DNA of 64,000 nucleotides from the IMG/VR virus record IMGVR_UViG_3300024252_000004, positions 62,001 to 126,000 of that record. One strand, given 5' to 3'. The position numbers were made by a program, and so were the translations under genes. Below the pieces are notes generated by a model. The model did not search any database. It worked only from the letters and a program-made list of their open reading frames with translations, and was not told the DNA's origin. The stretch's first letter is position 1; each line of letters begins with the position of its first letter. Shown here one piece after another: positions 1 through 64,000 of this stretch.

Positions 1-1
1 A

Positions 2-157
2 GGATGGAAGTGGACTGACTTTAAGGAAACCTATAACAGGTTGAAATGCAGAGCCAACATGGATGAACGAAATTTGACTCAAGCAGAACATGCAGAAGAG
101 ATGGGCTGGGTAAAAATATATGATGCCGGGCAAAGGCTATACAGGAAGAAATTATGA
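2..157 (+). CDS. 3' end of a phage protein truncated by the window start (...GWKWTDFKETYNRLKCRA...GWVKIYDAGQRLYRKKL*)
   Basis: Open frame from nt 2 to TGA at 155-157, overlapping the next ATG (ATGA). Hand-translated; not in the ORF track. Confidence 0.5.
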   Translation, partial: GWKWTDFKETYNRLKCRANMDERNLTQAEHAEEMGWVKIYDAGQRLYRKKL

Positions 158-1071
158 GCAGACTTAAAATTATGGATTTTTACGTGCATCAGGGTCATCA
201 ATACGAGTTCTTCAAAGGTAAGCATGACTTTTACCTATCAGGCTGCAACTCTCTACCGCCAGATTGGAATGCCGATCATAGGCCCACTCACGAAAACATG
301 ACATTCATTGATGAAAGGGATGCGTTACTCAATCATAATTTTGATGTAATTATGGTTCGTTCGCCATTGAATGCAAAACGATATGAAGCATTTCATAAGA
401 GGGGAGCTACAGGTATTGCGGTAGTTCAGACAACAGATCCTTTTCCGATCCCTGGGTGGGTTCCTTTCGTTGTGTGGAACTCTGAGGACGTAATGCGTCG
501 CTGGAAAGGCAGATTTCCAAAGAAGCAACACTTCTATATTCCTCATGGATTCGATCCAGACGAGTTTCGGGACTTATCTCTTGAGAGGATTGGTCCGGCA
601 TTAAGTGTGTGCAATGCATTCCGACAAAGGGCAGGATTCCTTGGTTATGATCTATGGAAATATCTTAGCAAAAGAAGTAAGTGTAAGATATACGGACATG
701 GTAACGAGAAGATGCGGCTCGACATCAGAGAGTGCGACAATTTTGAAGAGCTAATAAACGTGTATAATACACATAAGCTATACCTGAATACAACTCTTCA
801 CTCTGCAATGCCAAGAGCGAGGGCTGAAGCAATGATGTGCGGCATGCCATTGGTCACAACAGATAATTATGACATTGGAAAATATGTAGAGAATAAAAAG
901 GATTGTATCCTTACAAATGATAGAAACAAGATGCTTAAAGGAATCAATAAACTTCTTAAGTCCGAAGAGATGAGGGCGGAGTATGGTTCGCGTTCCAGAG
1001 AGATTGCGATAAAGCATTTTCATATCGATACTTACTTGGACAGATGGGACGAAGTTTTTAAGAGGGCCTAA
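154..1071 (+). CDS. GT-B glycosyltransferase (GT4-like)
   Basis: IPHGFD and C-terminal SAMPRARAEAMMCGMPLVTT donor-binding-type motif. Confidence 0.75.
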   Translation: MSRLKIMDFYVHQGHQYEFFKGKHDFYLSGCNSLPPDWNADHRPTHENMTFIDERDALLNHNFDVIMVRSPLNAKRYEAFHKRGATGIAVVQTTDPFPIPGWVPFVVWNSEDVMRRWKGRFPKKQHFYIPHGFDPDEFRDLSLERIGPALSVCNAFRQRAGFLGYDLWKYLSKRSKCKIYGHGNEKMRLDIRECDNFEELINVYNTHKLYLNTTLHSAMPRARAEAMMCGMPLVTTDNYDIGKYVENKKDCILTNDRNKMLKGINKLLKSEEMRAEYGSRSREIAIKHFHIDTYLDRWDEVFKRA

Positions 1072-1072
1072 G

Positions 1073-2077
1073 ATGAAGATTCTATATATTGACAATAGGG
1101 TATATGGGCATAACTCAGATCTGCACATAAAGTTTTTTCAGTATATGGAGAAGCGAAAGTATCATTCGATTTATGCCTACGGAGAGCATATGCCTCTCTA
1201 TTTCAAAAGAAGCTACGTACCTAAACGAGACAATGTAGCTAAAGATTTTGATAAGCTTCTTAAGAAAGTTAGACCCGATATCATTTTGACATATAACTGC
1301 AATGGTTCGAGCTACGAGATTGGATTAGATAACGTAGCTCAATTCAAATGGATTGCTCCGACTTTATCAAAGGTAGACATTCCTAAGTTTCATATAACTA
1401 CAGATTATTGTAGGTCTGGGTTCAGGAAAGAACAGGCGAAGTGGTTTGAGGATGTTAATTACACGGCAGCATTCTTCAGGCATAAGGTGGCATTGGATCA
1501 TCCGATTGAGGTGCCTGCATTTTGGTTGCCATTTTCTGTTGACCGAAGACTTTACCAAAGAAATTCTCAGATAAATGTTTCAAGGAAAAAACCAAAGGTA
1601 GGGTTCCTTGGGGCGGCACACAATTCTTCCAAGAAGCTGTATGCGAATAGGATTGCGGCATTTGACATGCTTGAGGAGAAAGATATGCTGGTTACATCCG
1701 CAGTCACCAATCCGATCAAAGGAACTCGAAAGATGTATTTCGGGGAGCAGTATGTTAGATTTTGGACAAGGAATATGTTTGGGCTAACATGTGGTGGAAC
1801 ATGTAATTTTATGACGGCAAAGTATTTTCAGATTCCGGCAGCGTATAGTATGCTCGTGTGCTCTCCGACAGAGGGTTTGGAAATTTTCCCTAAGGACACC
1901 TACATTACTTATGATCGAAAGAATATTGAGCAGTTGCACAAAGATCTTATTTGGCATATCAACAATTACTCAATTACAAAACAGAAGATAAGGACCTTGA
2001 ACAATTATGTCATGTTGAATCATAATCATGACATCAGAATTAAAAGGTTCACAAAAAGGATTAAGAAGCTCATATGA
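1073..2077 (+). CDS. GT-B glycosyltransferase (CgeB/Glyco_trans_1_2-like)
   Basis: WLPFSVD, VGFLG, KYFQIPAAYSMLV, NHNHDIR resemble CgeB-family motifs. Confidence 0.62.
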   Translation: MKILYIDNRVYGHNSDLHIKFFQYMEKRKYHSIYAYGEHMPLYFKRSYVPKRDNVAKDFDKLLKKVRPDIILTYNCNGSSYEIGLDNVAQFKWIAPTLSKVDIPKFHITTDYCRSGFRKEQAKWFEDVNYTAAFFRHKVALDHPIEVPAFWLPFSVDRRLYQRNSQINVSRKKPKVGFLGAAHNSSKKLYANRIAAFDMLEEKDMLVTSAVTNPIKGTRKMYFGEQYVRFWTRNMFGLTCGGTCNFMTAKYFQIPAAYSMLVCSPTEGLEIFPKDTYITYDRKNIEQLHKDLIWHINNYSITKQKIRTLNNYVMLNHNHDIRIKRFTKRIKKLI

Positions 2078-3027
2078 AAATCTTATTTTACTCTTCCCCT
2101 TACCAGTATTATCTGGAGAACTTAACTCCATTGGTCGAGGCAGCAAAGGAACGTGGACACAAAGTCTATACCAGATTTGCATTAAAGGAAGAGAAGAACA
2201 TCCGGAAGCTATTACCTGATGGAGAAGAGACTCATACCATCCACGATCTTATCGAGAAGAGAATGGTGGATGCAGTCGTTCTTGTTCAGCCATGGTGGTA
2301 TGCGGACAAGGAGGTTGCCGGAGCTTGCAACAAATATAATGTTCCATTCTACATAGTAGATCATGCTCCACCTATGATGCCGTACACTGAGGCTTCTGGA
2401 AAAAAGAGTCATCTGTATAGGGCTCGACTTTATAATGCAAGAGCATTCTTTGCTTATGGTGCAGCTACAAAGCAGGTGATGAGAAAAAGGGGCTGCAAGG
2501 AAAAAATTGTAGTCACTGGTTCTCCAAGGGTGGAGGCTATGCTTGAAAGGTATAAGGGTTTTGAGCAGAAGAAGGATTTTAAAGCATTTGTTCTGTATGA
2601 TACATCCCATAGGATGGAAGATAAATCTTTGATTAAAGAGGTCAATAAGCTTCGTAAAGATCTTGGAGCGGATTGGCAGATTTTTATCAAAAGGCATGCT
2701 CGAAGCCCTGATAATTTTAGGAAGATATCAGGAATTGGGTCACTTGAGGGGCCAGAAGAACAGATAGTTTTCTTTGCCGATATGGTGGGATTTACTTTTC
2801 CGTCCTCTGCGATGATTTTGCCAGCCATTGTTGACAAAGATATGGTGGCGCTATATGATAAACATTATTGCACAGAAGCTGTAGGGTATTTCAGAAAGTA
2901 TCAAGAGGCTATTCCGAATAGAAAAGGAAAGAGGGTTAGTACTTACAAAGAATTCATTACAGATAATTATCACACAAGAGGCTCGCCAACTAAAACCATT
3001 TTAGATTACATTGAGGGGAAGACATGA
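2074..3027 (+). CDS. GT-B-fold surface carbohydrate enzyme (glycerophosphotransferase/ulosonate transferase-like)
   Basis: IVVTGSPRVE motif, IKRH, located directly upstream of the neuB/neuA/kds genes. Confidence 0.5.
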   Translation: MKILFYSSPYQYYLENLTPLVEAAKERGHKVYTRFALKEEKNIRKLLPDGEETHTIHDLIEKRMVDAVVLVQPWWYADKEVAGACNKYNVPFYIVDHAPPMMPYTEASGKKSHLYRARLYNARAFFAYGAATKQVMRKRGCKEKIVVTGSPRVEAMLERYKGFEQKKDFKAFVLYDTSHRMEDKSLIKEVNKLRKDLGADWQIFIKRHARSPDNFRKISGIGSLEGPEEQIVFFADMVGFTFPSSAMILPAIVDKDMVALYDKHYCTEAVGYFRKYQEAIPNRKGKRVSTYKEFITDNYHTRGSPTKTILDYIEGKT

Positions 3028-3347
3028 AGATAGCATTCGATTTAGACCATACAGTTTTAACACAGGGATCACCCGATAACAATTACGCAGACTCAGCAGT
3101 CAAACCAGGCATGGTAGAGTTTGTGAATTCTTTTCATGATAAGGGTCACGAGATTTACTTCTTCACTGCAAGGCATTTTAAGCACCATGTATATACTGAC
3201 GAATTCCTACGAGCAGCAGGGTTCAAATTTCATGGGCTATACCTCAACAAGATTTCAGTACATCTCTTTGTGGATGACAGGGGTTTCCGTTGGGAAGATG
3301 GCAAAGAGCAGGAGCTTGTAGAACTAGTGGAGAGTATGGATGAGTGA
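3024..3347 (+). CDS. Small HAD-family phosphatase (capsule-biosynthesis phosphatase type)
   Basis: MKIAFDLDHTV (DxDxT), FFTAR, FVDDRG motifs. Confidence 0.72.
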   Translation: MKIAFDLDHTVLTQGSPDNNYADSAVKPGMVEFVNSFHDKGHEIYFFTARHFKHHVYTDEFLRAAGFKFHGLYLNKISVHLFVDDRGFRWEDGKEQELVELVESMDE

Positions 3348-3540
3348 ATCAGTCACATACATCAAGGCGCAGTGTTGCAATGAAGATTGTTATGCGATTG
3401 ATAATGAGGAGCCATGCTGGGGAGATACACAAGCCATCGATGAAGAATATTACGGTGATGACGATTACTATTGGGTCCATGCTTGCGAAGGTCATCAGGA
3501 CAAATATCATGGCGGAGACTACATAGAGGAGGAGCAATGA
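3340..3540 (+). CDS. Small acidic Cys/His-rich hypothetical protein
   Basis: 66-aa ORF overlapping both neighbours; CCNEDC, CWG, HACEGH. Confidence 0.5.
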   Translation: MSESVTYIKAQCCNEDCYAIDNEEPCWGDTQAIDEEYYGDDDYYWVHACEGHQDKYHGGDYIEEEQ

Positions 3541-4379
3541 GAGTTATTGCAGAGGTCGGATGCAACCATAAAGGTGACATTGAAATTGCGAAAGAGCACA
3601 TGCGTATTGCGAAAGAAGTCTGTAATGCTGACGTTGTCAAGTTTCAGAAGAGAACGAACCGAGAACTACTCTCCGAAGAGGAATTTGACGCGCCTCATCC
3701 TGTTCCATATAATTCTTATGGAGCTACCTATGGCGAGCATAGAGAGTTTTTAGAGTTCAGCATGGATCAGCATATGGAGCTTATGAGATATGCGGAAGAG
3801 TTGGGGATTGATTATTCTGCATCAGTGTGGGATATGACATCCACGAAACAATTGGTTAAGTTAAACCCCAGTCTTATCAAGATACCATCGCCAAGAAATA
3901 CTCAGTATGAAATGCTCGAATACTTGGTCAAGAATTATGCAGGGGAGATTCATCTTTCGCTTGGCATGACAACTCGCAAAGAGGAGGTTCGTATAATGAA
4001 AGTGCTGGACCCTGTTCGTGAAAGAGTCGTGTTGTACGCCTGCACTTCAGGTTATCCGGTAGACTTCAAGGATGTATGTCTTTATGAAGTTAAAAGATTA
4101 AAGGAGACATGGGGCAATGCAGTTTTGGGAATTGGTTTTTCTGGTCATCATCTTGGAATCGCCGTCGATATGGGCGCAATTACACTTGGCGCAACAGTAT
4201 TGGAAAGGCACTTCACTCTCGATAGAACGTGGAAGGGAACTGATCACGCTGCTTCGTTGGAGCCTGATGGGTTACGGCGATTAGTCCGAGACTCTAAAGC
4301 AATGACGCAAGCACTGACTTATAAGAATCAGCAGATTCTTGAGGTAGAGCAGGTGCAAAGGGATAAGTTTAAAAAATGA
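3537..4379 (+). CDS. neuB: Nonulosonic acid (NeuB/Kdn-9-P type) synthase, short form without C-terminal SAF domain
   Basis: IAEVGCNHKGD, VKFQKR, ACTSGYP, GFSGH, LERHFTLDR; start moved to ATG 3537 behind GGAGGAG. Confidence 0.9.
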   Translation: MRVIAEVGCNHKGDIEIAKEHMRIAKEVCNADVVKFQKRTNRELLSEEEFDAPHPVPYNSYGATYGEHREFLEFSMDQHMELMRYAEELGIDYSASVWDMTSTKQLVKLNPSLIKIPSPRNTQYEMLEYLVKNYAGEIHLSLGMTTRKEEVRIMKVLDPVRERVVLYACTSGYPVDFKDVCLYEVKRLKETWGNAVLGIGFSGHHLGIAVDMGAITLGATVLERHFTLDRTWKGTDHAASLEPDGLRRLVRDSKAMTQALTYKNQQILEVEQVQRDKFKK

Positions 4380-5053
4380 AAACAGTAGCGGTTTTATTAG
4401 CCAGAGGTGGGAGCAAAGAGATTCCAAGGAAAAATTTGATCGATGTGTGCGGTCAGCCTTTAATTTCTTATGGTATCGGTGCGGCTGTATTTGCCGGACT
4501 TGAGACATGGGTGAGTACCGACGATGAAGAAATTGCTGCGGTTTCCAAAGAGTGGGGAGCTAAAGTATTGATGCGACCAGCGGAGTTGGCAACAGATACC
4601 TCTCAGTCAGAGGACGCTTTGCTACACTTTGCTGAAAATGTTGAGTTCGATAGGTTGGTGTTCATTCAGCCAACCTCGCCGCTCCTGAAGCTACGCCACA
4701 TTAAAGAGGGCCTTAGATTAATGGAACAATATGATTCTGTATTCTCAGGGAATATAGATCACTGGACTCCCAAGTGGGGAGATGTAAATTATCGGAAAAA
4801 TTCAGCTATAGAGAAAAGACTTCTTCCAATCAGTTGGAAATTAGATAATCGACCAAGAAGGCAAGATGCTGCTGGCGGTGTTTATACAGAGAATGGAGCT
4901 TTTTACATTACTTCTAAAGAAAGATTGATGGAGTCAGAGTGCCGTTACTCAGGCAATATCGGTTGTTATGAGATGCTACAGTCGGAAAGTTTCCAAGTGG
5001 ACTCCTATGACGATCTAAGAATAATCGAAGCTATATTGGGAAGATCCAGATAA
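4376..5053 (+). CDS. neuA: Acylneuraminate/nonulosonate cytidylyltransferase
   Basis: ARGGSKEIPRKN, VSTDD, QPTSP, ENGAFY, QVDSYDD. Confidence 0.88.
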   Translation: MKTVAVLLARGGSKEIPRKNLIDVCGQPLISYGIGAAVFAGLETWVSTDDEEIAAVSKEWGAKVLMRPAELATDTSQSEDALLHFAENVEFDRLVFIQPTSPLLKLRHIKEGLRLMEQYDSVFSGNIDHWTPKWGDVNYRKNSAIEKRLLPISWKLDNRPRRQDAAGGVYTENGAFYITSKERLMESECRYSGNIGCYEMLQSESFQVDSYDDLRIIEAILGRSR

Positions 5054-5067
5054 TCGGAGGATGAACT

Positions 5068-5847
5068 GTGAGTAATTTAACATTGATAGCCGGCCCTTGT
5101 GCTGTAGAGAATGAGGAGACTCCATTCCTTGTGGCAAATACTGTAAAGGAAATTTGCGACAGACTTGGTGGAATCGACTTTATCTTTAAGGCTTCTTGGA
5201 AGAAGGCCAACCGAACACGATTGGATTCCTTCACGGGAATTGACAGACAGGATGCTCTTGATATTCTCAAGAGAGTGCGTGATGAACTTGGACTTCCAGT
5301 TATCACAGATATCCACGAGAGTCATGAGGCTGCATTGGTTGCGGACTACGTAACTCATTTGCAGATACCAGCTTTCTTATGCAGGCAGACAGATTTGCTT
5401 ATGGCAGCAGGAGCTACAGGGTTGCCGGTTGGGGTCAAGAAAGGACAATTTGTTTCTCCGGAAATGATGCAACATGCTGTGACTAAGATTAAGGCCGGTG
5501 GTGGATCAGACGTATTCCTTATGGAGAGAGGCACAACTTTCGGTTATAAGAATCTTGTAGTTGACTTTACCTCCTTACCAAAGATGAGAGAGTACGCTCC
5601 TGTATTTTTGGACTGTACTCATTGCCTGCAAGAGCCGAACCAAGCTCATGGAGTTACTGGTGGCAATCCTGCAATGATTGGGCATATGGTTAATGCGGCT
5701 GTTGCGGTTGGTGTAGATGGCTTATTTATCGAGACTCACCCAGACCCTGCTTCGGCAGGAAGTGACTCAGCAACGCAGTTGCAGCTTGACCAGCTTGAGA
5801 GAATTCTTGAGAGGGCAATGAGAGTTAGAGAAGCGGCGAGTTCATAA
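5068..5847 (+). CDS. kdsA: KDO-8-phosphate synthase
   Basis: IAGPCAVE, KASWKKANRT, QIPAFLCRQTDL, KKGQF, ERGTTFGY, ETHPDP. Confidence 0.95.
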   Translation: MSNLTLIAGPCAVENEETPFLVANTVKEICDRLGGIDFIFKASWKKANRTRLDSFTGIDRQDALDILKRVRDELGLPVITDIHESHEAALVADYVTHLQIPAFLCRQTDLLMAAGATGLPVGVKKGQFVSPEMMQHAVTKIKAGGGSDVFLMERGTTFGYKNLVVDFTSLPKMREYAPVFLDCTHCLQEPNQAHGVTGGNPAMIGHMVNAAVAVGVDGLFIETHPDPASAGSDSATQLQLDQLERILERAMRVREAASS

Positions 5848-6647
5848 TGGGTCGTAAGAAAAAAGTATTGGGAGTTATCCCTGCAAGGTATGGCTCCAAT
5901 AGATTGCCAGGTAAGCCACTGGCTGACATAGCAGGTAAGCCTATGATTCAATGGGTATATGAAAGGGCTATGTCTGCGGAACTTGATGGATTAGTTGTAG
6001 CTACAGATGATCAAAGGATTGTGGACGTAGTTAAGGCTTTCGGTGGCGATGTCGTAATGACATCTATGGATCATGTATCTGGCACCGCAAGAATGTGTGA
6101 AGTTGAAGGTATGAAAAGATTTGAGGACTACGACTACTTCATTAATATCCAAGGCGACCAGCCATTGATCGAAGAGTATACCATCAGGATGCTGTCGCTT
6201 AATCTTGTCAATTTCAAGCCAAATGAAATGGCGGTGCTGACGCTTGTGGCATCTCTTAAGAAAGACGAGATAAATAATCCTTCCGTTGCTAAGGTTGTTA
6301 CCGATAAAAATGGAAGAGCGTTATACTTTAGTCGTTCAGCAATTCCTTATACAAGGGAGGGAGATAGCGTCTCCCATTTCTATACAGATTTTCTTAGTAA
6401 GAAGAGTCCTTATCTTAAGCATCTTGGCGTTTATGGTTTTACAAAGAAGACTATCGATAAGGTTAGGGGATTGGAGACTTCTTATTTGGAGGAGACTGAG
6501 AAGCTTGAACAATTAACTTGGCTTTACGAAGGCATTCCTGTTTATACAGCTTTTGGTACGGATGTAAATAAGATATCGGTAGATACCCAAGAGGATCTCG
6601 ATAGGGTCAGGAAGATTGTGGAGAAGCGGGAAAAAGTGCGGTCATGA
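5847..6647 (+). CDS. kdsB: CMP-Kdo synthetase
   Basis: IPARYGSNRLPGKPLA, NIQGDQP, ALYFSRSAIP, HLGVYGF, EKLEQL, SVDTQED. Confidence 0.95.
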   Translation: MGRKKKVLGVIPARYGSNRLPGKPLADIAGKPMIQWVYERAMSAELDGLVVATDDQRIVDVVKAFGGDVVMTSMDHVSGTARMCEVEGMKRFEDYDYFINIQGDQPLIEEYTIRMLSLNLVNFKPNEMAVLTLVASLKKDEINNPSVAKVVTDKNGRALYFSRSAIPYTREGDSVSHFYTDFLSKKSPYLKHLGVYGFTKKTIDKVRGLETSYLEETEKLEQLTWLYEGIPVYTAFGTDVNKISVDTQEDLDRVRKIVEKREKVRS

Positions 6648-6703
6648 TTTATAGAATAAAAGATATAGAATTTTATCAGAAAGTAACAGGATGAAACAAA
6701 GTA

Positions 6704-7288
6704 ATGAAAACAGCGCAAGAGATAATTCAGGAAGAGATTAAGGCACTTCAGGCGATACCTTTAACCGGTATCCAAGAAGCTGTTGACGCCATCGTGGCCT
6801 GCGAAGGTAAAATTGTCTTTACAGGTATGGGAAAGGCTGGCTTAATTGCACGAAAAATTGCAGCGACCTTTGCCTCAACAGGAACGCCAGCATTTTATAT
6901 GCATCCTTGCGAGGCGCAGCATGGCGATCTGGGAATGATCGGGAAAGGCGATATGATACTGGCATTCTCGAACTCAGGTAGGACGAGAGAAGTTGTTGAG
7001 ACCGTCTCTCTTGCTAAGATTTTAGTTGACGGCATGAAACTAGTTACAGTAACATCCAACAGGGCTGCTGAGCTTGCATTAATCTCCGATGTGGTAATCG
7101 AGACAGGAGGATATCCTGAGGTGTGCCCACTTGGAATGGCGCCTACTTGCTCAACAACAGCGATGCTTGTTATCGGAGATGTTCTATCTATGATGGTAAT
7201 GGAAGCTAAGGAATTCTCAATTGAGGAGTATTCTAAAAGGCATCATGGCGGCTATCTTGGACAGAAATCAAGAGGAGAAGTTAAATGA
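6704..7288 (+). CDS. kdsD: Arabinose-5-phosphate isomerase, SIS domain only (no CBS pair)
   Basis: TGMGKAGLIARKIAATFASTGTP, EAQHGDLG, SNSGRT, APTCSTT, RHHGGYLG. Confidence 0.88.
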   Translation: MKTAQEIIQEEIKALQAIPLTGIQEAVDAIVACEGKIVFTGMGKAGLIARKIAATFASTGTPAFYMHPCEAQHGDLGMIGKGDMILAFSNSGRTREVVETVSLAKILVDGMKLVTVTSNRAAELALISDVVIETGGYPEVCPLGMAPTCSTTAMLVIGDVLSMMVMEAKEFSIEEYSKRHHGGYLGQKSRGEVK

Positions 7289-8091
7289 GATCAGTAGTTA
7301 ATCAAGATGGAAAGAAAGTAAGAAGACTTGATACAATTTATATCGGGTACGATAGCAGGGAGCATGAAGCAGTTGAGGTTTTAATTGATTCAATTGAGCG
7401 TCATGCATCAAGACCTCTTAACATTGTGACCTTGAATCAGATGGGCCTTCGTAAAGCGGGACTATACACAAGGGCGCCTCATCTGGATTCTACAGTTTGG
7501 GCCTCAAATCCTTTTGGGCACATGCATGACAGAATGGATGGCAAGCCATATTCTACAGAGTTTAGTTTCTCAAGGTTCCTTGTACCATTCCTGAATCAGC
7601 GTGAGGGATTCGCACTATTCATGGACTGCGATATGTATTTCAGAAGTGACCCTTGTGAGATTTTTGATAATTTCGCAACAGAAGATGCACCAGCAATTCA
7701 GTGTGTTCAGCACGAGTATGAGCATGGTGGAAATCTTAAGTTAAAACTATACGGATGTCCGCAGACTTTCTACAGGAGAAAGAATTGGTCCAGTGTAATG
7801 CTTTGGAACTGTGGACACGCAGGTCACGATAACCTTACAGTTGGAGATGTTAATATGAAGTCCGGAACATGGCTTCATAATTTCAAGTGGCTGGAGGATC
7901 AGGACATTGGTGCTCTACCTGAAGAGTGGAACTGGCTTGACGGTCACTCTCCAGAAGATTTGGAGCCAAAGAATGTTCATTTCACTACTGGCGGACCATG
8001 GTTTGATACTTGGATTGCTGAAAGATTTACAGATCTTCAATACTCTAACGAATGGGTTGAGTTGCGAAAAAACCTAAGTAATAAGAAATGA
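7285..8091 (+). CDS. GT-A glycosyltransferase (GT8-like, common in phage glycan loci)
   Basis: IYIGYDSRE, STEFSFSRFLVP, FMDCDM (DxD), KNWSSVML, WNWL, HFTTGGPWF. Confidence 0.75.
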   Translation: MRSVVNQDGKKVRRLDTIYIGYDSREHEAVEVLIDSIERHASRPLNIVTLNQMGLRKAGLYTRAPHLDSTVWASNPFGHMHDRMDGKPYSTEFSFSRFLVPFLNQREGFALFMDCDMYFRSDPCEIFDNFATEDAPAIQCVQHEYEHGGNLKLKLYGCPQTFYRRKNWSSVMLWNCGHAGHDNLTVGDVNMKSGTWLHNFKWLEDQDIGALPEEWNWLDGHSPEDLEPKNVHFTTGGPWFDTWIAERFTDLQYSNEWVELRKNLSNKK

Positions 8092-8849
8092 AGAAAGTTA
8101 TTTTAACAAATCCTTTAAAGAGCAAAAAGCTTTTTAAAAAACAGGCACGAGCTTTATCGAAAGAATACAAGTATCTATTTTTAAACGCAACTAAGGACGA
8201 GGTTTTTTTTCAAAAGAAAAAAAGGAAAATGTTTGGTTCTTTGCTTGTTCCGGATGGTGATAGTCATTTTCCCAAGGCTCACGATAGATATCAATATGCC
8301 ACCTTTCTGCTTGCAACCATTTATTTGAAAGAAAAAAGAGTGGCGGTAGACGTTGGGGCTCATGTTGGTTTCATGTCAAGAGCAATGTCCGAAATATTCA
8401 ACACAACAATTTCTATCGAGCCAGATCAAAGAAATTATCAGTGCCTTCAGCTTAACTGCCCCAAAGTTCTTCACATCAATGAGGCTGTAGGAACAGGTAA
8501 GGAAACCGGTTCAATAGTCTCTCATATAGAGAATACCGGCATGAATTATTTTGAAGAAGGCAGTGATGGTATGCAGACTTGCAGGATTGACGATTTGATA
8601 GAAGAAACAGATCAGGTTGATCTAATCAAATTCGATATCCAAGGTTTTGAGTATAAGGCTCTACTTGGAGCAGCAAAGACTATTGAAAAATGGATGCCTA
8701 TATTAATAGTGGAAGTTTCTATGGGTAATGGAGAATTTCATGATATAGAAGAAATACGAGAATTGTTATTTAATTTAGGATATGTAGAAGAGCTGAAATT
8801 TGGAAAGGATTGCCTGTATGTTCCGAAAGGAAAATCATTAAGGATATAA
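8088..8849 (+). CDS. FkbM-family SAM methyltransferase
   Basis: VDVGAHVG, SIEP, LIKFDIQGFEYKALLGA. Confidence 0.82.
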   Translation: MKKVILTNPLKSKKLFKKQARALSKEYKYLFLNATKDEVFFQKKKRKMFGSLLVPDGDSHFPKAHDRYQYATFLLATIYLKEKRVAVDVGAHVGFMSRAMSEIFNTTISIEPDQRNYQCLQLNCPKVLHINEAVGTGKETGSIVSHIENTGMNYFEEGSDGMQTCRIDDLIEETDQVDLIKFDIQGFEYKALLGAAKTIEKWMPILIVEVSMGNGEFHDIEEIRELLFNLGYVEELKFGKDCLYVPKGKSLRI

Positions 8850-8850
8850 A

Positions 8851-9789
8851 GTGAAGAAGACAAGGATTGACATAGTTTATGCTAAAAGAAAATCGACTGC
8901 AATAGATAGTATTCCTTGGGTTGAGGGACTTTCAGAATATCTGAAAATCGATCCTGAGATTACAGTATCTTGCGCTCTTGATGGAACACCTGAAGCAGAT
9001 TTAATTATATCTCCAATGGGAACTGGGCATAACCACTCAAAAAGCTCTCGTGCCCTTAGTGATGTCATTAAGAATTCATCTTGCCCTAAGCTTATCGTGA
9101 CTAAAGGAATATTCTCCGGATGGGGGAATATGACAATGACTTTTTCGTATATTGATAGCGGAGGACACATCAATCTTTTTCCAAAAAAAAGGATGATGCA
9201 ACCGGAACATATTAGAAGATTGATAAAGAGAAAACCTACAGGTTTCTCCATACAGCCATGGAAAAGAAATGGGGACTATTTTCTCTTTTGTGCTCAGAAT
9301 AGTCGCCCTCCATATTTCTCATATTATTATAACATAAGTTACAATACTTGGGCGTATAATTGTATACAGCATTTGTTAAAGAAGACAGATGAAAAGATTA
9401 TATATAGATTCCATCCAAGGAAATATCACCAGAATGAGAATTTGAGGTTCGGCAAAAGATTAACAGAATTATCTGATAGGATAGAAGTCTCTCCGTTTGA
9501 AAAGTCATTACAAGATGATTTTGAAGGAGCGAAGAAGGTGTTTACCTACAACTCTGGCGTTGCGATCAAATCAGTTTTCGCAGGAATCCCAACAGTGGTA
9601 GGGTGCAGATATTTTACAGGTCCAACAGCAGTGGTTGGATACGAAAATTTCAAAAAAAATTTAAGGCCGAATAGAACCGAATGGTTTTACAGACTAGCTC
9701 ATACAACTTGGTCCAACAAGGAAGTTCTTGATGGAAAAGCAAACTCATATATTTATGAGCTTGGAATGAAAAAAGATTTTAAAAGGTAA
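8851..9789 (+). CDS. KpsS/KpsC-like (Capsule_synth) GT-B protein, paralogue 1
   Basis: YRFHP...SLQDDFEGAKKVFTYNSGVAIKSVFAGIP C-terminal pattern shared with paralogues. Confidence 0.6.
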   Translation: MKKTRIDIVYAKRKSTAIDSIPWVEGLSEYLKIDPEITVSCALDGTPEADLIISPMGTGHNHSKSSRALSDVIKNSSCPKLIVTKGIFSGWGNMTMTFSYIDSGGHINLFPKKRMMQPEHIRRLIKRKPTGFSIQPWKRNGDYFLFCAQNSRPPYFSYYYNISYNTWAYNCIQHLLKKTDEKIIYRFHPRKYHQNENLRFGKRLTELSDRIEVSPFEKSLQDDFEGAKKVFTYNSGVAIKSVFAGIPTVVGCRYFTGPTAVVGYENFKKNLRPNRTEWFYRLAHTTWSNKEVLDGKANSYIYELGMKKDFKR

Positions 9790-9792
9790 ATC

Positions 9793-10401
9793 ATGGCAAA
9801 TAGATATGGAAATGTAACTAAAACTATCGCAGAATACGAGCCCCTTACTATCTGTGAGATTGGAACCTTCAGTGGGAGAAGAGCAATCTCTATGCTATTG
9901 GCGGCCCTTAAGTATAATAACGGTGTAAGCTATATAGGATACGATTTATTCGAAGAAGCTTCCGATGAAACTGATACTGAAGAATTCAACGGTAAAACTA
10001 CGAGAACAGAGGTGAGTAAGGTTAAAGAAGTCATCGAGAATAAGGTAACAAGAAAAGTTCGAAAAAATAAGAATGGAGACTTCGAGGTTGAACTTGTTAA
10101 AGGCAATACAAATGATGTTCTGCGTAAAGGGAAATATGATTTTGTATATATTGATGGAGGGCATCACATAGATACTATTAGACACGACTATTCCAAAGTC
10201 AGGCGCAGTAAGGTAATCATTTTTGATGACTATTATGATTGCGATGACAAAGATCTTCTTGCAAAAAGAACAGAGAAATTTGGATGCAATAATCTTATCC
10301 ATGAGCTTATGGAAGATCAGGAACTTCAAGTTTCTATCATGCCACTTTATGATACAAGCGGCGAATTCTATACCAAGCAGGTTTTGGTTATAAGAAAGTG
10401 A
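9793..10401 (+). CDS. Class I SAM methyltransferase (Methyltransf_24-like)
   Basis: EIGTFSG, GYDLF, DFVYIDGGH, IIFDDY. Confidence 0.78.
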   Translation: MANRYGNVTKTIAEYEPLTICEIGTFSGRRAISMLLAALKYNNGVSYIGYDLFEEASDETDTEEFNGKTTRTEVSKVKEVIENKVTRKVRKNKNGDFEVELVKGNTNDVLRKGKYDFVYIDGGHHIDTIRHDYSKVRRSKVIIFDDYYDCDDKDLLAKRTEKFGCNNLIHELMEDQELQVSIMPLYDTSGEFYTKQVLVIRK

Positions 10402-11297
10402 AAATCATCCTTTACAAGAGAAGAAAGAAGGAGCCGATGATTGATATCATTTATCCTATGCTGATGGAATCGATGTCCTCTCTTGAGAAGGATTTTCAGG
10501 TCAAATACGAGGATGAATACGAAGTCTCCGACATAGCTATTACTTATGGATTACACAAATACGCTACTAAAGGCGGAAGAGTAAGGAAAGCTATTTTTGA
10601 TGGGCAAGAGAAAGCCGGCAAAGATATGCTGATTATGGAGCGAGGGTTTCTAAAGCGTAGCGATTATTTTTCGCTTGGATTTAGCAACGTAAATGGTAGA
10701 GCTGAATTCTATAACCACAAAAGTCCATCAGATAGGTACAAGGAGCTAGGCATAGAACTATCCCCCTGGCGCGTTAAGGAAGACGGAATTATTCTATTAT
10801 GTGGCCAAGTAGCCTGGGACACCAATGTTCAGCACATCAATTATACAAAAGAGAAAAGTAAGAGTAAGATGATTAAAGGTTATCTTAATTGGCTTAGAGA
10901 TACTGCAATTTATTTGTCAGAAACTTACGACAAAGATGTTATTTTCAGACCTCATCCTTTATTCGCAAAGCCAAGTCTTTACAAAGAGGCTTTAGCTGGA
11001 GTTAATATAGGTTGGTCCGACAGGTCATTGGAGAAAGATCTTAAGGATTCTTATGTATGCGTTGCTTTTAATTCGAATACCTTAGTTGACGCAGCAATTA
11101 TGGGTGTACCGATTGTAGCTTTCGATAGAGGTTCTATGGCTTATCCTATTTCCAACAATATGAAAAAACTAAATAAATTGAAGCTCTACAAAAGAGAGCA
11201 ACTCCTTTTTGATATAGCATACTCTCAGTGGAATTCAAATGAAATTCTCAAAGGAATTCCATGGCAGAGGCTTAAGAAATCAAGGTATGACTCCTAA
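10398..11297 (+). CDS. KpsS/KpsC-like (Capsule_synth) GT-B protein, paralogue 2
   Basis: IMERGF, CGQVAWD, FRPHP, AFNSNTLVDAAIMGVP, IAYSQW. Confidence 0.65.
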   Translation: MKIILYKRRKKEPMIDIIYPMLMESMSSLEKDFQVKYEDEYEVSDIAITYGLHKYATKGGRVRKAIFDGQEKAGKDMLIMERGFLKRSDYFSLGFSNVNGRAEFYNHKSPSDRYKELGIELSPWRVKEDGIILLCGQVAWDTNVQHINYTKEKSKSKMIKGYLNWLRDTAIYLSETYDKDVIFRPHPLFAKPSLYKEALAGVNIGWSDRSLEKDLKDSYVCVAFNSNTLVDAAIMGVPIVAFDRGSMAYPISNNMKKLNKLKLYKREQLLFDIAYSQWNSNEILKGIPWQRLKKSRYDS

Positions 11298-12314
11298 TCT
11301 GCGAGCTTTTTTCTTAGAGTAATCTCCATTATCATTTAGCCGACTACGGAATCGATCCCATACGATTCCGTTTTTCATTTCATCACAGTTCCAACAGCTA
11401 TAAGCTAAGTTGTACAGCCACTGATCTCTATTTGGAAATTTTGGTGTAAGGATTTTGCTATAATTATGATTGGCAACAGGATATGTTAAACAGTCTTTGT
11501 TATCGGTAAAGATTGGGACGCCATTGATGACCGCCACAATAGTTGACGAAGATGTCATAGTAATGCAGGCGATAGCGCGCTCTGTTTCCTCAAGCATTGT
11601 GGTATTGTTAATAATTGATGGATGTCTGCCTATAATTCCTCCAGAGAACGTTATATTATTAACTCCGAGAAATTTTTTCCAGTGTCTTGATCTGTGAGTG
11701 ATTTCATCTCCACCTGGATGAAACCTGAGTCTAATCGGGAAATCGGTTTTCATTCTAATTTCTTTGATAGTATTTCTCAGCCATTTGTCTGCGTCATAAT
11801 TTCGAGTAGACCATCCGCGACCACGTTTATTGTCACTATTAAGACATATGAGAATATGATCACCTTCTTTACGATAGGGTTTTAGTACAATATTTTTCTC
11901 TTTACTAATTTTATCCCAACGATCTGATGGAGAGCCTTCATTAAAGTAGTAACCATCGCTTGGATACACAGAAGTATGAGAGACTCTAAGGTAATGAAGT
12001 GGATCAATTTGATTTTTCGGAAGATTGGTGCCGGCATATTTTAGCGGATCAGCATCAATGAATATACATTTTTTGCCGCGCGCCAAGTGAGCTTTAAATA
12101 CTTTTTTTCGCACACTTTGGGTATACCCAAGATTTTGCCCATAAAAGCCAAAGATAAGAGCGATGTCGCAGTTTCTATATTCTGGTTTATTTACGATAAT
12201 TGCTCTATCTTCAGACTTCCTAACACCTTCTGCAAAGCTATGCAAAATTCGTCTTTTTGAGTCAGTGGATGAGTTACCAACCGTTTCTAAAAAAATCCCA
12301 ACTTTCAGTCTCAC
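11280..12314 (-). CDS. KpsS/KpsC-like (Capsule_synth) GT-B protein, paralogue 3 (inverted)
   Basis: LRFHP, TSSSTIVAVINGVP, LAYSCW; GTG start behind GGAG. Confidence 0.65.
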   Translation of the reverse strand: MRLKVGIFLETVGNSSTDSKRRILHSFAEGVRKSEDRAIIVNKPEYRNCDIALIFGFYGQNLGYTQSVRKKVFKAHLARGKKCIFIDADPLKYAGTNLPKNQIDPLHYLRVSHTSVYPSDGYYFNEGSPSDRWDKISKEKNIVLKPYRKEGDHILICLNSDNKRGRGWSTRNYDADKWLRNTIKEIRMKTDFPIRLRFHPGGDEITHRSRHWKKFLGVNNITFSGGIIGRHPSIINNTTMLEETERAIACITMTSSSTIVAVINGVPIFTDNKDCLTYPVANHNYSKILTPKFPNRDQWLYNLAYSCWNCDEMKNGIVWDRFRSRLNDNGDYSKKKARRLGVIP

Positions 12315-12349
12315 GTTAATTCTCCGTCAGTCTCACGTTAATTCTCCGT
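12306..12349. repeat. Perfect 22-bp tandem duplication (CAGTCTCACGTTAATTCTCCGT x2) covering the RBS and start of the minus-strand gene
   Basis: Read directly at 12306-12327 and 12328-12349. Confidence 0.9.
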
Positions 12350-12352
12350 CGC

Positions 12353-12360
12353 TACTATTA
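12353..12360 (+). promoter_or_regulatory. Candidate phage promoter motif TACTATTA
   Basis: 32 nt upstream of ATG 12393 in a divergent intergenic region; a TATAAATA is also present at 12369-12376. Confidence 0.4.
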
Positions 12361-12392
12361 TACTTTTATATAAATATAAGGAAGCCTACCTA

Positions 12393-13148
12393 ATGAGAAA
12401 CATATTATTAACATTTAGTGACTCATACATTGAAAATGCAAAGGCTATGCTATCATCCATATATACTCACTCCAAAAATATTAGGCTAATTTTGTATATA
12501 ATCAACGCTTCTGAAGAAAACAGGAAGAGCCTTGAAGAGGAGTTTGAGCTGCTTAGAGCATTGCGTAATGACATACTCATAGAAGAGAATTATATATTCA
12601 AAGATTTGGATGAGTCAATCAATAAGAGACATAAGACTAAAGAATACAGCGAGCTAATGGCTTACTCTGCGAACTTAAGATTCTTAGTAATATACAAATT
12701 GCTAAAGTCAAGAGAGCTTTTAGATTTGATTTATTTGGATACTGATTCTATTTTAAATAAGGATATCGAATTGTTTTATGAAGATGTTAAGGGCTACGAT
12801 ATTGCTTTCCGACTAAGGGAAGGCGCAAGTAAAACTAAAGGGGCACTAAGTGGTGTATTGTATTTTAAGAATTCAGATAAAATTCTTGAATTTACAAAGA
12901 CCTTAAAAAAGGAAGTCTCAAAGGCCGGAGTTCTTAAGTGGTATTCGGATCAGATAGCGCTAAGAGGAACTTTTTATAAAAACAGAGAGTTTGTCAATCA
13001 TTATCAGCTTTTAGATAAACATATAGATTGGATGTTAAATGATGACAGTATAATCTGGGTTGGAAAAGGTGCGTTCAAAGATTTTGAAAAGTACGTCGAG
13101 GTAAAGGAATGTTATCTTGAGAAATATCAAGAATTAATTAAGGAGTAA
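12393..13148 (+). CDS. GT-A/nucleotide-diphospho-sugar transferase-like protein
   Basis: YSANLRF, YLDTDS (DxD), SGVLYF, WYSDQ. Confidence 0.6.
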   Translation: MRNILLTFSDSYIENAKAMLSSIYTHSKNIRLILYIINASEENRKSLEEEFELLRALRNDILIEENYIFKDLDESINKRHKTKEYSELMAYSANLRFLVIYKLLKSRELLDLIYLDTDSILNKDIELFYEDVKGYDIAFRLREGASKTKGALSGVLYFKNSDKILEFTKTLKKEVSKAGVLKWYSDQIALRGTFYKNREFVNHYQLLDKHIDWMLNDDSIIWVGKGAFKDFEKYVEVKECYLEKYQELIKE

Positions 13149-13149
13149 A

Positions 13150-13920
13150 GTGTCTATTTTATATATCACATCTTTTAGTGGTCATCTCTATAATCTAACA
13201 GGAAAGAGGCTTATTGAGACCTTTAAGAAAACCAAAACAGAAGGTGACCTTTTTTGTTACGTAGAAGGTATGGACACTTCTTTAATCAATGGCAAAAATA
13301 TTACAGTTGAAGACATGAGCGATAATAGGTTCTATAGAAGATGGTTCGAAGCAAATCTTGATATTATACCTGAAAAATTTGGTGGCAAAGCTACAAAGGA
13401 AAGTAGTTTTCAGGCATTTAAGACTCCAAACTATAGAACTGCGCAGTGGACTAAGAAGATTGCAACAATGAAGTACGCCATGGAAAATTATACGGACCAA
13501 TATGATTACTTTATGTGGGTAGATTGCGATTGCTTTTTTACAAATACGTTTACTGAGCAAGATTTAGTTAAAGCACTTCAAGGAAAGTCATTCGGCTATC
13601 ATCTCGGCAGGGACCGTACCAAGAAAAGGATGGGCGTAGAGACAGGGCTTCTTGGGTTTAAGAACGATAAGTACTCTAAGAAGGCATTATCCAAATGGAT
13701 TAAGAAGTATAATGGTGCTGGATTTAAACAGCACGAATGGTGGAACGATGCACACATGTTTTTTTATGTTCTTGATGCAAACCCTAAGCTTAAGGAGAAA
13801 GGTATAGATTTAGTAACTGATTATGGAGACACAGGTAGGTCAAAATCACACGTCATTATGAGAGGAGACCTTGGTAACTTTTTTGATCATCAAAAAGGAT
13901 ACCACAAACGAAACCTATGA
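13150..13920 (+). CDS. GT-A-like glycosyltransferase
   Basis: WVDCDC (DxD), VETGLLGF, EWWNDA, FDHQKG. Confidence 0.6.
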   Translation: MSILYITSFSGHLYNLTGKRLIETFKKTKTEGDLFCYVEGMDTSLINGKNITVEDMSDNRFYRRWFEANLDIIPEKFGGKATKESSFQAFKTPNYRTAQWTKKIATMKYAMENYTDQYDYFMWVDCDCFFTNTFTEQDLVKALQGKSFGYHLGRDRTKKRMGVETGLLGFKNDKYSKKALSKWIKKYNGAGFKQHEWWNDAHMFFYVLDANPKLKEKGIDLVTDYGDTGRSKSHVIMRGDLGNFFDHQKGYHKRNL

Positions 13921-14729
13921 AATTTTCCGTAAAACATGATAGCGGTTTTAAAGGCGGAATCAGAGATGAGATAAGGGCTTTAAAACCGAGGGTAGTTAAA
14001 AAATTCTCAGACATTAGAGATGATTATCTTTTTGTAAATGGGATGAAAGAAATGATCTCGATCAAAAGGCATACAGGTGGTTTTCCGCAGAACTATATTT
14101 TTGTAGACTCAGGTTATCTTGGTAATTTCAGAGATAAAGTCAAATATACAAGAATGATTCCAAATGCAATGCATCCGCCAGACTACGACGTTCCTCGTGG
14201 AGAAATATTTTCGTTTCTAAGGGGATATGACAAATATTATGAGACGGAGTATCTTAAGATGCTGGAGAATCAGTATGACTACAGTGCATATAATGGCGCC
14301 ATTATTATTCCTCCATCAAGGAAGTATTGTTTTCTTGAAGAGATAGATCCAGTAAGATGGGCTCAGGTTGTTGAATATGTAGAATATTCTTCCTATTTTG
14401 ACTCTTTCTATGTGAGAAAGAAATCTAAAGATAGAGAGGAGCGTATGTTACACAATCCTATCTATAATGATATGAGCGAAAAATCTGCTTTGATTTGTCA
14501 TAGTAGCATTGCTTCGGTAGATGCTCTTCTATATGGAATGCCATTTATTGATTTAGGAGCCGGCCCCCTTGTTCACATGTCTTCAAATAAAAAGAGTTTA
14601 TCGAGAAATAAGTTTCATAGCCAGGAGCAGATAGTCGATGCTCTCAATAAGCTGCTATTTTACCAATGCGTTCCGTTTACTTTTAAAAAGAAGTTACTTG
14701 AGATTATGCATTTTTATGAGTGCCTTTAA
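13917..14729 (+). CDS. Divergent KpsS-like GT-B protein, paralogue 4
   Basis: FVDSGYL, HSSIASVDALLYGMP, LLFYQ pattern like the other paralogues. Confidence 0.5.
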   Translation: MKFSVKHDSGFKGGIRDEIRALKPRVVKKFSDIRDDYLFVNGMKEMISIKRHTGGFPQNYIFVDSGYLGNFRDKVKYTRMIPNAMHPPDYDVPRGEIFSFLRGYDKYYETEYLKMLENQYDYSAYNGAIIIPPSRKYCFLEEIDPVRWAQVVEYVEYSSYFDSFYVRKKSKDREERMLHNPIYNDMSEKSALICHSSIASVDALLYGMPFIDLGAGPLVHMSSNKKSLSRNKFHSQEQIVDALNKLLFYQCVPFTFKKKLLEIMHFYECL

Positions 14730-15467
14730 GGCCGCTCCACTTGTAAGCTCTTCACGACTGAACTGATTATACATAAGATTTTTGATCCATTCTGTTCTGT
14801 CTGGACGGATAAGTTTTTCAACATTCGAGAGCTTTTGTGCTGATACGAATTTGCTGGCAGCTTCGCCAAGTACGATTGCGGGTGTGCCATGGAAAATAGC
14901 TTCTGTAGCAGCATTGCTGTTATAAGCAACAATACAATGTGCATTTTTAGCGGCATTAACTAAGGATTTTGAACCTTCGTATCTATCTCGAACTATTGGT
15001 CTCGCCCTAATAAGGATGTCCCTATTCGAATATTCCCTGAGTTCGGTAACAGTAGACTCCAGCCATTTTTTGTTATCAAACCCCCAATACCTGCCGGCCT
15101 TTGCGCATGGAGGGACAACAAGAATGTAATCTCCGTTTTTTTTCCAAGATTTAGGCTTAATTTTGATACCTCTACGCCATGAGCTAAAGTCTCTCATCCT
15201 CTCCATTTGAAAAGAATTATAACATACTCGCATCCATTGCTTCTTTCCGTCATCAATAATGTATCCCCTATCGATAAAGAAGTAAGGAATTCCGTAAGCC
15301 TCAAGTTTTATGATTAGCTTCATTCTTCCGAAGCCGGTAAAGGCAACGGTATATCCTTTCTTTTTTAGCTTTACTAAATCTTGTTTGTGTATGTTTGTGA
15401 TGGGAGCATTGGCTCCTTCTGCGAATTCACGAGTGAATCTCGTATCGTCATGGCAAATCAATTTCAT
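14694..15467 (-). CDS. KpsS-like GT-B protein, paralogue 5 (inverted)
   Basis: FIDRGY, VVPP, AYNSNAATEAIFHGTP, LMYNQF. Confidence 0.6.
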   Translation of the reverse strand: MKLICHDDTRFTREFAEGANAPITNIHKQDLVKLKKKGYTVAFTGFGRMKLIIKLEAYGIPYFFIDRGYIIDDGKKQWMRVCYNSFQMERMRDFSSWRRGIKIKPKSWKKNGDYILVVPPCAKAGRYWGFDNKKWLESTVTELREYSNRDILIRARPIVRDRYEGSKSLVNAAKNAHCIVAYNSNAATEAIFHGTPAIVLGEAASKFVSAQKLSNVEKLIRPDRTEWIKNLMYNQFSREELTSGAALKALIKMHNLK

Positions 15468-16252
15468 TAGGTTATCCTATGGTATTTAGTTAAAAAGTCT
15501 ATAGCTTCACCGTTTGACAGTTCGTCAACAGTGAATTGGTTACAGAATAAGTTTTTCAACCAAAGCTCTCTATCAGGATAGCAAAGGCTCTCTATGTCTG
15601 AGAGGTCTGTCCTGGCAACAAATTTGCTTGCGGCATCTCCAAGGACGATTGCTGGAACCCCACTAAAGATAGCCTCAGTTGCTGCATTGCTATTATACAC
15701 AACGATGCAGTGAGCATCTTCAAGTGCAGCTAACAATGATGTATCTCCATGATACCTTGCGATTTTATTATCAGGCTTGTACCTTATGATCACTTCTCTA
15801 TCGGAGTTTTTATCAAGATATTTAACAACTCTATTTAGCCATTTATCTTTATCAAATTTATAGAACTCGCTGGTCTTTTTACTTGGAGGACACACCACAA
15901 TTTTAGAGCCCCCTTTTCTCCATGGCTCGGGAGTTACAGGTGAGACGTTTCTCCATCCTTTAATATCTCTCATCTCATTCATCTGAAGGGAGTTGTAGGA
16001 TACACGTATCCAAAATTTTCTTTCCCCAAAAATATAAGCCCTGTCGAGAAAGAAGTATGGAATGCCAAGCTCTTCAAATTTTGATATAAGTTTAAGTCTT
16101 CCAAGTCCCGTAACTACGGCAGTATAACCAGAGCTTTTGATTGCTCTTAAATCCTGTTCGTATAAGTTCATAAGCGGAGCCTTAGCTCCGAACGAGAAAT
16201 GACTTGAGAATTTTTTGTCATCATGGCATATAATCTTCATTCGTTCACCCAT
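15467..16252 (-). CDS. KpsS-like GT-B protein, paralogue 6 (inverted; tandem duplicate of paralogue 5; start may be 16240)
   Basis: MKIICHDD vs MKLICHDD, FLDRAY, VYNSNAATEAIFSGVP, LFCNQF. Confidence 0.6.
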   Translation of the reverse strand: MGERMKIICHDDKKFSSHFSFGAKAPLMNLYEQDLRAIKSSGYTAVVTGLGRLKLISKFEELGIPYFFLDRAYIFGERKFWIRVSYNSLQMNEMRDIKGWRNVSPVTPEPWRKGGSKIVVCPPSKKTSEFYKFDKDKWLNRVVKYLDKNSDREVIIRYKPDNKIARYHGDTSLLAALEDAHCIVVYNSNAATEAIFSGVPAIVLGDAASKFVARTDLSDIESLCYPDRELWLKNLFCNQFTVDELSNGEAIDFLTKYHRIT

Positions 16253-16266
16253 ACTAATTATTTCGA

Positions 16267-16274
16267 TATTAATA
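16267..16274. promoter_or_regulatory. Palindromic TATTAATA in a divergent intergenic region (candidate bidirectional promoter)
   Basis: 24 nt from + start 16299 and 26 nt from - start 16240. Confidence 0.35.
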
Positions 16275-16298
16275 TGAGATGTAACATAGCTGAAGGAA

Positions 16299-16916
16299 AT
16301 GAGGCGGCAATTGATAATCAGTCATAAATATAAATTGATTTTCGTTAAGACTAAAAAAACATCAGGTTCTACTCTGGAGTTTCTGTTGTCAAGCAGGCTT
16401 GGGCCGAAAGATATCTGCACCGGTTCCGAACGTGATGGGACATCGAAAGTTAATACAAACATATCTAACGGGCACATGAATCTGTCAAAGATTAAGAAGA
16501 TTTTTCCAAAGGAATTCGAGAACTACTATAAATTTTCAATAGAACGAAATCCTTGGGACAAAGTTGTTAGTTCATATTTTTGGCATAACAAAGTGAAACC
16601 AGAGAAGTATGCTGGTATGGATTTCACAAAGTACATGATAGCAGCTAAGGGGCTTCCGGTCGGTTGGAAAATATACACTATTGGTGGAGAGATAGCAGCA
16701 GATAAAGTTTTTTTTTATGAAAACTTAAATGAAATGTATAATGAGCTTAATAGGCAATTTGATTTACAGATAACTCCCGAAGAAATCCGAGACACCAGAA
16801 AGAAATCTGGTATCAGAAAAGTTGGACATTATTCTGAGCTGCACAACGAAGAAACAATAGAAATAGTTAAAAAGCGCTTTGCAGATGAAATCAAAGCTTT
16901 CAGCTATACTTACTGA
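16299..16916 (+). CDS. Sulfotransferase family 2 protein
   Basis: IFVKTKKTSGST (5'-PSB loop), ERNPWDKVVSSY (3'-PB). Confidence 0.8.
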   Translation: MRRQLIISHKYKLIFVKTKKTSGSTLEFLLSSRLGPKDICTGSERDGTSKVNTNISNGHMNLSKIKKIFPKEFENYYKFSIERNPWDKVVSSYFWHNKVKPEKYAGMDFTKYMIAAKGLPVGWKIYTIGGEIAADKVFFYENLNEMYNELNRQFDLQITPEEIRDTRKKSGIRKVGHYSELHNEETIEIVKKRFADEIKAFSYTY

Positions 16917-16924
16917 GGAAATAT

Positions 16925-17560
16925 ATGAAACATGTTGGCGGACACGAAGGCAAAACTTGGATAGATTATGGTGCCTTAAAAGCTTTGGTAGATAGATTTC
17001 AAAATGCCAAAACATTTATTGATATAGGTTGCGGTCCAGGCAAACAGGTTGAGGTGGCGAAGGCTTTGGGGCTATCTGCTATTGGGGTCGATGGAGATCC
17101 TGAGATGACAAAGTTGAAGCATGTTAATCTTTTTGATTTTTCTAAGAAAAAAGCAGCTAAAGATGATCTGCCATTTCTTCCGAAAAGAAAATATTTCGAC
17201 ATTGGGTGGTCAACAGAATTTCTCGAACATATTGATGAGAAATACATTGAGAATTTTATGCCATTATTTGCTTTGTGCAAAGTTGTGGTCATAACTCATG
17301 CAACTCCGGGTCAAAAAGGGCATCATCATGTCAATGAACAATTATTTCCTTATTGGAAAGATATATTTCATAGTTATGGCTTAAATGAAGATAAAGAACT
17401 CACAAAGCTTCTTCGGATTAAATCAACAATGAAACAGAAAAAGATTAACCACTTTGTAAAGTATAAGAAAGACGGTACACCAAAGGTTAAAAGGATCAAG
17501 TCATCCTTCATGGTAAAATCAGGAAGAGTATTTATAAACACAAAGTTAAAGGAGCTATGA
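16925..17560 (+). CDS. Class I SAM methyltransferase
   Basis: IDIGCGPG, GVDG, STEFLEHI, HATPGQKGHHHVNEQ. Confidence 0.75.
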   Translation: MKHVGGHEGKTWIDYGALKALVDRFQNAKTFIDIGCGPGKQVEVAKALGLSAIGVDGDPEMTKLKHVNLFDFSKKKAAKDDLPFLPKRKYFDIGWSTEFLEHIDEKYIENFMPLFALCKVVVITHATPGQKGHHHVNEQLFPYWKDIFHSYGLNEDKELTKLLRIKSTMKQKKINHFVKYKKDGTPKVKRIKSSFMVKSGRVFINTKLKEL

Positions 17561-18531
17561 TGCTTAGAGCAGTTGTAACAGGTGCCGGCCAGGACTCGTC
17601 CTATTTGGCAGACCTTCTTCTTGAGAAGGGATATGAAGTTTTGGTGTTTACTCGCCGTCGTTCTGTTAATAATGAGAACGAAAATCTTAAACATATTATC
17701 GATCATCCTAACCTAACGGTGATGCATGGAGACATTACAGACCCAACTTTCGTCGGAAGAATTCTGCACGATTTCAAACCGCATGAGTATTACGGTCTTG
17801 CGGCACAGTCCCATGTAGGATACTCCTTTAAAGATCCTGTTCATACATTTGACGTAACAGGTAGGGCAGTTGTTATGCAGCTTGATCTCATTAGAGAGTT
17901 CAGCCCCGCAACCCGTTTCTATAATGCTGCTACCTCTGAACTGTTCGGTGGCCTTCATGTTCCTGATACGGGTTATACAGAGGAGTCTCCGTTCTATCCA
18001 CGCTCACCATATGCAGTGGCAAAGGCCGCAGGATTCTATGCCACAAGGAATTATAGAGAGGCGTACGGTCTGTTTGCCTGTTCAGGAATTCTATTCAATC
18101 ATTCCTCGCCAAGAAGAGGGCATGATTTTGCCACAAGAAAGATGACCCGAGGTATCGCAAAGGTGAAGCTTGGAATGGAAGAGCATTTGAGGATGGGCAA
18201 CCTTGAGCCGTATAGAGATGAGGGTCATGCAAAAGATTATGTCAAGGCTCAGTGGCTTATGTTGCAGCAGGAAGAGCCAGATGATTTCGTAATTGCCACT
18301 GGTTATGGGGCAAGCATAGAGGATATGTTTAAGTATATATGTGACCTTGCAGGTTTGAAATTTGAGGATGTATACAGATCAGACCCCAGATTCATGAGGC
18401 CATCGGATGTTCCGTTCCTTAGAGGCGATCCTTCAAAGGCAAAGACCGTTCTTGGATGGGAGCCTGAGTACGATTGGCAGAAACTTCTTAAGGAAATGTA
18501 TGAAGCGGATTTGGCCGAGTTAGATGTTTAA
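17557..18531 (+). CDS. gmd: GDP-mannose 4,6-dehydratase
   Basis: GQDSSYLA, AAQSHV, ATSELFG, PRSPYAVAK, GILFNHSSPRRG, FATRK. Confidence 0.95.
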   Translation: MMLRAVVTGAGQDSSYLADLLLEKGYEVLVFTRRRSVNNENENLKHIIDHPNLTVMHGDITDPTFVGRILHDFKPHEYYGLAAQSHVGYSFKDPVHTFDVTGRAVVMQLDLIREFSPATRFYNAATSELFGGLHVPDTGYTEESPFYPRSPYAVAKAAGFYATRNYREAYGLFACSGILFNHSSPRRGHDFATRKMTRGIAKVKLGMEEHLRMGNLEPYRDEGHAKDYVKAQWLMLQQEEPDDFVIATGYGASIEDMFKYICDLAGLKFEDVYRSDPRFMRPSDVPFLRGDPSKAKTVLGWEPEYDWQKLLKEMYEADLAELDV

Positions 18532-19162
18532 GAAGCTTTTAAAACGAAACGATTTTGATTATTGTATAGTAGGAAATTCGCCATGCGAAGTTGGCCAGAA
18601 AAATGGTGAGAAGATTGATTCTCACAAGTTAATCTTCAGGTTCAATGATTTCTCGTTGGACCAAGGTTTTCAGGAGGATTATGGCTCCAAGGTAAATATA
18701 TGGATCCGAGGAACTAACGATAAACTGGTTTACACAATGGAACAGAAGAAGGAATTATTAGAAGATTTAGATCTCATTATCCTTCGCGCCAAAGATGATA
18801 GAAATAAGAAGTTTAGAGACTACTGCAAGACTAACGGTATAAAATATTACGTGCTTCCGCTTGAAAATGAGCTGGAGCTTACGAAGGACCTTGGGCGATG
18901 CCCAAGCACAGGTCTTCTTTTGCTCTATAGCATCAAGAAGGTTACGGGTGGCTTGGACCGAAGCAGAGTTTATGGATTTTCTTTTTGCAGAGAGAATAGA
19001 AGCAAAAGAAAAACCGGTGGTCAGATTCATTACTACAACAAAGATGATCTTGTAAATCCTGTTACCGGAAAGGTAGAGAGCATTAAGAATACTTTCCTCA
19101 TCTCAAAGCATGATTGGGGGAGGGAAGAAATATATTTTAGGAACAAGATACTGAGAGGTTGA
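18524..19162 (+). CDS. GT29-family sialyltransferase-like protein
   Basis: Sialylmotif L (CIVGNS...IDSHKLIFRFN...EDYGSK), S (PSTGLLLL...VYGF), HYY and VS-like HDWGRE. Confidence 0.8.
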   Translation: MFKKLLKRNDFDYCIVGNSPCEVGQKNGEKIDSHKLIFRFNDFSLDQGFQEDYGSKVNIWIRGTNDKLVYTMEQKKELLEDLDLIILRAKDDRNKKFRDYCKTNGIKYYVLPLENELELTKDLGRCPSTGLLLLYSIKKVTGGLDRSRVYGFSFCRENRSKRKTGGQIHYYNKDDLVNPVTGKVESIKNTFLISKHDWGREEIYFRNKILRG

Positions 19163-19163
19163 A

Positions 19164-20015
19164 ATGAGTGAAGAAGCTGAAACAAAAGAAGAGTTTGTGC
19201 CTGTAAAGATCGGTGTCATTGGGATGGGATTTGTTGGAGGATCCGTTTTTGAATTTTTTTCGAAAGCAGGAGAACTTATGTATTCCTATGATAAGAAAGA
19301 ACTCTGGACTATACCAGGAGGCGAAGGGGAATTTGCAAGTAACAAATTTGAGGATTTAATTCCTACAGACTTTGTATTTATATGTCTGCCTACACCTTAC
19401 ATTGAAGGGTTCGGCTTTGACTATACAGCGCTGCATGAGAATTTCCTGAAGTTGGCACAAGCAAAGTACCAGGGAATCGTCGTCGTCAAAAGCACCATGG
19501 AGCCAGGAACTTTGAGAGCTTTAGCTGATAAGTATAAGTTAGCAATGGTTCATAACCCGGAATTTCTTACTGCAAGAACTGCGGTTGAAGATTTTGCCAA
19601 CCAGAAGCATGTAGTCGTTGGAGGCTTTGAGTTCTCCGTATGCCAAAAGGTTGTAGCTCTATATCAGAGACATTTCGAGGCACAGTATACGATTTGTGAT
19701 GCTGAACAAGCAGAGTTGATGAAGCTATTCTGTAACAACTTCTATGCAGTAAAGGTTCAATTGTTCAATGAGTTTGCTTTGACCTGCAAAAGAATGGGCG
19801 TTAAATATGAAGATGTGAGAAGCACTATGCTTAGAAACGGCTGGATTAATCCTATGCACACTGATGTGCCGGGACCAGACGGGCAATTTAGTTATGGAGG
19901 GGCATGTTTCCCCAAGGACACCAATGCTTTGCGAGACTTTATGAAACGTCACGGCGTTCCTTGCGAAGTTCTTGAGGCATGTATTAGTGAACGAAATAAG
20001 ATGAGGAAAGATTAA
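19164..20015 (+). CDS. ugd: UDP-glucose/GDP-mannose dehydrogenase family protein (short form)
   Basis: IGMGFVG, CLPTP, KST, NPEFL, GGACFPKD. Confidence 0.85.
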   Translation: MSEEAETKEEFVPVKIGVIGMGFVGGSVFEFFSKAGELMYSYDKKELWTIPGGEGEFASNKFEDLIPTDFVFICLPTPYIEGFGFDYTALHENFLKLAQAKYQGIVVVKSTMEPGTLRALADKYKLAMVHNPEFLTARTAVEDFANQKHVVVGGFEFSVCQKVVALYQRHFEAQYTICDAEQAELMKLFCNNFYAVKVQLFNEFALTCKRMGVKYEDVRSTMLRNGWINPMHTDVPGPDGQFSYGGACFPKDTNALRDFMKRHGVPCEVLEACISERNKMRKD

Positions 20016-20017
20016 AT

Positions 20018-20995
20018 ATGAATTATGAATACACAAGAGCCCTGGTAACAGGGGGAGCCGGATTTATAGGAAGTCACCTTGTTGACAGATTGTTAAGCGA
20101 TGGCTTAGAGGTTTGTGTAGTTGACAACTATAATTCTGGAGATAAAGAAAACATTAAAGATCACTTCAAGAACTCAAACTGTATGATAGAAAATCAGGGT
20201 ATTGAAGGAGAAGGGTTACATGATATTTTCAGAGTGTTTAGACCGGAGATGGTATTTCATCTTGCAGCTATCCCTGGGGTATATCAGTCAGTGCTTGAGC
20301 CGGCGAAGACAGCCGAGGTAAATCTTGTTGGCACTGCCAATGTTCTTGCTATGGCAGAAAAATTTGAGACAAAGAGAGTGTTATTCGCCTCTTCGTCTTC
20401 TGTTTATGGCGGTAAAGCAGAAATGCCAACAAGCGAAGCGTCTCTGCTTATGCCTAAGTCACCATATGCTTTGCAGAAGTATATTGGTGAAGAATATTGC
20501 AGGTATTACTCAAAGAATACATCAGTTGATACAGTAGCTCTAAGGCTATTCAATGTCTTTGGGCCCAGACAGAAAGGCAACTCGGCATACTCTGCTGTTA
20601 TCGCAGCATTTTTAGAAGCAAAGAAGAAGGGCTTTAGCGCCAATGTATATGGTGATGGAGAACAGACCAGAGACTTCTGTTATGTGGATAATGTTGTGGA
20701 GGCATTTATTCAGGCAAGCCAGCATAACTCACGATTCAATGGCGAAGGGTTCAATATAGCTTTCGGAGAAAGGACTTCGGTTAATGATCTTTTAGATATG
20801 ATTGGAGTCGAAGAGTACGATACTTATGACGATAGGCCGGGAGATGTAAAGGATTCTTGGGCATCTTTCGATAAGGCAAAATCTTGGTTCGGCTACAGTC
20901 CAAAAGTTTCTGTGCTACGTGGATTAGAGCTAACTGCACAGTGGTATTTGGGGGATGCATATGAGGTCGGAAAGAAGAAATCTAAAAGAGATTAG
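20018..20995 (+). CDS. NAD-dependent nucleotide-sugar epimerase/dehydratase
   Basis: TGGAGFIGSHL, HLAA, SSSSVYG, YALQK (YxxxK), NVFGP, RDFCYV. Confidence 0.9.
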   Translation: MNYEYTRALVTGGAGFIGSHLVDRLLSDGLEVCVVDNYNSGDKENIKDHFKNSNCMIENQGIEGEGLHDIFRVFRPEMVFHLAAIPGVYQSVLEPAKTAEVNLVGTANVLAMAEKFETKRVLFASSSSVYGGKAEMPTSEASLLMPKSPYALQKYIGEEYCRYYSKNTSVDTVALRLFNVFGPRQKGNSAYSAVIAAFLEAKKKGFSANVYGDGEQTRDFCYVDNVVEAFIQASQHNSRFNGEGFNIAFGERTSVNDLLDMIGVEEYDTYDDRPGDVKDSWASFDKAKSWFGYSPKVSVLRGLELTAQWYLGDAYEVGKKKSKRD

Positions 20996-21725
20996 GTTAA
21001 CTGCCATGATGCGCTCTGGTCATCATGGAATAATCAATTGGCTGATACCTCACTTTGAGGGATATGTTCTTCACAGAAATGACATTATGGAATTTGCAGC
21101 AAGAAGCAAACCTACTATTGATGAGGAATGGGGTATGCCGGACGAGATCCGGTCTTGCTACATTATCAATTTCGAAGAGCTATTGCCGTCACAAGTTTCC
21201 ACCCTTTATAAGCGATACAAAAATAGACTGATGGACGGGCATAGCGAAGAGGTTTTTAATGGACATGTAATACGTGATCCTTTTAATATGTTTGCGAGCC
21301 GCCGTAAATTATCTATAAAGCTTGAAAGAGAAAATCGAAACACCAACCGAGTTGGAAAGGTAGGATGGATCGATGACAAAGCGCTATCTTTGTGGAAAGA
21401 GTATGCCAAAGGTTATCTGAATCCAGAGCCAAATGATATTTGGATCAATTTTAATGAATGGTATCTAAGTAAGGAATACAGACGTTCTGTATCTGAGGCT
21501 TTTGGTATCGATTTTACAGACGTAGGTTTGAATATAGTTTCAAGTCATGGTTATGGTAGCTCTTTTGAGGGCACAAGTTATGATAAGCAAGCACAGTTCA
21601 TGCCAGTGTTAGAACGGTATAAAACAATGACAAGAGATTCGATTTATATGGATGCAATGAAGGATCCTGAAATTAGAGATCTTTACTCCCAAATCTGGGG
21701 AGAAATTCCAAAGGAGTTAAGATGA
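20955..21725 (+). CDS. Sulfotransferase-like protein
   Basis: MRSGHHGIINW, RDPFNMFASR, LWKEYA, FNEW, GYGSSF. Confidence 0.6.
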   Translation: MHMRSERRNLKEIRLTAMMRSGHHGIINWLIPHFEGYVLHRNDIMEFAARSKPTIDEEWGMPDEIRSCYIINFEELLPSQVSTLYKRYKNRLMDGHSEEVFNGHVIRDPFNMFASRRKLSIKLERENRNTNRVGKVGWIDDKALSLWKEYAKGYLNPEPNDIWINFNEWYLSKEYRRSVSEAFGIDFTDVGLNIVSSHGYGSSFEGTSYDKQAQFMPVLERYKTMTRDSIYMDAMKDPEIRDLYSQIWGEIPKELR

Positions 21726-22753
21726 GCGGTGATCAAAGAGATTTTTATGAAGAAGCGAAGAAGCTGGTTGCAGATTTGTTAAAGAAAAAAGAGTTAACAA
21801 CGGATGGCGAGCAAAAAATAGTTTCCGAAATGGCTGAGAATCTTGAAATAGAAAAGGATTTAGAAGTCCGAGCCGCAGAGCTTAGTGACGCAGCAAAAGA
21901 ATTGGACGAACCAAAGGCGTCAGAGAAGGCAAGGGCAGAGAAAATAGAATGCACCTGTACTCATGACCACTCAGAGGATCAGGAATGTTTTTGCATCAAA
22001 GATTGTCTTGTTCACTTTCCAAAAGAAAGTGATGTCCAGGCCGTTGCTAAAGACTTAACTCCTGAGCAGATTGAGGAAATGGAAGCTAAAAGAAAGTCAC
22101 TCGAAGAAGAACAGCTTAAGTTTAAATCACAAGAACGTCTTGAAACACAGGAACGACACAGATTAGAGTCTCTTCAGGCGGAAAAAACTTGGGCAAAAGA
22201 GAATCGCAAAGAAATCATTAATTCATTTGGCACAGGTGAGTTGGATGATATTCTATACAAGATTTCGAATAAAGGGCTTAGCGGCTTGACAGAGATTGAG
22301 CGTCTTGAGTGGCTTGGTGCTCGGTGCCGACATTCGATATATCCTCCAGTGGAAGGAAGAGAGGTCCGCCCACTCTCTATTGGAAAAAAGTATAGGCTTG
22401 CAAAGCAACACAGGACCACAAAGGTGACCGGATTTTTCAAGGGTTGCATTCCATTAGCAAGAAGAACAGGAGCTAATGAGCGTGTGTATCCAAAAAACTC
22501 TACGGCTATGAGAAGAGTCGAACTAGAAATGGGCTCAGTTCTTTCCGATCCCGACAGAGGACATATCAAATTATCTGATTTGGAAGAGGGTAAGGTAAAG
22601 CTCCCCGTACTTCTGAAGAGCGCAACTCGTGAACAGATTGCGGTAAGACTTCTTGAAATTGAGAGGGAAGAGCAGTTGGAATTAATTGAGGGAATTGACA
22701 ACACAATTGATTCTCTCAAGGTTCTTAAAAGCGAGCTTAAGTCCGAAGAGTAA
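21722..22753 (+). CDS. Hypothetical protein (charged/coiled-coil N-terminus, CxC...CxC patch)
   Basis: 343-aa ORF, ATGA-coupled; no recognised family. Confidence 0.65.
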   Translation: MSGDQRDFYEEAKKLVADLLKKKELTTDGEQKIVSEMAENLEIEKDLEVRAAELSDAAKELDEPKASEKARAEKIECTCTHDHSEDQECFCIKDCLVHFPKESDVQAVAKDLTPEQIEEMEAKRKSLEEEQLKFKSQERLETQERHRLESLQAEKTWAKENRKEIINSFGTGELDDILYKISNKGLSGLTEIERLEWLGARCRHSIYPPVEGREVRPLSIGKKYRLAKQHRTTKVTGFFKGCIPLARRTGANERVYPKNSTAMRRVELEMGSVLSDPDRGHIKLSDLEEGKVKLPVLLKSATREQIAVRLLEIEREEQLELIEGIDNTIDSLKVLKSELKSEE

Positions 22754-22801
22754 TCCGCAGCGTAGATAGTGGTTGCAGGCGGAAGCGCCGTTGGAGAACA
22801 A

Positions 22802-23383
22802 ATGAAGGACAAGCATATCCAGATAAGAATCGAGCAGTGCCTTGCGTTAGCAAAGGCTTCTAATTGCCCAAGGCTAAAGGTGGGGGCACTGCTGCTTGAC
22901 CCGGTCAGAAACGTTGTATTGATGGATGGATATAATGGCGGTCCTCGTAATGGTGGCAAACTATGCGGTGGCAGTCGTTGCGTCAGGGACGAAGAAAATA
23001 TTGCTTCAGGTACAAAGATTGAGCAAGGCTGTCATCATGCAGAAATGAATCTCATTTGTAATGCGGCTGCCAACGGAGTAAGAACAGGAGGGGCGTGGCT
23101 AATATTAACCTGTGAGCCCTGCCCTTTGTGCGCCAAATTAATCCACCATGCAGGCATCCAAAAGGTCATTGTTATTGATGGGGGTTTTCGCGGTGATAAC
23201 GGCGTGAAATATCTATTAAAACATGGGGTTAAGGTTGAGGGTCGAAATGGCCCATTAGATCCTAGAGTTAAAATTAAGGAAAAAATACAATGTTCAAAAA
23301 AGATGGCGAAGTCAAAGTCTACAAAGATAGCAAGGAAGTTAGCCCAAAAGTTGCTGACGAAACTCCTGAGCGATACACAGTAG
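22802..23383 (+). CDS. dCMP deaminase
   Basis: KVGALL, GYNG, HAEMN, PCPLCAK; start moved to ATG 22802. Confidence 0.85.
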   Translation: MKDKHIQIRIEQCLALAKASNCPRLKVGALLLDPVRNVVLMDGYNGGPRNGGKLCGGSRCVRDEENIASGTKIEQGCHHAEMNLICNAAANGVRTGGAWLILTCEPCPLCAKLIHHAGIQKVIVIDGGFRGDNGVKYLLKHGVKVEGRNGPLDPRVKIKEKIQCSKKMAKSKSTKIARKLAQKLLTKLLSDTQ

Positions 23384-23484
23384 ATGACTTAGTAGAAGAT
23401 GTTAACAAGTTTAAGAAGATCTTAGATGAGTCCCTGAAGGATCCTGATCTGAAAATAGAAGCACATAGTACTGAGGAGAAGTAA
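23290..23484 (+). CDS. Small hypothetical protein
   Basis: AAGGA upstream; stop abuts thioredoxin ATG; overlaps the deaminase tail by 94 nt. Confidence 0.45.
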   Translation: MFKKDGEVKVYKDSKEVSPKVADETPERYTVDDLVEDVNKFKKILDESLKDPDLKIEAHSTEEK

Positions 23485-23796
23485 ATGTCTGTAGTGAATG
23501 TAACCTCTGAGGATTTTCAGAGTGAGGTCCTTGACCACGAAGGCGAAACTGTATTTGTTGATTTTTGGGCAACGTGGTGTGGTCCTTGCAGGATGGTAGC
23601 TCCAGTTTATCAGGCTTTGTCTGAGCAGGTTGCTGATGCTAAATTTGTCAAGGTAGATATTGAGGAGAACCAAGAGCTTGCAATGAGATTTAATGTCAAA
23701 AGCATTCCGATGTTTTTAGCATTTAGAAATGGTGAAATTGTAGACTCAATGGTTGGTTCAAAAAACGTTGACTCCTTCGTAGATGATAATCTGTAA
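23485..23796 (+). CDS. trxA: Thioredoxin
   Basis: VDFWATWCGPCR, SIP. Confidence 0.95.
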   Translation: MSVVNVTSEDFQSEVLDHEGETVFVDFWATWCGPCRMVAPVYQALSEQVADAKFVKVDIEENQELAMRFNVKSIPMFLAFRNGEIVDSMVGSKNVDSFVDDNL

Positions 23797-23799
23797 GCT

Positions 23800-24414
23800 A
23801 TGCATAAATGGATAAAGCAATGGACCGACATATTGGATTTTTGGGGACTTGAAAAAGAAGCTGAGGATTTGCTTGGCGACTCCGTATATGTTTATTCTGC
23901 AATACCAAATTGGGCAGAAGATTCTGTAAGGCAGAGCGGATTACTTAGCGGTAAATTAATTGCTAAGGACAAAGAGCTTTTGACTAAAATTCATCCAGAC
24001 GAAAAGGATAGAGAGCATTGGTTAAAAAGAATGGATGATCCATCTTTTGCAATAACTTATCAAGGGCCAAATGTTTTTTTCACTGTGCCTCCAAAAAGTT
24101 TATCTGAGCACCCTGTGAATAAGAATGATATGAAGATTTTGAAGATCAACCTGTCATCTTTGATTAATGATATTCCGGAGACAAAGCTTCATGGCCTTGA
24201 GCTTATACCTTATGAAACTGATGAAGAGTACGAATCGAACAAGAAAGATATCGATCGGCCAATAAGTTTTGAAGAGGCAGTAGAGTTATCCGAGGGAACA
24301 GAGGATGAGCAGTGGGCCGAGTATACTGGAGGGGGATTTTTTGCGGGAAATGTTCCGCATGCTGTAGTAATAACTCCTAATGGAAAAATCGATAGCAAAT
24401 ATATTGAGGTCTGA
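23800..24414 (+). CDS. Protein with conserved N-terminal leader; possible ADP-ribosyltransferase-like fold
   Basis: Leader MHKWIKQWTDILDFWGLEKEAEDL; YVYS...VRQSGLLS, VFFT and GKIDSKYI loosely resemble ART/DarT-like strands. Confidence 0.55.
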   Translation: MHKWIKQWTDILDFWGLEKEAEDLLGDSVYVYSAIPNWAEDSVRQSGLLSGKLIAKDKELLTKIHPDEKDREHWLKRMDDPSFAITYQGPNVFFTVPPKSLSEHPVNKNDMKILKINLSSLINDIPETKLHGLELIPYETDEEYESNKKDIDRPISFEEAVELSEGTEDEQWAEYTGGGFFAGNVPHAVVITPNGKIDSKYIEV

Positions 24415-25935
24415 ATGGGGTTAACTTTAAGCTCATACCAAAAGGCAATTATTGATGCCGTAAAGAATACTGATGATTGTCTTTCTATTCAGGCAGTAGC
24501 GGGATCTGGAAAGACCTATACTTTGTTAGAATGCATGAAGCATATTAATACATATAATGCTATCTTCATTGCATTCAATAAATCAATTGCGGACGAGCTT
24601 GCATCCAAGGTCCCAGCAAATTTTGCAGCAAGAACATTTCACTCAATTTGCTTTGAAGCATGGAGAAACTTCTGCGACGACAGAAGATTAAAAGTTGACG
24701 AAGACAAAGTCTGGTCAATCATTTGGAAACTCTTTGAAGAGGACGATGTAAAAACTTACGGGTATTTCATAAAGCAATTGGTCGGTCTTGCTAAGAATAT
24801 GGGGATTGGTACCGACTTGCTTCCTGATACATTAGATGCCTGGAACGAACTTGTTGACCGCCATGATCTCAGAATCCCCTCGGCAAGAGGCGATCAAACT
24901 GTTGGAATCCTATACGCACGGAAGGTGTTGGTAGAATCTTCAAAAGCACGATATGTAATCGATTTTGATGATATGCTATACCTTCCTTTGCTTTATGGGG
25001 CAACATTCAGAAGATTTGATATCATATTTATTGATGAGGCACAGGATTTGTCATCCATTCAACATGCCCTCCTTGAGTCTATGTTAAATGCAGATGGAAG
25101 ACTCATTGCTGTTGGTGATGAGCATCAGGCTATCTATGGATTTCGCGGTGCAGACTCCGAATCAATGGGAAAACTGGCAGATGATTTTGACTGTGTTAAA
25201 TTTCCTCTCAGCGTTACATATAGATGTGATAAAGCGATTGTAGAACACGCAAAGCAATGGGTCCCTCATATTGAGCCAAGGAAGTACGCTGGTGATGGCA
25301 TCGTAGAAGAGCTTGCAGAGTTCTCAGTTAATACTTTTGACGATGGCGACGTTGTCATCTGTAGAAACTCGGCACCATTAATCTCATTGGCATATGGGTT
25401 CATTAGGAGGGGGCGCAGGGTTAAGATGCTAGGGAGAGATATTGGCGAAGGGCTAATTCTCCTTATCGATAAGATGAGGACCGAGGACATTGATGAGCTT
25501 GAAGTTAAGCTTGAGAAATGGTATACGAGAGAAATGGAGAAGGCTCGTAAGAGAAGCAATGAGTCTCTTATGATTTCTGTTGAAGACAAGTATCAGTGTA
25601 TCAATATTTTCATTCAAAATTTAGATGAGGACTACAGGACAGTGGATGATCTTTGCTACGAGATTGCAAGGATCTTTAAGGAAACCGACGAGTCCATGTT
25701 AACCTTATGCACAGGTCACAAATCAAAGGGCCTTGAGTGGGAACATGTTTTCTGGCTTGAGAGGGGATTGATACCTTCTGCGTATGCTACCAAGGAGTGG
25801 ATGCTGCGCCAAGAGGATAATTTGGCATACGTCATCACGACGAGAGCCAAGCATCATTTGTCTTTCATTAGTCAGTCAGGATGGGTTCATGGCGAAAAAT
25901 ATATAGAAGAGAAAGATACTAATAATGAAGAATGA
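24415..25935 (+). CDS. UvrD/Rep-like SF1 helicase
   Basis: AVAGSGKT, AFNK, IDEAQD, VGDEHQAIYGFRGA, TYRC, HKSKGLEW, YVITTRAK. Confidence 0.9.
   Translation: MGLTLSSYQKAIIDAVKNTDDCLSIQAVAGSGKTYTLLECMKHINTYNAIFIAFNKSIADELASKVPANFAARTFHSICFEAWRNFCDDRRLKVDEDKVWSIIWKLFEEDDVKTYGYFIKQLVGLAKNMGIGTDLLPDTLDAWNELVDRHDLRIPSARGDQTVGILYARKVLVESSKARYVIDFDDMLYLPLLYGATFRRFDIIFIDEAQDLSSIQHALLESMLNADGRLIAVGDEHQAIYGFRGADSESMGKLADDFDCVKFPLSVTYRCDKAIVEHAKQWVPHIEPRKYAGDGIVEELAEFSVNTFDDGDVVICRNSAPLISLAYGFIRRGRRVKMLGRDIGEGLILLIDKMRTEDIDELEVKLEKWYTREMEKARKRSNESLMISVEDKYQCINIFIQNLDEDYRTVDDLCYEIARIFKETDESMLTLCTGHKSKGLEWEHVFWLERGLIPSAYATKEWMLRQEDNLAYVITTRAKHHLSFISQSGWVHGEKYIEEKDTNNEE
25917..25924 (+). promoter_or_regulatory. 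Candidate phage promoter motif TACTAATA
   Basis: 31 nt upstream of ATG 25956. Confidence 0.4.
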
Positions 25936-25955
25936 TTTGAATATCTGGAGTTATC

Positions 25956-27530
25956 ATGATGAGTCAGTTATCCTCATTAATATCATTATTATCAAAACTT
26001 GGATTTAATAGCGAGTCTGATTATATCCGAAAGTTTTCTATAGACTATAGCCAAGTCAAAGAGAGGCTTTATTCTAAAAAATTTGAAAAAGCTATTAAGA
26101 AGTATTTTTTTGGAAATGATTTAAGAGTTATACCGGAAGACTTTTGGGATGAGAGTTCTCAAGAGTATTCTGATTTTATGAAAATTTATCAAGATATAGC
26201 AGGAGCTTTAGAGTGGGCAATACCTTCTGATATAACTGAGCAGGACAGGGCCCATGCTCTCAATTGGGTTATTACGGTTTTTGTTAGAGACCCAGACAAA
26301 CATAATCCCCAGATACTTGGAACAAGCATTTTAAGCGAAGTAAGAAGTTCTTTGGAAACTTTTTTTCAGATAAAAGAGCAAGGTTTTGAGGGAATACTTC
26401 AAGAGCCTGATATCTATCAGTACCAGGATTATATAAGTTTTGTTCGTGCCGTCGAAAATGTCTCATACACATATAAAAAGCTTCTTGAAGAAAGGATTTC
26501 GACAAAGGATGTTGCCGGCGGAATGAATAAGATTTTTGAAGATGAAGAATATGAGGTTTACATTCCGACGAATAAAGCAGCAGCATGTCACTTAGGAAAA
26601 GGGACGGAGTGGTGTACGGCGGCTCCTGGCTTGAGCTATTACGAAGATTATCATAGTCCTGATGACCCACTGATTATCTTCATGCATAAAGCTGACGAAA
26701 AGCAGAGGGTTCAGTTTAGCTTTGGTTCTAAACAGTTTATGGATGTAAATGATGAAGATATTCCTTACCAGCTATTAACGAAACTAACCAGCAAGCTTCT
26801 CAATGGAGAAACTGTACCTGATAATGTAAAGAAGCTTGCAAAAGAATATGATGACAGCCACCTTAAGACATCTCCAGAAAATCTTCAATTAAATTCGGAT
26901 GATGTAAGCAAAGGATTTGGTGATTCCGAATCAGCTCATGTTATGTCCGAGAATCTGCATCTTTATTACGAAGAAAGAGAGGATGACCCTTATGATTTAA
27001 GGGGCAAAGCATTTACGGAGGGGGTAAAGAAAAGGTTTGATAGTTTTCAACATGATACGGATAAGGATAGGTTTTTCCGAAATATTATACAAATAGTAAA
27101 TGAAAATATTTACAAAGGGGTTACGAAATCATGGGCCTCTCGCAAAGTATTGGGCGCCTTTATTCATGAGGCAGATTCCGATATAGATTTCACGATTTCT
27201 CAATATACAAATGACTCAGACATAGTCGAAACCTTAGTCGAAAGATATAAATCCGACGCCCTCTCTGAATCGGGGTATTTGGGGGATATATATTCTGAGC
27301 TTGTACATAGAAATACCTCTTGGTCACGAAAGCCTAGGATTCTGATGAAAATATTTGAAAATATTTTAAAAAGTAATGTTAAATGGCAAGGTGCGTGGAG
27401 CTTCATGTCAAGAGCTATTAAGAAAATAAGCAAAGATTATGTACAGAAGCATATTGAAAAGTTCAAGGCAGATCCTGATGTGAATCCTGAAAATCTCAAT
27501 ATTGCCATTGAAGGCATACAACTTTTGTAA
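25956..27530 (+). CDS. Large phage protein with conserved N-terminal leader and PcfJ-like central segment
   Basis: Leader MMSQLSSLISLLSKLGFNSESDYI; AACHLGKGTEWCTAA...YYEDY...PLIIF. Confidence 0.65.
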   Translation: MMSQLSSLISLLSKLGFNSESDYIRKFSIDYSQVKERLYSKKFEKAIKKYFFGNDLRVIPEDFWDESSQEYSDFMKIYQDIAGALEWAIPSDITEQDRAHALNWVITVFVRDPDKHNPQILGTSILSEVRSSLETFFQIKEQGFEGILQEPDIYQYQDYISFVRAVENVSYTYKKLLEERISTKDVAGGMNKIFEDEEYEVYIPTNKAAACHLGKGTEWCTAAPGLSYYEDYHSPDDPLIIFMHKADEKQRVQFSFGSKQFMDVNDEDIPYQLLTKLTSKLLNGETVPDNVKKLAKEYDDSHLKTSPENLQLNSDDVSKGFGDSESAHVMSENLHLYYEEREDDPYDLRGKAFTEGVKKRFDSFQHDTDKDRFFRNIIQIVNENIYKGVTKSWASRKVLGAFIHEADSDIDFTISQYTNDSDIVETLVERYKSDALSESGYLGDIYSELVHRNTSWSRKPRILMKIFENILKSNVKWQGAWSFMSRAIKKISKDYVQKHIEKFKADPDVNPENLNIAIEGIQLL

Positions 27531-27611
27531 TCGAAAACATATTAAAATAATGAATTAGATGAGAGTTATTGTGCCGATAATGCATATGCTCAAGATGAAA
27601 TGTGAGGCTGT

Positions 27612-28508
27612 ATGGAAAAGATGAAAGTAATATGGGAGATGGAGACGGGTGATCCTGATGATTACCTAACTCTTTTGTTTTTAATTGGTCACCCGAAGGT
27701 TGATCTCATAGGTGTGAATGTAAATCCAGGTAGTTGGGATCAAGTGTCAGTAGTTAAGCAGGCATTTAAAAAGTTCGGAGTGCAGAACGTACCGGTCGGA
27801 GCCCATCTTGATGAGGATGATACGACAAGCAGAGTGTCTGGTTGGCATTACAAAACAGTAGATTTAGATAGGACGAGAGTAGCCCCAGACATGAATGGTG
27901 CTGAGCTATTAGATTCCTTGTATGCCGAAGACGTAACATTGATTACGGGAAGCCCGCTCAAGAACGTGGGCAAATTTTTGCGGGAGTTTGCGCCAAGAAA
28001 ACTTGGCAGAATAATCGTGCAGGGTGGTTTCGCAGGAGAAGGAGTAGTTCCTTCTGCTCTCCAGCTTGAGAAGTTTTCGGGCAAAACGCATGTGCCCACT
28101 TATAATTTGAATGGCGATCCGAAATCGGCTTTGCTGGTTGTTGACTCTCCATATTTTTCAGAGAAGAAATTCGTATCTAAGAATGTATGTCATGGTGTAT
28201 ACTTTGATGACGAGATTAAGCGGTCTATGTATTCCAAGTTACACAAGATTAACAAGGGACATGGTCGCGAGAACCTCCTACTTCGCAGGTATCTTAACAC
28301 GTTTGTATATAACTGCCGAGATGGCAAAAAGCTTCACGATCCATTGGCGGCAGCATGTGCAATTGATACATCGGTTGGCACATGGGCTAAGGTTGATTTG
28401 TATAGACGAAAAGGACAGTGGGGAGCTATTTTGAATCCTGAGTCCAAACTTGAGATTATCATAGATTATGATAGGCCGAGATTTATTGAGGTTTTAAACG
28501 GAGGATGA
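27612..28508 (+). CDS. Inosine/uridine-preferring nucleoside hydrolase family protein
   Basis: ETGDPDD Asp cluster, TGSPLKN, QGGF, YNLNGDP, LHDPLAA. Confidence 0.8.
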   Translation: MEKMKVIWEMETGDPDDYLTLLFLIGHPKVDLIGVNVNPGSWDQVSVVKQAFKKFGVQNVPVGAHLDEDDTTSRVSGWHYKTVDLDRTRVAPDMNGAELLDSLYAEDVTLITGSPLKNVGKFLREFAPRKLGRIIVQGGFAGEGVVPSALQLEKFSGKTHVPTYNLNGDPKSALLVVDSPYFSEKKFVSKNVCHGVYFDDEIKRSMYSKLHKINKGHGRENLLLRRYLNTFVYNCRDGKKLHDPLAAACAIDTSVGTWAKVDLYRRKGQWGAILNPESKLEIIIDYDRPRFIEVLNGG

Positions 28509-28828
28509 TTAGGGTGCAAGAATTTTGTCATTTTTTTTCCGAAGATATCGGAGTAAGTTTATCTCAGAAATATGAGGCGGAACACATTTGTTCCCCATAC
28601 TATGGGAGTTCGTGTGGGGAAGCTGTAGTTTATAAGCTGAAAGATGTGGAGTACCCAAGAGTTACTCCGAAGTTTGAGTTTCAAACAAAGCCTGAAGTTG
28701 AAGAGCTTAGAAGTATGGCTACAGATTTCTATAAAAAAATTGGAGCTTATCCCTTTTTATTTGTTCTTATATCAAGTGACGAACCTAATCCAAGATATGC
28801 CATAATTATGACTGGAGGTGGCACATGA
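28505..28828 (+). CDS. Hypothetical protein
   Basis: 107-aa ORF, ATGA-coupled to upstream gene. Confidence 0.55.
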   Translation: MIRVQEFCHFFSEDIGVSLSQKYEAEHICSPYYGSSCGEAVVYKLKDVEYPRVTPKFEFQTKPEVEELRSMATDFYKKIGAYPFLFVLISSDEPNPRYAIIMTGGGT

Positions 28829-28874
28829 AGCAAGGTGACAAAGTTATTTTCAAGATGAAAAATAGAGGGGAAAG

Positions 28875-29534
28875 ATGGAAATTGAAAGAGTGCCAATTAG
28901 AGTTATCGGAGCAAGAGATCCAAGGGAAAAAAAGGCTATCAACACGACCTCATCCTGCAAAGGTATAGGGCGTAGCTTCAGTCCGTTTATTCTTGGGCCA
29001 GTGAGCCTATATCCTGGGGCAGTTGCAGCTCAGGCATTAAACGTGGAGAATGCTTGGCAGTTCTCTAAGGTGTATAAATGTCATACAGATGACAATGGAG
29101 ATCCAACAGATGAATATTTTGAGTGGGCTAAAAAGGGCTGGCGTGACACTCGCGCTCATCGTTACCCTATGGGAAAAGGAGCCATCCCAGAATACTCGTG
29201 GTGGAACGGAAAGAAGCTTGGATACATTGAGGCCAGAAAGCGGATATATTTCCCCCTATATGCCGCAGCGGTAATAAGAACAAAAGCTTTCAACCTTCTA
29301 AAGGAAGGCTACAATGCTGGAAGACAGATTACCTTATGGGATTATGATGGTTACAACCATCTTGCCCTGGATATGACACTGAAAGATGTTATTAATAATC
29401 CGAGTAGACCTATGGGGCACGCCTTTGTGTTGGCGGCCTTAATTCAAGATGAATTCAAGAGGGTCTCTGATGGACAAACGAATAGCGAGCCTGTACAAAG
29501 CATTGAAGAAGATAGGTTTCAAGAAAGAAGCTGA
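28875..29534 (+). CDS. DUF6939-like protein (possibly NADAR-related)
   Basis: INTTS, FSPFILGP, VENAWQFSKVY, YIEARKRIY, HAFVLA. Confidence 0.62.
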   Translation: MEIERVPIRVIGARDPREKKAINTTSSCKGIGRSFSPFILGPVSLYPGAVAAQALNVENAWQFSKVYKCHTDDNGDPTDEYFEWAKKGWRDTRAHRYPMGKGAIPEYSWWNGKKLGYIEARKRIYFPLYAAAVIRTKAFNLLKEGYNAGRQITLWDYDGYNHLALDMTLKDVINNPSRPMGHAFVLAALIQDEFKRVSDGQTNSEPVQSIEEDRFQERS

Positions 29535-30285
29535 GCAGATTTTAAAGCTTAGCGAAGAAGATGACATCTTCACGATCTCCCCTGAGATGAAAAGATTAAG
29601 GGATTCTGGTAGATATGAGATAACCCGAGAAGATGATGACGATATAGAATCTTATAGGGTTTCTCCATCAGGTGTCTCTGGTTGGCCTGAGCAGTTTCAA
29701 TACATGAGACATCCGGACTCAGGCGAGATGATCCCGAGGCGCTCTTTTCGATACAACTCTGATATGTCCGAGGTATACGAAGAGGAAGACGAATTTGGTA
29801 TAACTTCAAGGACAAGGCTTAAGGACGGTTGGATCGAGAAGCTGCCCGAAGAAGGACCATTAATGTATAGGGGCATGTCTTATGAGGAATGGATGTTCAT
29901 TCAGGAGACAGGCAGGATAGAATCTCTTGGCGATTATAACCTTGGCGATGAGCAGATAGGATTGACTTATTTTTCAACGGAGCCAGACTCAGCAGCTCAT
30001 TATGCTCATGGGTTTGCACCATCCGAATACAAGGCAACGCCGGATAAACCAGCCTACGTCATTGGTGTACCAAGGCAAGAAGGTGAGCCCGTCGCAGGAG
30101 TGGGTGAACATGAGGTTGGAGTTCGTGGCCCCGTAGATGCATCCTTAATTGAAGAGGTATGGATTGGTATGCCATATTTTGCTACCACCAATGGAAGGGT
30201 AGACGTAATTGACGATTATCGAGGAAGACGATCCGGTTCTCGTTATCTACCATCAGTAAGCGTAGCATGGAAGAGGGTCAAATAA
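29470..30285 (+). CDS. Putative R-S-E clade ADP-ribosyltransferase with conserved N-terminal leader
   Basis: Leader MDKRIASLYKALKKIGFKKEAEQI; LMYRGMS (R), TYFST (S), GEHEVGV (ExE); start moved to ATG 29470. Confidence 0.7.
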   Translation: MDKRIASLYKALKKIGFKKEAEQILKLSEEDDIFTISPEMKRLRDSGRYEITREDDDDIESYRVSPSGVSGWPEQFQYMRHPDSGEMIPRRSFRYNSDMSEVYEEEDEFGITSRTRLKDGWIEKLPEEGPLMYRGMSYEEWMFIQETGRIESLGDYNLGDEQIGLTYFSTEPDSAAHYAHGFAPSEYKATPDKPAYVIGVPRQEGEPVAGVGEHEVGVRGPVDASLIEEVWIGMPYFATTNGRVDVIDDYRGRRSGSRYLPSVSVAWKRVK

Positions 30286-30303
30286 CCTGATAATGGAAGG
30301 CAG

Positions 30304-31260
30304 ATGGAAGTTACATTTTTGACATTTAATTACGGCACAGCGGGACGATACGTAAACGGTCCCGGCATGTGTTTACATAATTTAGTAACCTACCTTAGAG
30401 ACTCAGCTTACACAGTTAATGTCTTTTCTGTTTTAGACTCTCCTTACGAAGGAGTTGCAGGGGTATCATCTATAAATAGAGTTAAGAAAGCAATTGATAG
30501 GTCAGACATCGTCCATCATTGGAGCGGACTCAATAAGAGTTTTTCATCTCTTTGTGCATACGCAAAGAAAAAGAATAAAGCGGTGCTTATCGGCCCCAAC
30601 CTTATAGACACTGTTGATTTTAAAAATGAGCAAGAGTACTTATCCAGAACCAAATATGATAAAATCTTGGTACCTAATTATAGACTGAAATACAAAGTTG
30701 CAAAAGAGCATGGCATCCCTTTGAATAAAATAGAAAAGTTCGTTGTGGGTCCAGATGCTGAATTATGGAAACCAGTTCTGGATGAAGAAAGGGAAGAATT
30801 CATACTATGGAAAGGTAACGGAAAGCAGTATGTTAAAGATGTGAAGTTCGGAATTGAGATAGCTAAAAGGTTAAAGGGAAAATATAAGTTTGAGTTTATG
30901 GGGCATCCAAAGCCTTATGTTTATGAGGCTCACATTGAAAAGGCCAAAAAAGCTAAGCTCTTCATATGCACTTCACTAAGTGAAACGATGGGTCTTGCTC
31001 TGTGGGAACAACATATGGCTGGAGTCCCATCTGTTGTTCATCCAAAGATATATATGCCTGGAATCAATTATACAACAGGCATCATAACTAATAGAACCAT
31101 TGAGGACTATGTGCAGGCTATTGATGAGATTATGTCAGATGATGTTCTGCATAAAAAGTTATCTTATGGAGCAAGTCGGCTCGCACACAAGGCATTCTCC
31201 GATGTGGAAATTGTACAGGAATATAACATAATTATGTATGGAGTTATAAATGCAAGTTAG
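30304..31260 (+). CDS. GT-B glycosyltransferase (GT4-like)
   Basis: FICTSLSETMGLALWEQHMAGVPSV motif. Confidence 0.68.
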   Translation: MEVTFLTFNYGTAGRYVNGPGMCLHNLVTYLRDSAYTVNVFSVLDSPYEGVAGVSSINRVKKAIDRSDIVHHWSGLNKSFSSLCAYAKKKNKAVLIGPNLIDTVDFKNEQEYLSRTKYDKILVPNYRLKYKVAKEHGIPLNKIEKFVVGPDAELWKPVLDEEREEFILWKGNGKQYVKDVKFGIEIAKRLKGKYKFEFMGHPKPYVYEAHIEKAKKAKLFICTSLSETMGLALWEQHMAGVPSVVHPKIYMPGINYTTGIITNRTIEDYVQAIDEIMSDDVLHKKLSYGASRLAHKAFSDVEIVQEYNIIMYGVINAS

Positions 31261-31912
31261 CGTAATCATTCCATTTAAAGATCCGAGTCCTAATCAGCTT
31301 CATAAAGCAATTCGTTCAGTAAGAAGCCAAACTCTTAAGGCTCATGAGATTATTCTGATTGACGATGGCTCAACGAAGATCGACTATACTTTTGGTAGAG
31401 ATATGAAACTGGTCAAGCTTGATGAGAATATGGGCCCTTCTGCTGCGAGAAATGCTGGAATAAAAAAATCTACAGGGCAGCTAATTAGCTTTCTTGACGC
31501 CGATGACTTTTGGCTGCCCAAGAAGCTTGAGCTTTCCGTCAAAGAATTCGAAAAGAGTCCCGACATTGGAATGACCTGTGGCAACTACAGATGGATGATA
31601 AATAACAAATTGTCCGGTCGTTTGTTCTATCGGACCGCACCAAGGATCACCTTTGAGACTTTAAAGAAGATTAACTATGTCGCCTCAGGTTCGGTAACTG
31701 TACGCAGAGATGTGCTTGATGACGTAGGAATGTTTAATGAGAAGTATTGGGTAGGGGAGGACTACGAACTGTGGTTAAGAATTGCAAGAAAATATCCTGT
31801 CAAATTCATCAACAAAGAACTCTATACCTACAGGAGAAATGACGGAGCAGAATCTCTATCTGTGAGAAAAGATATAGGCGACAAGGTTTTCAACATAAAG
31901 GATTTTAAATGA
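31250..31912 (+). CDS. GT2 glycosyltransferase
   Basis: VSVIIP, IDDGS, GPSAARN, FLDADD, EDYELWLR. Confidence 0.9.
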   Translation: MQVSVIIPFKDPSPNQLHKAIRSVRSQTLKAHEIILIDDGSTKIDYTFGRDMKLVKLDENMGPSAARNAGIKKSTGQLISFLDADDFWLPKKLELSVKEFEKSPDIGMTCGNYRWMINNKLSGRLFYRTAPRITFETLKKINYVASGSVTVRRDVLDDVGMFNEKYWVGEDYELWLRIARKYPVKFINKELYTYRRNDGAESLSVRKDIGDKVFNIKDFK

Positions 31913-32907
31913 GACGATACCTTATCAAGACCTACTGCTACGAATCCGGACTTTTCTATTTGTCTAAAAATCTTGGAGATAAGCTACTGTCCGAAGGGCA
32001 CGTTGTAGTCTACGCTCCTAAGGCTAAGTATATTTTGGATGGAAGAGTCTATAGGAGAGTTTATCCCAGCCAGAAGAACCCAGATGAGTTTAAGCGCGAT
32101 ATCATCCTGCCATTCACGGCAAAGCGTCCTGTTAGCTACCTGATGCACAACGCAATCATTAAATATAAGATTGATACAGTCATTTCTTTTGAGACTCTTA
32201 TGGAGAAAGGGCAATGGGTGGCAAAGATTAAAGCACGAGACAAGGTTAAGATGATTGATGTTCCGATGGTTGAATGGGTAACTCCTTCATATGTCAAGAA
32301 CGGGTCTTACGATGTGTTCGATGAGATTTGGTGCCTAACTGATTTAACTAAGCAGGTATTTGACATGCCCAAAGCCAAACGGGTAAACTTTGACCTTGTA
32401 GACCGGAGCATTTTTTATCCGCCGGAATCCAAGCAGAACGATATAGTCACATTCTATCATGCAGGAAGTCTGAATCCAGACCATAGCACAAAGAATACGG
32501 ACTTGGTTGTGGCTGCTTTTAACAGGTTTCTTAGGGTAAATAATCCCAAGGCAAAGCTTATATTCACTGGCTCAACAGAGCGTATTGCTATTGATAACCA
32601 TACTAATATTTTACATATAGATAGGGTACTTAATAGGAACGAAATCGGTAAAATATATAGAGAAGCTGATGTCGTATTGGCACCTTCTCAAAAGGAGGGG
32701 CTGGGTTTGAGTTTATATGAGGCCCAAGCTTGCGGTTGCAAAATCATTACCACAGATGCTGCACCGATGAACGAAGTTGAAGCAGACTACCTATGCAGAG
32801 TAGATAAGCTAAAAAGGGACAGGGGATTTATCCCATTGGCCTTTGTTAACGAAGACGAAATATATAATCAAATCAAACAAGCGTATGAGGATATCATCAA
32901 TGGCTAA
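31909..32907 (+). CDS. GT4-like glycosyltransferase
   Basis: APSQKEGLGLSLYEAQACGCKIITTD. Confidence 0.78.
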   Translation: MRRYLIKTYCYESGLFYLSKNLGDKLLSEGHVVVYAPKAKYILDGRVYRRVYPSQKNPDEFKRDIILPFTAKRPVSYLMHNAIIKYKIDTVISFETLMEKGQWVAKIKARDKVKMIDVPMVEWVTPSYVKNGSYDVFDEIWCLTDLTKQVFDMPKAKRVNFDLVDRSIFYPPESKQNDIVTFYHAGSLNPDHSTKNTDLVVAAFNRFLRVNNPKAKLIFTGSTERIAIDNHTNILHIDRVLNRNEIGKIYREADVVLAPSQKEGLGLSLYEAQACGCKIITTDAAPMNEVEADYLCRVDKLKRDRGFIPLAFVNEDEIYNQIKQAYEDIING

Positions 32908-34342
32908 ATACAAAGTAAGCGTAAGTGAAAAAGACGCAGCAGTAAAACCAAAGTCCGAACAAGATGTCGCAAATGAAAACGCAGCACTTATGGACGCATT
33001 CGAAACACCGGCCGAAACACCGGCCGAAACACCGGCTGAGGTGGCACCAGAGCCGGAGCGTAAGCTCGATCCGGACATTCTGGCGAGGCTTAAGGCGAAG
33101 AAAACAAAAGTAAAAAAGGAGGAACCTGTGCCTGAATTAGTTGAAGAGCAAGAGGTTAGCATTAATATTGGAGTTGTAGGAGTTGGACAGGCTGGTTCCC
33201 GTCTTGCTGAGCAGTTTCACAAGTTAGGGTATGACGTAGGCGTCATCAATACATCCGCACAGGATCTTAGGTTCGTTGACGTGCTTCCAACCCAGAAGCT
33301 ATTGCTTGAGGGAAGCCTTGGTGGTACAGGTAAGGACCTCGATCTCGGCCGAGAAATCTTCTCTGATAACACAGAGGTATGTGCTCAGTTCATTGATAGG
33401 ATTGCAGAAGGAAATGACATGCTTTTCCTTGCAATGTCTGGTGGAGGAGGTACTGGCTCAAGCTCCGTTGATACAATGGTTGAGCTTTGCTATTCGACCG
33501 GCATGCCTCTTGGGCTTATCTTCGTGCTTCCAAAAGCGACTGAAGATGCTCAGTCTAAGAAGAACTCCATTGAGACTCTTGCAAAGCTTGCAAGAATGAC
33601 AGCAGACGATAAGGTGTCTTGTTTGGTCGTAGCAGATAACGCACGTATCGAGCAGATCTATGGCGGGCTTGGTCAGTCTCAGTTCTGGAGCACGGCTAAC
33701 AACGCAATCGTTGAGCCTATCCACTTGTTCAACAGCCTTACTTCTCAGGCATCCAAGTACACCTCTATGGACCCGTCCGACTTTGGTAAGGTAATTTCTT
33801 GCGGTGACTGCTCGGTGTATGGAATGGTTGAAGTTGAAGATTACATGGATGAGGTTGGCATTGCAGAAGCAATGATGGACTCTCTTAATAGCAACATGCT
33901 CGCAGAAGGATTCGATCTTGCACAGACCAGAACCGGTGGCGTTATCATCGTAGGTTCTGAGGAAGCATTAGAGAACCTTCCGGCAATCAACATTGATTAT
34001 GCGTTCCACGTTATCTCTGAGCAGACTGAGGATGCCAACATCTATCGAGGCGTTTATGCGCAGGAGGGTGTTGAGAATGTAAGGGTATATACTTGGTTTG
34101 CAGGACTTGGTCTTCCTCAGGATAGAATCGAGAATCTTAAGAAGGAAAGCAAGGACGCGACTGCTGCTGCGGCAGCTAAGGAAGGAAAGAGAGCTTCCGC
34201 AATGACTCTTGACCTTGAAGAGAACAAGGTATCTTCCGTTAAGGATGAGATTCACAGAAAGATTCGAGGCAAGAAGTCTGGCTTTGGTAAGCTACAAGGT
34301 GGCACAAGGCGTTCTTTGATTGACCGAAGAAGAAAGAGATAA
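32900..34342 (+). CDS. Tubulin/FtsZ-family GTPase (phage TubZ/PhuZ-like)
   Basis: VGVGQAGSRLA, INTS..D, GGTGKD, SGGGGTGSS tubulin signature, DPSDF; start moved to ATG 32900 behind GAGG. Confidence 0.9.
   Translation: MAKYKVSVSEKDAAVKPKSEQDVANENAALMDAFETPAETPAETPAEVAPEPERKLDPDILARLKAKKTKVKKEEPVPELVEEQEVSINIGVVGVGQAGSRLAEQFHKLGYDVGVINTSAQDLRFVDVLPTQKLLLEGSLGGTGKDLDLGREIFSDNTEVCAQFIDRIAEGNDMLFLAMSGGGGTGSSSVDTMVELCYSTGMPLGLIFVLPKATEDAQSKKNSIETLAKLARMTADDKVSCLVVADNARIEQIYGGLGQSQFWSTANNAIVEPIHLFNSLTSQASKYTSMDPSDFGKVISCGDCSVYGMVEVEDYMDEVGIAEAMMDSLNSNMLAEGFDLAQTRTGGVIIVGSEEALENLPAINIDYAFHVISEQTEDANIYRGVYAQEGVENVRVYTWFAGLGLPQDRIENLKKESKDATAAAAAKEGKRASAMTLDLEENKVSSVKDEIHRKIRGKKSGFGKLQGGTRRSLIDRRRKR
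33002..33037 (+). repeat. 12-bp tandem repeat x3 (GAAACACCGGCC, encodes ETPA) in the tubulin N-terminal extension
   Basis: Read directly; third copy ends GCT. Confidence 0.85.
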
Positions 34343-34352
34343 TCTTCAAATG

Positions 34353-34378
34353 AAAAGGCCCCTTTCGGGGCCTTTTTT
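34353..34378. terminator. Bidirectional intrinsic terminator between convergent genes
   Basis: AAAA-GGCCCC-TTTC-GGGGCC-TTTTTT. Confidence 0.85.
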
Positions 34379-34379
34379 G

Positions 34380-34847
34380 TTACTTGAGTTTTGATTTTGC
34401 CGCAAGTATAAGTGCTTTGGTTTGTTCTTCTTCAGGGTCTCCACCGATAGCCAAAAGAAGCAGCTCTAAACTTTCTTTATTTGCAAGTCCTTTGCCGATA
34501 ATTGCACATGAAAGGCGAGTTGTTGCATCAATTTTTGCACCAGCAAAATTTACGTTTTCCAAATTGCAGCACCTAAGGTCTGCACCTCTTAAATCTGTTT
34601 TTCTAAAATCTGAATTACTCAGATCACACTTTTTCAATCCGGCCATTCTGAGGTCAGCATTCGAAAAGTCAGAATCAGATAAATCTTTTTCAAGAAGGTT
34701 TATTTTCTTGGGAGCACTCAGGCACCATTTTTTAAAAACAATAGAGTCCTTTGCTATGGGATTCTGAGGATCGACGGGGTCCGGTGGCCTTCCGGCGCCA
34801 AGAAGAGCTTTTTTATGATCTTTGATTAATTTTTCTATATTCATCAT
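34380..34847 (-). CDS. Pentapeptide-repeat protein
   Basis: DLSDS DFSNA DLRMA GLKKC DLSNS DFRKT DLRGA DLRCC NLENV NFAGA. Confidence 0.85.
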   Translation of the reverse strand: MMNIEKLIKDHKKALLGAGRPPDPVDPQNPIAKDSIVFKKWCLSAPKKINLLEKDLSDSDFSNADLRMAGLKKCDLSNSDFRKTDLRGADLRCCNLENVNFAGAKIDATTRLSCAIIGKGLANKESLELLLLAIGGDPEEEQTKALILAAKSKLK

Positions 34848-34853
34848 CTATCC

Positions 34854-36806
34854 TTATGCTGGTGCTGCGGTAGTCCGCGCCCTAATGTTTTGCAAAGCAC
34901 CTGAGGATCCGGCAGGTAGAGTTTCCGCCGCCCAGGTAATACCATCTGTAGAGGCAATGCATTCAGTATTTGTACCTACTGCTACAAATTCACCAGCTCC
35001 AGCATCCCACTGAACTTGGTTTAGAGTTTCTGATGTTCCTGAAGTTCGTGAGGTCCACGCTACACTGGTCGGATCGGTAGTGGTGTAAATGACTCCACTA
35101 ACACCAACTGCGACCCATAAACTCCCGTCAGGCTTGCACGCTACACCATAGAAATTGGTAGAAGCATAAGCGACAGTTGTATCCCAGGTAGTGCCCTCAT
35201 TAGATGAGAAACCCATGACTCCCCAGGTTGAAGACGAACCAACGCAAACCAGCGTAGTGCCATCCGTACACATCTTTCGTGGGAAACCCTGCGTCCATCC
35301 CCCCAGGACACGTTCGGTCCAAGTTCCGCTTGGGGCACCATCACAAGTAGACAAATGTGGCTGTCCGTTACCGCTGTTCCAGTGCCATCCGCAAACAACT
35401 ATCCGGCCACTTGCAAAAGAGATATAATCATCTGGTATTGAATAGTTGTTACCACTCCAATCCCCACCGCTGTTGAATCGCATAGTAGAGAAGCTGCTGA
35501 AGTTGCCATCAGTTAGTACGTCAGCAATAGCTTTGTAAGTGCCTCTGCCGTTGTTGTGGCCAAACAACACATATCCATTTACATCATCAACATAAGTGGT
35601 TTGTGCAGCGTAACTGGTGCCGCCAATGTTTGTATTGCCGTTCCACGTCGGAGTCACAATATCCGTTGACTGGAGCGTGTCTGCATTAGTAGTCTGATCA
35701 AATCTGCACAACATTACCAAGAAATTGTCTGTGTCCTCACTGATATCAATATCCAGAAGGTTTTGCCCACTCCAAACAAGATCCACTTCCCATGAACCAC
35801 CAGCGTGACGATAGTAAACGTATCCATCATCGCTGACAATCATGAGCAGCGTGCTCGTGTCAGGAGTAATTACAACCTGAACTGTGCTCGTTGTATATCC
35901 TAATCCGCCTTCGTTATCAACAGATAGAGTGAACTCGTACTCTCCTCCAGCGCCAGAACCACCACCTGCGCTGAGATTTGTAGCTGCGGCTATCGAAACA
36001 GTTCCATCTGATCCTCCGCTTAGGGAGAAGCTTGCGGCATCTGAACCTCCAAGTGTCGCTCCACTTGAGTCTGTAGGGCCTCTAAAGTCTATTGAGCCAG
36101 CACCCCATCCGCTTGTTGCATTAGACACATTCGTAGTATTTATTGACTGCGTGTCATCATCGGGATCCAAAGCTCCTCCGCCACTTGCTGCTGCAATGCT
36201 AACAGTGTGAACGGATACAGATAATACTTCATTTCCGGTATTCCTTGCTTGCAGTACTAAGGCGAATGAATCGCCATCAGCATGTCCGCTGAAAGTATAA
36301 GCTCCTAATCCGGAGCCACCAGCAATTGCCGTTGAACCCACAAGGTTTAATATTATCGCGTTATAATTATCTATTCTGTTATCTGAGTCTGTAAATGCAG
36401 AGAATGTCTTTGAGGATGGTGAGCCTCCAGAGCTAACATCTTCATTCGTTGGAGCAGCAGAGCTTACAATTGCATCAGCAGGATCAACGCTAACAGTATG
36501 CGCAGCAGATGCCAAAACCTCATTCGAAGAGTTCCTTGCTTGTAAGAATAATACAAACGAGTCACCGTCAGAATAGCTACTGAAGCTATAAGGGCCTAGC
36601 CCTGAACCTGATACTCCAGAGGAGCCTACCAGATTTGAAATTACAGCATTATAGTTGTCAATTAGACTGTCGGTATCTGTGAAAGCAGAGAATGTTTTTC
36701 CGCTTGGAGTACCGCCTGTGGATACATCCTCATTCGTTGGGGATGGCGCGACAACAACAGCGCCACCTCCACCACCTGTTGAAGAGATTCCTCTTAGTTT
36801 AGCCAT
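34854..36806 (-). CDS. Putative virion fibre/adhesin: two ~96-aa repeats, cadherin-like segment, C-terminal beta-propeller-like region
   Basis: PTNEDVS...DNYNA...LQARN...HTVS twice; G/S/T-rich; repeated W-T/S motifs (TWTER, TTWDT, AWTSR, ITWAA). Confidence 0.65.
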   Translation of the reverse strand: MAKLRGISSTGGGGGAVVVAPSPTNEDVSTGGTPSGKTFSAFTDTDSLIDNYNAVISNLVGSSGVSGSGLGPYSFSSYSDGDSFVLFLQARNSSNEVLASAAHTVSVDPADAIVSSAAPTNEDVSSGGSPSSKTFSAFTDSDNRIDNYNAIILNLVGSTAIAGGSGLGAYTFSGHADGDSFALVLQARNTGNEVLSVSVHTVSIAAASGGGALDPDDDTQSINTTNVSNATSGWGAGSIDFRGPTDSSGATLGGSDAASFSLSGGSDGTVSIAAATNLSAGGGSGAGGEYEFTLSVDNEGGLGYTTSTVQVVITPDTSTLLMIVSDDGYVYYRHAGGSWEVDLVWSGQNLLDIDISEDTDNFLVMLCRFDQTTNADTLQSTDIVTPTWNGNTNIGGTSYAAQTTYVDDVNGYVLFGHNNGRGTYKAIADVLTDGNFSSFSTMRFNSGGDWSGNNYSIPDDYISFASGRIVVCGWHWNSGNGQPHLSTCDGAPSGTWTERVLGGWTQGFPRKMCTDGTTLVCVGSSSTWGVMGFSSNEGTTWDTTVAYASTNFYGVACKPDGSLWVAVGVSGVIYTTTDPTSVAWTSRTSGTSETLNQVQWDAGAGEFVAVGTNTECIASTDGITWAAETLPAGSSGALQNIRARTTAAPA

Positions 36807-36836
36807 AACATTACTCCTTTACAAATATAATAGAAG

Positions 36837-36844
36837 TAATAGTA
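36837..36844 (-). promoter_or_regulatory. Candidate phage promoter motif TACTATTA (minus strand)
   Basis: 30 nt upstream of start 36806. Confidence 0.4.
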
Positions 36845-36915
36845 AGTTTGAAGTTGCGAGCTAATTTGATTTTTGCGTATGAATTTAGTAGGCGATAGAA
36901 AATTCTTCGGCAAAT

Positions 36916-37422
36916 ATGGAGGTTGGTAAAATGATTTGGGTAATGATTCAAGTAGTGATAGCGTGGTATTATGGACACTTTGCAGAATGGGCACTTCACC
37001 AATTTTTACACGAACATGGAACCAAAAAAAAGAGCTTATTTTCTTTTCATTTCAGAGAGCATCATGCTATCTGTCGAAGAAACGAAAACGCAGACCCAGG
37101 ATATAAGTCTTGTAAGAATACTGTTAGATGGAACAGGATAGGAAAAGAGGTTACCGCTTTACTTCTTCTTGTGGTAGTTCATGCTCCGCTTCTGGCATTT
37201 GCCCCGTGGTTTGTTCTTACTGTTTGGGCTTCAGCTCTACATTATTACTACATTCACAGAAAAAGTCATGTTGATGTCGAATGGGGCAAAAAGCATTTGC
37301 CATGGCACCACGATCATCACATGGGAAAGAATCAGCATTTGAACTGGGGAGTTAGGTCAGATATGTTTGATAGACTCTTCGGAACAAGAAAAAAGTATCT
37401 GGAAGAAGAATCTAACGAGTAA
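36916..37422 (+). CDS. Fatty acid hydroxylase/sterol desaturase superfamily membrane protein
   Basis: His boxes EWALHQFLH, HFREHH, YIHRKSH, WHHDHH, NWGV; hydrophobic segments. Confidence 0.8.
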   Translation: MEVGKMIWVMIQVVIAWYYGHFAEWALHQFLHEHGTKKKSLFSFHFREHHAICRRNENADPGYKSCKNTVRWNRIGKEVTALLLLVVVHAPLLAFAPWFVLTVWASALHYYYIHRKSHVDVEWGKKHLPWHHDHHMGKNQHLNWGVRSDMFDRLFGTRKKYLEEESNE

Positions 37423-37461
37423 TGCTAATTTCGTATAATAAACTGAAAGGTACGGTTTATT

Positions 37462-38913
37462 ATGACGAAAATTATTGTAGGAAATAACAGATGCAAACTG
37501 ATGTCATTGCAAGATGATGAGATTCTGCGAGAGCTTGATACTCGTCTTTCTTACATGGTGCAAGGTTTTCAGTTTATGAATGTCCGCAACAATTGGGATG
37601 GGCGGCATAGGCTTCTCGATAGGAAGGGATTCTTTCCTGTCGGGATGTTGCCTACAGTTGAGTCTATCTTGAGGAAAAATGGTCATCCGTATCAGATAGT
37701 AGACAACAGACCACCATTAAATTATCAAAACAAAATGGTTATCAATCCGAAATCTGGTTTTGAACATAGAGACTATCAGGTAGAGCTTATTGATGCTGCA
37801 TGGAAACACAAAGGTGGCATCGTTCGTGCGGCTACCGGAGCGGGAAAAACCTTTTGCATTGCCAGCATAGCAGCTAAGTTCGGAGTTAAGACAATTGTAT
37901 ATGTAATTGGCATCGAACTACTGTATCAGATGAAGGGAACTTTTATGAAAGCATATCCTCATTTGAATGTGGGTATGGTTGGTGATGGAAATTGTGACAT
38001 CGGCGATATTACGATTATGACAATCTGGAGTGCAGCGGCAGCTTTCAATCAGAAAGTCAAGTTGACCGATTCTGATCTAACTAACGACTCGGCTCGTAAG
38101 AATAAAAACCTGAACAAAGCATTAGTTCAGAAGGCAGTTAAAGATGCGGAGCTATTCATTCTTGATGAGTGTCAGTACGCAGCATCTCAGACTGTGCAAT
38201 TTTTGGACAGAGTATCTGTGAATGCAAGACACAGGTTCCTTTTGTCAGGAACTCCATGGAGGGAGTCTGGTGACGATCTTCTTATCGAAGCAGTAGGTGG
38301 CCCAAAGTTTTTTGATATGTCTGCTACAAAGCTTATTAATGCAGGTTGGCTGGTAAAGCCAGAGATTCACTTTATCAATGTGCCTTTGAAAAGAGGCATC
38401 GGGAAAAAGTACCATGAGGTCTATGAGAACTTCATTGTAGAAAATGAAGATAGGAATGGTAGGATTATAGCTGCAACTAAGAAGCTTGTCGCAAGTGGAA
38501 AGAAATGTTTGATTCTTGTAACTAAGCTTAGTCATGGCAAAAAGCTTTTAGGAATGTTAGAGCAAGACCTTAGAGTAGCATCTCTGGACGGAAGCAATAA
38601 AACTGTAGATAGATTAGCAGCAATCAAGAGTATGCAAGATGGTGATCTTGATGTGCTTGTAGCATCAAAGATTTTCGATCAGGGTATTGATATTCCTCAG
38701 CTTGATGCATTGATTCTCGCTGGCTCTGGTAAGTCAAGCGCAAGAGCATTACAGAGGATTGGGCGAGTCATTAGAAATTATCCTGGGAAAGAGAAGGCTA
38801 TCGTGGTTGATTTCTACGATAACTGCAAATTCCTTAGGGAGCATTCTAAAGCAAGGCTTAAGGTTTACAAAACCGAACCAGGATTTCAGATTAAGATGCC
38901 GAGAAAGAAATGA
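37462..38913 (+). CDS. SF2 helicase (UvsW/Res-III-like)
   Basis: AATGAGKT, ILDECQ, LSGTP, IFDQGIDIP, QRIGRVIR. Confidence 0.9.
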   Translation: MTKIIVGNNRCKLMSLQDDEILRELDTRLSYMVQGFQFMNVRNNWDGRHRLLDRKGFFPVGMLPTVESILRKNGHPYQIVDNRPPLNYQNKMVINPKSGFEHRDYQVELIDAAWKHKGGIVRAATGAGKTFCIASIAAKFGVKTIVYVIGIELLYQMKGTFMKAYPHLNVGMVGDGNCDIGDITIMTIWSAAAAFNQKVKLTDSDLTNDSARKNKNLNKALVQKAVKDAELFILDECQYAASQTVQFLDRVSVNARHRFLLSGTPWRESGDDLLIEAVGGPKFFDMSATKLINAGWLVKPEIHFINVPLKRGIGKKYHEVYENFIVENEDRNGRIIAATKKLVASGKKCLILVTKLSHGKKLLGMLEQDLRVASLDGSNKTVDRLAAIKSMQDGDLDVLVASKIFDQGIDIPQLDALILAGSGKSSARALQRIGRVIRNYPGKEKAIVVDFYDNCKFLREHSKARLKVYKTEPGFQIKMPRKK

Positions 38914-39671
38914 TCAATTCGATAATTAGGGGAGATTGTTTCGAGGTAATGAAAAGGATTGAAGATGGCACCATAGATATTACGGTGACATCTCCACCTT
39001 ACAATGTAGACTTAGGTAATAACAAATACCGAAAGGCCGGCTATGATATCTACAAAGATAACAAGGAGCACAATGAATATTTGGAATGGCTTAGCGGGAT
39101 ATTTGAGTTAGTTTATAAGAAGACTAAAGCAGGAGGGCGAATTGCTATCAATGTTAATGATGGTAAAAATGGCGCTATCCCAACTTCTTCAGACATAATT
39201 CAGTTTATGACGAAAGACATTGGGTGGACTCCGATGGCTCATATTATCTGGAATAAAAACACAACCTCCAATAGGGCAGCATGGGGCAGTTGGCTGTCTC
39301 CTTCTTGCCCTTCCTTTCCTACTACCTTTGAAAGGATTCTGGTATTTGCCAAGGAGTCAAAGAAATTATCTTACAAGGGTGAGACAGATTTGGAAAGAGA
39401 TGAGTTTATTAAATGGGCTAACTCTATTTGGACCTTTGCTCCTGAGAAGAAAATGAAACGGTACGGACATAACGCGATGTTCCCCGAGGAGCTACCGAAG
39501 AGATTAATAAAGATGCTTTCTTGGAAAGGGGCATTAGTTCTTGATCCATTCGTTGGCGTAGGAACTACTTGCGTGGCTGCAAAGAAGCTCGGTCGAGATT
39601 ACATAGGCGTAGAAATCTCAGAAGATTATGCAGAGGAAGCACGCAAACGGATCGAGGCTATCGGCTGCTAA
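38910..39671 (+). CDS. Orphan DNA methyltransferase (N4-C/N6-A, beta class)
   Basis: VTSPPYN, HNAMFPEEL, VLDPFVGVGTT. Confidence 0.9.
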   Translation: MINSIIRGDCFEVMKRIEDGTIDITVTSPPYNVDLGNNKYRKAGYDIYKDNKEHNEYLEWLSGIFELVYKKTKAGGRIAINVNDGKNGAIPTSSDIIQFMTKDIGWTPMAHIIWNKNTTSNRAAWGSWLSPSCPSFPTTFERILVFAKESKKLSYKGETDLERDEFIKWANSIWTFAPEKKMKRYGHNAMFPEELPKRLIKMLSWKGALVLDPFVGVGTTCVAAKKLGRDYIGVEISEDYAEEARKRIEAIGC

Positions 39672-39687
39672 TAATGCAGGATTAACC

Positions 39688-40134
39688 ATGGAAGTTTACG
39701 GAAGAAAGAAACGTGGCCAGAGGCCATTCATATTGAGAATTCATTCCGAGCTTGTATCAACGGAGATGTTTCGTCAGGTAACAGACCATGGTGGTAATCG
39801 TTGTTATAGGTTAGTTGGAACACCATTTAGGTTATTGGTAAAAGGAAACGCGAAATCCTATGCAGATTTGTCTTGGCAAATTGATGATAGTTCTAAGCAG
39901 GCCAAGCTGATGATTAAGAACTCTGGAAAGATTATTCTGAGGAAGCCTTTTAGAGTTAAAAGATCGAATCCGAGAGCAGCGGTTGAGCCGAAGCGAACTA
40001 ACTTCATTGACATTCACCCGATTGAATTTCGTCAGATGTTTATGGACATATTTGATGACGTTCCGGATTACATGCAAGAAGGATTTGTTTGCAATATGCA
40101 CATTTTCTCTCCTGACCTTATCGAGGATGAGTAG
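39688..40134 (+). CDS. Hypothetical protein
   Basis: In-operon ORF; likely start ATG 39688. Confidence 0.55.
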   Translation: MEVYGRKKRGQRPFILRIHSELVSTEMFRQVTDHGGNRCYRLVGTPFRLLVKGNAKSYADLSWQIDDSSKQAKLMIKNSGKIILRKPFRVKRSNPRAAVEPKRTNFIDIHPIEFRQMFMDIFDDVPDYMQEGFVCNMHIFSPDLIEDE

Positions 40135-40172
40135 AGTTCTGTAACTCTATATATGAAATTGTTGGAGAAATA

Positions 40173-40499
40173 TTGAGCAATGAAAAGAAAGTGGCATCGA
40201 GAAGCTTATTCGGCACCTCCGATTTGATCAAAGAACTGCAAAAGAATCCTGCCTATTCTCGCACAGAGAGGTGCCGCTATAATAGAGGTTACCAGCGCAT
40301 AGTTTTTGCAGAAAGGGTCAGCGTAGATATACCCAGGAGGGCATCCGAGATTGAGGCCGGCATTTGGTATTATCGCCATGAGGGCTCATGGATGGCCACC
40401 TCCGATCCGAAGGGTTTCATTGAGGGAAACCTTTTTGAATCAGAAGGTTTAACTGAAGACGAGCAATATGGGTTTCTTTTGCTGATTGCAATGCTGTAA
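40173..40499 (+). CDS. Hypothetical protein
   Basis: TTG start behind GGAG. Confidence 0.55.
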   Translation: MSNEKKVASRSLFGTSDLIKELQKNPAYSRTERCRYNRGYQRIVFAERVSVDIPRRASEIEAGIWYYRHEGSWMATSDPKGFIEGNLFESEGLTEDEQYGFLLLIAML

Positions 40500-40509
40500 C
40501 GGAGTAGTG

Positions 40510-41112
40510 ATGAACGAAGCTGAATTTTATGAAAACATTCCAGAGTGGATCTCTAAAGATAAGGAGACCTGGAATCATATCACATACCTTGCATACTTTT
40601 GTCATAAGTACGAAAAGGTTAACGGAGTTAAGTTCCGACTTGTAAGAGGACGTAAAGGTCCAACTATGGGTAAGGAGGCTGGAGATTTCGCTAAGCTATT
40701 CAGGATACTTGCCCCAGAGAACTATAAAGATTTGGGTGCGAAAGCTAAGAAGGCGGCTCGTTCGGAGATTAATTGGAAGGTATACAATTATATCAATTGG
40801 GTATTCGACTACAAGTTCCGAATGAAAATGGGTTCTGTTAACGGCACAAGGTTATTTCACATATCCTCTTTGATCGTAGAGTTCGAGAGGATGTACAATG
40901 TTCATCAGAACAGAAAGAAGGCAACGGACAAAATGGCGCAACTCATCACTTGGTGCATGGAGAACCATCCGCAAGTTTTAGATATGCATCAGATGGCTGA
41001 GCCGAAAGATTTATCAATGCTTAAAGCGTACATGGAGTCCTATGCTATCCTTGGTGGAGAGCCGGAGGGCAGAGTGATTGCCAAAGCAAGAGAAATAGGG
41101 ATAGAATTCTAA
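40510..41112 (+). CDS. Hypothetical protein in the replication module
   Basis: GGAG RBS, ATG 40510; coupled to the next gene. Confidence 0.65.
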   Translation: MNEAEFYENIPEWISKDKETWNHITYLAYFCHKYEKVNGVKFRLVRGRKGPTMGKEAGDFAKLFRILAPENYKDLGAKAKKAARSEINWKVYNYINWVFDYKFRMKMGSVNGTRLFHISSLIVEFERMYNVHQNRKKATDKMAQLITWCMENHPQVLDMHQMAEPKDLSMLKAYMESYAILGGEPEGRVIAKAREIGIEF

Positions 41113-41738
41113 TGTTAAAAAGACTTATCAGAAAGCTCTTAACCTCAAGGGACAGGATGCACTACATCGGCAGAACATACATATTCATTACTGATGGTGG
41201 ATGGGAAGTGTCCGGAAGAATTATAGAGTTCAGTGACGCAAGTATTTTGATTGAGACGGAAGGCAGAGTGATTAAGCTGGATCGTTCAAAGATTATTGGT
41301 GAGACCGCGATGGGCCTTGCAAATGCACAGCTTCAGCCATTAGTCCCGGCCTCTGCGCCGAGGTACGATATAAGGGAGGCGGCTGCGATGCCGCTGCCGG
41401 CAGTCGCCAAGGCCAAGCTCGGCCCGGGACCCGCAGCCACCGATTTGCAGGAGAGGCTCGGAGAAGCAACGGTGGAAGCTGTAGAGTTAAGAGAGGAGCT
41501 TGGGATTACAGAGACTCTTTCTGACGAAAGAAAGCAGGCAAGAACCAGAGAGAGAAAAACCTCTGGTTCGATTATTCCTGAGCACATGCTTTTACCAGAA
41601 GATGGAGAAGAGGCTGAGCAGCCAGAATTCGAAACTGAAGACTTGGAGTCTTCTAAAGAAATAAGCATAGGCGATCTCTCGGCAAGCTTTGGAGTTGATT
41701 TTCGAAAAAATATAAGAGGTCAATTTGACGAAGGATAA
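41112..41738 (+). CDS. Hypothetical protein with possible Sm/Hfq-like N-terminal domain and acidic tail
   Basis: IFITDGGWEVSGRIIEFSDASILIETEGRVIKLDRSKI resembles Sm1/Sm2 strands. Confidence 0.5.
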   Translation: MLKRLIRKLLTSRDRMHYIGRTYIFITDGGWEVSGRIIEFSDASILIETEGRVIKLDRSKIIGETAMGLANAQLQPLVPASAPRYDIREAAAMPLPAVAKAKLGPGPAATDLQERLGEATVEAVELREELGITETLSDERKQARTRERKTSGSIIPEHMLLPEDGEEAEQPEFETEDLESSKEISIGDLSASFGVDFRKNIRGQFDEG

Positions 41739-41740
41739 AT

Positions 41741-42406
41741 ATGGTACCTACCAAGAAAATGGAGAGGCTGGCGAACAACGTTAGAAAAAGTTGTGAGTGC
41801 AGCGGGACGGGATGTAGTAAGTGTGCAGGCAAGGTCAGCAGAATGAGAGGCTATGCAAAGGCCGGAATCCCGGTTGTATATTGGAAACTTCCATTCAAGA
41901 ACTTTGAAGGCGATCCGAGATTTGGGGATAGCGTTAGGGTTATTTTGAAAGACATGGACAACTTCTACGATGAAGGCAAATCATATGCATTCATTGGAAA
42001 CCTCGGCACAGGTAAGAGTTATGCAGCATGCTGTATCTTGAAGTCTGCTGTTGTTGCAGGTTACGATTGTCACTACTCTCAGATGGCAGAAATTGTAAAC
42101 AATTTGTTGTCTGGACGAGATACGAAGGGTTACTTAACGGACCTATTAGAATATGATGTTTTGGTTATTGATGAGTTTGATCCTCGTTGGGTATTTCCTT
42201 CGGAGAAGGTCGAAAGGATTTTCGGCTCAAATTTAGAGTACATTCTGAGGACAAGATTTCAAAATGGCATGCCGACAATTGTTTGTTCGAATGCGGCCGA
42301 CATTGATGAGGTTCTTTCAAATGATTTCGCGAAGGCATTCGCTTCTCTTAGAAATATGTACATGACGGTATATGTCGTCACAGGAAAAGATTTTAGAAAA
42401 AGGTGA
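41741..42406 (+). CDS. DnaC/IstB-like ATPase (helicase loader)
   Basis: CECSGTGC, GNLGTGKS Walker A, LVIDE Walker B, TIVCSN; adjacent to DnaB. Confidence 0.85.
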   Translation: MVPTKKMERLANNVRKSCECSGTGCSKCAGKVSRMRGYAKAGIPVVYWKLPFKNFEGDPRFGDSVRVILKDMDNFYDEGKSYAFIGNLGTGKSYAACCILKSAVVAGYDCHYSQMAEIVNNLLSGRDTKGYLTDLLEYDVLVIDEFDPRWVFPSEKVERIFGSNLEYILRTRFQNGMPTIVCSNAADIDEVLSNDFAKAFASLRNMYMTVYVVTGKDFRKR

Positions 42407-42409
42407 TAA

Positions 42410-43771
42410 ATGGATATAGCTGATAAGAAAGTTCTTAGCTGGATGCTTAAAGGTTCCGCAGAACTTAACCGAGTTTCAAGAGTTGTTGATCTAAAGCTGC
42501 TGAAAGAGGCTATGCTTCCACAATACAAGCCCACCTTTGAGAGGGTTTTAGAATATTACTCAAGGTATAAAGCTCCGCCAACTTATGATATCCTTATCGA
42601 GACTTCCACGGATATTGAGGAGCTTCCGGTAATTAAGATCCTACAGGAGACAGATTGCCCAGAAGGCGAAGTAGAGTATTATGTTGATAAGATTAAAGAT
42701 CGATATAACGCTTTTCTGATCAAGAAGGTAATTGAGGACACACAGCTCGCAAGTGAAGACGCAGAGCTTGATGATATCAATGATAACTTCAGAAGGATTG
42801 TATCTAAGGTTGAGAGGCTCAAGAAGGGTTCTGTTTTTTCTGAAGGTAGACTTTCTGAAACTGTGCAGGATCGTGTTGATACATATGAGTACACGAAAGA
42901 GAATCCGAATATGGTGGCAGGTGTTCTTTCTGGATACAGAGAGATTGATGATTATACTTTTGGTATTAGAAACTCAGAGTTCCTGGTTGTCGTAGGCGCA
43001 TCGTCATCTGGTAAGAGCATGCTCATGCTGAACATGGCAATCAATTCGTGGCTTGGATCAAATAAGCCAGACCAGTATCTTGGGCAAGACCTTATTGATG
43101 ACGGGAAAAATGTTGTATACGTTTCTCTTGAAATGAGTAAGTCTCAGCTTGAGGCAAGAGTCGATGCCAATTTGGCACAGATTAGACATAAGGCGCTTAG
43201 TCGAGGTTATTTATCTGAAAACGAAGTGGGTCGTTGGGAGCGCTCTCTTGATTTCCAGAAGATTTACCATAAAAACTTCTACATCATTGATATGCCGAGA
43301 GGCTCAAGGACAATGGATATTGAGGCAAGACTAGAATCTGTATCCGCAGAATTCACGATTGATCTATTATGCATTGACTACCTTGGTATCATGAAGCCAA
43401 ACACAGATTTCGGTCAAGATTGGCTTGAGGTTGGTCATGTTGCGGCAGATGTTCATGAATTGTGTAGAAAGAAGGACTTACCTGTCATTTCTGCTGCACA
43501 GAAGAAAGCTAAGGATAAAAAGGCCAAGAAATCGTTTAATGATGTTGAGGAAATCGGACGCAGTAAAATGATTGGAGATAACTCCAATATTGTGTTGATC
43601 ATCGAATCAAGAGATGAAGAGCATCTTCATGAGGATATGCCGGTACATATTGCAAAGAACAGGGATGGTGCAAAGGGAGTTGTCTACCTCGAAAAGGAAT
43701 TTGAAAAATCGAGAATTAACAATTATCCCGAAGACTGGGTTAAAGATGACGGCGAAGAAAATGAAGTTTAA
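42410..43771 (+). CDS. dnaB: DnaB-like replicative helicase
   Basis: GASSSGKS, VSLEM, CIDYL, SAAQ, IAKNRDG. Confidence 0.9.
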   Translation: MDIADKKVLSWMLKGSAELNRVSRVVDLKLLKEAMLPQYKPTFERVLEYYSRYKAPPTYDILIETSTDIEELPVIKILQETDCPEGEVEYYVDKIKDRYNAFLIKKVIEDTQLASEDAELDDINDNFRRIVSKVERLKKGSVFSEGRLSETVQDRVDTYEYTKENPNMVAGVLSGYREIDDYTFGIRNSEFLVVVGASSSGKSMLMLNMAINSWLGSNKPDQYLGQDLIDDGKNVVYVSLEMSKSQLEARVDANLAQIRHKALSRGYLSENEVGRWERSLDFQKIYHKNFYIIDMPRGSRTMDIEARLESVSAEFTIDLLCIDYLGIMKPNTDFGQDWLEVGHVAADVHELCRKKDLPVISAAQKKAKDKKAKKSFNDVEEIGRSKMIGDNSNIVLIIESRDEEHLHEDMPVHIAKNRDGAKGVVYLEKEFEKSRINNYPEDWVKDDGEENEV

Positions 43772-44054
43772 TTACAAAGCTTTAAAAGCTTTTGATTTTA
43801 TTCACCTACGTTCGAAGAACTGGGGAGCAATCGATTGTGTTGTGATAAAAAACAGTCGAAAAAAAATTACATTTTTAGCAACTGAGCCTTACGAGGACTC
43901 TGATGTTATGGATTTCAGATATTTCACAATGATAGACAAATATGAAGACCTCGAAGGCTTTTTCTTCAAGGAAGTAGAAGACATTTTCATGTTGCTCGGA
44001 AAAACTGATGATCGTATCCTCAGCATGCAATATAGGATATTGGACAATGAGTGA
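43761..44054 (+). CDS. Hypothetical protein
   Basis: Likely start ATG 43761 overlapping the DnaB end. Confidence 0.5.
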   Translation: MKFNYKALKAFDFIHLRSKNWGAIDCVVIKNSRKKITFLATEPYEDSDVMDFRYFTMIDKYEDLEGFFFKEVEDIFMLLGKTDDRILSMQYRILDNE

Positions 44055-44250
44055 AAAAGTTGTAGGAAGAATCAGGAGCGTCACATATTGTGAAGAAGAG
44101 GATGTTCTCGACTTCACAATAAGAGTGACTGACCCCAAGTTTAAGAAGAAGTTACTTAGAGATCTATCTCTTGCCGGTAAGATTAAGCTTGAGGGTGACA
44201 AAATTGTCTATATAGGCGATGAGAATGAGGAGAAAGATGCCGGTATATAA
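44047..44250 (+). CDS. Small hypothetical protein
   Basis: Likely start ATG 44047; coupled in operon. Confidence 0.55.
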   Translation: MSEKVVGRIRSVTYCEEEDVLDFTIRVTDPKFKKKLLRDLSLAGKIKLEGDKIVYIGDENEEKDAGI

Positions 44251-44527
44251 TTTCGTATGTGACAAGTGTGAAGCAGTATCCACTGAAGTTATGAGCATAT
44301 CAAGCTTCATGAAACAGCGGAGCAATCCTGAGGAGTGTTGTGAGTGTTCCGAAGGAAAAGTCTTGGTTTCCTTATCCCCTCCTACGGGCAGGATAGAGAA
44401 AAGGAAAGAAGATATTATACAAGAGATAGAGGACGAAGTACGAGAAATCGTAAAAAAGGTACGTGAGGGTGACGAAGCAGCCATCGAGGATGTGTACGGA
44501 CACCGCGAGAACCCATACAAAAAATGA
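44237..44527 (+). CDS. FmdB-family zinc-ribbon protein
   Basis: MPVYNFVCDKC...CCEC; GAGGAG RBS. Confidence 0.8.
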   Translation: MPVYNFVCDKCEAVSTEVMSISSFMKQRSNPEECCECSEGKVLVSLSPPTGRIEKRKEDIIQEIEDEVREIVKKVREGDEAAIEDVYGHRENPYKK

Positions 44528-46455
44528 CTAACGGAGAACAGATGACATCAGCAGATTCATTACTTGAGCTTGTAAGTTCCCACATGGAGCAGAGTAAGCA
44601 GGAAGCATGGGAAGGTACCCTTGGAGAGTACTTAAAGATGGTGGTCGATGACCCATCTATTCACATGGGAGCACACGAACGAGTTCTTAGAATGATTGAG
44701 AGCCATGGTTTTGAGACGGACGAAGAAGATGAGGTAACTCAGTATAATTTCTTCAAAGATGACCTATTCGGTGTGCAGGATCAGATCGAAGAGTTTATGA
44801 AGTACCTTAGGGCTGCCGCAGCAGGCAGTGAAGTCGGTCGTAGAATCCTTCTTGTATACGGACCAACATCATCCGGCAAGTCCCAACTGGCCATCCTTTT
44901 GAAGAGAGGGCTTGAGGCTTTCTCCAAGACAGAGGACGGTGCATTATACGCATTCTCCGATTCGCCGATGAACGAAGATCCAATGACGGCAATCCCTATG
45001 GAGCTTAGAGGTAGGCTGCGTGAGGAGTATGGTATTCGCGTCCAGGGAGAACTATCTCCCTACATGGAGGCTATTCTTAAAGAGAAGTATGGTGGAAACA
45101 TCATGGAGCTACCGGTTCGTAGGATTTTCATCTCCGAAAGGGCAAGAAACTGCATTGGTACTTTCGTACCTTCCGATAAGAAGAGTCAGGATATCTCTGA
45201 GCTTGTTGGCTCCATTGATCTTAGTAAGATTGGTAAGTACGGCACAGAGTCTGACCCAAGAGCTTACAAGTTCGATGGCGAACTCATGGTTGCTAACCGT
45301 GGCATGATGGAATTTGTTGAGATGCTCAAGGTTGATCAGAAGTTCCTTTACGTTCTTCTCACCCTTGCTCAGGAAAAGAACATCAAGACCGGAAGGTTCC
45401 CGCTTATCTATGCGGACGAATTTGTTCTCGCTCACACTAACGAGACTGAGTACAAGAGATTCCTTGGGAAAGATGAGATGGAGGCACTCCATGATAGAAC
45501 TATTGTTCTACGATTCCCATACAACCTCAGTGTCAATGAGGAAGTAAGGATTTACGAGAAGCTCATTCGTCAGGCGAATTTCAAGGGTGTTCACATTGCA
45601 CCACATACGTTAAGGTGCGCAGCAATGTTCTCTATCCTTTCGAGACTAATTGAATCTGACCACCAGGGGCTTAGCACTCTGAACAAGATGAGACTATACA
45701 ACGGTGATGAGGTTGATGGATTCTCTAAGCACGAAGTACCTAAGTTCAAGGGAGAATTCAAAGATGAAGGAATGGTTGGAGTATCTCCACGATACGTTAT
45801 CAACAGAATCTCTTCCATCCTTGCTTCTGGCAAGAAGGGTTACATCACTCCGGTTGATATCGTAAGATCCCTTAGAGATGGGCTTGAATCTAACCCTAAG
45901 GTTGACGAGAAAGAACAGAACAGATTAGAGGGTATCCTTACTGCTGTAATTGAAGAATACACCAAGATGGCAATGAACGATGTTCAGAAGGCATTCTTCG
46001 TTAACTTCGAGAGCGAGATCGAAAACCTTCTCAAGAACTACCTTGACCATGTTGAGGCATACCTTGACGGTCATATGCTTGAGGATGAGTGGGGCAATGA
46101 TGTTCAGCCAGATGAGAGACTCATGAGAAGCGTCGAAGAGAAGATTAGAATCTCCGACTCTGGCAAGAGATCTTTCAGGCAGGAAGTGTATCGTAAGATG
46201 CTTCGTTCGGCAAGAGATAACGATGGTACCCTTTCCTACAAGGAGCACCCAAGACTCAAGGAAGCGCTTGAGAAGCAGCTTTTTGACGAGAGACGTGACG
46301 TTATCAGAATCACTGTTAGTTCCAGAAACCCAGATGAGGAAGAGCTTAAGAAGATCAATGTTGTCATCGAGACCCTTGCGGACCATCACGGTTACACTGT
46401 CGGAAGTGCCAACGAATTGCTTAGATACGTTAGCTCACTTATGGCAAGAAACTAA
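44524..46455 (+). CDS. prkA: PrkA/YeaG-family AAA+ protein
   Basis: DDLFG, YGPTSSGKS, IGTFVPSDKKSQD, DPRAY, ANRGMMEFVEMLK, HIAPH, GVSPRY. Confidence 0.93.
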   Translation: MTNGEQMTSADSLLELVSSHMEQSKQEAWEGTLGEYLKMVVDDPSIHMGAHERVLRMIESHGFETDEEDEVTQYNFFKDDLFGVQDQIEEFMKYLRAAAAGSEVGRRILLVYGPTSSGKSQLAILLKRGLEAFSKTEDGALYAFSDSPMNEDPMTAIPMELRGRLREEYGIRVQGELSPYMEAILKEKYGGNIMELPVRRIFISERARNCIGTFVPSDKKSQDISELVGSIDLSKIGKYGTESDPRAYKFDGELMVANRGMMEFVEMLKVDQKFLYVLLTLAQEKNIKTGRFPLIYADEFVLAHTNETEYKRFLGKDEMEALHDRTIVLRFPYNLSVNEEVRIYEKLIRQANFKGVHIAPHTLRCAAMFSILSRLIESDHQGLSTLNKMRLYNGDEVDGFSKHEVPKFKGEFKDEGMVGVSPRYVINRISSILASGKKGYITPVDIVRSLRDGLESNPKVDEKEQNRLEGILTAVIEEYTKMAMNDVQKAFFVNFESEIENLLKNYLDHVEAYLDGHMLEDEWGNDVQPDERLMRSVEEKIRISDSGKRSFRQEVYRKMLRSARDNDGTLSYKEHPRLKEALEKQLFDERRDVIRITVSSRNPDEEELKKINVVIETLADHHGYTVGSANELLRYVSSLMARN

Positions 46456-46808
46456 TGTTCTTCGGCATCATGAAGAATGAGGTTACCTCGGCGCCAGTAG
46501 AGGCGCTGAGGGAAGCCCTTACCGATGAGTTTGGTGACGACATTAGATTTTCTCAAGGTGTTCTGCTTGTTGCTTGCTCATTAGAGTTTGCGGCGAATCC
46601 CATGAGGACCAGAATCGTGTATGCAAAAGATCCTGATGGTGAGTTTGACGCGATGGTTAAAGAGGCTGTTGAGCGGATTATGTTTGAAGTGAAAAGCTCA
46701 GAGACAGATCTTTCTGATTATGAATTCTCGCTTTCTTGTTTGCCGTGTGAAGAGGCAGATTCCCTTTCGATTGGATTCGTACTTTGGGTTAATGGATGTT
46801 GTAAGTAA
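46455..46808 (+). CDS. Hypothetical protein
   Basis: TAATG-coupled to PrkA. Confidence 0.55.
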   Translation: MFFGIMKNEVTSAPVEALREALTDEFGDDIRFSQGVLLVACSLEFAANPMRTRIVYAKDPDGEFDAMVKEAVERIMFEVKSSETDLSDYEFSLSCLPCEEADSLSIGFVLWVNGCCK

Positions 46809-46820
46809 CATGGGAAGATT

Positions 46821-47171
46821 ATGAATATATTGAAAATATATGCTATGATAAAACAAAGGCTGGAGAATTTAAAACTTTCCGAGGATTTCTTTACGCTTGA
46901 TAATGTTCCTTTGGAGGCGCTCCCTATATATCTAGGGCAAAGTTTCAATGGATATAGTAATGAGGATGGAAGCTTTTCTTTCCAAAATAGCTTCATTGAT
47001 ATCATAGAACTTGGGCAACCATTTAGTACAGATGAAACCGAAGAGGAGACTGTGAATCGTTTGGTATCTTTTCTCAAAGAGTACCGTGCAGAACTTGGGC
47101 AAGACCCGTTTCAGTTGGTTATATCTGTTAAAGATACGAAAGATTGTTACGGAATCTTAGCTGTACATTAA
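46821..47171 (+). CDS. Hypothetical protein
   Basis: 116-aa in-operon ORF. Confidence 0.55.
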   Translation: MNILKIYAMIKQRLENLKLSEDFFTLDNVPLEALPIYLGQSFNGYSNEDGSFSFQNSFIDIIELGQPFSTDETEEETVNRLVSFLKEYRAELGQDPFQLVISVKDTKDCYGILAVH

Positions 47172-47184
47172 ACCAGGAGAAGTA

Positions 47185-47295
47185 ATGACTATTATAATTA
47201 ATTATGGAAAAAGTACATTTATAGAGTCTGATGCTTATGAAGATGAAAATCAAAACCATGATACAATAAGAATAGTGTCTGGTATGGAGGAGTAA
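47185..47295 (+). CDS. 36-aa small protein (MTIIINYGKSTFIESDAYEDENQNHDTIRIVSGMEE)
   Basis: Hand-translated; GGAG RBS upstream; fills the gap before YeaH; not in the ORF track. Confidence 0.45.
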   Translation: MTIIINYGKSTFIESDAYEDENQNHDTIRIVSGMEE

Positions 47296-47296
47296 A

Positions 47297-48466
47297 ATGT
47301 CTGATAGTCTTTCTGATATTTGGAAACTGAAGAAACGTGGTAAAAGAGATTCTGATCGACATGAAGAGCTTGTCAAAAGAGCAATCAGAAAGCATGGGCG
47401 AGACGTAATCACAGAGTATAACATCATTCGTTCTTCAGGCTCCAAGAAAGTTAAGATTCCTGTAAGGTTTCTTGATAAGCATACGTTCAAATATGGAAAA
47501 TGGAAAGATGACTCTCAGGTTGGTCAAGGTCAGGACGTAGTCCCCGGAAAAAACTATGAAGTTAAGAAGGGACAAGCTGCTCCTGGCGGCCCAGGAGACC
47601 AAGAGGGCGAGAGAATTTTTGAAGCTGAAATCTCTGTAGATGAGTTGGTCAACATGCTAATGGAAGAGTTAAATCTTCCATGGATGGAGCCAAACAAGTC
47701 CAGTCAGATTGAAGTAGTTCATGAAGAAGTTTCGTCAATCGATAGAAAGGGAATCTTCCCAAATCTTGACATCAAAAGAACTCTCCTTCAGAACATCAAA
47801 AGGAATGCTGCGCTTGGAAATCCACACGTTGGAGATTTTCATAACGAAGACCTCAGATATAAGGTGTGGGAAGAGGAGACTGAGTACGTCTCAAATGCTG
47901 CGGTCTATATCATGATGGATAGATCTGGCTCTATGGATGACAAGAAGACCTATATTGCTAAGAGCTTCTACTTCTGGATGGTTCAGTTTCTAAAAAGACG
48001 TTATCAAAATGTTGAGTTAATCTTCATTGCTCATGATACAACTGCATTTGAAACTACAGAAGAAGAGTTCTTTACGATTTCGGCAAGCGGTGGAACTAAG
48101 TGCAGTTCTGCATTCAAGTTCGCTCTTGATCATATCAAGAATAACCATCCGCCAGATGATTGGAACAATTACGTTTTTGAGTTCAGCGATGGCGACAACT
48201 GGATGCAGGATAACAGAGAGTGCGTAGGTCTTGTAAGGGAGCTATTGCCTTTATGCACTGCAATCGGGTATGGTGAAATTGTGCCGGACGAGCAAGCGGA
48301 GCTACCTTGGTTCAAGGAAGAAGATAAGCTTTACAACGTGTTCAATAATGAGATTTCAAGAACGCGATTTGTATCCTTAAGAGTTAACTCTAAAGATGGC
48401 GTTTTCGATGCTCTAAAGCAATTCTTTAACGTTAATGGTGTGTCAAAAAAGGCTGAAAAGAAATGA
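47297..48466 (+). CDS. yeaH: YeaH/YhbH-family (DUF444) vWA protein
   Basis: RDSDRH, PGDQEG, EDLRY, MMDRSGSM, FIAHDT, GGTKCSSA, EFSDGDNW. Confidence 0.93.
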   Translation: MSDSLSDIWKLKKRGKRDSDRHEELVKRAIRKHGRDVITEYNIIRSSGSKKVKIPVRFLDKHTFKYGKWKDDSQVGQGQDVVPGKNYEVKKGQAAPGGPGDQEGERIFEAEISVDELVNMLMEELNLPWMEPNKSSQIEVVHEEVSSIDRKGIFPNLDIKRTLLQNIKRNAALGNPHVGDFHNEDLRYKVWEEETEYVSNAAVYIMMDRSGSMDDKKTYIAKSFYFWMVQFLKRRYQNVELIFIAHDTTAFETTEEEFFTISASGGTKCSSAFKFALDHIKNNHPPDDWNNYVFEFSDGDNWMQDNRECVGLVRELLPLCTAIGYGEIVPDEQAELPWFKEEDKLYNVFNNEISRTRFVSLRVNSKDGVFDALKQFFNVNGVSKKAEKK

Positions 48467-51036
48467 AAAAAAGATTAATCGAAGTAGACAAATGGTGTCA
48501 GAAGAAGTGTGATGAGATGGGCGTAGATTATTTTCCAATCAATTGGGAAGTTGTGCCTGAAGAGGTCATGCTTGAGGTAATGAGCTATGGTCTTCCGACC
48601 AGAGCACGACACTGGACATACGGTCAGAGTTACAAATACCAGAAGCTTAATGGTGAAATGGGTATGTCAAAGGTTTACGAGCTAATCCTTAACAACAATC
48701 CATCTTATGCTTTCCTTCTTGATACCAACCCTGACATTGCACAGATTATGGTCATCGCTCACTGTGTCCATGAGGATGCTAAAATTATTACTTTGGATGG
48801 AGTAAAGCCCATCTCTGAAGTAAAAAAGGGCGATAAAGTATTTACACATAAAGGTAGAATTTCTACTGTTAACTGGTGTAAAGAGACTGCAAGAAAAAAA
48901 GAAATTACTGAATTGAAAGTAAGGGGTTCCGATGAGGTTTATAGGTTTACATCTGATCATAAGATTTATGTAGAAACTGATGTTGGCCCATCTTGGGTAA
49001 AAGTTTCTGAAATAAGGGAAGATGATAGAATCATTTACCCTAAGGCTTCTCAGAACGAGGAGTCTGCTCTCGAAGAGATTTTAATTGAAATCGAAAATAT
49101 TCAGAGTAATGATAGGCTGTTTAGGAAAAAAGCTTTCCATGAAAGCAATGGATATACTTTAAAATTAAATGAAGAATCCGGAAGGATGATCGGGCTATAT
49201 ATTGCTGAAGGCTATCTTAGCGGAACACAAGTTCATTTTGCGATGCACAAGGATGAAGACGATTATCATGCAGCAATTTCAAATGCAATTAATCAGTTAT
49301 CTCCGAAACTTCCTGTACATGTATCCAAAAGAGAGCGTGATAATTCTGGCATTGTTCATTTTTCTGACAAATGGATTGGAAAATGGCTTGAAGAAAGCTG
49401 TGGGAAAGGTTGTGAGAACAAGAAGATACCTGATTTTGTATTTGCAAACAATGTTCCTCTTGAGTTTAAAAAGGGAATTGTAAGAGGGCTTTTCGAAGGT
49501 GATGGTTATTTTGATAATGAAAATAGAAGCTCTTCTTTTTCTACCACAAGCGATCTGCTTGCAAATCAGTTAAAATTTCTTCTGAATTCATTTGGAATTT
49601 TTTCATCTATTTCTTCAAGAAACAGGAAATCTTTTGATATAAAGGGGGAAAGAAAAACTTCTTATGAATTGGTTTTAAGTGGCGAAGACAACTTGGAGTT
49701 ATATAACATAGTTGGATATGAGACTGAATATGCTCCGACCAGAACTTGGTCTTTCTCTGCAAAGAAAGATGAATATATAGCTGGACAAATCGAATGGGTT
49801 CGCTCATTCTCTACAGAAAAGATTCAAAGTTTTTGGGACATGGAAGTGGAAGGAGATCATAGCTTTGCGCTATATGGCGGAATTGTAGCTCATAACTGTT
49901 ACGGACACAGCGCATTCTTCAAGAATAACTACCTATTCAAGCAGACAGACAGGAAGATGGTTTACCATGCTGCTGAACGTGCTGCAAGAATCGAAGGCTA
50001 TATTGAGAGGTATGGTTTAGAAAGAGTTGAACGCATCATGGATATTGGTCTCTCCGTTGAGAAGAATATTGATTGGCATAAAGGTTTATTCCGTGAGAAA
50101 TACCCTGGCAGAAGAAAGGTGGTCAAGAGTCGTAAGATTGGTGAATTCGAAGATGTACTTGGAATCAAAAGTCCAGAGAGAAAAGAGGTAACGGTTAACA
50201 CGAAGTTCCCACCTGCAAAAGAGATTGATATCAACTGGTTCTTGATGACTTACTCTTCTAAGCTTGAAGATTGGGAGCGTGATGTCCTCTCTATTATCCG
50301 AGAAGAATCCTTTTACTTCTACCCTCAGTACATCACAAAGATTATGAACGAAGGCTTTGCAAGCTATATTCATGCAGAACTCATGTATGTCATGGGCGAG
50401 GAGATGCTTTCCGCAGCAGAGTATATTGATTTCGTTAAGATTCATGAGAGAGTTGTTCAGCCAGGACGTGATCCATTCAATATGAACCCATACTTCTTAG
50501 GCTTTACGATTTTCAACGACATTAAGAAAAGATGGGATGAGCTATACGAGAAAGGTGAGTCAACCATTACAGGTTTTCAGAAGATTCTTGAGGTATGCGA
50601 GGAAGAAGATGATGTATCATTCTTGAACATCTACCTCACTCAGGAGATTGTTGATGAGCTTAAGATGTTCACCTATGTTCAGAGAAGGGACCCGAGAAGT
50701 AAAAACCAATACGTTCAGGTTCAGAGCAATAAGGTTAAGGACATTGTTGAGTCAATGACCAGCAAGCTTCATAACTACAGAGTTCCTATGATTGCGATTA
50801 CTAACGTAACATCTATGAGTCTTGAGCTTGAGCATGGAAGCCCAGAGATTGGAACGATTGCTTATAAGCATCTTCCAAAGGTTATGGAGTATCTATATGA
50901 GGCATGGGGCAATGTGATTGACCTGAAGACGTGGGACACGTCAGGCAATCCATTCCACTTCACTTTCGATGAGGAAGGTTTCAGTGATGTCGATCCAGAA
51001 AAAGGTCTCACAATTATTAGAAGGAAACAAAAGTAA
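48463..51036 (+). CDS. spoVR: SpoVR/YcgB-family protein containing an intein
   Basis: GLPTRARHW, YELILN, AH|CYGHSAFFKNN after splicing, TKIMNEGFASY, NPYFLGF. Confidence 0.92.
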   Translation: MKKRLIEVDKWCQKKCDEMGVDYFPINWEVVPEEVMLEVMSYGLPTRARHWTYGQSYKYQKLNGEMGMSKVYELILNNNPSYAFLLDTNPDIAQIMVIAHCVHEDAKIITLDGVKPISEVKKGDKVFTHKGRISTVNWCKETARKKEITELKVRGSDEVYRFTSDHKIYVETDVGPSWVKVSEIREDDRIIYPKASQNEESALEEILIEIENIQSNDRLFRKKAFHESNGYTLKLNEESGRMIGLYIAEGYLSGTQVHFAMHKDEDDYHAAISNAINQLSPKLPVHVSKRERDNSGIVHFSDKWIGKWLEESCGKGCENKKIPDFVFANNVPLEFKKGIVRGLFEGDGYFDNENRSSSFSTTSDLLANQLKFLLNSFGIFSSISSRNRKSFDIKGERKTSYELVLSGEDNLELYNIVGYETEYAPTRTWSFSAKKDEYIAGQIEWVRSFSTEKIQSFWDMEVEGDHSFALYGGIVAHNCYGHSAFFKNNYLFKQTDRKMVYHAAERAARIEGYIERYGLERVERIMDIGLSVEKNIDWHKGLFREKYPGRRKVVKSRKIGEFEDVLGIKSPERKEVTVNTKFPPAKEIDINWFLMTYSSKLEDWERDVLSIIREESFYFYPQYITKIMNEGFASYIHAELMYVMGEEMLSAAEYIDFVKIHERVVQPGRDPFNMNPYFLGFTIFNDIKKRWDELYEKGESTITGFQKILEVCEEEDDVSFLNIYLTQEIVDELKMFTYVQRRDPRSKNQYVQVQSNKVKDIVESMTSKLHNYRVPMIAITNVTSMSLELEHGSPEIGTIAYKHLPKVMEYLYEAWGNVIDLKTWDTSGNPFHFTFDEEGFSDVDPEKGLTIIRRKQK
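48763..49896 (+). mobile_element. Intein (378 aa) with LAGLIDADG homing endonuclease in SpoVR
   Basis: Starts CVHEDAKII, ends IVAHN followed by Cys; IGLYIAEG and RGLFEGDG blocks. Confidence 0.92.
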
Positions 51037-51539
51037 TGACTGAACCTGTTGTAGATTTTGCATATCAATTATCCGTATCGCGTGAACGAATTGAGAAAAG
51101 AGTTTTTCAGAACCTCCGCAATATCTCAGAAGAGCTATTGATGAAGGATGAATTCGTAGGATCCCTTATTGTATTTGGAGTTTTTAAAACCCAAGTCGAC
51201 GGGATGAGACAATTCGGAGGAAGCAAGCTTGAAAAATACATCAATGTTGTTGGTGCTCACGAAGAGGAGTTCATTAACATGGTGCGGAGTGGTGATGATG
51301 GAGCAATTGTTATCAGCGATAGTGGGCAGATACTAGGATCTGGTATATATTTAACCGTGGACGATCCCACCTTAGACATCCCCGAGGGGGCAGGCACCAG
51401 ACATATCTCTGCTGCCTCATTCTCCAAGCGGGATGATATATTAGCTACCTTTACATTGTCCGAAGAGACGCGCATCGTGCGAAAATGGAAAGACGGTGCT
51501 GTGAACGAACAGTTCGATCCTTCAGACGATCAAGAGTAG
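51036..51539 (+). CDS. Stand-alone diadenylate cyclase (DAC/DisA_N) domain protein
   Basis: DDGAIVI (DGA), GAGTRHISAA (RHR-like), LSEET motifs. Confidence 0.82.
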   Translation: MTEPVVDFAYQLSVSRERIEKRVFQNLRNISEELLMKDEFVGSLIVFGVFKTQVDGMRQFGGSKLEKYINVVGAHEEEFINMVRSGDDGAIVISDSGQILGSGIYLTVDDPTLDIPEGAGTRHISAASFSKRDDILATFTLSEETRIVRKWKDGAVNEQFDPSDDQE

Positions 51540-51562
51540 TTGACCTTATTTTTAAGGAAAGG

Positions 51563-51586
51563 GCCGCCCAAGTTGGGTGGCTTTTT
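51563..51586 (+). terminator. Intrinsic terminator after the DAC gene
   Basis: GCCGCCCA-AGT-TGGGTGGC followed by TTTTT. Confidence 0.7.
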
Positions 51587-51806
51587 CAACTTTTATTAGA
51601 GAAGAATAGTCAGATTTGTAGAGACAAAAACATATCCAAATTGTTTGATTCGCAAAAAGATTTGGATTTGAATATATGAAAACAGATTCCTTAAAGGGCC
51701 TTGCAACCAGCTTTTCATATACCCAAACTCTATTAATCTTGGCAGTGTAAGTGCTACAATGAGCACGATACCAATGAGAATTTTATGATGTAGGAGTACT
51801 GTTTTA

Positions 51807-54800
51807 ATGTTTATTCAAAATATCTCTCAAGAAGTATGGGGCGGAGAAGCTGGTAAGTATAGGCTTCGTGATTCCGAAGGACAACCCATCGATCTAACAC
51901 CTGAAGACACCTGTTTGAGAGTCGCAAAAGGGTTAGCATCACTTGAGCCAAAACCAGAAGAATGGGAAGTTGAGTTTTCCAGAATTCTATTAGAAGGTAA
52001 GTTCGCAGGTGGCGGACGTATTATGGCCAATGTCGGCGCTGGCGACCTCAAGCGAGACGCCAGCCCGATTAACTGTACGGTGCTCAGGCAGATCCCTGAC
52101 TCGATGGATGGCATCATGCAGACCGCCAAAGAATCTGCGATGACACTGCGCACAGGCGCTGGTGTGGGCTATGATTTCAGCCCAATTAGGCCAAGCGGCG
52201 CGTATGTATTTGGCGCAGGAGCAGAGACTTCTGGCGTCATTTCTTTTATGAAAATCTTCGATGCAACGTGCAGCACAGTTATGAGCGGCGGTGGCAGACG
52301 TGGAGCCCAAATGGGTTGCCTCGACATTCAGCATCCAGAGATTGAGAATTTCATCACTTGTAAAAGAGAAGATGGCGTTCTTAGATATTTTAACTTATCT
52401 GTTTTAATCACAGATGCTTTCATGACGGCTGTTAGAGATGATGCCATGTGGAAGCTATGGTTCTGGGAGCGTTGCGAGAAATGTGACATAGAGGAAATTG
52501 GTGCAGATGAGGTTGCAGTGATGAAAGCTGGAGATATCCCTTTCAGATATCCTGAATACGATTACTTCAGTTATGCAGCAGATCACACTGAAGTCCTTAG
52601 CGGTAACTGCGAAGTAGGAACTATCTTTAAGAAGAGAGTATTCAAGGTGCTTAGAGCCGTTGAACTCTTTGATAAGATTATGACATCAACATACAATTTC
52701 GCCGAGCCTGGATTCATTCTTATCGATAGGGTGAACAGAGATAATATCCTTTGGTTCTGTGAAGTTATTAGAGCTACGAATCCATGTGTACCTTCTGATA
52801 CCTGGGTTCATACAGAAGAAGGCCCGAAGCAGGTTTCCGATCTTATAGGTCAAGAATGCACCTTGATGGTGAACGGAAAGCCATATCAATCAGAAGGATT
52901 TTTTAAAACCGGATATAAATCGGTTTTGAATTTAGAAACCAAAGAAGGCTTCAAATTAAGATTAACTCCTAATCATAAAGTTATGGTAGTAAGCTCCAAT
53001 AATGGTGATAAAATTATTTCCAATTGGAAAGAAGCAGGCGAAATTGAGATTGGTGATAAAGTTATTCTTCATGATCATAGTGATTCTGCTTACTGGTTAG
53101 GAACAGACAAAATGAATGGAGTCTACTCTGTAGATCAGGGATACCTGATGGGGCTACTCGTTGGGGACGGAACGCTGAAGAAAGATTCTGCTATCCTGTC
53201 CGTTTGGAGTTCTGACAATGAAAATGGTTATGAGTCTATTATGTCTCGTGTAAATATGTCGATAAGACACCTTAAGAAAAGAGCAGATTTTAAGGGTTGG
53301 CACAAAATAGCTGGCCGAAATGAGTATAGGCTTAAGTTGTCTGGAATAAGAGATTTGGCGCATGAATTTGGAATGAGCAATCAAAACAAGTTTATTACTC
53401 CTAAAATGGAGAAAGCATCTCATGCCTTTTCTGCCGGGTTCTTAAGGGGGCTTTTTGATGCAGATGGCTCGGTCCAAGGCGATCAAAGCAAAGGAGTTTC
53501 TGTAAGGCTTGCTCAAAGTAACTTAGAGACCTTGGAAGCTGTGCAAAGAATGCTTCTTAGATTTGGAATCGTATCTAAGATTTACAAATTCAGGCGAGAA
53601 AGTGGAGAGTCACTTTTGCCTAACGGGAAAGGTGGAAAGAAACTTTATAAGACAAAAGCTCAGCACGAATTAGTTATTAGCAAAAGTAATTTAAAAACTT
53701 TTGAGAGATTGATTGGCTTTGCTGATGACACTAAGCATTCTAAATTAGTAAACTTATTAAGTGACTACAAAAGAGAATTAAACAAAGAAAGTTACGCAGT
53801 AACGATATCATCAATTAGTGACGGAGGCATTTGCGACGTTTATGACGTACAGGTTCCAGGTATAAACGCTTTTGATGCAAACGGCATTTATGTTCATAAT
53901 TGTGGCGAACAGCCTTTACCTGCCAATGCAAGTTGCCTATTGGCTTCAATGATTTTAGCTCCATATGTGATGAATAAATTTGCGGATGATTCCTTTTTTG
54001 ATTGGGAGGCTTTCGAAGTAGATATTGCTGTCGCTACAAGGATGATGGACAACGTTGTTGAGATCAACAACCTGCCTCTGCCTGAAATGAGAGAGCAGAT
54101 TCTCCAGAAGAGAAGGCATGGCTTAGGCTTCACAGGTCTTGGCACTGTATTTAACATGCTCGGCATGTCTTATGGTGATGATGCTTCTCAGGCGTTCGCA
54201 GATAAGATTGCATACACGATTGCAAAAGTATCTCTATTTATGAACATGGAGCTTGCGCAAGAGAAAGGACATGCTCCCATTTTCGACACGATAGTGTCCA
54301 GACAGAACGCTATTGATTCAGGATATATGAAGAGGTTGTTATCAACCTTTGATGACGATTTAAGGCATGGATTAGAGCAGGAGATTCTTGAGCATGGTCT
54401 CAGATTCTCTCACGCTACCAGCATTGCACCAACAGGAACCATGAGTTTAACTTGGGGTAACAACTGTAGCAATGGTGTTGAGCCGAGCTTCACTGATGAG
54501 TACGCAAGAAACTTCAGGCAGCATGGAAAGAAGACGAAGGTTCAGGAAATCGTAAGAAGTCTTGAATACCATCTATGGATAGAGATGTATGGTGACAGAG
54601 AGCTACCAAGTCATTGGAGGGTTTCCAATGACCTATCTGTCGAAGATCATATCAACATCCAGGCAAAGATTCAGAAGTGGGTTGACTCTGCCGTATCTAA
54701 GACGGCAAATGTTCCTACTGATTACCCATTCGAGGATTTCAAAAAGATCTACATGATGGGATGGGAGAAGGGGCTTAAGGGCATCACCACCTTCAGGTAT

Positions 54801-54989
54801 AATCCTGAGGCGTTTTCAGGTGTCCTTGTTCGCAAAGAGGATCTCGAAAATACGAAATACGTTTTCATCCTCGCAGATAATGAAGAAATAACAGTATCCG
54901 GAAGTGATACAATTGAGTACGATGGTGAGCTTCACAATGCGGCCAATTTGTTTGATGCGCTGAAAGAAGGCATGTATGGGGATATGTAA
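51807..54989 (+). CDS. nrdJ: Class II (B12-dependent) ribonucleotide reductase NrdJa with intein
   Basis: GGRIMAN, INC, GGRRGAQM, EPG, TNP|CGEQPL, RHGLGFTG, IAPTGT, KGITTFR. Confidence 0.93.
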   Translation: MFIQNISQEVWGGEAGKYRLRDSEGQPIDLTPEDTCLRVAKGLASLEPKPEEWEVEFSRILLEGKFAGGGRIMANVGAGDLKRDASPINCTVLRQIPDSMDGIMQTAKESAMTLRTGAGVGYDFSPIRPSGAYVFGAGAETSGVISFMKIFDATCSTVMSGGGRRGAQMGCLDIQHPEIENFITCKREDGVLRYFNLSVLITDAFMTAVRDDAMWKLWFWERCEKCDIEEIGADEVAVMKAGDIPFRYPEYDYFSYAADHTEVLSGNCEVGTIFKKRVFKVLRAVELFDKIMTSTYNFAEPGFILIDRVNRDNILWFCEVIRATNPCVPSDTWVHTEEGPKQVSDLIGQECTLMVNGKPYQSEGFFKTGYKSVLNLETKEGFKLRLTPNHKVMVVSSNNGDKIISNWKEAGEIEIGDKVILHDHSDSAYWLGTDKMNGVYSVDQGYLMGLLVGDGTLKKDSAILSVWSSDNENGYESIMSRVNMSIRHLKKRADFKGWHKIAGRNEYRLKLSGIRDLAHEFGMSNQNKFITPKMEKASHAFSAGFLRGLFDADGSVQGDQSKGVSVRLAQSNLETLEAVQRMLLRFGIVSKIYKFRRESGESLLPNGKGGKKLYKTKAQHELVISKSNLKTFERLIGFADDTKHSKLVNLLSDYKRELNKESYAVTISSISDGGICDVYDVQVPGINAFDANGIYVHNCGEQPLPANASCLLASMILAPYVMNKFADDSFFDWEAFEVDIAVATRMMDNVVEINNLPLPEMREQILQKRRHGLGFTGLGTVFNMLGMSYGDDASQAFADKIAYTIAKVSLFMNMELAQEKGHAPIFDTIVSRQNAIDSGYMKRLLSTFDDDLRHGLEQEILEHGLRFSHATSIAPTGTMSLTWGNNCSNGVEPSFTDEYARNFRQHGKKTKVQEIVRSLEYHLWIEMYGDRELPSHWRVSNDLSVEDHINIQAKIQKWVDSAVSKTANVPTDYPFEDFKKIYMMGWEKGLKGITTFRYNPEAFSGVLVRKEDLENTKYVFILADNEEITVSGSDTIEYDGELHNAANLFDALKEGMYGDM
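52785..53900 (+). mobile_element. Intein (372 aa) with LAGLIDADG endonuclease at the RNR NP-C-GEQ active-site cysteine
   Basis: Starts CVPSDTWV, ends IYVHN followed by Cys; GLLVGDG and RGLFDADG blocks. Confidence 0.93.
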
Positions 54990-55606
54990 TGCAGACAGTT
55001 AAGATTGAAAAGAAAATTGTAGGTTGGAGAGTTAAAGGTCTAAGTGAGTCTGATCAAGAGAAGATCAGGGATAGTCAGGCTCCTAAGAGACCGTTAGGTT
55101 TAAAGTGTGAAATACATAGGGCGACAATCAAGGGTGAAGACTGGACCATCTTGATTGGACTACTTCATGAGAGACCTTATGAAGTAATTGGTGGACTCTC
55201 AAGTAATATTGAGATCCCCAAGAAATATAAATTTGGTACTTTGCTAAAAAACCCGAGAAAAAGCGTTAATGCAAGATACGACCTTAGATTTGGAGAGGAG
55301 GGCAGCGAAATCTTAATCAAAGATGTGGTTTCGGTATTCGACAATCCAAATAATGGGTCTTTGACAAGGATGGTATCGATGTGCTTAAGGCACGGTGTTC
55401 CTATTCAATACATGGCCGAACAATTAAAGAAAGATAAGTATTCTGATATGTTTTCCTTTTCGGCTGTAGTTTCTCGGGTATTAAAGAAGTATATCGAAGA
55501 CGGCGCGGACGGCGGCGGCAAGTGTGATGATTGTCAATCACCAAACCTAATTTATGCAGGTGGATGCCCGGTCTGTCAAGATTGCGGCTATAGTAAGTGT
55601 GGATAA
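54989..55606 (+). CDS. NrdJb-like (TSCPD domain plus C-terminal zinc ribbon) RNR subunit
   Basis: RPYEV, LTRMVSMCLRHG, CDDC...GGCPVCQDCGYSKCG; coupled to NrdJa. Confidence 0.85.
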   Translation: MQTVKIEKKIVGWRVKGLSESDQEKIRDSQAPKRPLGLKCEIHRATIKGEDWTILIGLLHERPYEVIGGLSSNIEIPKKYKFGTLLKNPRKSVNARYDLRFGEEGSEILIKDVVSVFDNPNNGSLTRMVSMCLRHGVPIQYMAEQLKKDKYSDMFSFSAVVSRVLKKYIEDGADGGGKCDDCQSPNLIYAGGCPVCQDCGYSKCG

Positions 55607-55948
55607 ATGGAAATTACTCTTTTAGTGAACAGGTTTAATTATCAAGAAGATATAGATGAGCTTAGAGATTCTTGGCTTGAAGATATTCTTATGTATCTTG
55701 AATTGAACCCTGTTGAACTAAAAGAGATGTTGCCTCATGTTTTTGTAGATTTGTTGTATAGTATGAACTTAGATATTGTTGACTACCCGAGTCTGGGGGC
55801 AATGGCGGTTGTGTACGAAGGAGACCTAATAGGTGAGTGGGCTGGCCCAGAACTCACGTTAAAGAAAGATAAAGAAACAGGTGAGCTATATTATGAGGTT
55901 CTAATCCAACAATGGTCTATTTTGGATGAAGAAATCGACATGAGCTAA
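55607..55948 (+). CDS. Hypothetical acidic protein
   Basis: 113-aa ORF adjacent to the NrdJb stop. Confidence 0.6.
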   Translation: MEITLLVNRFNYQEDIDELRDSWLEDILMYLELNPVELKEMLPHVFVDLLYSMNLDIVDYPSLGAMAVVYEGDLIGEWAGPELTLKKDKETGELYYEVLIQQWSILDEEIDMS

Positions 55949-55987
55949 CCGAATAACAACAACATATAAAAAACAGGATAAGCTTTA

Positions 55988-57289
55988 ATGCTAGAAAATC
56001 ATCCTTTAGAGAAAAGAATTAACTACGTTCTTGATACATCTGCGTTAATCTCAAACCCCAAGCTATTAGAACAGTTTGAATCTTGCACACACCTCATTCC
56101 GATGGAAGTGCTACAAGAACTTGACAACCTAAAAACACGATCTGATCATGTTGGAAAAAATGCACGTTACGTGAATAGATTCCTTGATCAGCTTCGACAG
56201 CAAGGTAGTCTGTTTGAAGGCGTCATCGTAGACGAAGGAGTGACCGTAAAGGTCGTTTCTAAGCACGATGCTCTGCTCCCAATCTTTGAGGACACTGTAG
56301 ATAATAGAATTATTTCAACAGCGTTTCACCTCTCTGAAAAGATTGATGTTGTATGCCTCTCAAATGATATCGCATTCCGAGTGAAATGTGATGCAATCGG
56401 TTTAAAAGCCGAATCAGTAGACGCTGATGCTGTAAAGGTTACAGATTCTGGTTACACAGGCTTTACTGAGCTTGAAGTTTCAAATGAGATAATCGAAGCA
56501 TTCTATGAAGATGGTTACCTCGATTTTGAAGATGTAGAATTCTTTCCTAACCAGGGAGTTCTGTTAGTTGCTCCGGGGTCCACCGCTCTGTGCGTTGCTA
56601 ACGGCTGCAATACTCTTGACAAATTAGAATACACGAAAGGGCGCAAGTTTAATGTTGAAGGAGTTACTCCTCGCAACAAAGAGCAGACTATCGCCCTCGA
56701 ATTGCTTCTTGACCCAGATATTCCTTTGGTAACTCTGAACGGTATTGCTGGCTGTGGTAAAACCTTGCTTGCAATTGCGTCTGCCATGTCGCAGCATAAG
56801 CAGGGATTGTATAAGAAGATTATCATTTCCAGACCGATTGAAAGTACGAGTAACGATATTGGTTTCCTGCCCGGTACGAAAGAAGAGAAGATGGCGCCTT
56901 GGGTTCAGCCGATTTTTGACAACCTTGAAGTGTTGTACAGAAAGAAGGGTCTTCATTACATCGAATTGATGATGCAGAAAGGCCACCTTGAGATTGAGGC
57001 AATCTCTCACATTAGAGGACGAAGCCTACCCGACACCATCTTTATTGTTGACGAGGCACAGAACATTACGAGGCATGAGGCGAAGGCCCTCTTGACAAGA
57101 ATGGGTGAGAGATCCAAAATCGTTCTTATTGGCGATCTTGATCAAATTGACTCACCTAAGCTCAGTCATAAAAATTCTGGCTTAAGCGTTATCATTGAGG
57201 CATTCAAGGATACAGAGCTTGCAGGTCACGTCAAATTACTCAAGGGAGAACGTAGCGCACTTGCTACTTACGCAGCGACAGTACTTTAA
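55988..57289 (+). CDS. phoH: PIN-PhoH (PhoH2/YlaK-like) protein
   Basis: VLDTSAL, ELDNLK, DNRI (PIN); GIAGCGKT, GFLPG, IRGRS, VDEAQN, GDLDQID. Confidence 0.92.
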   Translation: MLENHPLEKRINYVLDTSALISNPKLLEQFESCTHLIPMEVLQELDNLKTRSDHVGKNARYVNRFLDQLRQQGSLFEGVIVDEGVTVKVVSKHDALLPIFEDTVDNRIISTAFHLSEKIDVVCLSNDIAFRVKCDAIGLKAESVDADAVKVTDSGYTGFTELEVSNEIIEAFYEDGYLDFEDVEFFPNQGVLLVAPGSTALCVANGCNTLDKLEYTKGRKFNVEGVTPRNKEQTIALELLLDPDIPLVTLNGIAGCGKTLLAIASAMSQHKQGLYKKIIISRPIESTSNDIGFLPGTKEEKMAPWVQPIFDNLEVLYRKKGLHYIELMMQKGHLEIEAISHIRGRSLPDTIFIVDEAQNITRHEAKALLTRMGERSKIVLIGDLDQIDSPKLSHKNSGLSVIIEAFKDTELAGHVKLLKGERSALATYAATVL

Positions 57290-57298
57290 GGAGATTCT

Positions 57299-57493
57299 AT
57301 GAGCGAAGAGAAGAGAGTTCCACTTTACATTCATGATGACTTCGACCCAGAGCTACAAAGGCGATGGGAAGAAGAGCAGAAATTAAAGAAAGAAGTCCCG
57401 GTTAGTCGATACAGGTCAAATACTGATGACCCACTTGTTGTTGACCTTACCATTGATTTTAATGATGGAAATGTCGATTTTACTTTGAATTAG
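57299..57493 (+). CDS. Small hypothetical protein
   Basis: AAGGAG RBS, 64 aa. Confidence 0.6.
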   Translation: MSEEKRVPLYIHDDFDPELQRRWEEEQKLKKEVPVSRYRSNTDDPLVVDLTIDFNDGNVDFTLN

Positions 57494-57499
57494 AATCCT

Positions 57500-57507
57500 T
57501 ACTAATA
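57500..57507 (+). promoter_or_regulatory. Candidate phage promoter motif TACTAATA
   Basis: 28 nt upstream of the lysozyme ATG. Confidence 0.4.
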
Positions 57508-57516
57508 AAGCAGGTT

Positions 57517-57536
57517 TGTCGTAGGAGTCTGCGACA
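57517..57536 (+). promoter_or_regulatory. RNA hairpin occluding the lysozyme RBS and start
   Basis: TGTCGTAG-GAGT-CTGCGACA: 8-bp stem with one G-U pair; SD AGGAG in stem/loop; last base is the A of ATG. Confidence 0.55.
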
Positions 57537-58222
57537 TGAACCAGAAGATTCAAAAACTTGCAAAGCTATTAGCTCATCTTGGCCACTCGAAAGAGGCGGC
57601 TGAGGTGGGCTTCTTTGCGTTGGCACAAGAGGTTTATAAGATTCAGTCAGGTGATAATCCGTGGTCGTTGTCTGGTGGAGATGCAAAATATCATCAGATG
57701 ATTATGGACGCCAACCCTAAGGTTAATTGGAATAAGCTACAGATTGGTCAAGAGATCACTTTGCCAGCGAAGCCAAGCTATCCGAACAAGGGCATGCAGC
57801 CGTCCCGGTCAGCTTATGACATCATTAAGTCTCATGAAAAGCTGAAGCTTAGAGCTTACAATGACGGATTCGGTAATATGACTATTGGGTATGGTCATGT
57901 AATTAAGAAAGGGGAATCATTCTCTTCTATCTCAGAGCCTAAAGCGAAGCAGTTGCTTGTCAGCGATGCTACCGCTGCTGCCAAAGCTATTCAGCAGCTT
58001 GTCACTTCAAAGTTAAATCAGAATCAATTTGATGGACTTACCAGTTTGATCTTCAATATAGGAAGAGGGAACTTTGCAAGATCATCTATGCTTAAGAAGC
58101 TTAACTCTGGAGATTTTCAGGGAGCTGCAAGAGAGTTTGTATCTTTCAACAATGCTGGCGGAAAAGAGAATGCTCATTTGACAGGAAGAAGAAAAACCGA
58201 GGCCGCCCTATTTGTGAGCTAA
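57536..58222 (+). CDS. Leader + LysM + GH24 phage lysozyme
   Basis: Leader MNQKIQKLAKLLAHLGHSKEAAEV; YKIQSGDNPW...LQIGQEITLP (LysM); HEKLKLRAYNDGFGNMTIGYGH, NQNQFD, RRKTEAALF. Confidence 0.9.
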   Translation: MNQKIQKLAKLLAHLGHSKEAAEVGFFALAQEVYKIQSGDNPWSLSGGDAKYHQMIMDANPKVNWNKLQIGQEITLPAKPSYPNKGMQPSRSAYDIIKSHEKLKLRAYNDGFGNMTIGYGHVIKKGESFSSISEPKAKQLLVSDATAAAKAIQQLVTSKLNQNQFDGLTSLIFNIGRGNFARSSMLKKLNSGDFQGAAREFVSFNNAGGKENAHLTGRRKTEAALFVS

Positions 58223-58223
58223 A

Positions 58224-58418
58224 ATGAAATTAAAACTGGATGATAAAAGTTACATCGAGATAAAAGAAGATAAACTAAAGAACAAGGCACGCATTTCTAT
58301 CAAGACTAAATCTGATAAGAAGTCTATCATCGTGACTGCTGAGCTTGAAGAAGAGCAGGTAGTTAAGTTGATAGCGGAGCTTATATCTATTAAGGCGGGA
58401 CTATATGGCCGAGCATGA
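58224..58418 (+). CDS. Small hypothetical protein
   Basis: 64-aa ORF directly after lysozyme. Confidence 0.55.
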   Translation: MKLKLDDKSYIEIKEDKLKNKARISIKTKSDKKSIIVTAELEEEQVVKLIAELISIKAGLYGRA

Positions 58419-58719
58419 TATCAAATATGAGAAGACAATCACCGAAGCTGTAGAGGAGATCAATGAAAGAAAGACCTCCGGCAAAAAGGTGCATCCCTTA
58501 ACGGAAGAGGGCATGAAGGCTATTGATGTGGCGAACATGATAGTGGGAACCATCATGAAAAGAAACCAACCTGATGTTAGTTTCTTCAAGGTTTACATGA
58601 ATAGCACGAATGACAGGTTGGGTAAAATGTCAGGCAAGAAAAAAGCGGCCAACGAGGGCCGCAAATCTCTTAGAAGGAAGCGTTCAAATCGTGTAAACGA
58701 TAGTAAGGACTCCTCCTGA
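58405..58719 (+). CDS. Hypothetical basic protein
   Basis: 104-aa ORF overlapping the upstream stop. Confidence 0.55.
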   Translation: MAEHDIKYEKTITEAVEEINERKTSGKKVHPLTEEGMKAIDVANMIVGTIMKRNQPDVSFFKVYMNSTNDRLGKMSGKKKAANEGRKSLRRKRSNRVNDSKDSS

Positions 58720-59595
58720 ATCTGGAATGTCCGTAAGAACGACAGCGTTTCTATTTTCGTCGTATCTCCAGTGATCATATTCAGTAGAGTTGCTTCCATC
58801 TTCGCTTAAGAACACTTTAAGCTTATCAATCTGAAGAGGAAGGTGATCAAGGTGCCATACCTCATTAAGGGTTGGCAAGTGCTCCTTAGGTCTATCAAGA
58901 ACGGCAGACCAATCTTCATCACAAAGATCTACGACAGTTTCTGATACATCAAGGTATCCTACGCCCAACTGAGCAGAGTCACAACGATTACCTTCATAGG
59001 TAGCAACGATTGCCGACTCGGTAACCTCAAAGGGGCCTGATTTTACAAGGTCCATTAGGGTGTTGTATTCTGTTGGAGAGACAGAGGACTGGTCGGGTTC
59101 ATCGCTGATGTATACAATAAGGAGATCAGCTTCTTCTCTTTCAAAACCAGAGTTATCCCACGCTACAGTCTCAAGAGCACTGTCGAGCCCTGCCTCTCTG
59201 TAATGATTTTCAAGAAGAGAGGTCAAAGACATAAGCTTCAGGAGAGCATCAGGATCGTTGTAATCAACCCAGCCATAGATTTCTCCAGCGGAGTCGGTAG
59301 ATTTGATTCCTACTCTCCACTTGAGGTCAGTGAATTCGGGACCAATAAGGATACTATATATCTCTGGCATAGTTGCAGCTAAGGTTTCCCAGTCATCACT
59401 CATTGAACCTGATTCGTCAACGATGAATAGAATATCTACTGCTTGATCATAGACCACACCAGTTTGAACAATAGGTTCTCCGTAGATGCTTACGTCTTCA
59501 GTGTAATTGGCTACAACGCCAATGTCTGAAGAGCAAGAGGTTAGTGTCATTGCTGCACATAGTGCTAATCCATATAGCTTTAGTTTGCCGAACAT
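58684..59595 (-). CDS. vWA (MIDAS) domain lipoprotein
   Basis: Lipobox-like MTLTSC; DILFIVDESGSMS; VYISDEPDQS. Confidence 0.8.
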   Translation of the reverse strand: MFGKLKLYGLALCAAMTLTSCSSDIGVVANYTEDVSIYGEPIVQTGVVYDQAVDILFIVDESGSMSDDWETLAATMPEIYSILIGPEFTDLKWRVGIKSTDSAGEIYGWVDYNDPDALLKLMSLTSLLENHYREAGLDSALETVAWDNSGFEREEADLLIVYISDEPDQSSVSPTEYNTLMDLVKSGPFEVTESAIVATYEGNRCDSAQLGVGYLDVSETVVDLCDEDWSAVLDRPKEHLPTLNEVWHLDHLPLQIDKLKVFLSEDGSNSTEYDHWRYDENRNAVVLTDIPDSGGVLTIVYTI

Positions 59596-59607
59596 ATTAA
59601 CTCCGTA

Positions 59608-60462
59608 TCATTTTATGTTGTTTCGCTCAAGAAATATCAAAATGTCAGGCATTCCGATTCCTAACCCTCCGTATGAGAACATGACAGAGTTTTGACCAAC
59701 TCTATCTCTCACCGAAGAAGCAAAGGAAATACCAACAAGTTCTCCTCTTTTGTTGTAGATGGGACTACCACTATGTCCCGGTTGTAACATTTCGGATACC
59801 ATAAGGGCACCCTGTTCTCCTTCACCTAAACTGCCTAACTGAGAACGAGGAACATATCCCGAAAAGAATGTTTCCAAAATGATTGGTGCATTAGAATTAG
59901 GTGCTCCAACGATGTACAGTTTTTCAGCAACATCTAATTTTGTGTCTTTATCGATTTTAACTATTGGGTGCGAGCCATCTGCTTTTAATAGACACAAATC
60001 GTTAGCAGGATCTTTATCCACGACAGTCATCTGCATGTCTGGTTTTCCATCATATCTGAACGAAGCCTGAGAGTCATTTAACTTTTCCCCTACAAAAGTA
60101 ATACCCAAAATAGGCATGCTACAAATATGGTCATTTGATAAAAAGTAAGTTTCATCTGCTTTTTTATCATAAGCGATGCCAAAGGCAGTGCCACTACTCT
60201 GCACCTGTGAGCCGCTCAATGTATAGATGACCACAACAGGCTCCACCATTCTTTTGTAGTTTTTCTTAACAGACACTTCTTCAGTTTTGCTATCTGAGGA
60301 GTAAAGTTCGGCTATTGGCCTATCGTTCACCATGATCATGTTTTGGGGACTTGCTACGAAGTAACATAGTAGTGTCAGTGCCAAAAACAGAGCGAGGAAT
60401 TTTGCGTTTTTCAATTTGATTCCTTTATATTTTTTCCACGTTTTCTTATTCGGTATGTTCAA
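59608..60462 (-). CDS. Membrane-anchored trypsin-like serine protease
   Basis: N-terminal hydrophobic helix; triad SNDHIC (H), ANDLC (D), PGHSGSP (S). Confidence 0.85.
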   Translation of the reverse strand: MNIPNKKTWKKYKGIKLKNAKFLALFLALTLLCYFVASPQNMIMVNDRPIAELYSSDSKTEEVSVKKNYKRMVEPVVVIYTLSGSQVQSSGTAFGIAYDKKADETYFLSNDHICSMPILGITFVGEKLNDSQASFRYDGKPDMQMTVVDKDPANDLCLLKADGSHPIVKIDKDTKLDVAEKLYIVGAPNSNAPIILETFFSGYVPRSQLGSLGEGEQGALMVSEMLQPGHSGSPIYNKRGELVGISFASSVRDRVGQNSVMFSYGGLGIGMPDILIFLERNNIK

Positions 60463-60523
60463 AGGGGGTTACTTGTAAATACAGGCTCCCCAAAGTAGGA
60501 TGATTATTAATAAAAAGTACAAC

Positions 60524-60531
60524 TGCTAATA
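60524..60531 (+). promoter_or_regulatory. Variant promoter motif TGCTAATA
   Basis: 31 nt upstream of ATG 60563. Confidence 0.3.
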
Positions 60532-60562
60532 TTTGGTGTACATTTGATTGGAGGTTTTAATC

Positions 60563-60703
60563 ATGGGATGTGGCTGTGCCAAAAGAAAGAAAGCAAACCA
60601 GAAAACAAGAGTTCGAAACCCGTCTTCGAAGTCAAGGGCAAAAGGTTTGCCTATCATTACAATCAAACGCAATAAGAAAATTGTAACCAAAAAGAGTAAG
60701 TAA
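60563..60703 (+). CDS. 46-aa highly basic protein starting MGCGC
   Basis: GGAGG RBS; MGCGCAKRKKANQKTRVRNPSSKSRAKGLPIITIKRNKKIVTKKSK; hand-translated, not in the ORF track. Confidence 0.7.
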   Translation: MGCGCAKRKKANQKTRVRNPSSKSRAKGLPIITIKRNKKIVTKKSK

Positions 60704-60712
60704 GAGGTCTGA

Positions 60713-61873
60713 ATGTCAGATTATAGCATTTATCCAGAAGCATTAGATGGGTACTCTCAGTTACCTCTTGCTGTAGACTTGGTCACGCCTGTTGAAGCAA
60801 AGAGTGTCAACAGATTGCGTAGTGCAATTGTGAACATTGAGGCTGAGCTTGGTGTTGAGCCAAGTGGAAATTTTGCAGACGTAGTTGGCAGACTTGAAAG
60901 CATCGAAGAAAGCATAGGTGTATTGGAGTCTGAAGAATCGGATGACTTAGTCGTCGGGGTCGATGTTCAGGCTTATGACGCCACACTTACCGGCATTGCA
61001 TCTTTGGGTACCGCAGCAGATAAAATGCTTTACACCACCGCAGCAGATACATGGGCTGAGACCTCAGTGACTTCAGCAGGAAGAGCAATCTTAGATGACA
61101 CAAATTCAGCCGCACAAAGAGTGACATTAGGTTTACAAATAGGCTCAGATGTTCAGGCTTATGATGCTACACTTACAAGTCTTACATCTTTGGGTACCGC
61201 AGCAGATAAAATGCTTTACACCACCGCAATAGATACATGGGCCGAAACCTCAGTGACCTCAGCAGGAAGGGCTATCTTGGACGATGCAAACTCTGCCGCT
61301 CAAAGAGTGACGTTGGGTTTGCAAATTGGTACAGATGTCCAGGCACAGAGTGTCAACCTTCAGGACGTTTCAGATTTAACTCTTGTTAAGGGACAAGTCT
61401 TGGTATCTGATGGCTCTGACTTATTGGCATTGTCAGTAGGTACTAATGGTCAAACACTAATTGCTGACAGTTCAGACTCTGAAGGTGTTGTATGGGGAAG
61501 AAACAGGACGTGGACTCATCATATGGATTGGCCAGAAGGAACTGCTCAAGCAAATAATACGATTAATTATTTTGGATGGGCACCATTTGGGTGCAGGCTT
61601 GATAAGCTAACAGTTGTTATGGTCAGCCTGAATACTCAAGGAACATTTACTCTTTCTTTAAATAATCAAGCTACAGTAGCCTCAATGTTATCTGGTTCAA
61701 GTTATAATATGAATGGGTTATCTGCGGCTACCGTAACATCGATTCCGTTGTCAGGAACTGATGCAAATCTTGCTCTCGCCGAAAATGGTGGATGGCAGTT
61801 AAGCCTTGTAAGCAATGATGCCAACTTCGATGGAAGCGGAATATACATCCAGTTACATTTTGAGGAGATCTGA
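60713..61873 (+). CDS. Tail-fibre-like virion protein with 62-aa internal repeats
   Basis: DVQAYDATLT...TSAGRAILDD...QRVTLGL repeats; GQVLVSDG/GQTLIADS; N-terminal module shared with 63686. Confidence 0.75.
   Translation: MSDYSIYPEALDGYSQLPLAVDLVTPVEAKSVNRLRSAIVNIEAELGVEPSGNFADVVGRLESIEESIGVLESEESDDLVVGVDVQAYDATLTGIASLGTAADKMLYTTAADTWAETSVTSAGRAILDDTNSAAQRVTLGLQIGSDVQAYDATLTSLTSLGTAADKMLYTTAIDTWAETSVTSAGRAILDDANSAAQRVTLGLQIGTDVQAQSVNLQDVSDLTLVKGQVLVSDGSDLLALSVGTNGQTLIADSSDSEGVVWGRNRTWTHHMDWPEGTAQANNTINYFGWAPFGCRLDKLTVVMVSLNTQGTFTLSLNNQATVASMLSGSSYNMNGLSAATVTSIPLSGTDANLALAENGGWQLSLVSNDANFDGSGIYIQLHFEEI
60962..61333 (+). repeat. 186-bp tandem repeat x2 (plus start of a third) inside the fibre gene
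   Basis: GATGT(T/C)CAGGC at 60962, 61148 and 61334. Confidence 0.88.
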
Positions 61874-62562
61874 TGGCTACTTATAATTCTCCAGAGCATG
61901 CACGCTCCGCTTCATCCTCAAGCGGTATAAGCTGGACAACTCAAGACCTAAATACTTTTGCTCTAAATGATCCGGCAGGTTTAATAAGCTCGGCAACTTG
62001 GAGCACTACAAGCAGTATGACTCCAGTTACAGGAACTCAGGGAGCAATAGATGCTGGACGTGATGGCATATGGTTAGCAAAAGCTGTAGAAAGCGGAATA
62101 ACCTGGGCAGATTATAATGGCATCTTGGTAAGGATGACAGCTACAGAGTGGAGAGCAGGAACCGGAGTAGATACTCATGTTCTGGTTGGCTATTCTGACA
62201 CATTATTACAGTCAACAGGTGTAGGCTCTTTGGCTGGAATAAATTCATCTCCATCGGCTACCTCAATTAGAAGGGCAGCTACGATCTCGCCAGGAGGTTC
62301 TTTGGCTACGAGCAGTGCTAACTTTTCAACAAGCTCCTCTGTAACTACCACAGTATGGATTCCGTTTGGAAGTTCGGGGCCACTTGGTGCTCAGCCAACA
62401 GTTTATCTGGATAGCTCAACAACTGCGGCTGGAAGGAATAATACAAATCCGGTTTCGGTAAGCGATTTGAACTTAGTTATATCAATTGGTAATACAGGTT
62501 CATGGGCCAGTGCAGTAGGCATTACTGGATTCACAGTTGAAACTGCGCTCATAAATAGTTAA
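61873..62562 (+). CDS. S/T/G-rich putative virion protein
   Basis: Coupled to the fibre gene; composition typical of beta-rich structural proteins. Confidence 0.55.
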   Translation: MATYNSPEHARSASSSSGISWTTQDLNTFALNDPAGLISSATWSTTSSMTPVTGTQGAIDAGRDGIWLAKAVESGITWADYNGILVRMTATEWRAGTGVDTHVLVGYSDTLLQSTGVGSLAGINSSPSATSIRRAATISPGGSLATSSANFSTSSSVTTTVWIPFGSSGPLGAQPTVYLDSSTTAAGRNNTNPVSVSDLNLVISIGNTGSWASAVGITGFTVETALINS

Positions 62563-62568
62563 AATGAT

Positions 62569-63015
62569 ATGTCTGATTGGAATAGTCTAAGAAATTATCT
62601 TGTTAATTGGATTGAGAATAAAAAAGGTTATATAGTTCACTTCGCAACAGAAGGCGAACTAAATATCATTGACAGTGATTTTAATGAAATTGTCATTGAT
62701 GAAAGACTTTCTTATGAACTTCAGACCTATGTATTGCTGCATGAGTGTGGACATATCCTTACATGGGAAAATGGAATGTTCTTAAGCCTTGAAAAGAAAG
62801 CAAGCAGACATAAGGCCGCAACTTTTAAAGAAAGAACTTTTACGGTTATAGAGGAAATAGAAGCGTGGAAGAGAGGATTATCTCTTGCCAAGAGACTTAA
62901 CATCCCAGTGGATGTGGTAAAATGGGAGGAGGAGATGGCATCCGCCATCGGGAAATATATAACATGGTCCATCAACCCGGAAGGGTACGAATCAATTGAT
63001 GGACCTAAGCCATAA
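62569..63015 (+). CDS. HExxH metallopeptidase-like protein (IrrE/ImmA-like)
   Basis: VLLHECGH, EEIEAW. Confidence 0.55.
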   Translation: MSDWNSLRNYLVNWIENKKGYIVHFATEGELNIIDSDFNEIVIDERLSYELQTYVLLHECGHILTWENGMFLSLEKKASRHKAATFKERTFTVIEEIEAWKRGLSLAKRLNIPVDVVKWEEEMASAIGKYITWSINPEGYESIDGPKP

Positions 63016-63033
63016 AACTGAGGAGAGCCGAAT

Positions 63034-63642
63034 ATGGGAATGACTAAAATTAAATTACTTGATGACAGAGCAGAGGTGCCTACCCGCGCTCATGAGTCCG
63101 ACACCGGATATGATCTTCGCATGATTGATGTAAAAACAATCACTGGAGATACAATTTATTTCAGAACTGGCATTGCAGTCCAACCGCCAGAGGGTCACTA
63201 TTTTGAGATTGTGCCCAGGAGTTCGCTTTCTAAACTCCCGCTCGCTCTTGCAAATTCTGTAGGGATTGTTGATGAGCATTACCGTGGAGAGATTCTTGTT
63301 GCAATCAAAGTGTTGCACTCGGAGCTTGGAAAAAACCTTGGCCGACAGGCATTCCCTGGAGGCATAATTACCATTTTTGATAAGAAGCCTCGCTCGCTCT
63401 ATGACGTAGCTAACCTTATTCTTTCTCAGAAGCCTGTGCTGACTCAGCTTATTCTCAAAGAAAGATTAAGCACTGATTTTGAAGAAGTAGCTGAGCTTGA
63501 AAAAACAGAAAGAGGCGATGGCGGATTTGGCAGCACTGATGGCAAGCCTGTAGTTAAGTCTACGAGGGCAGCTAGACCAACTCAGACTGTTACCAAGGCG
63601 AGCACTCGCAAAGGATTAGTAAGAAGATCTTCTGACGCCTGA
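63034..63642 (+). CDS. dut: Trimeric dUTPase with internal insertion
   Basis: DTGYDL, PRSS, GIVDEHYRGEI, TQLI, RGDGGFGSTD. Confidence 0.92.
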   Translation: MGMTKIKLLDDRAEVPTRAHESDTGYDLRMIDVKTITGDTIYFRTGIAVQPPEGHYFEIVPRSSLSKLPLALANSVGIVDEHYRGEILVAIKVLHSELGKNLGRQAFPGGIITIFDKKPRSLYDVANLILSQKPVLTQLILKERLSTDFEEVAELEKTERGDGGFGSTDGKPVVKSTRAARPTQTVTKASTRKGLVRRSSDA

Positions 63643-63652
63643 AAAACTTACT

Positions 63653-63660
63653 TACTAATA
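63653..63660 (+). promoter_or_regulatory. Candidate phage promoter motif TACTAATA
   Basis: 25 nt upstream of ATG 63686. Confidence 0.4.
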
Positions 63661-63685
63661 AGCTGACCCTATTTAGAGGGTGATG

Positions 63686-64000
63686 ATGTCAGACTACAGT
63701 ATATATCCAAGCGCGCTTGATGGTTACTTACAATTACCATTAGCAGTAGACGGAACAACCGAAGTTGATGCGGCAAGTGTCAACCGGTTGCGTTCCGCTA
63801 TTGTTAATATTGAAAGTGAGCTTGGCACTGCGCCGAGCGGGGACTATGGGACAGTCTCTTCTCGGCTTTCTACATTTGAAACTCTTATTTTAGATTATGA
63901 TTATCACCTGACAGATGAGAGCAATCCCCATGCAACATCTTTGGCGAATCTGGTTGGTGGCACAATAACAGAACTAAATGATTTATTATCAGATGGCACA
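63686..64000 (+). CDS. 5' part of a second tail-fibre-like protein (runs off window)
   Basis: Hand-translated MSDYSIYPSALDGYLQLPLAVDGTTEVDAASVNRLRSAIVNIESELG...HLTDESNPH; GAGGG RBS. Confidence 0.8.
   Translation, partial: MSDYSIYPSALDGYLQLPLAVDGTTEVDAASVNRLRSAIVNIESELGTAPSGDYGTVSSRLSTFETLILDYDYHLTDESNPHATSLANLVGGTITELNDLLSDGT

What the first reader, a model, noticed from the sequence alone, without database searches (positions are those of the whole stretch)
23800..58222. Position-conserved ~24-aa N-terminal leader on four unrelated proteins: candidate virion packaging/ejection signal
Seen: ORFs starting at 23800 (MHKWIKQWTDILDFWGLEKEAEDL), 25956 (MMSQLSSLISLLSKLGFNSESDYI), 29470 (MDKRIASLYKALKKIGFKKEAEQI) and 57536 (MNQKIQKLAKLLAHLGHSKEAAEV) align without gaps from Met1: I/L5, L/W8, L12, G16, K/S19, E20, A/S21, I/L/V24. 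What follows the leader is unrelated in each: ART-like, PcfJ-like, R-S-E ART, LysM-lysozyme. Known: T4 internal proteins and Alt carry a short N-terminal capsid-targeting sequence removed by the prohead protease. Inference: this amphipathic helix-G-helix leader is a modular address tag that loads enzymatic cargo into the head for injection. Two of the four genes also carry the TACTAATA motif upstream.
Basis: partly seen in the sequence, partly recalled or inferred. Interest (0 to 1): 0.9.

Follow-up and report, generated by a model that had tools for sequence, protein, structure and literature searches.

The report
Portable two-helix tag on phage proteins
Four unrelated proteins of this 395-kb uncultured marine phage start with the same short two-helix segment, which is a divergent form of an undescribed, phage-only tag found on thousands of different proteins and probably docks them to a shared partner, perhaps the virus particle.

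Summary
The four ORFs exist, and their first 24-28 residues align without gaps from Met1.

The leader belongs to a much larger family. A degenerate DNA pattern of the leader register found 68 matches in IMG/VR, and every one lies at the start of an ORF. They define a strongly conserved ~32-residue module, consensus MIKELIKLANHLDSKGLxKEADYLDxIIKKA. AlphaFold2 predicts helix 2-14, a turn, then helix 18-33 (pLDDT 94).

A profile of the module finds 3593 protein clusters among 1.84 billion representatives. Of 93 single-copy hits among the best 150, 91 start exactly at Met1. The other 57 carry two or three copies, some C-terminal or internal. Cargo is very diverse. The module has no Pfam or PHROG family and is almost absent from 596 Gb of cellular genomes.

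The window's leaders are divergent members. Leader c is 61% identical to a leader on an unrelated protein in another phage. Homologues of cargo a and b lack the leader or carry a different N-terminal motif.

A modular address tag is well supported. The destination, capsid loading for injection, remains an inference. It is favoured by the cargo types and by a variable slot near terminase and portal in one lineage. It is weakened by the lack of a cleavage motif and by the non-N-terminal copies.

The parts
23800..23883 (+). Leader a (residues 1-28): divergent copy of the two-helix module
   Evidence: The homologue P0004 begins exactly where the leader ends.
23800..24414 (+). Gene a, 204 aa: leader plus a cargo domain of unknown family (no Pfam or PHROG hit)
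25956..26039 (+). Leader b (residues 1-28). The database call starts at the second Met, 25959.
25956..27530 (+). Gene b, 524 aa. Cargo domain (about residues 29-300) is shared with 55 metagenomic proteins that carry other N-terminal motifs. The PcfJ label is not supported.
29470..29553 (+). Leader c (residues 1-28), the best match to the wider family
29470..30285 (+). Gene c, 271 aa. The C-terminal domain (126-270) is homologous to a module of a Planktothrix phage 'large polyvalent protein'. R134, S169-T170 and E215 are invariant, which fits an R-S-E ADP-ribosyltransferase.
57536..57619 (+). Leader d (residues 1-28)
57536..58222 (+). Gene d, 228 aa: leader + LysM (residues 33-77) + GH24 phage lysozyme (98-222)

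Best explanation
What it is. The four leaders are divergent copies of a portable two-helix hairpin of about 32 residues (helix 2-14, a turn at the invariant Gly16, helix 18-33). Uncultured, mostly marine tailed phages place it at the very N-terminus of many otherwise unrelated proteins. A disordered linker rich in acidic residues, Gly, Pro and Ser usually follows it.

How it most likely works. It is a docking or address module. The hairpin binds one common partner and so brings diverse cargo to the same place. Cargo here includes a lysozyme, a probable ADP-ribosyltransferase and two unknown enzymes. Elsewhere it includes LysM proteins, cell-wall hydrolases, zinc ribbons, and PilZ, EF-hand and HEAT domains.

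Most likely destination. I favour the assembling virion (prohead interior, scaffold or portal), so that the cargo travels with the DNA into the next host. This would resemble T4 internal proteins and Alt, or cargo fused to a scaffolding-protein hairpin.

Shown versus inferred. Shown: the module exists, is portable, sits at protein ends, is under protein-level selection and is specific to phages. Inferred: that it docks to a partner, and that the partner is part of the virion.
For: Module and spread.
- 68 of 68 DNA-pattern matches in IMG/VR lie at ORF starts.
- An HMM scan of 478 kb of those loci gives 107 hits, 87 of them with column 1 on a start codon.
- There are 3593 representative proteins at E<=1e-3, and 91 of 93 single-copy top hits are at Met1.
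- AF2 gives pLDDT 93.8 and a helix-turn-helix.

Selection acts on the protein. 51% of codon pairs that encode the same residue use different codons.

Specific to phages. The same pattern in 596 Gb of cellular genomes gives 71 hits. Only 3 loci, all short MAG contigs, are real members.

Portability.
- Cargo is non-homologous.
- Homologues of cargo a and b lack the tag or carry a different one.
- Leaders of the c and d subtypes sit on unrelated cargo elsewhere.

Many copies per genome. At least 13 occur in 53 kb sampled from a 223-kb contig, often in tandem arrays.

Pointers to the virion.
- In nine loci of one lineage, which represent fewer distinct phages, a variable-cargo leader gene sits two genes upstream of terminase large subunit and portal.
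- 8 terminase and 6 portal genes occur among 81 large ORFs flanking leader genes.
- Cargo c matches a module of a polyvalent protein, a class proposed to be injected with the DNA (PMC5512222, PMC7824862).
- Peptidoglycan hydrolases and LysM recur as cargo.
Against: - There are no virion proteomics, because every carrier is an uncultured phage.
- No conserved protease site follows the module.
- The module also occurs at C-termini, internally and in 2-3 copies, and some ORFs of 34-50 aa consist of the module alone. A cleaved N-terminal targeting peptide does not predict any of this.
- Surface residues are almost invariant across contigs of 60-330 kb. That could instead point to a very conserved partner, possibly a host one.
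- In the window, genes a-c lie among nucleotide-metabolism, helicase and glycosyltransferase genes, not head genes.
- The terminase and portal enrichment is modest and includes near-duplicate loci.
- The receptor has not been identified.
Confidence: 0.45

Rival explanations
1. The hairpin is a docking module, but its partner is not the virion. It recruits cargo to a conserved host component or to an intracellular phage structure such as a replication or assembly compartment, the membrane, or a chaperone or translocase.
For: - Even the polar surface positions (N10, H11, D13, K19, E20, D22, Y23, D25) are extremely conserved across very different contigs. This fits a slowly evolving partner.
- Window genes a-c sit among early or metabolic-type genes.
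- Cargo such as PilZ, EF-hand, AP2, RING and zinc ribbons looks like cytoplasmic takeover or regulatory proteins.
- No cleavage motif follows the module.
Against: - LysM and peptidoglycan hydrolase cargo acts outside the cytoplasm.
- The module is virtually absent from cellular proteomes.
- One lineage has a leader-gene slot next to terminase and portal.
Confidence: 0.3
2. The hairpin is mainly a self-association domain. Hairpins pair into helical bundles. Proteins with two or three copies would cross-link a network (an inner body or condensate), and single-copy proteins would join it as clients. This is compatible with either destination above.
For: - 57 of the best 150 hits carry 2-3 modules, often one at each end.
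- Module-only mini-ORFs exist.
- AF2 of a 95-aa two-module protein gives four helices with pTM 0.64 from a single sequence.
- A two-helix hairpin rarely folds stably on its own (general knowledge).
Against: - The packing of the two hairpins in the model could not be inspected.
- Foldseek found no bundle match.
- The top-150 list is biased towards multi-copy proteins, because their scores add up.
- Self-association alone does not explain the near-invariant polar surface.
Confidence: 0.15
3. The similarity among the window's four N-termini is chance resemblance between generic amphipathic helices, or reflects a DNA/RNA-level element such as a translation-initiation or recombination sequence.
For: - Pairwise identity is only 4-9 of 24, and leader a is not recovered by leave-one-out.
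- Scores of a, b and d against the external HMM are individually non-significant.
Against: - All four are in the exact Met1 register, and all are in the top 10 of 1011 segments.
- The pattern gives 0 matches in 100 shuffles.
- Intermediates link c and d to the canonical family.
- The four-leader HMM finds a new leader in a relative.
- Synonymous codons vary freely at conserved residues, which argues against a nucleic-acid element.
Confidence: 0.03

Closest known systems
T4 capsid-targeting sequence on internal proteins IPI-III and Alt (reviewed in PMC3012670, PMC9958956)
   Same: It is a short N-terminal peptide shared by otherwise unrelated proteins. The genes sit in hypervariable loci where only the tag is conserved (compare the variable slot). 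The cargo includes an ADP-ribosyltransferase-like enzyme. Function does not depend on the nature of the cargo.
   Different: This module is a longer, folded two-helix hairpin of about 32 residues. No protease cleavage motif follows it. It also occurs at C-termini, internally and in repeats. Copy numbers are much higher. Packaging has not been demonstrated. Sequence similarity to the T4 tag was not tested.
C-terminal helix-turn-helix coat-binding domain of P22-type scaffolding proteins, also used to load foreign cargo into P22 particles (my own knowledge)
   Same: It is a small helix-turn-helix hairpin at a protein end that docks onto the inner capsid surface, and cargo fused to it is encapsidated. 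Some proteins here are acidic, helical and end in the module (for example L043 866-1420).
   Different: No sequence or Foldseek match was found. Here the module is mostly N-terminal and sits on enzymes rather than scaffolds. One weak Pfam hit to the T7 scaffolding family (E 1e-4) was not reproduced with T7 gp9 (best E 0.15).
Encapsulin cargo-loading peptides and microcompartment encapsulation peptides (my own knowledge)
   Same: These are terminal (N or C) short helical tags, joined by a flexible linker to diverse cargo, that bind the inside of a protein shell.
   Different: Those tags are shorter single helices or extended peptides, and they are cellular systems. This module is a phage-only hairpin.
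Polyvalent proteins of phages and conjugative elements (PMC5512222)
   Same: Cargo c is homologous to one module of such a protein (tblastn E 2e-17). The domain repertoire is similar: ART-like enzymes and peptidoglycan hydrolases. Delivery with the DNA has been proposed.
   Different: In polyvalent proteins many effector domains are fused into one giant polypeptide with a head-anchoring domain. Here each effector is a separate small protein with its own tag.

Membership tests
New 'LANxLD-G-KEAD' two-helix N-terminal module family (defined here) | Match to the family HMM in the Met1 register | tested here: met
   With the HMM built without window sequences: c E 0.04 (rank 1 of 1011), a rank 3, d rank 7, b rank 10, all with column 1 on the ATG. 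The scores of a, b and d are weak on their own. c and d are linked through intermediates.
New 'LANxLD-G-KEAD' two-helix N-terminal module family (defined here) | Portable: the same module on non-homologous cargo, and cargo homologues without it | tested here: met
New 'LANxLD-G-KEAD' two-helix N-terminal module family (defined here) | Helix-turn-helix hairpin fold | tested here: inconclusive
   AF2 on the 70-sequence alignment gives pLDDT 93.8, H2-14 and H18-33. The model is of a canonical member. The window's own leaders were not modelled separately.
T4-type capsid-targeting sequence | Short N-terminal peptide shared by unrelated proteins of one phage | tested here: met
T4-type capsid-targeting sequence | Ends at a conserved prohead-protease cleavage motif and is removed | tested here: not met
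   No conserved motif follows the module in 149 family members or in the window's four. Actual cleavage cannot be tested here.
T4-type capsid-targeting sequence | Tagged proteins are present in the virion and ejected | not testable with these tools
   All carriers are uncultured.
T4-type capsid-targeting sequence | Sequence similarity to the T4 tag | not tested
P22-type scaffolding coat-binding helix-turn-helix | Structural match to the solved hairpin | tested here: not met
   Foldseek against the PDB found no hit with E<1, only generic hairpins and TPR-like repeats.
SAP / HeH DNA-binding motif | Match to the Pfam SAP/HeH profiles | tested here: not met
   No such family appears among the Pfam hits of 44 + 150 module proteins or of the window proteins. 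The resemblance in helix 1 plus 'KGL' is by eye only.
Sec/Tat signal peptide or SAR anchor (considered for lysozyme d) | Hydrophobic core of 12 or more residues | tested here: not met
   The leader is charged and amphipathic, MNQKIQKLAKLLAHLGHSKEAAEV.
R-S-E ADP-ribosyltransferases (cargo c) | Arg, Ser-Thr and Glu catalytic motifs, and a profile match | tested here: inconclusive
   R134, S169-T170 and E215 are invariant in the three-sequence alignment. No Pfam hit at E<=1. In the polyvalent protein the homologous segment lies just upstream of the ART-PolyVal hit, not on it.
PcfJ-like (cargo b) | Match to the Pfam PcfJ-like profile | tested here: not met
   No Pfam hit at E<=1. Some homologues carry PF20530 or PF01816.

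The most novel reading that the evidence does not exclude
The hairpin is a universal, sequence-recognisable packaging-and-injection tag used by a large, uncultured group of marine phages, with genomes from about 60 kb to about 400 kb. On this reading the roughly 3600 tagged protein clusters are a ready-made catalogue of virion-delivered effectors (an 'injectome'). Different phage lineages would use interchangeable tags, such as the second N-terminal motif seen on homologues of cargo a and b, matched to their own capsid interior.
Probability: 0.35. Interest if true: 0.9.

Novelty: new variant of a known kind. Interest (0 to 1): 0.78.

Why it matters
If the tag marks delivered or co-localised cargo, one 32-residue profile would pick out thousands of candidate host-takeover and counter-defence effectors in marine phage dark matter. 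Neither Pfam nor PHROGs currently covers this module. It would also give a compact, folded handle for loading foreign proteins into phage particles.

Even without a settled destination, this is one of the more widespread undescribed phage protein modules. There are 3593 clusters at 50% identity, and the positional rule (Met1) is unusually strict. It also shows that the same cargo families are re-tagged with different N-terminal motifs in different phages, which makes the question of how phages address proteins directly testable.

Tried and rejected
- Megablast of the region against GenBank phages found no match.
- tblastn of the consensus module and of a canonical module protein against 50,697 phage records found no leader hits. 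No cultured carrier was found.
The first collection pattern had too few specified bases.
- PDB sequence searches for a, b and c gave nothing significant.
- PHROG and Pfam annotation of genes next to leader genes (L011, L043, L012) was almost all blank. The small-terminase assignment of the ~196-aa gene is therefore only positional.
- The T7 scaffolding link rested on one Pfam hit at 1e-4. phmmer with T7 gp9 did not support it.
- Foldseek of both AF2 models gave only generic helical hits.
- TACTAATA as a shared promoter is not significant: 4 matches against 2.3 expected.
- Literature searches for the motif strings and for capsid-targeting tags in jumbo phages found no description of this module.
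- Walking the genome 10 kb beyond the window found no further leader.
- A DNA-level explanation was rejected on codon variation.
Full report
**Source and observation**

The window is part of IMG/VR contig IMGVR_UViG_3300024252_000004, a 395-kb uncultured phage genome. It has no near relative among 50,697 GenBank phage records. The nearest matches to one of its proteins, at about 35% identity, are Thermus phages and metagenomic huge phages.

The four ORFs exist as described. Their first 24-28 residues align without gaps from Met1, with M1, L12, G16 and E20 invariant.

Start-codon support is as follows.
- Database gene calls agree for a and d.
- b is called from its second Met.
- c is called from a TTG inside the leader (P0001). 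However, the 52%-identical orthologue P0002 conserves a leader-like N-terminus, and a GAGGG precedes ATG 29470.

Domain labels were checked separately.
- d is LysM plus a GH24 phage lysozyme.
- a, b and c have no Pfam hit even at E<=1.
- The C-terminal domain of c matches a segment of a Planktothrix phage 'large polyvalent protein' (E 2e-17). R134, S169-T170 and E215 are invariant. This fits an R-S-E ADP-ribosyltransferase but does not prove one.

**Is it more than chance?**

Within the window, an HMM of the four hits only the four, which is circular. Leave-one-out recovers c (E 1e-5), d (0.02) and b (~1) as the best non-training hit. It misses a.

The decisive evidence came from outside the window. 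I wrote the leader register as a degenerate DNA pattern. It gave four matches in the window and none in 100 shuffles. I then scanned IMG/VR with a version that fixes K19.
- It returned 51 loci with 68 matches, and every match lies at the start of an ORF.
- Seven matches are copies of the window's own genes.
- The other 61 define a far better conserved N-terminal segment: M-[IL]-K-E-L-I-K-L-A-N-H-L-D-x-K-G-[LF]-x-K-E-A-D-Y-L-D-x-I-I-K-K-[A]-[AS].
- Conservation then stops, and a linker rich in acidic residues, Gly, Pro and Ser follows.

The same pattern run on 596 Gb of cellular genomes served as a negative control. It gave 71 scattered single hits. Only three loci, all short MAG contigs, are true members. 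The rest are internal chance matches.

**Size and rules of the family**

An HMM scan of the 478 kb of fetched loci, which is not tied to a start codon, found 107 hits at E<1e-3. In 87 of them column 1 falls on a start codon.

A 70-sequence profile (A3) was searched against 1.84 billion representative proteins.
- It found 3593 proteins at E<=1e-3 and 707 at E<=1e-10.
- Among the best 150, 93 have one copy, and 91 of those begin exactly at residue 1.
- The other 57 have two or three copies, often one at each extreme end or internal copies separated by acidic linkers.
- Module-only ORFs of 34-50 aa also exist.

All sources are metagenomes, many of them marine, and none of the ten proteins looked up carries a functional name, only 'hypothetical protein' or gene-call strings.

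No Pfam or PHROG family covers the module. No paper in the library contains the motif strings. The comparative jumbo-phage survey I checked does not mention such a tag.

AlphaFold2 on the alignment predicts helix 2-14, a turn at 15-17 and helix 18-33, with pLDDT 93.8. Foldseek finds only generic hairpins.

Conserved residues are encoded by freely varying synonymous codons. Selection therefore acts on the peptide, not on the DNA or RNA.

**The window's leaders as members**

They are divergent. They lack the canonical D13 and D25 (a keeps D13), and their individual HMM scores are weak. They are nevertheless tied to the family in four ways.
- Leader c is 17/28 identical (E 2e-7) to the leader of an unrelated 332-aa protein on a 232-kb contig that also carries canonical copies.
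- Leader d is 12/21 identical to a leader that scores 34 bits against the canonical HMM.
- The HMM of the window's four alone detects another N-terminal leader gene on the contig of c's orthologue (E 9e-4).
- All four align in the Met1 register.

**Modularity**

- Cargo is non-homologous across the family. It includes LysM, cell-wall hydrolases, zinc ribbons, and PilZ, EF-hand, HEAT, AP2 and RING domains.
- A homologue of cargo a starts exactly where the leader ends (P0004). Another (P0005) carries a different N-terminal helix.
- All 55 homologues of cargo b lack the hairpin. They begin with other conserved N-terminal motifs instead. One of these (..K.LRQIIRES..) is shared with P0005, which is a homologue of the unrelated cargo a.
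- That second motif is absent from the window and from 735 ORFs of hairpin-bearing loci.

The same cargo families are therefore re-tagged in different phages. This is what an address label matched to a lineage-specific receptor would look like.

**Where does the tag send its cargo?**

This step is inferred. Four observations favour the virion.
- In one lineage the gene order is conserved across nine fetched loci, which represent fewer distinct phages: a ~347-aa gene, one or two leader genes of 110-296 aa, a ~196-aa gene (small terminase by position only), terminase large subunit, then portal.
- The cargo in that slot is not homologous between phages. This recalls the hypervariable internal-protein loci of T4-like phages.
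- 8 terminase and 6 portal genes occur among 81 large ORFs flanking leader genes.
- The cargo includes a polyvalent-protein module and peptidoglycan hydrolases. Delivery through the tail would let these act in the periplasm and the cytoplasm respectively.

Five observations count against it or leave it open.
- No cleavage motif follows the module.
- C-terminal, internal and multi-copy arrangements exist.
- Surface residues are nearly invariant across very different genomes. This could mean a conserved non-virion partner.
- Window genes a-c lie among nucleotide-metabolism, helicase and glycosyltransferase genes.
- No proteomic data exist.

A self-association role is also possible. It rests on the bivalent proteins and on an AF2 pTM of 0.64 for a two-module protein. 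It is not exclusive of either destination.

**Verdict**

'Capsid loading for injection' is the leading hypothesis, at roughly 0.4-0.45, and is untested.

The closest known systems are the T4 capsid-targeting sequence, scaffolding-protein coat-binding hairpins and encapsulin or microcompartment targeting peptides. This module is unrelated to them in sequence, is larger and folded, obeys different positional rules and is far more widespread. I therefore rate it a new variant of a known kind.

Noticed in passing
P0162-P0215 (homologues of window 25956-27530) and P0005 (homologue of window 23800-24414): There seems to be a second kind of N-terminal motif: MKLIxENWRKYLNE.., MIRIKIIKESK.., and ..K.LRQIIRES... 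The last form occurs on homologues of both cargo a and cargo b, which are unrelated families. It may be an alternative address tag used by other phage lineages. It is absent from the window and from 735 ORFs of hairpin-bearing loci. No paper holds these strings.
   Followed up: partly
L039 5983-6870 (+) and L045 1445-2539 (-): Two proteins with internal tandem copies of the module share a further conserved segment of unknown family, of the form ..RY.PD..GVQ..R..DG..Q... Pfam has no hit for either.
   Followed up: no
window 51807-54989 (+): The ribonucleotide reductase large subunit (1060 aa) is interrupted by an intein with a LAGLIDADG endonuclease, according to the precomputed Pfam families of the identical gene.
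   Followed up: no
window 44524-51036 (+): A PrkA/YeaG-like 'serine kinase' (643 aa) is followed, after two small ORFs, by a SpoVR-like protein (389 aa) and an 857-aa protein. The best phage matches are Thermus phages and metagenomic huge phages. It looks like a phage copy of the bacterial yeaG-yeaH-ycgB stress module.
   Followed up: no
window 32843-34342 (+): There is a weak PHROG match to tubulin PhuZ (E 1.5e-4, residues 111-263). The long TTG-started ORF probably over-extends the gene at its 5' end.
   Followed up: no
window 55988-57289 (+): This is a PIN-PhoH fusion protein (433 aa), lying one small ORF (57299-57493) upstream of leader gene d.
   Followed up: no
window 25917, 32601, 57500, 63653 (+): All four TACTAATA copies are on the + strand and lie just upstream of gene starts (-39 for b, -36 for d). 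One-mismatch variants sit at -40 and -38 of two other genes. The count is not significant (4 against 2.3 expected), but the motif could be part of a promoter.
   Followed up: partly
window 29470-29534 (+): Leader c overlaps the 3' end of the upstream DUF6939 gene (28875-29534) by 65 nt. This is probably why the database gene call starts at an internal TTG and truncates the leader.
   Followed up: yes
window 58684-60462 (-): Two minus-strand genes sit between leader gene d and the tail-fibre-like genes at 60713-62562. One is a 303-aa protein whose N-terminus looks like a lipoprotein signal (..LTSC, by eye). The other is a Trypsin_2 protease.
   Followed up: no

Follow-up and report, generated by a model that had tools for sequence, protein, structure and literature searches.

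ADP-ribosyltransferases (ARTs) are among the main tools that phages use for host takeover and for countering NAD+-based immunity. To our knowledge, the ARTs so far described in polyvalent proteins carry a His-Tyr-Asp active site. In phage T4, the capsid-targeting sequence (CTS) is a peptide of roughly 10 residues, and it has served for loading foreign proteins into capsids. The T4 internal proteins themselves are a diverse set with only this sequence in common (PMC3012670). Polyvalent proteins and also MuF fusions are considered to be packaged in the capsid and injected into the host (PMC5512222).

We analyzed a 271-aa protein (P0001) encoded in a window of 64,000 nucleotides, the whole stretch of DNA under study, from the genome of a huge uncultured phage (395-kb). 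The ORF is intact, and copies with an identical sequence were found in G000 and in the IMG/VR contig L014. Two alternative start codons are present, an ATG upstream at 29449 and a TTG at 29503, the latter being the start taken in the public gene call (P0002). Neither of them is preceded by a Shine-Dalgarno-like site. We preferred the ATG at 29470 because the sequence AAGAGGG lies at a short distance upstream of it. The coordinates of all features are given in Table 1.

Table 1. Features of the ART gene, its protein domains and related genes, by position in the window
Feature	Position	Strand	Basis or remark
CDS of the leader-tagged ART-fold protein (P0001), 271 aa, stop included	29470..30285	+	intact ORF
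Shine-Dalgarno-like AAGAGGG	29457..29463	+	6 nt 5' of ATG 29470
Predicted two-helix N-terminal leader, aa 1-36; helices 3-14 and 18-36, G-F turn 16-17	29470..29577	+	AF2 model, leader HMM, leave-one-out
Conserved, predicted beta-rich subdomain, aa 46-120, SGRY motif at its start	29605..29829	+	pLDDT 89-98, strands 49-117
Predicted ART-fold catalytic domain, aa 128-271	29851..30282	+	VIA-align, Foldseek, Atlas
R134 codon (YRG), candidate NAD-binding Arg, strand 1	29869..29871	+	invariant 125/125
S169-T170 codons (FST), strand 2 end, before helix 172-181	29974..29979	+	alignment and predicted secondary structure
E213 codon, not conserved	30106..30108	+	Glu in 62/122
E215 codon, candidate catalytic Glu, start of strand 215-219	30112..30114	+	invariant 125/125
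DUF6939 gene, NADAR-like fold, upstream of the ART gene	28875..29534	+	PF22075 E = 2.1e-6
Leader-like 204-aa protein, possible second ART-fold (DarT/PARP-like)	23800..24414	+	leader core G-L-E-K-E-A-E
Leader-tagged 524-aa protein	25956..27530	+	leave-one-out E = 0.012; phrog_17056
Leader-like N terminus, then LysM and phage lysozyme	57536..58222	+	PF00959 1e-34, LysM 4.5e-5

The structure of the protein was predicted with AlphaFold2 (AF2). The model (pLDDT 93.7, pTM 0.86) had three parts, namely, a two-helix leader, a beta-rich subdomain, and a C-terminal domain. The initial annotation had placed an acidic linker after the leader. The model gave a different picture, since residues 46 to 120 form a predicted beta-rich subdomain that is conserved in relatives, and about 36 of the best 150 relatives could be aligned from query residue 50 or earlier. 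When residues 128 to 271 were used in an exhaustive VIA-align search, nearly all of the 50 matches listed were chains of the ART superfamily. The Z-scores were 9.6 for KptA, 7.3 for TreX, 7.2 for EcPltA, 7.1 for DarT, 7.0 for the LT toxin, 6.9 for pertussis S1, 6.9 for CC0527, 6.3 for Scabin, and 6.1 for Arr, followed by PARPs and diphtheria toxin. RES-type toxin and CC0527/DUF952 chains were also found among the structural matches, and those with KptA, Arr, and DUF952 covered the core only (78 to 106 residues). The structural neighbors of the R-S-E (Arg-Ser-Glu) type belonged to the cholera/pertussis/Scabin group; no VIP2, C3, or Alt-type structure was present among the 50 matches listed. A Foldseek search against the PDB gave probabilities of up to 0.99-1.0 for CC0527, TreX, and Tpt1, and the Foldseek results on PDB, AFDB, and BFVD as well as an Atlas search were all concordant with an ART fold. 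The structural Z-scores were middling (6 to 9.6), and the case for the fold is made by the near-uniformity of the matches, not by one strong match. According to these predictions, the C-terminal domain very probably has an ART fold, as the initial annotation had proposed.

That annotation had also recognized the motifs YRG, FST, and EHE in canonical order, corresponding to residues 133 to 135, 168 to 170 (positions 29971-29979), and 213 to 215 (positions 30106-30114), respectively. Their conservation was examined in an alignment of 125 relatives with about 40% identity. R134, G135, Y178, and E215 were invariant, S169 was Ser or Thr in 115 of the 125 sequences (92%), T166 was Thr in 124 of them, and T170 was Thr or Ser in 79 (63%). 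YRG and FST were thus upheld. For EHE, the same was true of E215 but not of E213, which was Glu in only 62 of 122 sequences, about half, so that the conserved motif reads x-x-E and not E-x-E. In the model, R134 lies at the end of a strand (131 to 136), and a strand formed by residues 165 to 169 is followed by a helix (172 to 181). The model and the alignment together put the three residues in the canonical order, with Arg on strand 1, Ser/Thr on strand 2 before a helix, and Glu where a later strand begins. If strand 1 is assumed to be free of gaps, the aligned ranges suggest that R134 would fall on R7 of LT, R9 of pertussis S1, and R77 of Scabin. About 15 further residues around the triad were invariant or nearly so in the 125 diverged relatives, and a long conserved loop, S152-G154-x-Y-N157-L-G...Q162-x-G164, was peculiar to the family. 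The conservation of the triad together with its surroundings is therefore the pattern of a preserved active site. The protein is probably an active NAD+-using enzyme.

Next, the distribution of the family was examined. The protein had no match in Pfam (E <= 1), NCBIfam, or PHROGs, and sequence searches of the PDB with the single sequence or the family profile gave chance-level matches only. In a word-indexed homologue search, the single sequence retrieved only its own copy and P0003, and the profile retrieved 13 proteins; the source-given names of these homologues held nothing beyond "hypothetical protein." The family is nevertheless large, with at least 549 clusters (50% identity) at E <= 1e-3, and it is unnamed and without a Pfam, NCBIfam, or PHROG model. 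In a tblastn search against cultured phages, only three records were found, all of one cyanophage type; in a cultured cyanophage, the ORF hosting the family domain is labeled "large polyvalent protein." At the IMG/VR loci, the ORFs hosting the domain were mostly longer than 500 aa, with lengths of up to 4235 aa. Among 39 long members, an ART-PolyVal domain was found in 9, MuF in 4, Acb1 in 3, NUDIX in 3, and portal in 1; Zeta toxin, PBECR5, and other domains also co-occurred in long members. Most members of the family therefore sit in phage polyvalent proteins. The 271-aa protein is a stand-alone member, with one catalytic domain as against the 2 to 15 effector domains by which polyvalent proteins are defined. 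Its orthologues P0003 and P0004 carry an extra Y-H-G domain.

The N-terminal leader was reported initially as a feature shared with other proteins, and this proved to be the case. With a leader HMM, ten N-terminal copies of this tag were found in the same genome, each at the first Met of its ORF; the ORFs are otherwise unrelated. A model trained on the nine other leaders, without the 271-aa protein, still found this protein with an E value of 1.1e-7, as the best non-training match in the genome. In the same leave-one-out procedure, 6 of the 10 tags were recovered at E <= 0.012, and the other four were weak. The leader preceding the LysM and lysozyme domains was marginal (E = 0.34), and that of the 204-aa protein was not recovered (E = 16); the Atlas leads for the latter protein were DarT and PARP clusters (TM 0.50-0.56). 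The tagged cargo in this genome comprised the ART, kinase-like, LysM-lysozyme, and membrane-like proteins and several orphans. A second phage (G001; complete, 335-kb) had at least 7 tags, including those on orthologous kinase-like, membrane-like, and ART cargo, and variants of the tag were found at the N termini of ORFs in other viral contigs. The orthologues P0003, P0004, and P0005 were also tagged. In one relative, P0010, the tag was internal. A different hairpin leader was common to the ART orthologue of another lineage and the neighbor of this orthologue; therefore, the tag co-varies within a genome.

No conserved cleavage motif was seen after the tag among the tags compared. About half of the tags begin helix 2 with an A-x-E sequence, which the tag of the 271-aa protein lacks. 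A Pfam search with the leader gave chance-level matches only, and for ten additional cargo proteins that carry the tag in other phages, Pfam yielded only one weak kinase match. The idea that the leader is a SAP/HeH-like DNA-binding motif, suggested by a resemblance, found no support and was dropped. An exact degenerate DNA pattern for one flavor of the tag hit 5 IMG/VR loci and was too strict for an estimate of prevalence. The models for the T4 prohead protease (PF03420), gp23 (PF07068), and MuF (PF04233) had no match in the phage's own genome. The tag is likely to be a shared sorting or docking module. By analogy with T4, it may direct virion packaging and injection, a proposal that we regard as tentative.

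The gene is part of a long co-directional array with NADAR-like, nucleoside-hydrolase, helicase, glycosyltransferase, and tubulin genes, which ends at a terminator-like hairpin (34352-34377). There are no head or baseplate genes next to it, and the neighborhood is not a virion module. A scan for promoters and terminators showed no enrichment over shuffled sequences and is uninformative as to timing. The gene immediately upstream encodes a DUF6939 protein whose AF2 model had a pLDDT of 91, with residues 196 to 219 below 50 and probably disordered. The best PDB matches of the model were the NADAR protein of G. lovleyi (8bat; prob 0.99) and YbiA. The 3' end of the DUF6939 gene, which encodes the tail (aa 199 to 219), shares 65 nt with the start of the ART gene. 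The DUF6939 family has at least 2132 matches, with high conservation (50 to 81% identity to this copy) among the matches listed. In all other loci examined, DUF6939 was absent beside ART homologues, so that the adjacency is found only in this phage. A dedicated ART/NADAR pair was rejected as a candidate because the adjacency is not conserved across loci.

The comparison with related phages showed a turnover of tagged genes. In a syntenic relative, L012 (405,912-bp), the body of the ART gene is gone, and a decayed start is left, with a stop at codon 7. L012 is also without the tagged 524-aa gene, and it has an ART-PolyVal gene where the window has the tagged gene starting at 23800. DUF6939 persists in L012 despite the loss of the ART. 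In G001, the ART orthologue is found at the same position, upstream of a glycosyltransferase-tubulin block, with upstream neighbors other than DUF6939. The possibility that the present phage acquired the ART gene by insertion was considered and rejected. A loss in L012 fits better, because the leader-coding start lies within DNA shared with L012, the remnant there has its stop at codon 7, and the orthologue of G001 is in the same place.

We propose that the protein is an NAD+-dependent ART effector whose tag serves as an address label for loading into the particle and co-delivery. According to the model, it consists of a helical-hairpin tag of about 35 aa, a family-specific beta subdomain, and a C-terminal ART-fold domain, which would most likely bind NAD+ and transfer ADP-ribose to a host macromolecule. 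The effector appears to be unbundled in this phage lineage into separate proteins, each with the same N-terminal tag. By analogy with the CTS of the T4 internal proteins, we read this tag as a shared address that most likely serves to incorporate the proteins into the particle and to deliver them together. Injection is plausible by analogy, as members of the family often occur in polyvalent proteins, some of which are fused to MuF or portal, and such proteins are considered to be delivered by the virion (PMC5512222). What the data show are the predicted fold, the conserved triad, the family with its domain partners, the shared tag, and the pattern in which relatives have or lack the gene. Enzymatic activity, the target, loading into the particle, ejection, and possible removal of the tag are points that we infer, and we give the explanation as a whole just under an even chance. 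A broader version of it would be that some huge phages took the polyvalent effector apart into a changing set of separate effectors (an R-S-E-type ART of an undescribed family, a kinase-like protein, a lysozyme, membrane-active proteins, and orphans), each loaded for co-injection by the same helical-hairpin tag of about 30 residues, with the tag co-evolving with its receptor in each lineage. We consider this version speculative and rather unlikely.

Four alternatives were weighed against the proposed delivery of a tagged ART. The protein may be an active ART that is not packaged but acts in the same infected cell that produces it, like T4 ModA and ModB. The hairpin would then be a module that docks to a hub, filament, or compartment made by the phage, that mediates oligomerization, or that regulates stability. 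The neighboring genes agree with such a role, as they are metabolic or replicative (nucleoside hydrolase, NADAR-like, helicase, glycosyltransferases, and a TubZ/PhuZ-like tubulin), with virion genes absent nearby and no promoter or terminator found between the gene and the array. The internal tag of P0010, the lack of a conserved cleavage site after the tag, and the absence of MuF and T4-type protease matches from the genome point in the same direction. However, the family is overwhelmingly part of polyvalent proteins, some of them MuF or portal fused, and the cargo (ART, kinase-like, LysM-lysozyme, and membrane-like proteins) is reminiscent of known repertoires of ejected proteins. It is otherwise hard to see why a cell-wall hydrolase would carry a cytoplasmic tag, and the tagged genes turn over quickly from one close relative to the next, as the T4 internal proteins do. 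We regard an unpackaged ART as unlikely, although with an appreciable chance. The NADAR-like gene suggests a different function, that of a writer-eraser or toxin-immunity pair in which the ART would modify a nucleic-acid base and the NADAR-like protein would reverse the modification on phage or self molecules. DarT1, Scabin, and pierisin ADP-ribosylate guanine, and DNA- or RNA-directed ARTs (DarT, Scabin, and KptA) were among the closest structural matches. The best PDB match of the NADAR-fold DUF6939 protein is the DarT1-associated NADAR of G. lovleyi, its gene overlaps that of the ART, and NADAR domains substitute for Macro domains in DarT-DarG-like systems (PMC9503650). But DUF6939 is a very large family that is kept in L012 without the ART and is absent beside ART homologues in all other loci examined, the G001 orthologue has other upstream neighbors, and the overlap is confined to the low-confidence, probably disordered, and nonconserved tail. 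Such a pair is improbable.

An ART-fold enzyme that does not ADP-ribosylate macromolecules, whether an NAD+ glycohydrolase that would deplete NAD+, a small-molecule modifier similar to Arr, or an RNA 2'-phosphotransferase similar to KptA, appears just as improbable to us. It is true that KptA was the best single match and that Arr, CC0527/DUF952, and RES-type toxins were matched too. In addition, the first Glu of E-x-E, which helps target recognition in Arg-specific toxins, is not conserved in the family. The matches to KptA, Arr, and DUF952 are nevertheless restricted to the core, and these proteins have His-type or other active sites, whereas the family has an invariant strand-1 Arg-Gly, a Ser/Thr, and a Glu, like transferase toxins. 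The family-specific beta subdomain also suggests recognition of a macromolecule, and the domains that accompany the family within polyvalent proteins are those of macromolecule modifiers (PMC5512222). That the domain is catalytically dead and acts as a binding or structural module is the reading to which we give hardly any weight. Some phage ART-like domains are known to be degenerate, but in this family the triad and the residues near it show little or no variation among the 125 diverged relatives.

The Arg-Ser-Glu-type site of the family contrasts with the His-Tyr-Asp ARTs of polyvalent proteins. With a name for the family, hundreds of large phage proteins would be annotated, and the 271-aa representative is tractable for biochemistry. 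Should the tag turn out to label proteins for packaging or ejection, it would allow delivered proteins to be recognized from the sequence in huge phages that resist cultivation. If effectors were indeed unbundled and loaded in this way, the ejected proteome of such phages could be read straight from the sequence. A tag that packages could also offer a handle for loading foreign proteins into these capsids, as the T4 targeting sequence has done.

Finally, the locus was compared with known systems. The cholera/pertussis/Scabin-type toxins (LT-A, pertussis S1, PltA, Scabin, and CARDS) and TreX/TreTu have the ART core in common with the phage protein (Z-scores of 5.6 to 7.3 over 89 to 118 aligned residues, within residues 128 to 271 of the model). 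In the R-S-E toxins, the strand-1 Arg, the strand-2 Ser/Thr followed by a helix, and the later-strand Glu have the same order and a similar spacing. The toxins differ in that no sequence similarity to them was detectable in the PDB profile search or in Pfam. They have a [QE]-x-E motif, whereas the first Glu/Gln position is variable in the phage family, and this family, unlike the toxins, has its own conserved loop and an N-terminal beta subdomain. The R-S-E toxins are secreted bacterial proteins, whereas the family described here is found in a phage context. ART-PolyVal (PF18760; the H-Y-D Tox-ART-HYD2 clade) occupies the same niche, often side by side with the family in the same polyvalent proteins. 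Its profile aligned weakly with that of the family (hhalign E 0.0012, probability 20%), with YRG opposite YHG and FST opposite F-T, so that the strand-1 His of ART-PolyVal is replaced by Arg here and its Asp by Glu. Membership in ART-PolyVal was rejected, given the Arg in the place of His, an hhalign probability of only 20%, and the lack of a match to the PF18760 model in the protein or anywhere in the phage genome.

T4 Alt (Alt/VIP2, PF03496) is likewise a phage-encoded enzyme of the ART superfamily with an R-S-E-type site, and its role, the modification of host molecules on entry, is the one that we propose here. The initial annotation had assigned the protein to the R-S-E ARTs, with T4 Alt, ModA, and ModB as its kin. 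The residue type was retained, as Arg, Ser/Thr, and Glu are conserved in order, but the kinship was not. T4 Alt hits PF03496 at 5.8e-36, whereas the 271-aa protein matched neither this model nor any other in Pfam at E <= 1, and hhalign gave a probability of 0.1% for the family profile against Alt. We therefore rejected both membership in Alt/VIP2 and kinship with Alt. Alt is also larger (682 aa), and its gene adjoins baseplate genes (gp54 and gp48), which the gene of the 271-aa protein does not. Packaging has been demonstrated for Alt, whereas it is a proposal for the 271-aa protein. The tag differs from the T4 CTS in being about 3 times longer, in its predicted helix-turn-helix hairpin with a G-[FL]-x-K-E-A core, in being internal in one protein, and in that its encapsidation is proposed by analogy. 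In length it is comparable to the 20- to 24-residue propeptides of the SPN3US head proteins gp45 and gp225 (PMC10052503). Like the T4 CTS, the tag is a short N-terminal peptide common to unrelated, fast-turning-over proteins of one phage (PMC3012670).

The gene of the ADP-ribosyltransferase (ART) protein comes from a 395,127-bp IMG/VR virus record, bases 62001 to 126000 of which form the window. Three candidate starts were found for its ORF: ATG 29470, ATG 29449, and TTG 29503, the last of which was chosen in the public gene call (P0002). The sequence AAGAGGG lies 6 nt before ATG 29470, and the N terminus from this codon could be aligned with other proteins of the same genome; no AAGAGGG-like site was found upstream of the other two codons. 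The motifs YRG (residues 133 to 135), FST (168 to 170), and EHE (213 to 215) claimed in the initial annotation were all present in the translation.

A model of the protein was built using AlphaFold2 with a 125-piece family alignment (mean pLDDT, 93.7; pTM, 0.86). It contained helices at residues 3 to 14, 18 to 36, and 38 to 45, a beta-rich part (residues 49 to 117), and a mixed alpha/beta domain (residues 128 to 271). What had been described as an acidic linker was the beta-rich part, a structured and conserved subdomain. R134 was at the end of strand 131-136, S169 at the end of strand 165-169 with helix 172-181 coming next, and E215 at the start of strand 215-219. The structure prediction and fold search proposed earlier bore out an ART fold: when the model was compared all-against-all with the structures of 48,161 PDB representatives, the 50 matches listed were almost exclusively ART-superfamily chains. 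The top matches by Z-score were KptA (9.6), TreX (7.3), EcPltA (7.2), DarT (7.1), and LT-A (7.0), followed by pertussis S1 and CC0527 (6.9 each), Scabin (6.3), and Arr (6.1); CARDS toxin, PARPs, and diphtheria-type toxins stood further down. The single Z-scores are middling, and the weight for the predicted fold lies in the uniformity of the matches and their coverage of all residues from 128 to 271. Foldseek (PDB, AlphaFold DB clusters, and viral models) and an Atlas search agreed, with matches to DUF952, Scabin/pertussis-like proteins, Tox-ART-HYD1, Arr, DarT, and several Bacillus phage G proteins. The aligned ranges start at model residue 131 with LT residue 4, at 129 with pertussis S1 residue 4, and at 129 with Scabin residue 72. 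R134 would therefore be equivalent to LT R7, pertussis S1 R9, and Scabin R77 if strand 1 is ungapped, a placement that we infer from aligned ranges rather than residue-level alignments. An ART fold with a preserved active site is well supported.

No match to the ART protein was found in curated libraries or in sequence searches of solved structures, and the single genuine homologue from a word-indexed search, P0003 (52% identity), shared the leader and the motifs. An exhaustive profile search returned 549 representative clusters at an E value of ≤1e-3 and 61 at ≤1e-30. The matches fell into three tiers by extent of the query covered: about 36 of the best 150 relatives begin at residue 50 or before, many begin close to residue 90, and the remainder span just residues 127 to 270, approximately. 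Very long proteins were frequent (maximum, 4,825 aa). In the alignment of 125 pieces, R134, G135, Y178, and E215 were invariant, and S137, E140, G148, S152, G154, N157, Q162, G164, T166, A175, F182, P184, P194, and G217 were nearly so. Residue 169 was Ser or Thr in 115 of 125 pieces, and residue 213 was Glu in just 62 of 122. Therefore, R134, Ser or Thr at position 169, and E215 characterize the family, whereas E213, the earlier Glu of EHE, does not.

The initial annotation had also suggested that the protein might be Alt-like. T4 Alt (from AF158101) matches PF03496 at 5.8e-36, whereas the ART protein matched neither this nor any other Pfam family at an E value of ≤1. The hhalign probability of the family profile against T4 Alt was 0.1%, and no VIP2, C3, or Alt-type structure was among the 50 structural matches listed. 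Membership in the Alt family is thus refuted. Nor does the protein belong to ART-PolyVal. The profile-profile match to that family was weak (E value, 0.0012; probability, 20%), pairing YRG with YHG and FST with F-T, and in long relatives the ART-PolyVal domains occupy other positions of the same polypeptide than the domain of this family. Since the ARTs of polyvalent proteins have been described as H-Y-D (Iyer et al. 2017) and the site here is Arg-Ser/Thr-Glu, the relatives form an unnamed ART-fold family found in polyvalent proteins. The description that fits the ART protein best is that of a tagged, stand-alone protein belonging to a new R-S/T-E ART family of the polyvalent-protein type, whose enzymatic activity and target are putative.

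A Pfam scan of 39 long members of this family revealed ART-PolyVal in 9, phage MuF in 4, Acb1, DUF7178, and NUDIX in 3 each, and LPD23 in 2; portal, Zeta toxin, topoisomerase IB, PBECR5, ADPrib_exo_Tox, ParB, and others occurred once each. At 35 IMG/VR loci, the majority of the host ORFs exceeded 500 aa (longest, 4,235 aa). Among cultured phages, one cyanophage type only had the domain, in a 2,772-aa "large polyvalent protein." An extra domain beginning T-L-Y-H-G-[GT], with a His-type signature reminiscent of ART-PolyVal, was seen in the closest orthologues, C-terminal to the ART in P0003 (residues 285 to 375) and N-terminal to it in P0004 (residues 38 to 130); these two are therefore mini-polyvalent proteins with two ART-like modules.

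The leader, or tag, is an N-terminal two-helix segment matching no known Pfam family. A model seeded with four N termini from the window found six further copies in the genome; in all 10 cases the copy lay at the first Met of its ORF, and the consensus was M-x-x-x-h-x-x-L-x-x-x-L-x-x-h-G-[FL]-x-K-E-A-x-x-h. Apart from the cargo of this genome in the table, three acidic orphans carried it. In leave-one-out tests, the shared leader claimed for the ART protein was recovered, as were five others at an E value of ≤0.012, each as the top nontraining match; three copies were marginal (0.3 to 0.5), and that of the 23800 protein was not recovered (16). The top match in a reversed-sequence control had an E value of 0.36. 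These tests temper the count of 10.

Coordinates of the ART gene, tagged genes, and other features (window positions unless a contig is named; G000, present genome)
Feature	Location	Strand	Remarks
ART protein	29470-30285	+	Tagged; intact, 271 codons; leave-one-out E value, 1.1e-7
524-aa orphan	25956-27530	+	Tagged; phrog_17056, unknown function
204-aa protein	23800-24414	+	Leader-like N terminus, G-L-E-K-E-A-E core; Atlas searches (sequence features and structure) pointed to DarT/PARP-type ART folds, TM 0.50-0.56
LysM plus phage lysozyme	57536-58222	+	Leader-like N terminus; PF00959, 1e-34; could be virion-associated wall hydrolase or endolysin
Kinase-like protein	G000:C1:198701-199852 (L003)		Tagged; weak Pkinase and phage kinase PHROGs matches
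Hydrophobic Gly/Ala-rich proteins (long stretches)	G000:C1:329412-330335 (L002), 222745-223347 (L007)		Tagged; no family matches; possibly membrane-active
Kinase-like protein of G001	L050:472-1593	-	Tagged; similar to L003 protein; both with acidic stretch after tag
DUF6939	28875-29534	+	Upstream of ART gene
UvrD-type helicase	24415-25935	+	506 aa
UvrD-type helicase of L012	L012:5310-7859		849 aa; intein/homing-endonuclease insertion (Hom_end_hint)
ART-PolyVal gene of L012	L012:4764-5309		Untagged
ART orthologue and unrelated upstream gene	L009:9469-10807, L011:9444-10804		Second leader, K-L-x-x-L-T-N-x-L-x-x-Y-P-x-E-L...K-L-A-A
TubZ/PhuZ-like tubulin	32843-34342	+	Long Pro/Glu/Ala-rich N-terminal extension
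Strong hairpin	34352-34377		End of + strand array; perfect 11-bp, GC-rich, T-runs both sides
Tail-fibre gene	60713		Closest recognizable virion gene to ART
Sugar-nucleotide and glycosyltransferase-like genes	about 150-22750	+	Long run, extent judged from translations; syntenic genes in relatives match UDP-glucose dehydrogenase, epimerase/dehydratase, Glyco_transf_29

The tag also occurs outside this phage. In another phage with a complete genome, G001 (335 kb), at least seven ORFs were tagged, including those for one kinase-like and one membrane-like protein similar in sequence to proteins of the present genome and for the 674-aa ART relative P0004. Locus L055 of G001 encodes a tagged protein with long hydrophobic, Gly/Ala-rich stretches, possibly membrane-active and without family matches. 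The orthologues P0003 and P0005 were tagged, the motif was internal in the relative P0010, and variants (K-L-D-x-x-G-[LF]-x-K-E-A-D) occurred at ORF starts in other viral contigs. In another lineage (L009/L011), the ART orthologue and its upstream neighbor share a different hairpin leader, x-K-L-x-x-L-T-N-x-L-x-x-Y-P-x-E-L; therefore, the tag is closer to that of genome-mates than to that of orthologues. Genes near this orthologue bear a G-L-x-K-E-A-D type leader.

The DUF6939 model (pLDDT, 91) had a NADAR-like fold, with the DarT1-associated Geobacter lovleyi NADAR 8bat (probability, 0.99) and Escherichia coli YbiA as the best PDB matches. Its last 24 residues were not conserved and are probably disordered because of their low confidence (pLDDT of <50); this tail includes the 65 nt shared with the coding sequence of the ART leader. 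A pairing of DUF6939 with the ART is tempting, but the adjacency was not conserved: DUF6939 was absent beside the other ART homologues at all loci examined, it has at least 2,132 relatives in many phages and bacteria, and it is kept in L012, a 405,912-bp relative, though the ART is absent there. L012 is syntenic with the window from thioredoxin to tubulin, and its DUF6939 gene is 81% identical, with the same stop. The segment from this stop to the glycosyltransferase ribosome-binding site is missing, and the homologous counterpart of the ART start in L012 is ATG AGG AAA AAA GTA GTT TGA. G001-type phages have an ART relative at the same site, directly upstream of a glycosyltransferase-tubulin-helicase block. 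The simplest history is an ancestral ART gene at this site, then loss in L012.

Any meaning given to the tag is putative. The strongest, though indirect, argument that the ART protein may be delivered is the domain company of its family, together with the view that polyvalent proteins and MuF fusions are carried in the phage head and injected (PMC5512222; PMC9503650). The wider array around the gene (nucleoside hydrolase, helicase, glycosyltransferases, and tubulin) is not a virion module, which counts against packaging or at least is of no help to it. Loading into the virion via the tag is a possibility that we hold tentatively; that the tag acts inside the cell is somewhat less probable still. 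L012 lacks the 524-aa tagged gene, its helicase gene being directly followed by the nucleoside-hydrolase gene, and has an unrelated ART-PolyVal gene in the slot of the 23800 gene. The pattern for tagged genes is thus one of accessory genes open to exchange, as with the internal proteins of T4 (PMC3012670).

What the first reader, a model, noticed from the sequence alone, without database searches (positions are those of the whole stretch)
32900..34342. Tubulin/FtsZ-family GTPase with disordered N-terminal extension and basic C-tail
Seen: tubulin signature GGGGTGS, an ~85-aa low-complexity N-terminus with ETPA x3, and a C-terminal ...GGTRRSLIDRRRKR. Known: PhuZ/TubZ spindles position the DNA or nucleus of some jumbo phages. 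Inference: this phage may organise its replication compartment. The long N-extension is atypical for PhuZ.
Basis: partly seen in the sequence, partly recalled or inferred. Interest (0 to 1): 0.6.

Follow-up and report, generated by a model that had tools for sequence, protein, structure and literature searches.

The report
Megaphage TubZ-like tubulin coupled to glycosyltransferase
An uncultured 395-kb phage encodes a real tubulin/FtsZ-type GTPase, but it resembles plasmid TubZ rather than the PhuZ of nucleus-forming phages. It belongs to a large virus-only family whose members lie next to, or are fused to, a sugar-transferring enzyme, which suggests a filament that works with glycan synthesis.

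Summary
Window 32900-34342 (+) is a 480-aa ORF with Pfam Tubulin (1.3e-12) and TubZ-like_C (1.2e-6) domains, the SGGGGTGSS signature, an (ETPA)x3 repeat and the basic C-terminus. The PhuZ/replication-compartment inference is not supported. The complete 395-kb viral genome has no detectable chimallin or phiKZ-type RNA polymerase, and both searches found their target in phiKZ. The closest solved structures are plasmid TubZ (Z 38.9), and the C-tail is basic.

The new point is context. The protein belongs to a large virus-only family. In 19 of 20 related loci the gene order is GT1-GT2-GT1-TubZ-UvsW. In 58 of 121 homologues the upstream GT4-type glycosyltransferase is fused in frame to the tubulin, and fusion or fission happened at least 7-10 times. 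The "atypical N-extension" is therefore the interdomain linker of that fusion. It carries one motif found only in the GT-linked family. The C-terminal 45 residues are a strongly conserved basic peptide, not generic disorder.

Best model: a GTP-driven TubZ-like filament that carries or positions a glycosyltransferase and docks a second, unknown partner through its tail. DNA positioning or partition is the main rival. No function was tested.

The parts
30304..31260 (+). GT1a: group-1 glycosyltransferase, first gene of the conserved GT1-GT2-GT1-TubZ block
   Evidence: Pfam PF00534 1.8e-7; homologue present at this position in 16 of 20 related loci
31250..31912 (+). GT2: family-2 glycosyltransferase
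   Evidence: Pfam PF00535 1.6e-25; conserved position in related loci
31909..32907 (+). GT1b: GT-B fold, GT4-type glycosyltransferase with an E-x7-E motif; fused in frame to the tubulin in 58 of 121 homologues
   Evidence: Pfam PF00534 3e-15, PF13692 1.9e-14; E263 and E271 invariant in 58 sequences; AF2 pLDDT 92.5, best folds MshA/WbnH/BshA/PglA/PimA; fusions
32887..32891 (+). Shine-Dalgarno-like GAGGA, 8 nt upstream of the tubulin ATG; a similar element is kept in front of the junction ATG in fused genes
   Evidence: read; all 9 fused loci have GAGGA or AAGGA at about -12, and split loci mostly have a similar element; the script picked an earlier Met in 2 loci, which were read by eye
32900..34342 (+). 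TubZ-like tubulin/FtsZ-superfamily GTPase, 480 aa (P0001)
32900..33154 (+). N-terminal extension (aa 1-85), homologous to the GT-tubulin interdomain linker of fused relatives
   Evidence: BLASTP of GT1b plus P0001 covers fused proteins end to end, and a junction Met is present in all 58 fusions
32969..33001 (+). Motif 1 (aa 24-34, ExENxxLMxAF), predicted helix 20-35; specific to the GT-linked family
   Evidence: E26, N27, L30 and A33 >=90% conserved; present in 106 of 121 family members and 2 of 69 distant relatives; pLDDT about 83
33001..33036 (+). (ETPA)x3: perfect 12-nt x 3 tandem repeat inside the variable acidic part of the linker
   Evidence: the variable segment is 7-29 aa with mean charge -2.7 across the family
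33068..33103 (+). Motif 2 (aa 57-68, DxxxLxxLKxK), predicted helix 58-69; shared with the nearest non-GT-adjacent clades, so possibly the counterpart of TubZ helix H0
   Evidence: L64 invariant, L61 and K67 >=90%; present in 112 of 121 family members and 17 of 69 distant relatives; present in L024. The H0 equivalence is inference.
33155..33661 (+). GTPase (Rossmann-type) domain, aa 86-254, with T1 GVGQAG (94-99) and the T4 signature SGGGGTGSS (180-188; nt 33437-33463)
   Evidence: Pfam 89-254; G94, G96, Q97, G99, G182-G184 and G186 invariant in 121 sequences
33770..33784 (+). T7 (synergy) loop D291-P-S-D294-F, the polymerisation-dependent GTPase-activating residues
   Evidence: invariant in 121 sequences; aligned to the FtsZ 'nvDfaDv' loop
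33731..34141 (+). TubZ-like C-terminal domain (aa 278-414), followed by a long helix 407-435
   Evidence: PF22453; helix in the AF2 model; the alignment to TubZ-Bt 2xka runs to model residue 446
34205..34339 (+). Conserved basic C-terminal peptide (aa 436-480): TLDL..K454..K458-x-S-G-F462-x-x-L465-Q466...S472-x-I-D-x-R477
   Evidence: K454, K458, F462, L465, Q466, S472 and R477 invariant; net charge of the last 30 residues is +11 on average (range +6 to +14); the motif persists in relatives down to about 31% identity
34352..34377 (.). Strong terminator-like hairpin (11-bp stem, 6 GC) between the convergent TubZ and pentapeptide-repeat genes; it ends the GT-TubZ gene run
37462..38913 (+). UvsW-type helicase, the conserved downstream neighbour; here separated from TubZ by a local insertion
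   Evidence: Pfam UvsW_N/ResIII/Helicase_C; downstream of TubZ in all 20 loci, in L030 and L031 and in distant relatives

Best explanation
The gene encodes a TubZ-like member of the tubulin/FtsZ superfamily. It most likely binds GTP and forms head-to-tail filaments in which the T7 loop of one subunit activates GTP hydrolysis in the next. This step is inferred from invariant motifs and the fold. The filament does not appear to position a phage nucleus. It is instead functionally coupled to the GT4-type glycosyltransferase encoded just upstream. In about half of the family the two are one polypeptide: GT domain, an ~85-aa acidic linker, then tubulin. In the window they are two translationally coupled genes. 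The N-extension is that linker. Its family-specific motif 1 is the best candidate for keeping contact with the GT (inferred). The invariant basic C-terminal peptide would dock the polymer to a second partner that is still unknown: an adaptor protein, DNA or the membrane (inferred by analogy with the C-terminal peptides of FtsZ and TubZ). The net effect proposed is a cytomotive scaffold that concentrates or moves a glycan-building enzyme set (GT1-GT2-GT1, fed by the phage's large sugar-nucleotide island) inside the infected cell. Because an SD-like element and an ATG are kept at the junction of fused genes, those genes may yield both GT-TubZ and free TubZ, giving filaments only partly decorated with enzyme (speculative).
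For: Identity and fold:
- Pfam Tubulin plus TubZ-like_C.
- Family profile against PDB sequences: B. cereus TubZ/RepX 1.1e-26, FtsZ about 1e-13.
- AF2 core pLDDT 85-94.
- VIA Z 38.9 to TubZ 4ei7 and 2xka, CetZ 34.9, FtsZ <=32.8.
- T1, T4 and T7 residues invariant in 121 sequences.

GT coupling:
- 58 of 121 homologues are GT1::tubulin fusions.
- GT1b and P0001 together align over the full length of the fusions.
- The fused/split state changes at least 10 times on the family tree, 7 forced by well-supported branches, against a mean of 40 in label shuffles.
- A true split inside the fused clade (L030) and a fusion inside the window's own 4-member clade (L031) were confirmed on DNA.
- The block GT1a-GT2-GT1b-TubZ is found in 19 of 20 loci from contigs up to 422 kb.
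- The GT keeps an invariant E-x7-E and a confident GT-B model, so it is under selection as an enzyme.
- Motif 1 of the linker occurs in 106 of 121 family members but only 2 of 69 distant relatives, and the three distant relatives tested for it and checked (P0126, P0127, P0131) lack a directly abutting GT1b.
- More distant relatives still sit at the 3' end of a sugar/GT gene block.
- The window carries a ~21-kb glycan island upstream.

Tail: invariant peptide with charge +11, kept down to about 31% identity.

Junction: an SD-like element lies before the junction ATG in fused and split loci. All 7 Glu codons at that site in fused loci are GAG, against a 41% GAG background.
Against: No experiment, and no direct evidence of polymerisation or of GT-TubZ contact. 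The GT1b plus TubZ complex prediction gave no verdict. Adjacent overlapping genes fuse easily by 1-nt changes, so fusions could be tolerated rather than selected. The SD-like GAGGA also encodes the conserved residues Y-E-D, so it need not be a ribosome site. The gene is just as constantly next to replication genes (UvsW, DnaC-like, DnaB), and in more distant relatives the immediate upstream gene is an epimerase-like gene, not a GT. Synteny alone therefore cannot assign it to the glycan module. The GT's substrate is unknown.
Confidence: 0.5

Rival explanations
1. It is a DNA-positioning or partition motor, as in plasmid or prophage TubZ. Treadmilling filaments would bind phage DNA through the basic C-tail, directly or via an unrecognised adaptor, and centre or segregate replicating or pseudolysogenic genomes. 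The GT fusion would be incidental.
For: The closest characterised relatives are plasmid TubZ/RepX. The tail is strongly basic and conserved. The gene always lies just upstream of UvsW, DnaC-like and DnaB replication genes.
Against: No small TubR-like gene abuts it. The plasmid TubZ genes and phage G gp138 each have a 98-119-aa ORF immediately upstream, whereas here that position is held by a 332-aa glycosyltransferase. Fusion to an apparently active GT recurs and persists. No centromere-like repeats were looked for.
Confidence: 0.27
2. It is a PhuZ-type spindle that centres a chimallin-bounded phage nucleus.
For: It is a phage tubulin in a jumbo genome, with a weak PhuZ PHROG hit of 1.4e-4. 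One large quick tree placed phiKZ PhuZ inside the wider clade.
Against: Chimallin is absent by protein and by profile search with a positive control. The phiKZ-type RNAP beta domain is absent, with a positive control. BLASTP to phiKZ PhuZ gives 26% identity over 109 aa, E 5e-4. BFVD PhuZ gives TM 0.47/0.62 at 12% identity. PhuZ's nested placement disappeared in a reduced tree, where it is unresolved on a branch of length 5.8, and its supposed sisters are not PhuZ-family proteins. The tail is basic.
Confidence: 0.03
3. It is a captured host FtsZ, or an FtsZ mimic that interferes with host cell division, or the contig is cellular.
For: Automatic annotations call relatives 'cell division GTPase FtsZ'. 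FtsZ structures match with Z about 30-33.
Against: The NCBIfam ftsZ equivalog scores 46.8 bits against a cut-off of 295.2. Pfam's FtsZ_C and CetZ_C domains are not hit, but TubZ-like_C is. E. coli FtsZ lies outside on both trees. Only one locus was found in 185,579 species genomes, on a 16.5-kb MAG contig with the same phage gene order. The nearest Atlas clusters are 70-100% viral, the best two 96-97%. The genome is a complete virus record.
Confidence: 0.05

Closest known systems
Plasmid TubZ / RepX (B. cereus pXO1-like TubZ 4ei7; B. thuringiensis pBtoxis TubZ 2xka/2xkb/3j4s)
   Same: Best sequence match (profile E 1.1e-26) and best structure match (Z 38.9, rmsd 2.6-2.7 over 343-358 residues, including the long C-terminal helix). 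Shares the Pfam TubZ-like_C domain and a flexible basic C-terminal tail.
   Different: Only 18-24% identity. There is no upstream TubR-like gene. It has an ~85-aa N-extension or GT fusion and its own invariant tail motif. It is encoded by lytic-looking megaphages next to glycan and replication genes, and forms a separate well-supported clade.
PhuZ (phiKZ gp39, 201phi2-1 gp59) of nucleus-forming Chimalliviridae
   Same: A phage-encoded member of the tubulin/FtsZ superfamily in a jumbo genome.
   Different: Weak similarity; no chimallin and no phiKZ-type RNAP in the genome; a basic tail where PhuZ, from my own knowledge, has an acidic one; PhuZ has no GT link.
Clostridium phage c-st TubZ (3v3t, 4xcq)
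   Same: A phage TubZ with the same fold (Z 32-33; profile E 1.3e-9).
   Different: From my own knowledge it belongs to a TubZ-TubR-TubY partition cassette of a plasmid-like prophage. No such partner genes are adjacent here.
Bacillus phage G gp138 (FtsZ/tubulin-like)
   Same: The only hit among 50,697 deposited phage records (26% identity over 242 aa, E 7e-14); also from a megaphage.
   Different: 376 aa, no N-extension and no GT neighbours, with a small upstream ORF gp137. It groups with plasmid TubZ, though by a long-branch join. It was not detected in the phage G proteome (PMC12484599).
FtsZ and archaeal CetZ
   Same: Same two-domain fold and the same GTP-binding and T7 motifs. FtsZ also uses a conserved C-terminal peptide after a disordered linker to recruit partners, and guides glycan (cell-wall) synthases (established knowledge).
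   Different: Far below the ftsZ equivalog cut-off. No FtsZ_C or CetZ_C domain. Lower profile and structure scores. CetZ could not be put in the tree.

Membership tests
Tubulin/FtsZ superfamily | GTPase domain with the G-box signature (G/A)GGTG(S/T) and T1-T6 nucleotide loops | tested here: met
   PF00091 48.9 bits against cut-off 33; SGGGGTGSS at 180-188; invariant G94, G96, Q97, G99, G182-184 and G186
Tubulin/FtsZ superfamily | T7/synergy loop with acidic catalytic residues that complete the neighbouring subunit's active site | tested here: met
   D291-P-S-D294 invariant in 121 sequences and aligned to the FtsZ NxDFAD loop
Tubulin/FtsZ superfamily | GTP-dependent polymerisation | not testable with these tools
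   Inferred from motifs and fold only
TubZ (type III partition motor) | TubZ-type C-terminal domain and long C-terminal helix | tested here: met
   PF22453 29 bits against cut-off 26; helix 407-435 in the model; alignment to 2xka extends to residue 446, Z 38.9
TubZ (type III partition motor) | Operon partner TubR (small DNA-binding adaptor) and a centromere next to tubZ | tested here: not met
   The upstream gene is a 332-aa glycosyltransferase in the window and in 19 of 20 loci. Plasmid TubZ genes and phage G gp138 do have a 98-119-aa upstream ORF. A distant TubR elsewhere in the genome was not searched for.
TubZ (type III partition motor) | Groups with plasmid TubZ/RepX in a phylogeny | tested here: not met
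   The family lies in a separate well-supported clade (99-100 SH-aLRT); plasmid TubZ and phage G fall elsewhere. These were quick searches with long reference branches.
PhuZ | Match to the PhuZ family profile | tested here: not met
   phrog_4733 E 1.4e-4, partial; BLASTP to phiKZ PhuZ E 5e-4 over 109 aa
PhuZ | Co-occurrence with the chimallin shell and a multisubunit phage RNAP | tested here: not met
   No hit at E<=10 for phrog_4795 or phiKZ gp54; PF00562 absent; both controls positive in phiKZ
PhuZ | Acidic C-terminal tail that inserts into the next subunit (from my own knowledge of Kraemer et al. 2012) | tested here: not met
   The last 30 residues carry a net charge of about +11
FtsZ | Reaches the ftsZ equivalog score; FtsZ_C domain | tested here: not met
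   TIGR00065 46.8 bits against 295.2; PF12327 not among hits at E<=1
CetZ | CetZ_C domain; archaeal clade | tested here: inconclusive
   No CetZ_C hit; CetZ structures score Z 33.7-34.9, below TubZ; no CetZ sequence could be placed in the tree
GT4-type (GT-B, retaining) glycosyltransferase: the upstream or fused partner | GT-B fold, PF00534 domain and E-x7-E motif | tested here: met
   PF00534 3e-15; E263 and E271 invariant; model pLDDT 92.5, with top folds MshA, WbnH, BshA, PglA and PimA

The most novel reading that the evidence does not exclude
A virus-built cytomotive filament that carries an enzyme. In this reading, treadmilling TubZ-like polymers are decorated with a tethered glycosyltransferase. 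In fused genes one ORF would yield both the tethered and the free subunit through an internal start. The polymers would act as a moving or localised glycosylation line for virion, DNA or envelope glycans in megaphage-infected cells. That would be a phage analogue of FtsZ-guided cell-wall synthesis and a third job for phage tubulins, beside plasmid-like partition and nucleus centring.
Probability: 0.25. Interest if true: 0.8.

Novelty: new variant of a known kind. Interest (0 to 1): 0.6.

Why it matters
Phage tubulins are currently known in two roles: TubZ for partition of plasmid-like prophages, and PhuZ for centring the phage nucleus. Here a third lineage is numerous: 168 clusters at 50% identity score E<=1e-30, and 1410 score E<=1e-3. 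Its nearest ESM Atlas clusters are mostly viral and it occurs in megaphages of up to about 430 kb. It has its own invariant C-terminal docking peptide and a recurrent covalent link to a glycosyltransferase. If the link is functional, a cytoskeletal polymer is being used to organise an enzyme pathway in a virus-infected bacterium. It also means the common assumption that a tubulin in a jumbo phage implies a phage nucleus should not be made without chimallin. The proteins are small and soluble-looking, and can be tested directly in E. coli.

Tried and rejected
- Complex prediction of GT1b (A2) with TubZ (A1): no verdict (score 0.23, mark 0.32). This is not evidence either way.
- AU test of 'PhuZ outside the 62-member clade' on the 141-row tree did not finish in four runs, one of which returned no answer. 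I replaced it with a 46-row tree in which PhuZ is unresolved.
- The nested placement of PhuZ in the big quick tree is rejected as a long-branch effect.
- Megablast of 20 kb against deposited phages: no match.
- T4 Gp23 capsid and sheath Pfam families: no hit in the genome, and the Gp23 control rang nowhere, so this is uninformative.
- The listing of cluster members gave no names or accessions.
- The small ORF between GT1 and TubZ in L036 is unrelated to the linker.
- Literature searches found no description of a GT-tubulin fusion or of this family. The library lacks most subscription journals.
- The phage lineage and host were not resolved. PrkA hits only Thermus phages and huge-phage contigs at <=36% identity.
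- No alternative genetic code was used; the window reads open in table 11.
Full report
**1. Observation.**
- Window 32900-34342 (+) is an ATG-initiated ORF of 480 aa (P0001).
- The ETPA repeat is a perfect 12-nt x 3 tandem DNA repeat at 33001-33036.
- The start codon overlaps the stop of the upstream gene by 8 nt (ATGGCTAA). A GAGGA lies 8 nt upstream.
- A strong hairpin terminator at 34352-34377 follows the stop codon.
- Pfam gives Tubulin (E 1.3e-12, aa 89-254) and TubZ-like_C (E 1.2e-6, aa 278-414), both above their curated cut-offs.

**2. The genome.**
- The window is bases 62001-126000 of a 395,127-bp IMG/VR virus record that CheckV rates 100% complete. It contains one tubulin gene.
- The genome has 44 tRNAs and a tmRNA.
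- A terminase large-subunit domain lies at the contig end.
- It has no near relative among 50,697 deposited phage records. Only Bacillus phage G gp138 matches the protein, at 26% identity.
- An identical 13-kb stretch lies in a second IMG/VR contig of 236 kb.

**3. Which kind of tubulin.**

By sequence:
- The single protein and the 121-sequence family profile both rank B. cereus pXO1-type TubZ/RepX first (E 1.7e-14 and 1.1e-26).
- FtsZ follows at about 1e-11 to 1e-13, then c-st TubZ and TubZ-Bt.
- The ftsZ equivalog scores 46.8 bits against a cut-off of 295.
- The PhuZ PHROG scores 1.4e-4. BLASTP to phiKZ PhuZ gives 26% identity over 109 residues.

By structure:
- An AlphaFold2 model built on the family alignment has pLDDT 85-94 over residues 85-435.
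- Its best solved-structure matches are TubZ 4ei7 and 2xka (Z 38.9, rmsd 2.6-2.7, 343-358 residues, including the long C-terminal helix).
- CetZ (34.9), c-st TubZ (33.1) and FtsZ (<=32.8) follow.
- Among predicted viral structures, PhuZ reaches only TM 0.47/0.62 at 12% identity.

By phylogeny, using quick IQ-TREE searches with an E. coli FtsZ outgroup:
- The family is a well-supported clade (99-100) nested in larger clades of unnamed metagenomic proteins.
- It is separate from plasmid TubZ and phage G.
- PhuZ sits on a very long branch. A nested placement in the 141-row tree was not reproduced in a 46-row tree, where it is unresolved.
- PhuZ's apparent sisters in the large tree are not PhuZ-family proteins.
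- CetZ sequences could not be obtained for the tree.

**4. The nucleus hypothesis.**
- phiKZ chimallin as a protein and the chimallin profile phrog_4795 find nothing in the whole genome at E<=10. The same profile scores 1.8e-232 in phiKZ.
- The RNA polymerase beta domain PF00562, detected in phiKZ, is absent here.
- According to Iyer et al. 2021 (PMC7824862), phage tubulin and the multisubunit RNAP co-occur in nucleus-forming phages. That pattern is missing here.
- The replication-compartment inference is therefore not supported.

**5. A large viral family with its own hallmarks.**
- The word-index search returned 378 or more homologues at 57-86% identity, on contigs up to 422 kb and including Tara Oceans assemblies.
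- The exhaustive search of 50%-identity representatives found 1410 proteins at E<=1e-3, 553 at <=1e-10 and 168 at <=1e-30.
- The nearest ESM Atlas clusters are 70-100% viral, the best two 96-97%.
- A pattern scan of 185,579 species genomes found one locus, a 16.5-kb MAG contig with the phage gene order.
- In the family alignment the nucleotide loops and the T7 loop D291-P-S-D294 are invariant. This points to a polymerising GTPase.
- The C-terminal 45 residues are not generic disorder. K454, K458, F462, L465, Q466, S472 and R477 are invariant, and S460, I474 and D475 are conserved in 119-120 of the 121 sequences. The last 30 residues carry about +11 charge.
- A recognisable S-x-F-G-K-L ... (I/V)(I/V)-D-(K/R)-R-(K/R) tail persists in relatives down to about 31% identity.

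**6. The glycosyltransferase link.**

Fusion:
- 58 of the 121 listed homologues are proteins of about 800-830 aa. In these a group-1 glycosyltransferase (PF00534/PF13692) precedes the tubulin.
- The window's upstream gene GT1b (31909-32907) and P0001 together align along the whole of these fusions.

Junction:
- Every fusion keeps a Met at the junction.
- On DNA, fused and split loci alike keep GAGGA, AAGGA or GGAGA 5-9 nt before that ATG.
- All seven Glu codons at that spot in fused loci are GAG, against a 41% GAG background. This hints at a retained internal start, but the same bases also encode conserved residues.

History of the fusion:
- On the family tree the fused/split state changes at least 10 times. 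Seven changes are forced by well-supported branches, against a mean of 40 in shuffles.
- A few 'split' entries longer than 490 aa may be truncated calls.
- A true split inside the fused clade (L030) and a fusion in the window's own 4-member clade (L031) were checked on DNA.

State of the GT:
- It keeps an invariant E-x7-E.
- It folds confidently (pLDDT 92.5) as a GT-B, GT4-like enzyme resembling MshA, WbnH, BshA, PglA and PimA.

Linker motifs:
- Motif 1 (ENxxLMxAF) occurs in 106 of 121 family members but only 2 of 69 distant relatives.
- Motif 2 (DxxxLxxLKxK) extends to the neighbouring clades.
- The three distant relatives tested for motif 1 and checked (P0126, P0127, P0131) lack it and also lack a directly abutting GT1b. 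So does P0138, which fell outside the motif-1 tally and was only tested for motif 2.

**7. Neighbourhood.**
- The order GT1a-GT2-GT1b-TubZ-(0-2 genes)-UvsW occurs in 19 of 20 loci. It continues with a DnaC-like gene, DnaB and PrkA/DUF444/SpoVR.
- In relatives at 39-47% identity the tubulin still sits between a sugar/GT/epimerase block and UvsW.
- Upstream, the window carries a ~21-kb glycan island. It includes a GT1, NeuB, a KdsA-like gene, two cytidylyltransferases, a SIS isomerase, methyltransferases, a sulfotransferase, GDP-mannose dehydratase, a GT29-like gene, UDP-glucose dehydrogenase and an epimerase.
- Plasmid TubZ genes and phage G gp138 have a small, TubR-sized ORF directly upstream. 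This family has the GT in that position.
- In the window two minus-strand genes lie between TubZ and the FA-hydroxylase/UvsW genes: a pentapeptide-repeat protein and a 650-aa repeat protein. They are missing in the close relative L031.

**8. Interpretation.**
- Shown: a TubZ-like fold; intact GTP-binding and T7 motifs; viral origin; no chimallin or phiKZ-type RNAP; recurrent fusion and constant adjacency with an apparently active GT; a family-specific linker motif; an invariant basic tail.
- Inferred: polymerisation; physical cooperation between filament and GT; the tail acting as a docking peptide; dual products from fused genes.
- The main rival is a DNA-positioning or partition role using the basic tail, given the constant proximity to replication genes.
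- The complex prediction gave no verdict.
- No paper in the searchable library describes a GT-tubulin fusion or this family.

**9. Verdict.**
- The protein is a new member of a known superfamily. Its architecture and context (GT tether, own tail motif, no TubR, no nucleus) make it a new variant of phage tubulin systems.
- Confidence that it is a TubZ-like GTPase is about 0.95.
- Confidence that it works together with the glycosyltransferase is about 0.5-0.6.
- No specific cellular role is established.

Noticed in passing
relatives P0146, P0148, P0183, P0227, P0251, P0254 (not in the window): Inteins with LAGLIDADG homing endonucleases sit exactly inside the tubulin signature of distant TubZ-like relatives (GGGG|C...HN|TGSG). 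The +1 extein residue is the T/S of GGGTGS. Pfam found an intein domain in 9 of the 30 long relatives scanned.
   Followed up: partly
L030:7341-9878; two tblastn pieces in L011, L014, L015, L017, L020: The UvsW helicase next to the tubulin is interrupted by an intein or homing-endonuclease insertion in several related phages. The window's copy (37462-38913) is uninterrupted.
   Followed up: no
window 34380-36806 (-): A pentapeptide-repeat protein (155 aa) and a 650-aa protein with an internal duplication and no Pfam or PHROG hit lie on the opposite strand in a slightly GC-richer stretch. They are absent at this position in the close relative L031, so this looks like a local insertion.
   Followed up: partly
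window 154-21000: A large sugar-nucleotide and glycan island: a GT1, NeuB, a KdsA-like gene, two CMP-sugar cytidylyltransferases, a SIS isomerase, FkbM and other methyltransferases, a sulfotransferase, GDP-mannose 4,6-dehydratase, a GT29-like sialyltransferase fragment, UDP-glucose dehydrogenase and an epimerase. GC drops to 0.35-0.39 at 8-18 kb.
   Followed up: partly
G000:C1:159306-325615 (outside the window): 44 tRNA genes, including a tRNA with a CUA anticodon (302460-302537) that would read TAG, plus a 403-nt tmRNA (325213-325615). The window's genes read open in table 11, so no recoding was assumed.
   Followed up: no
window 51807-54989 (+): The ribonucleotide reductase large subunit is 1060 aa, and its PHROG matches fall in two blocks (about 16-331 and 708-992). 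It may carry an intein; this was not checked.
   Followed up: no
window 44524-51036 (+): A triad like PrkA, DUF444 and SpoVR, conserved downstream in related megaphages. The third ORF (48463-51036, 857 aa) also has an endonuclease-like stretch. The nearest phage PrkA homologues are Thermus phages and >590-kb metagenomic phages at <=36% identity.
   Followed up: partly
L009 (IMGVR_UViG_3300024258_001044, 236 kb): A second IMG/VR contig carries a 13-kb stretch whose encoded proteins are 100% identical to the window's around the tubulin gene. It is probably the same phage assembled as a shorter contig.
   Followed up: no
L008 (WLOB01000045.1, 16.5 kb, 'Actinomycetota bacterium' MAG): The only cellular-genome hit carries the full GT1-GT2-GT1-TubZ-UvsW phage gene order. 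It is probably a phage contig binned into a MAG rather than a host gene.
   Followed up: partly
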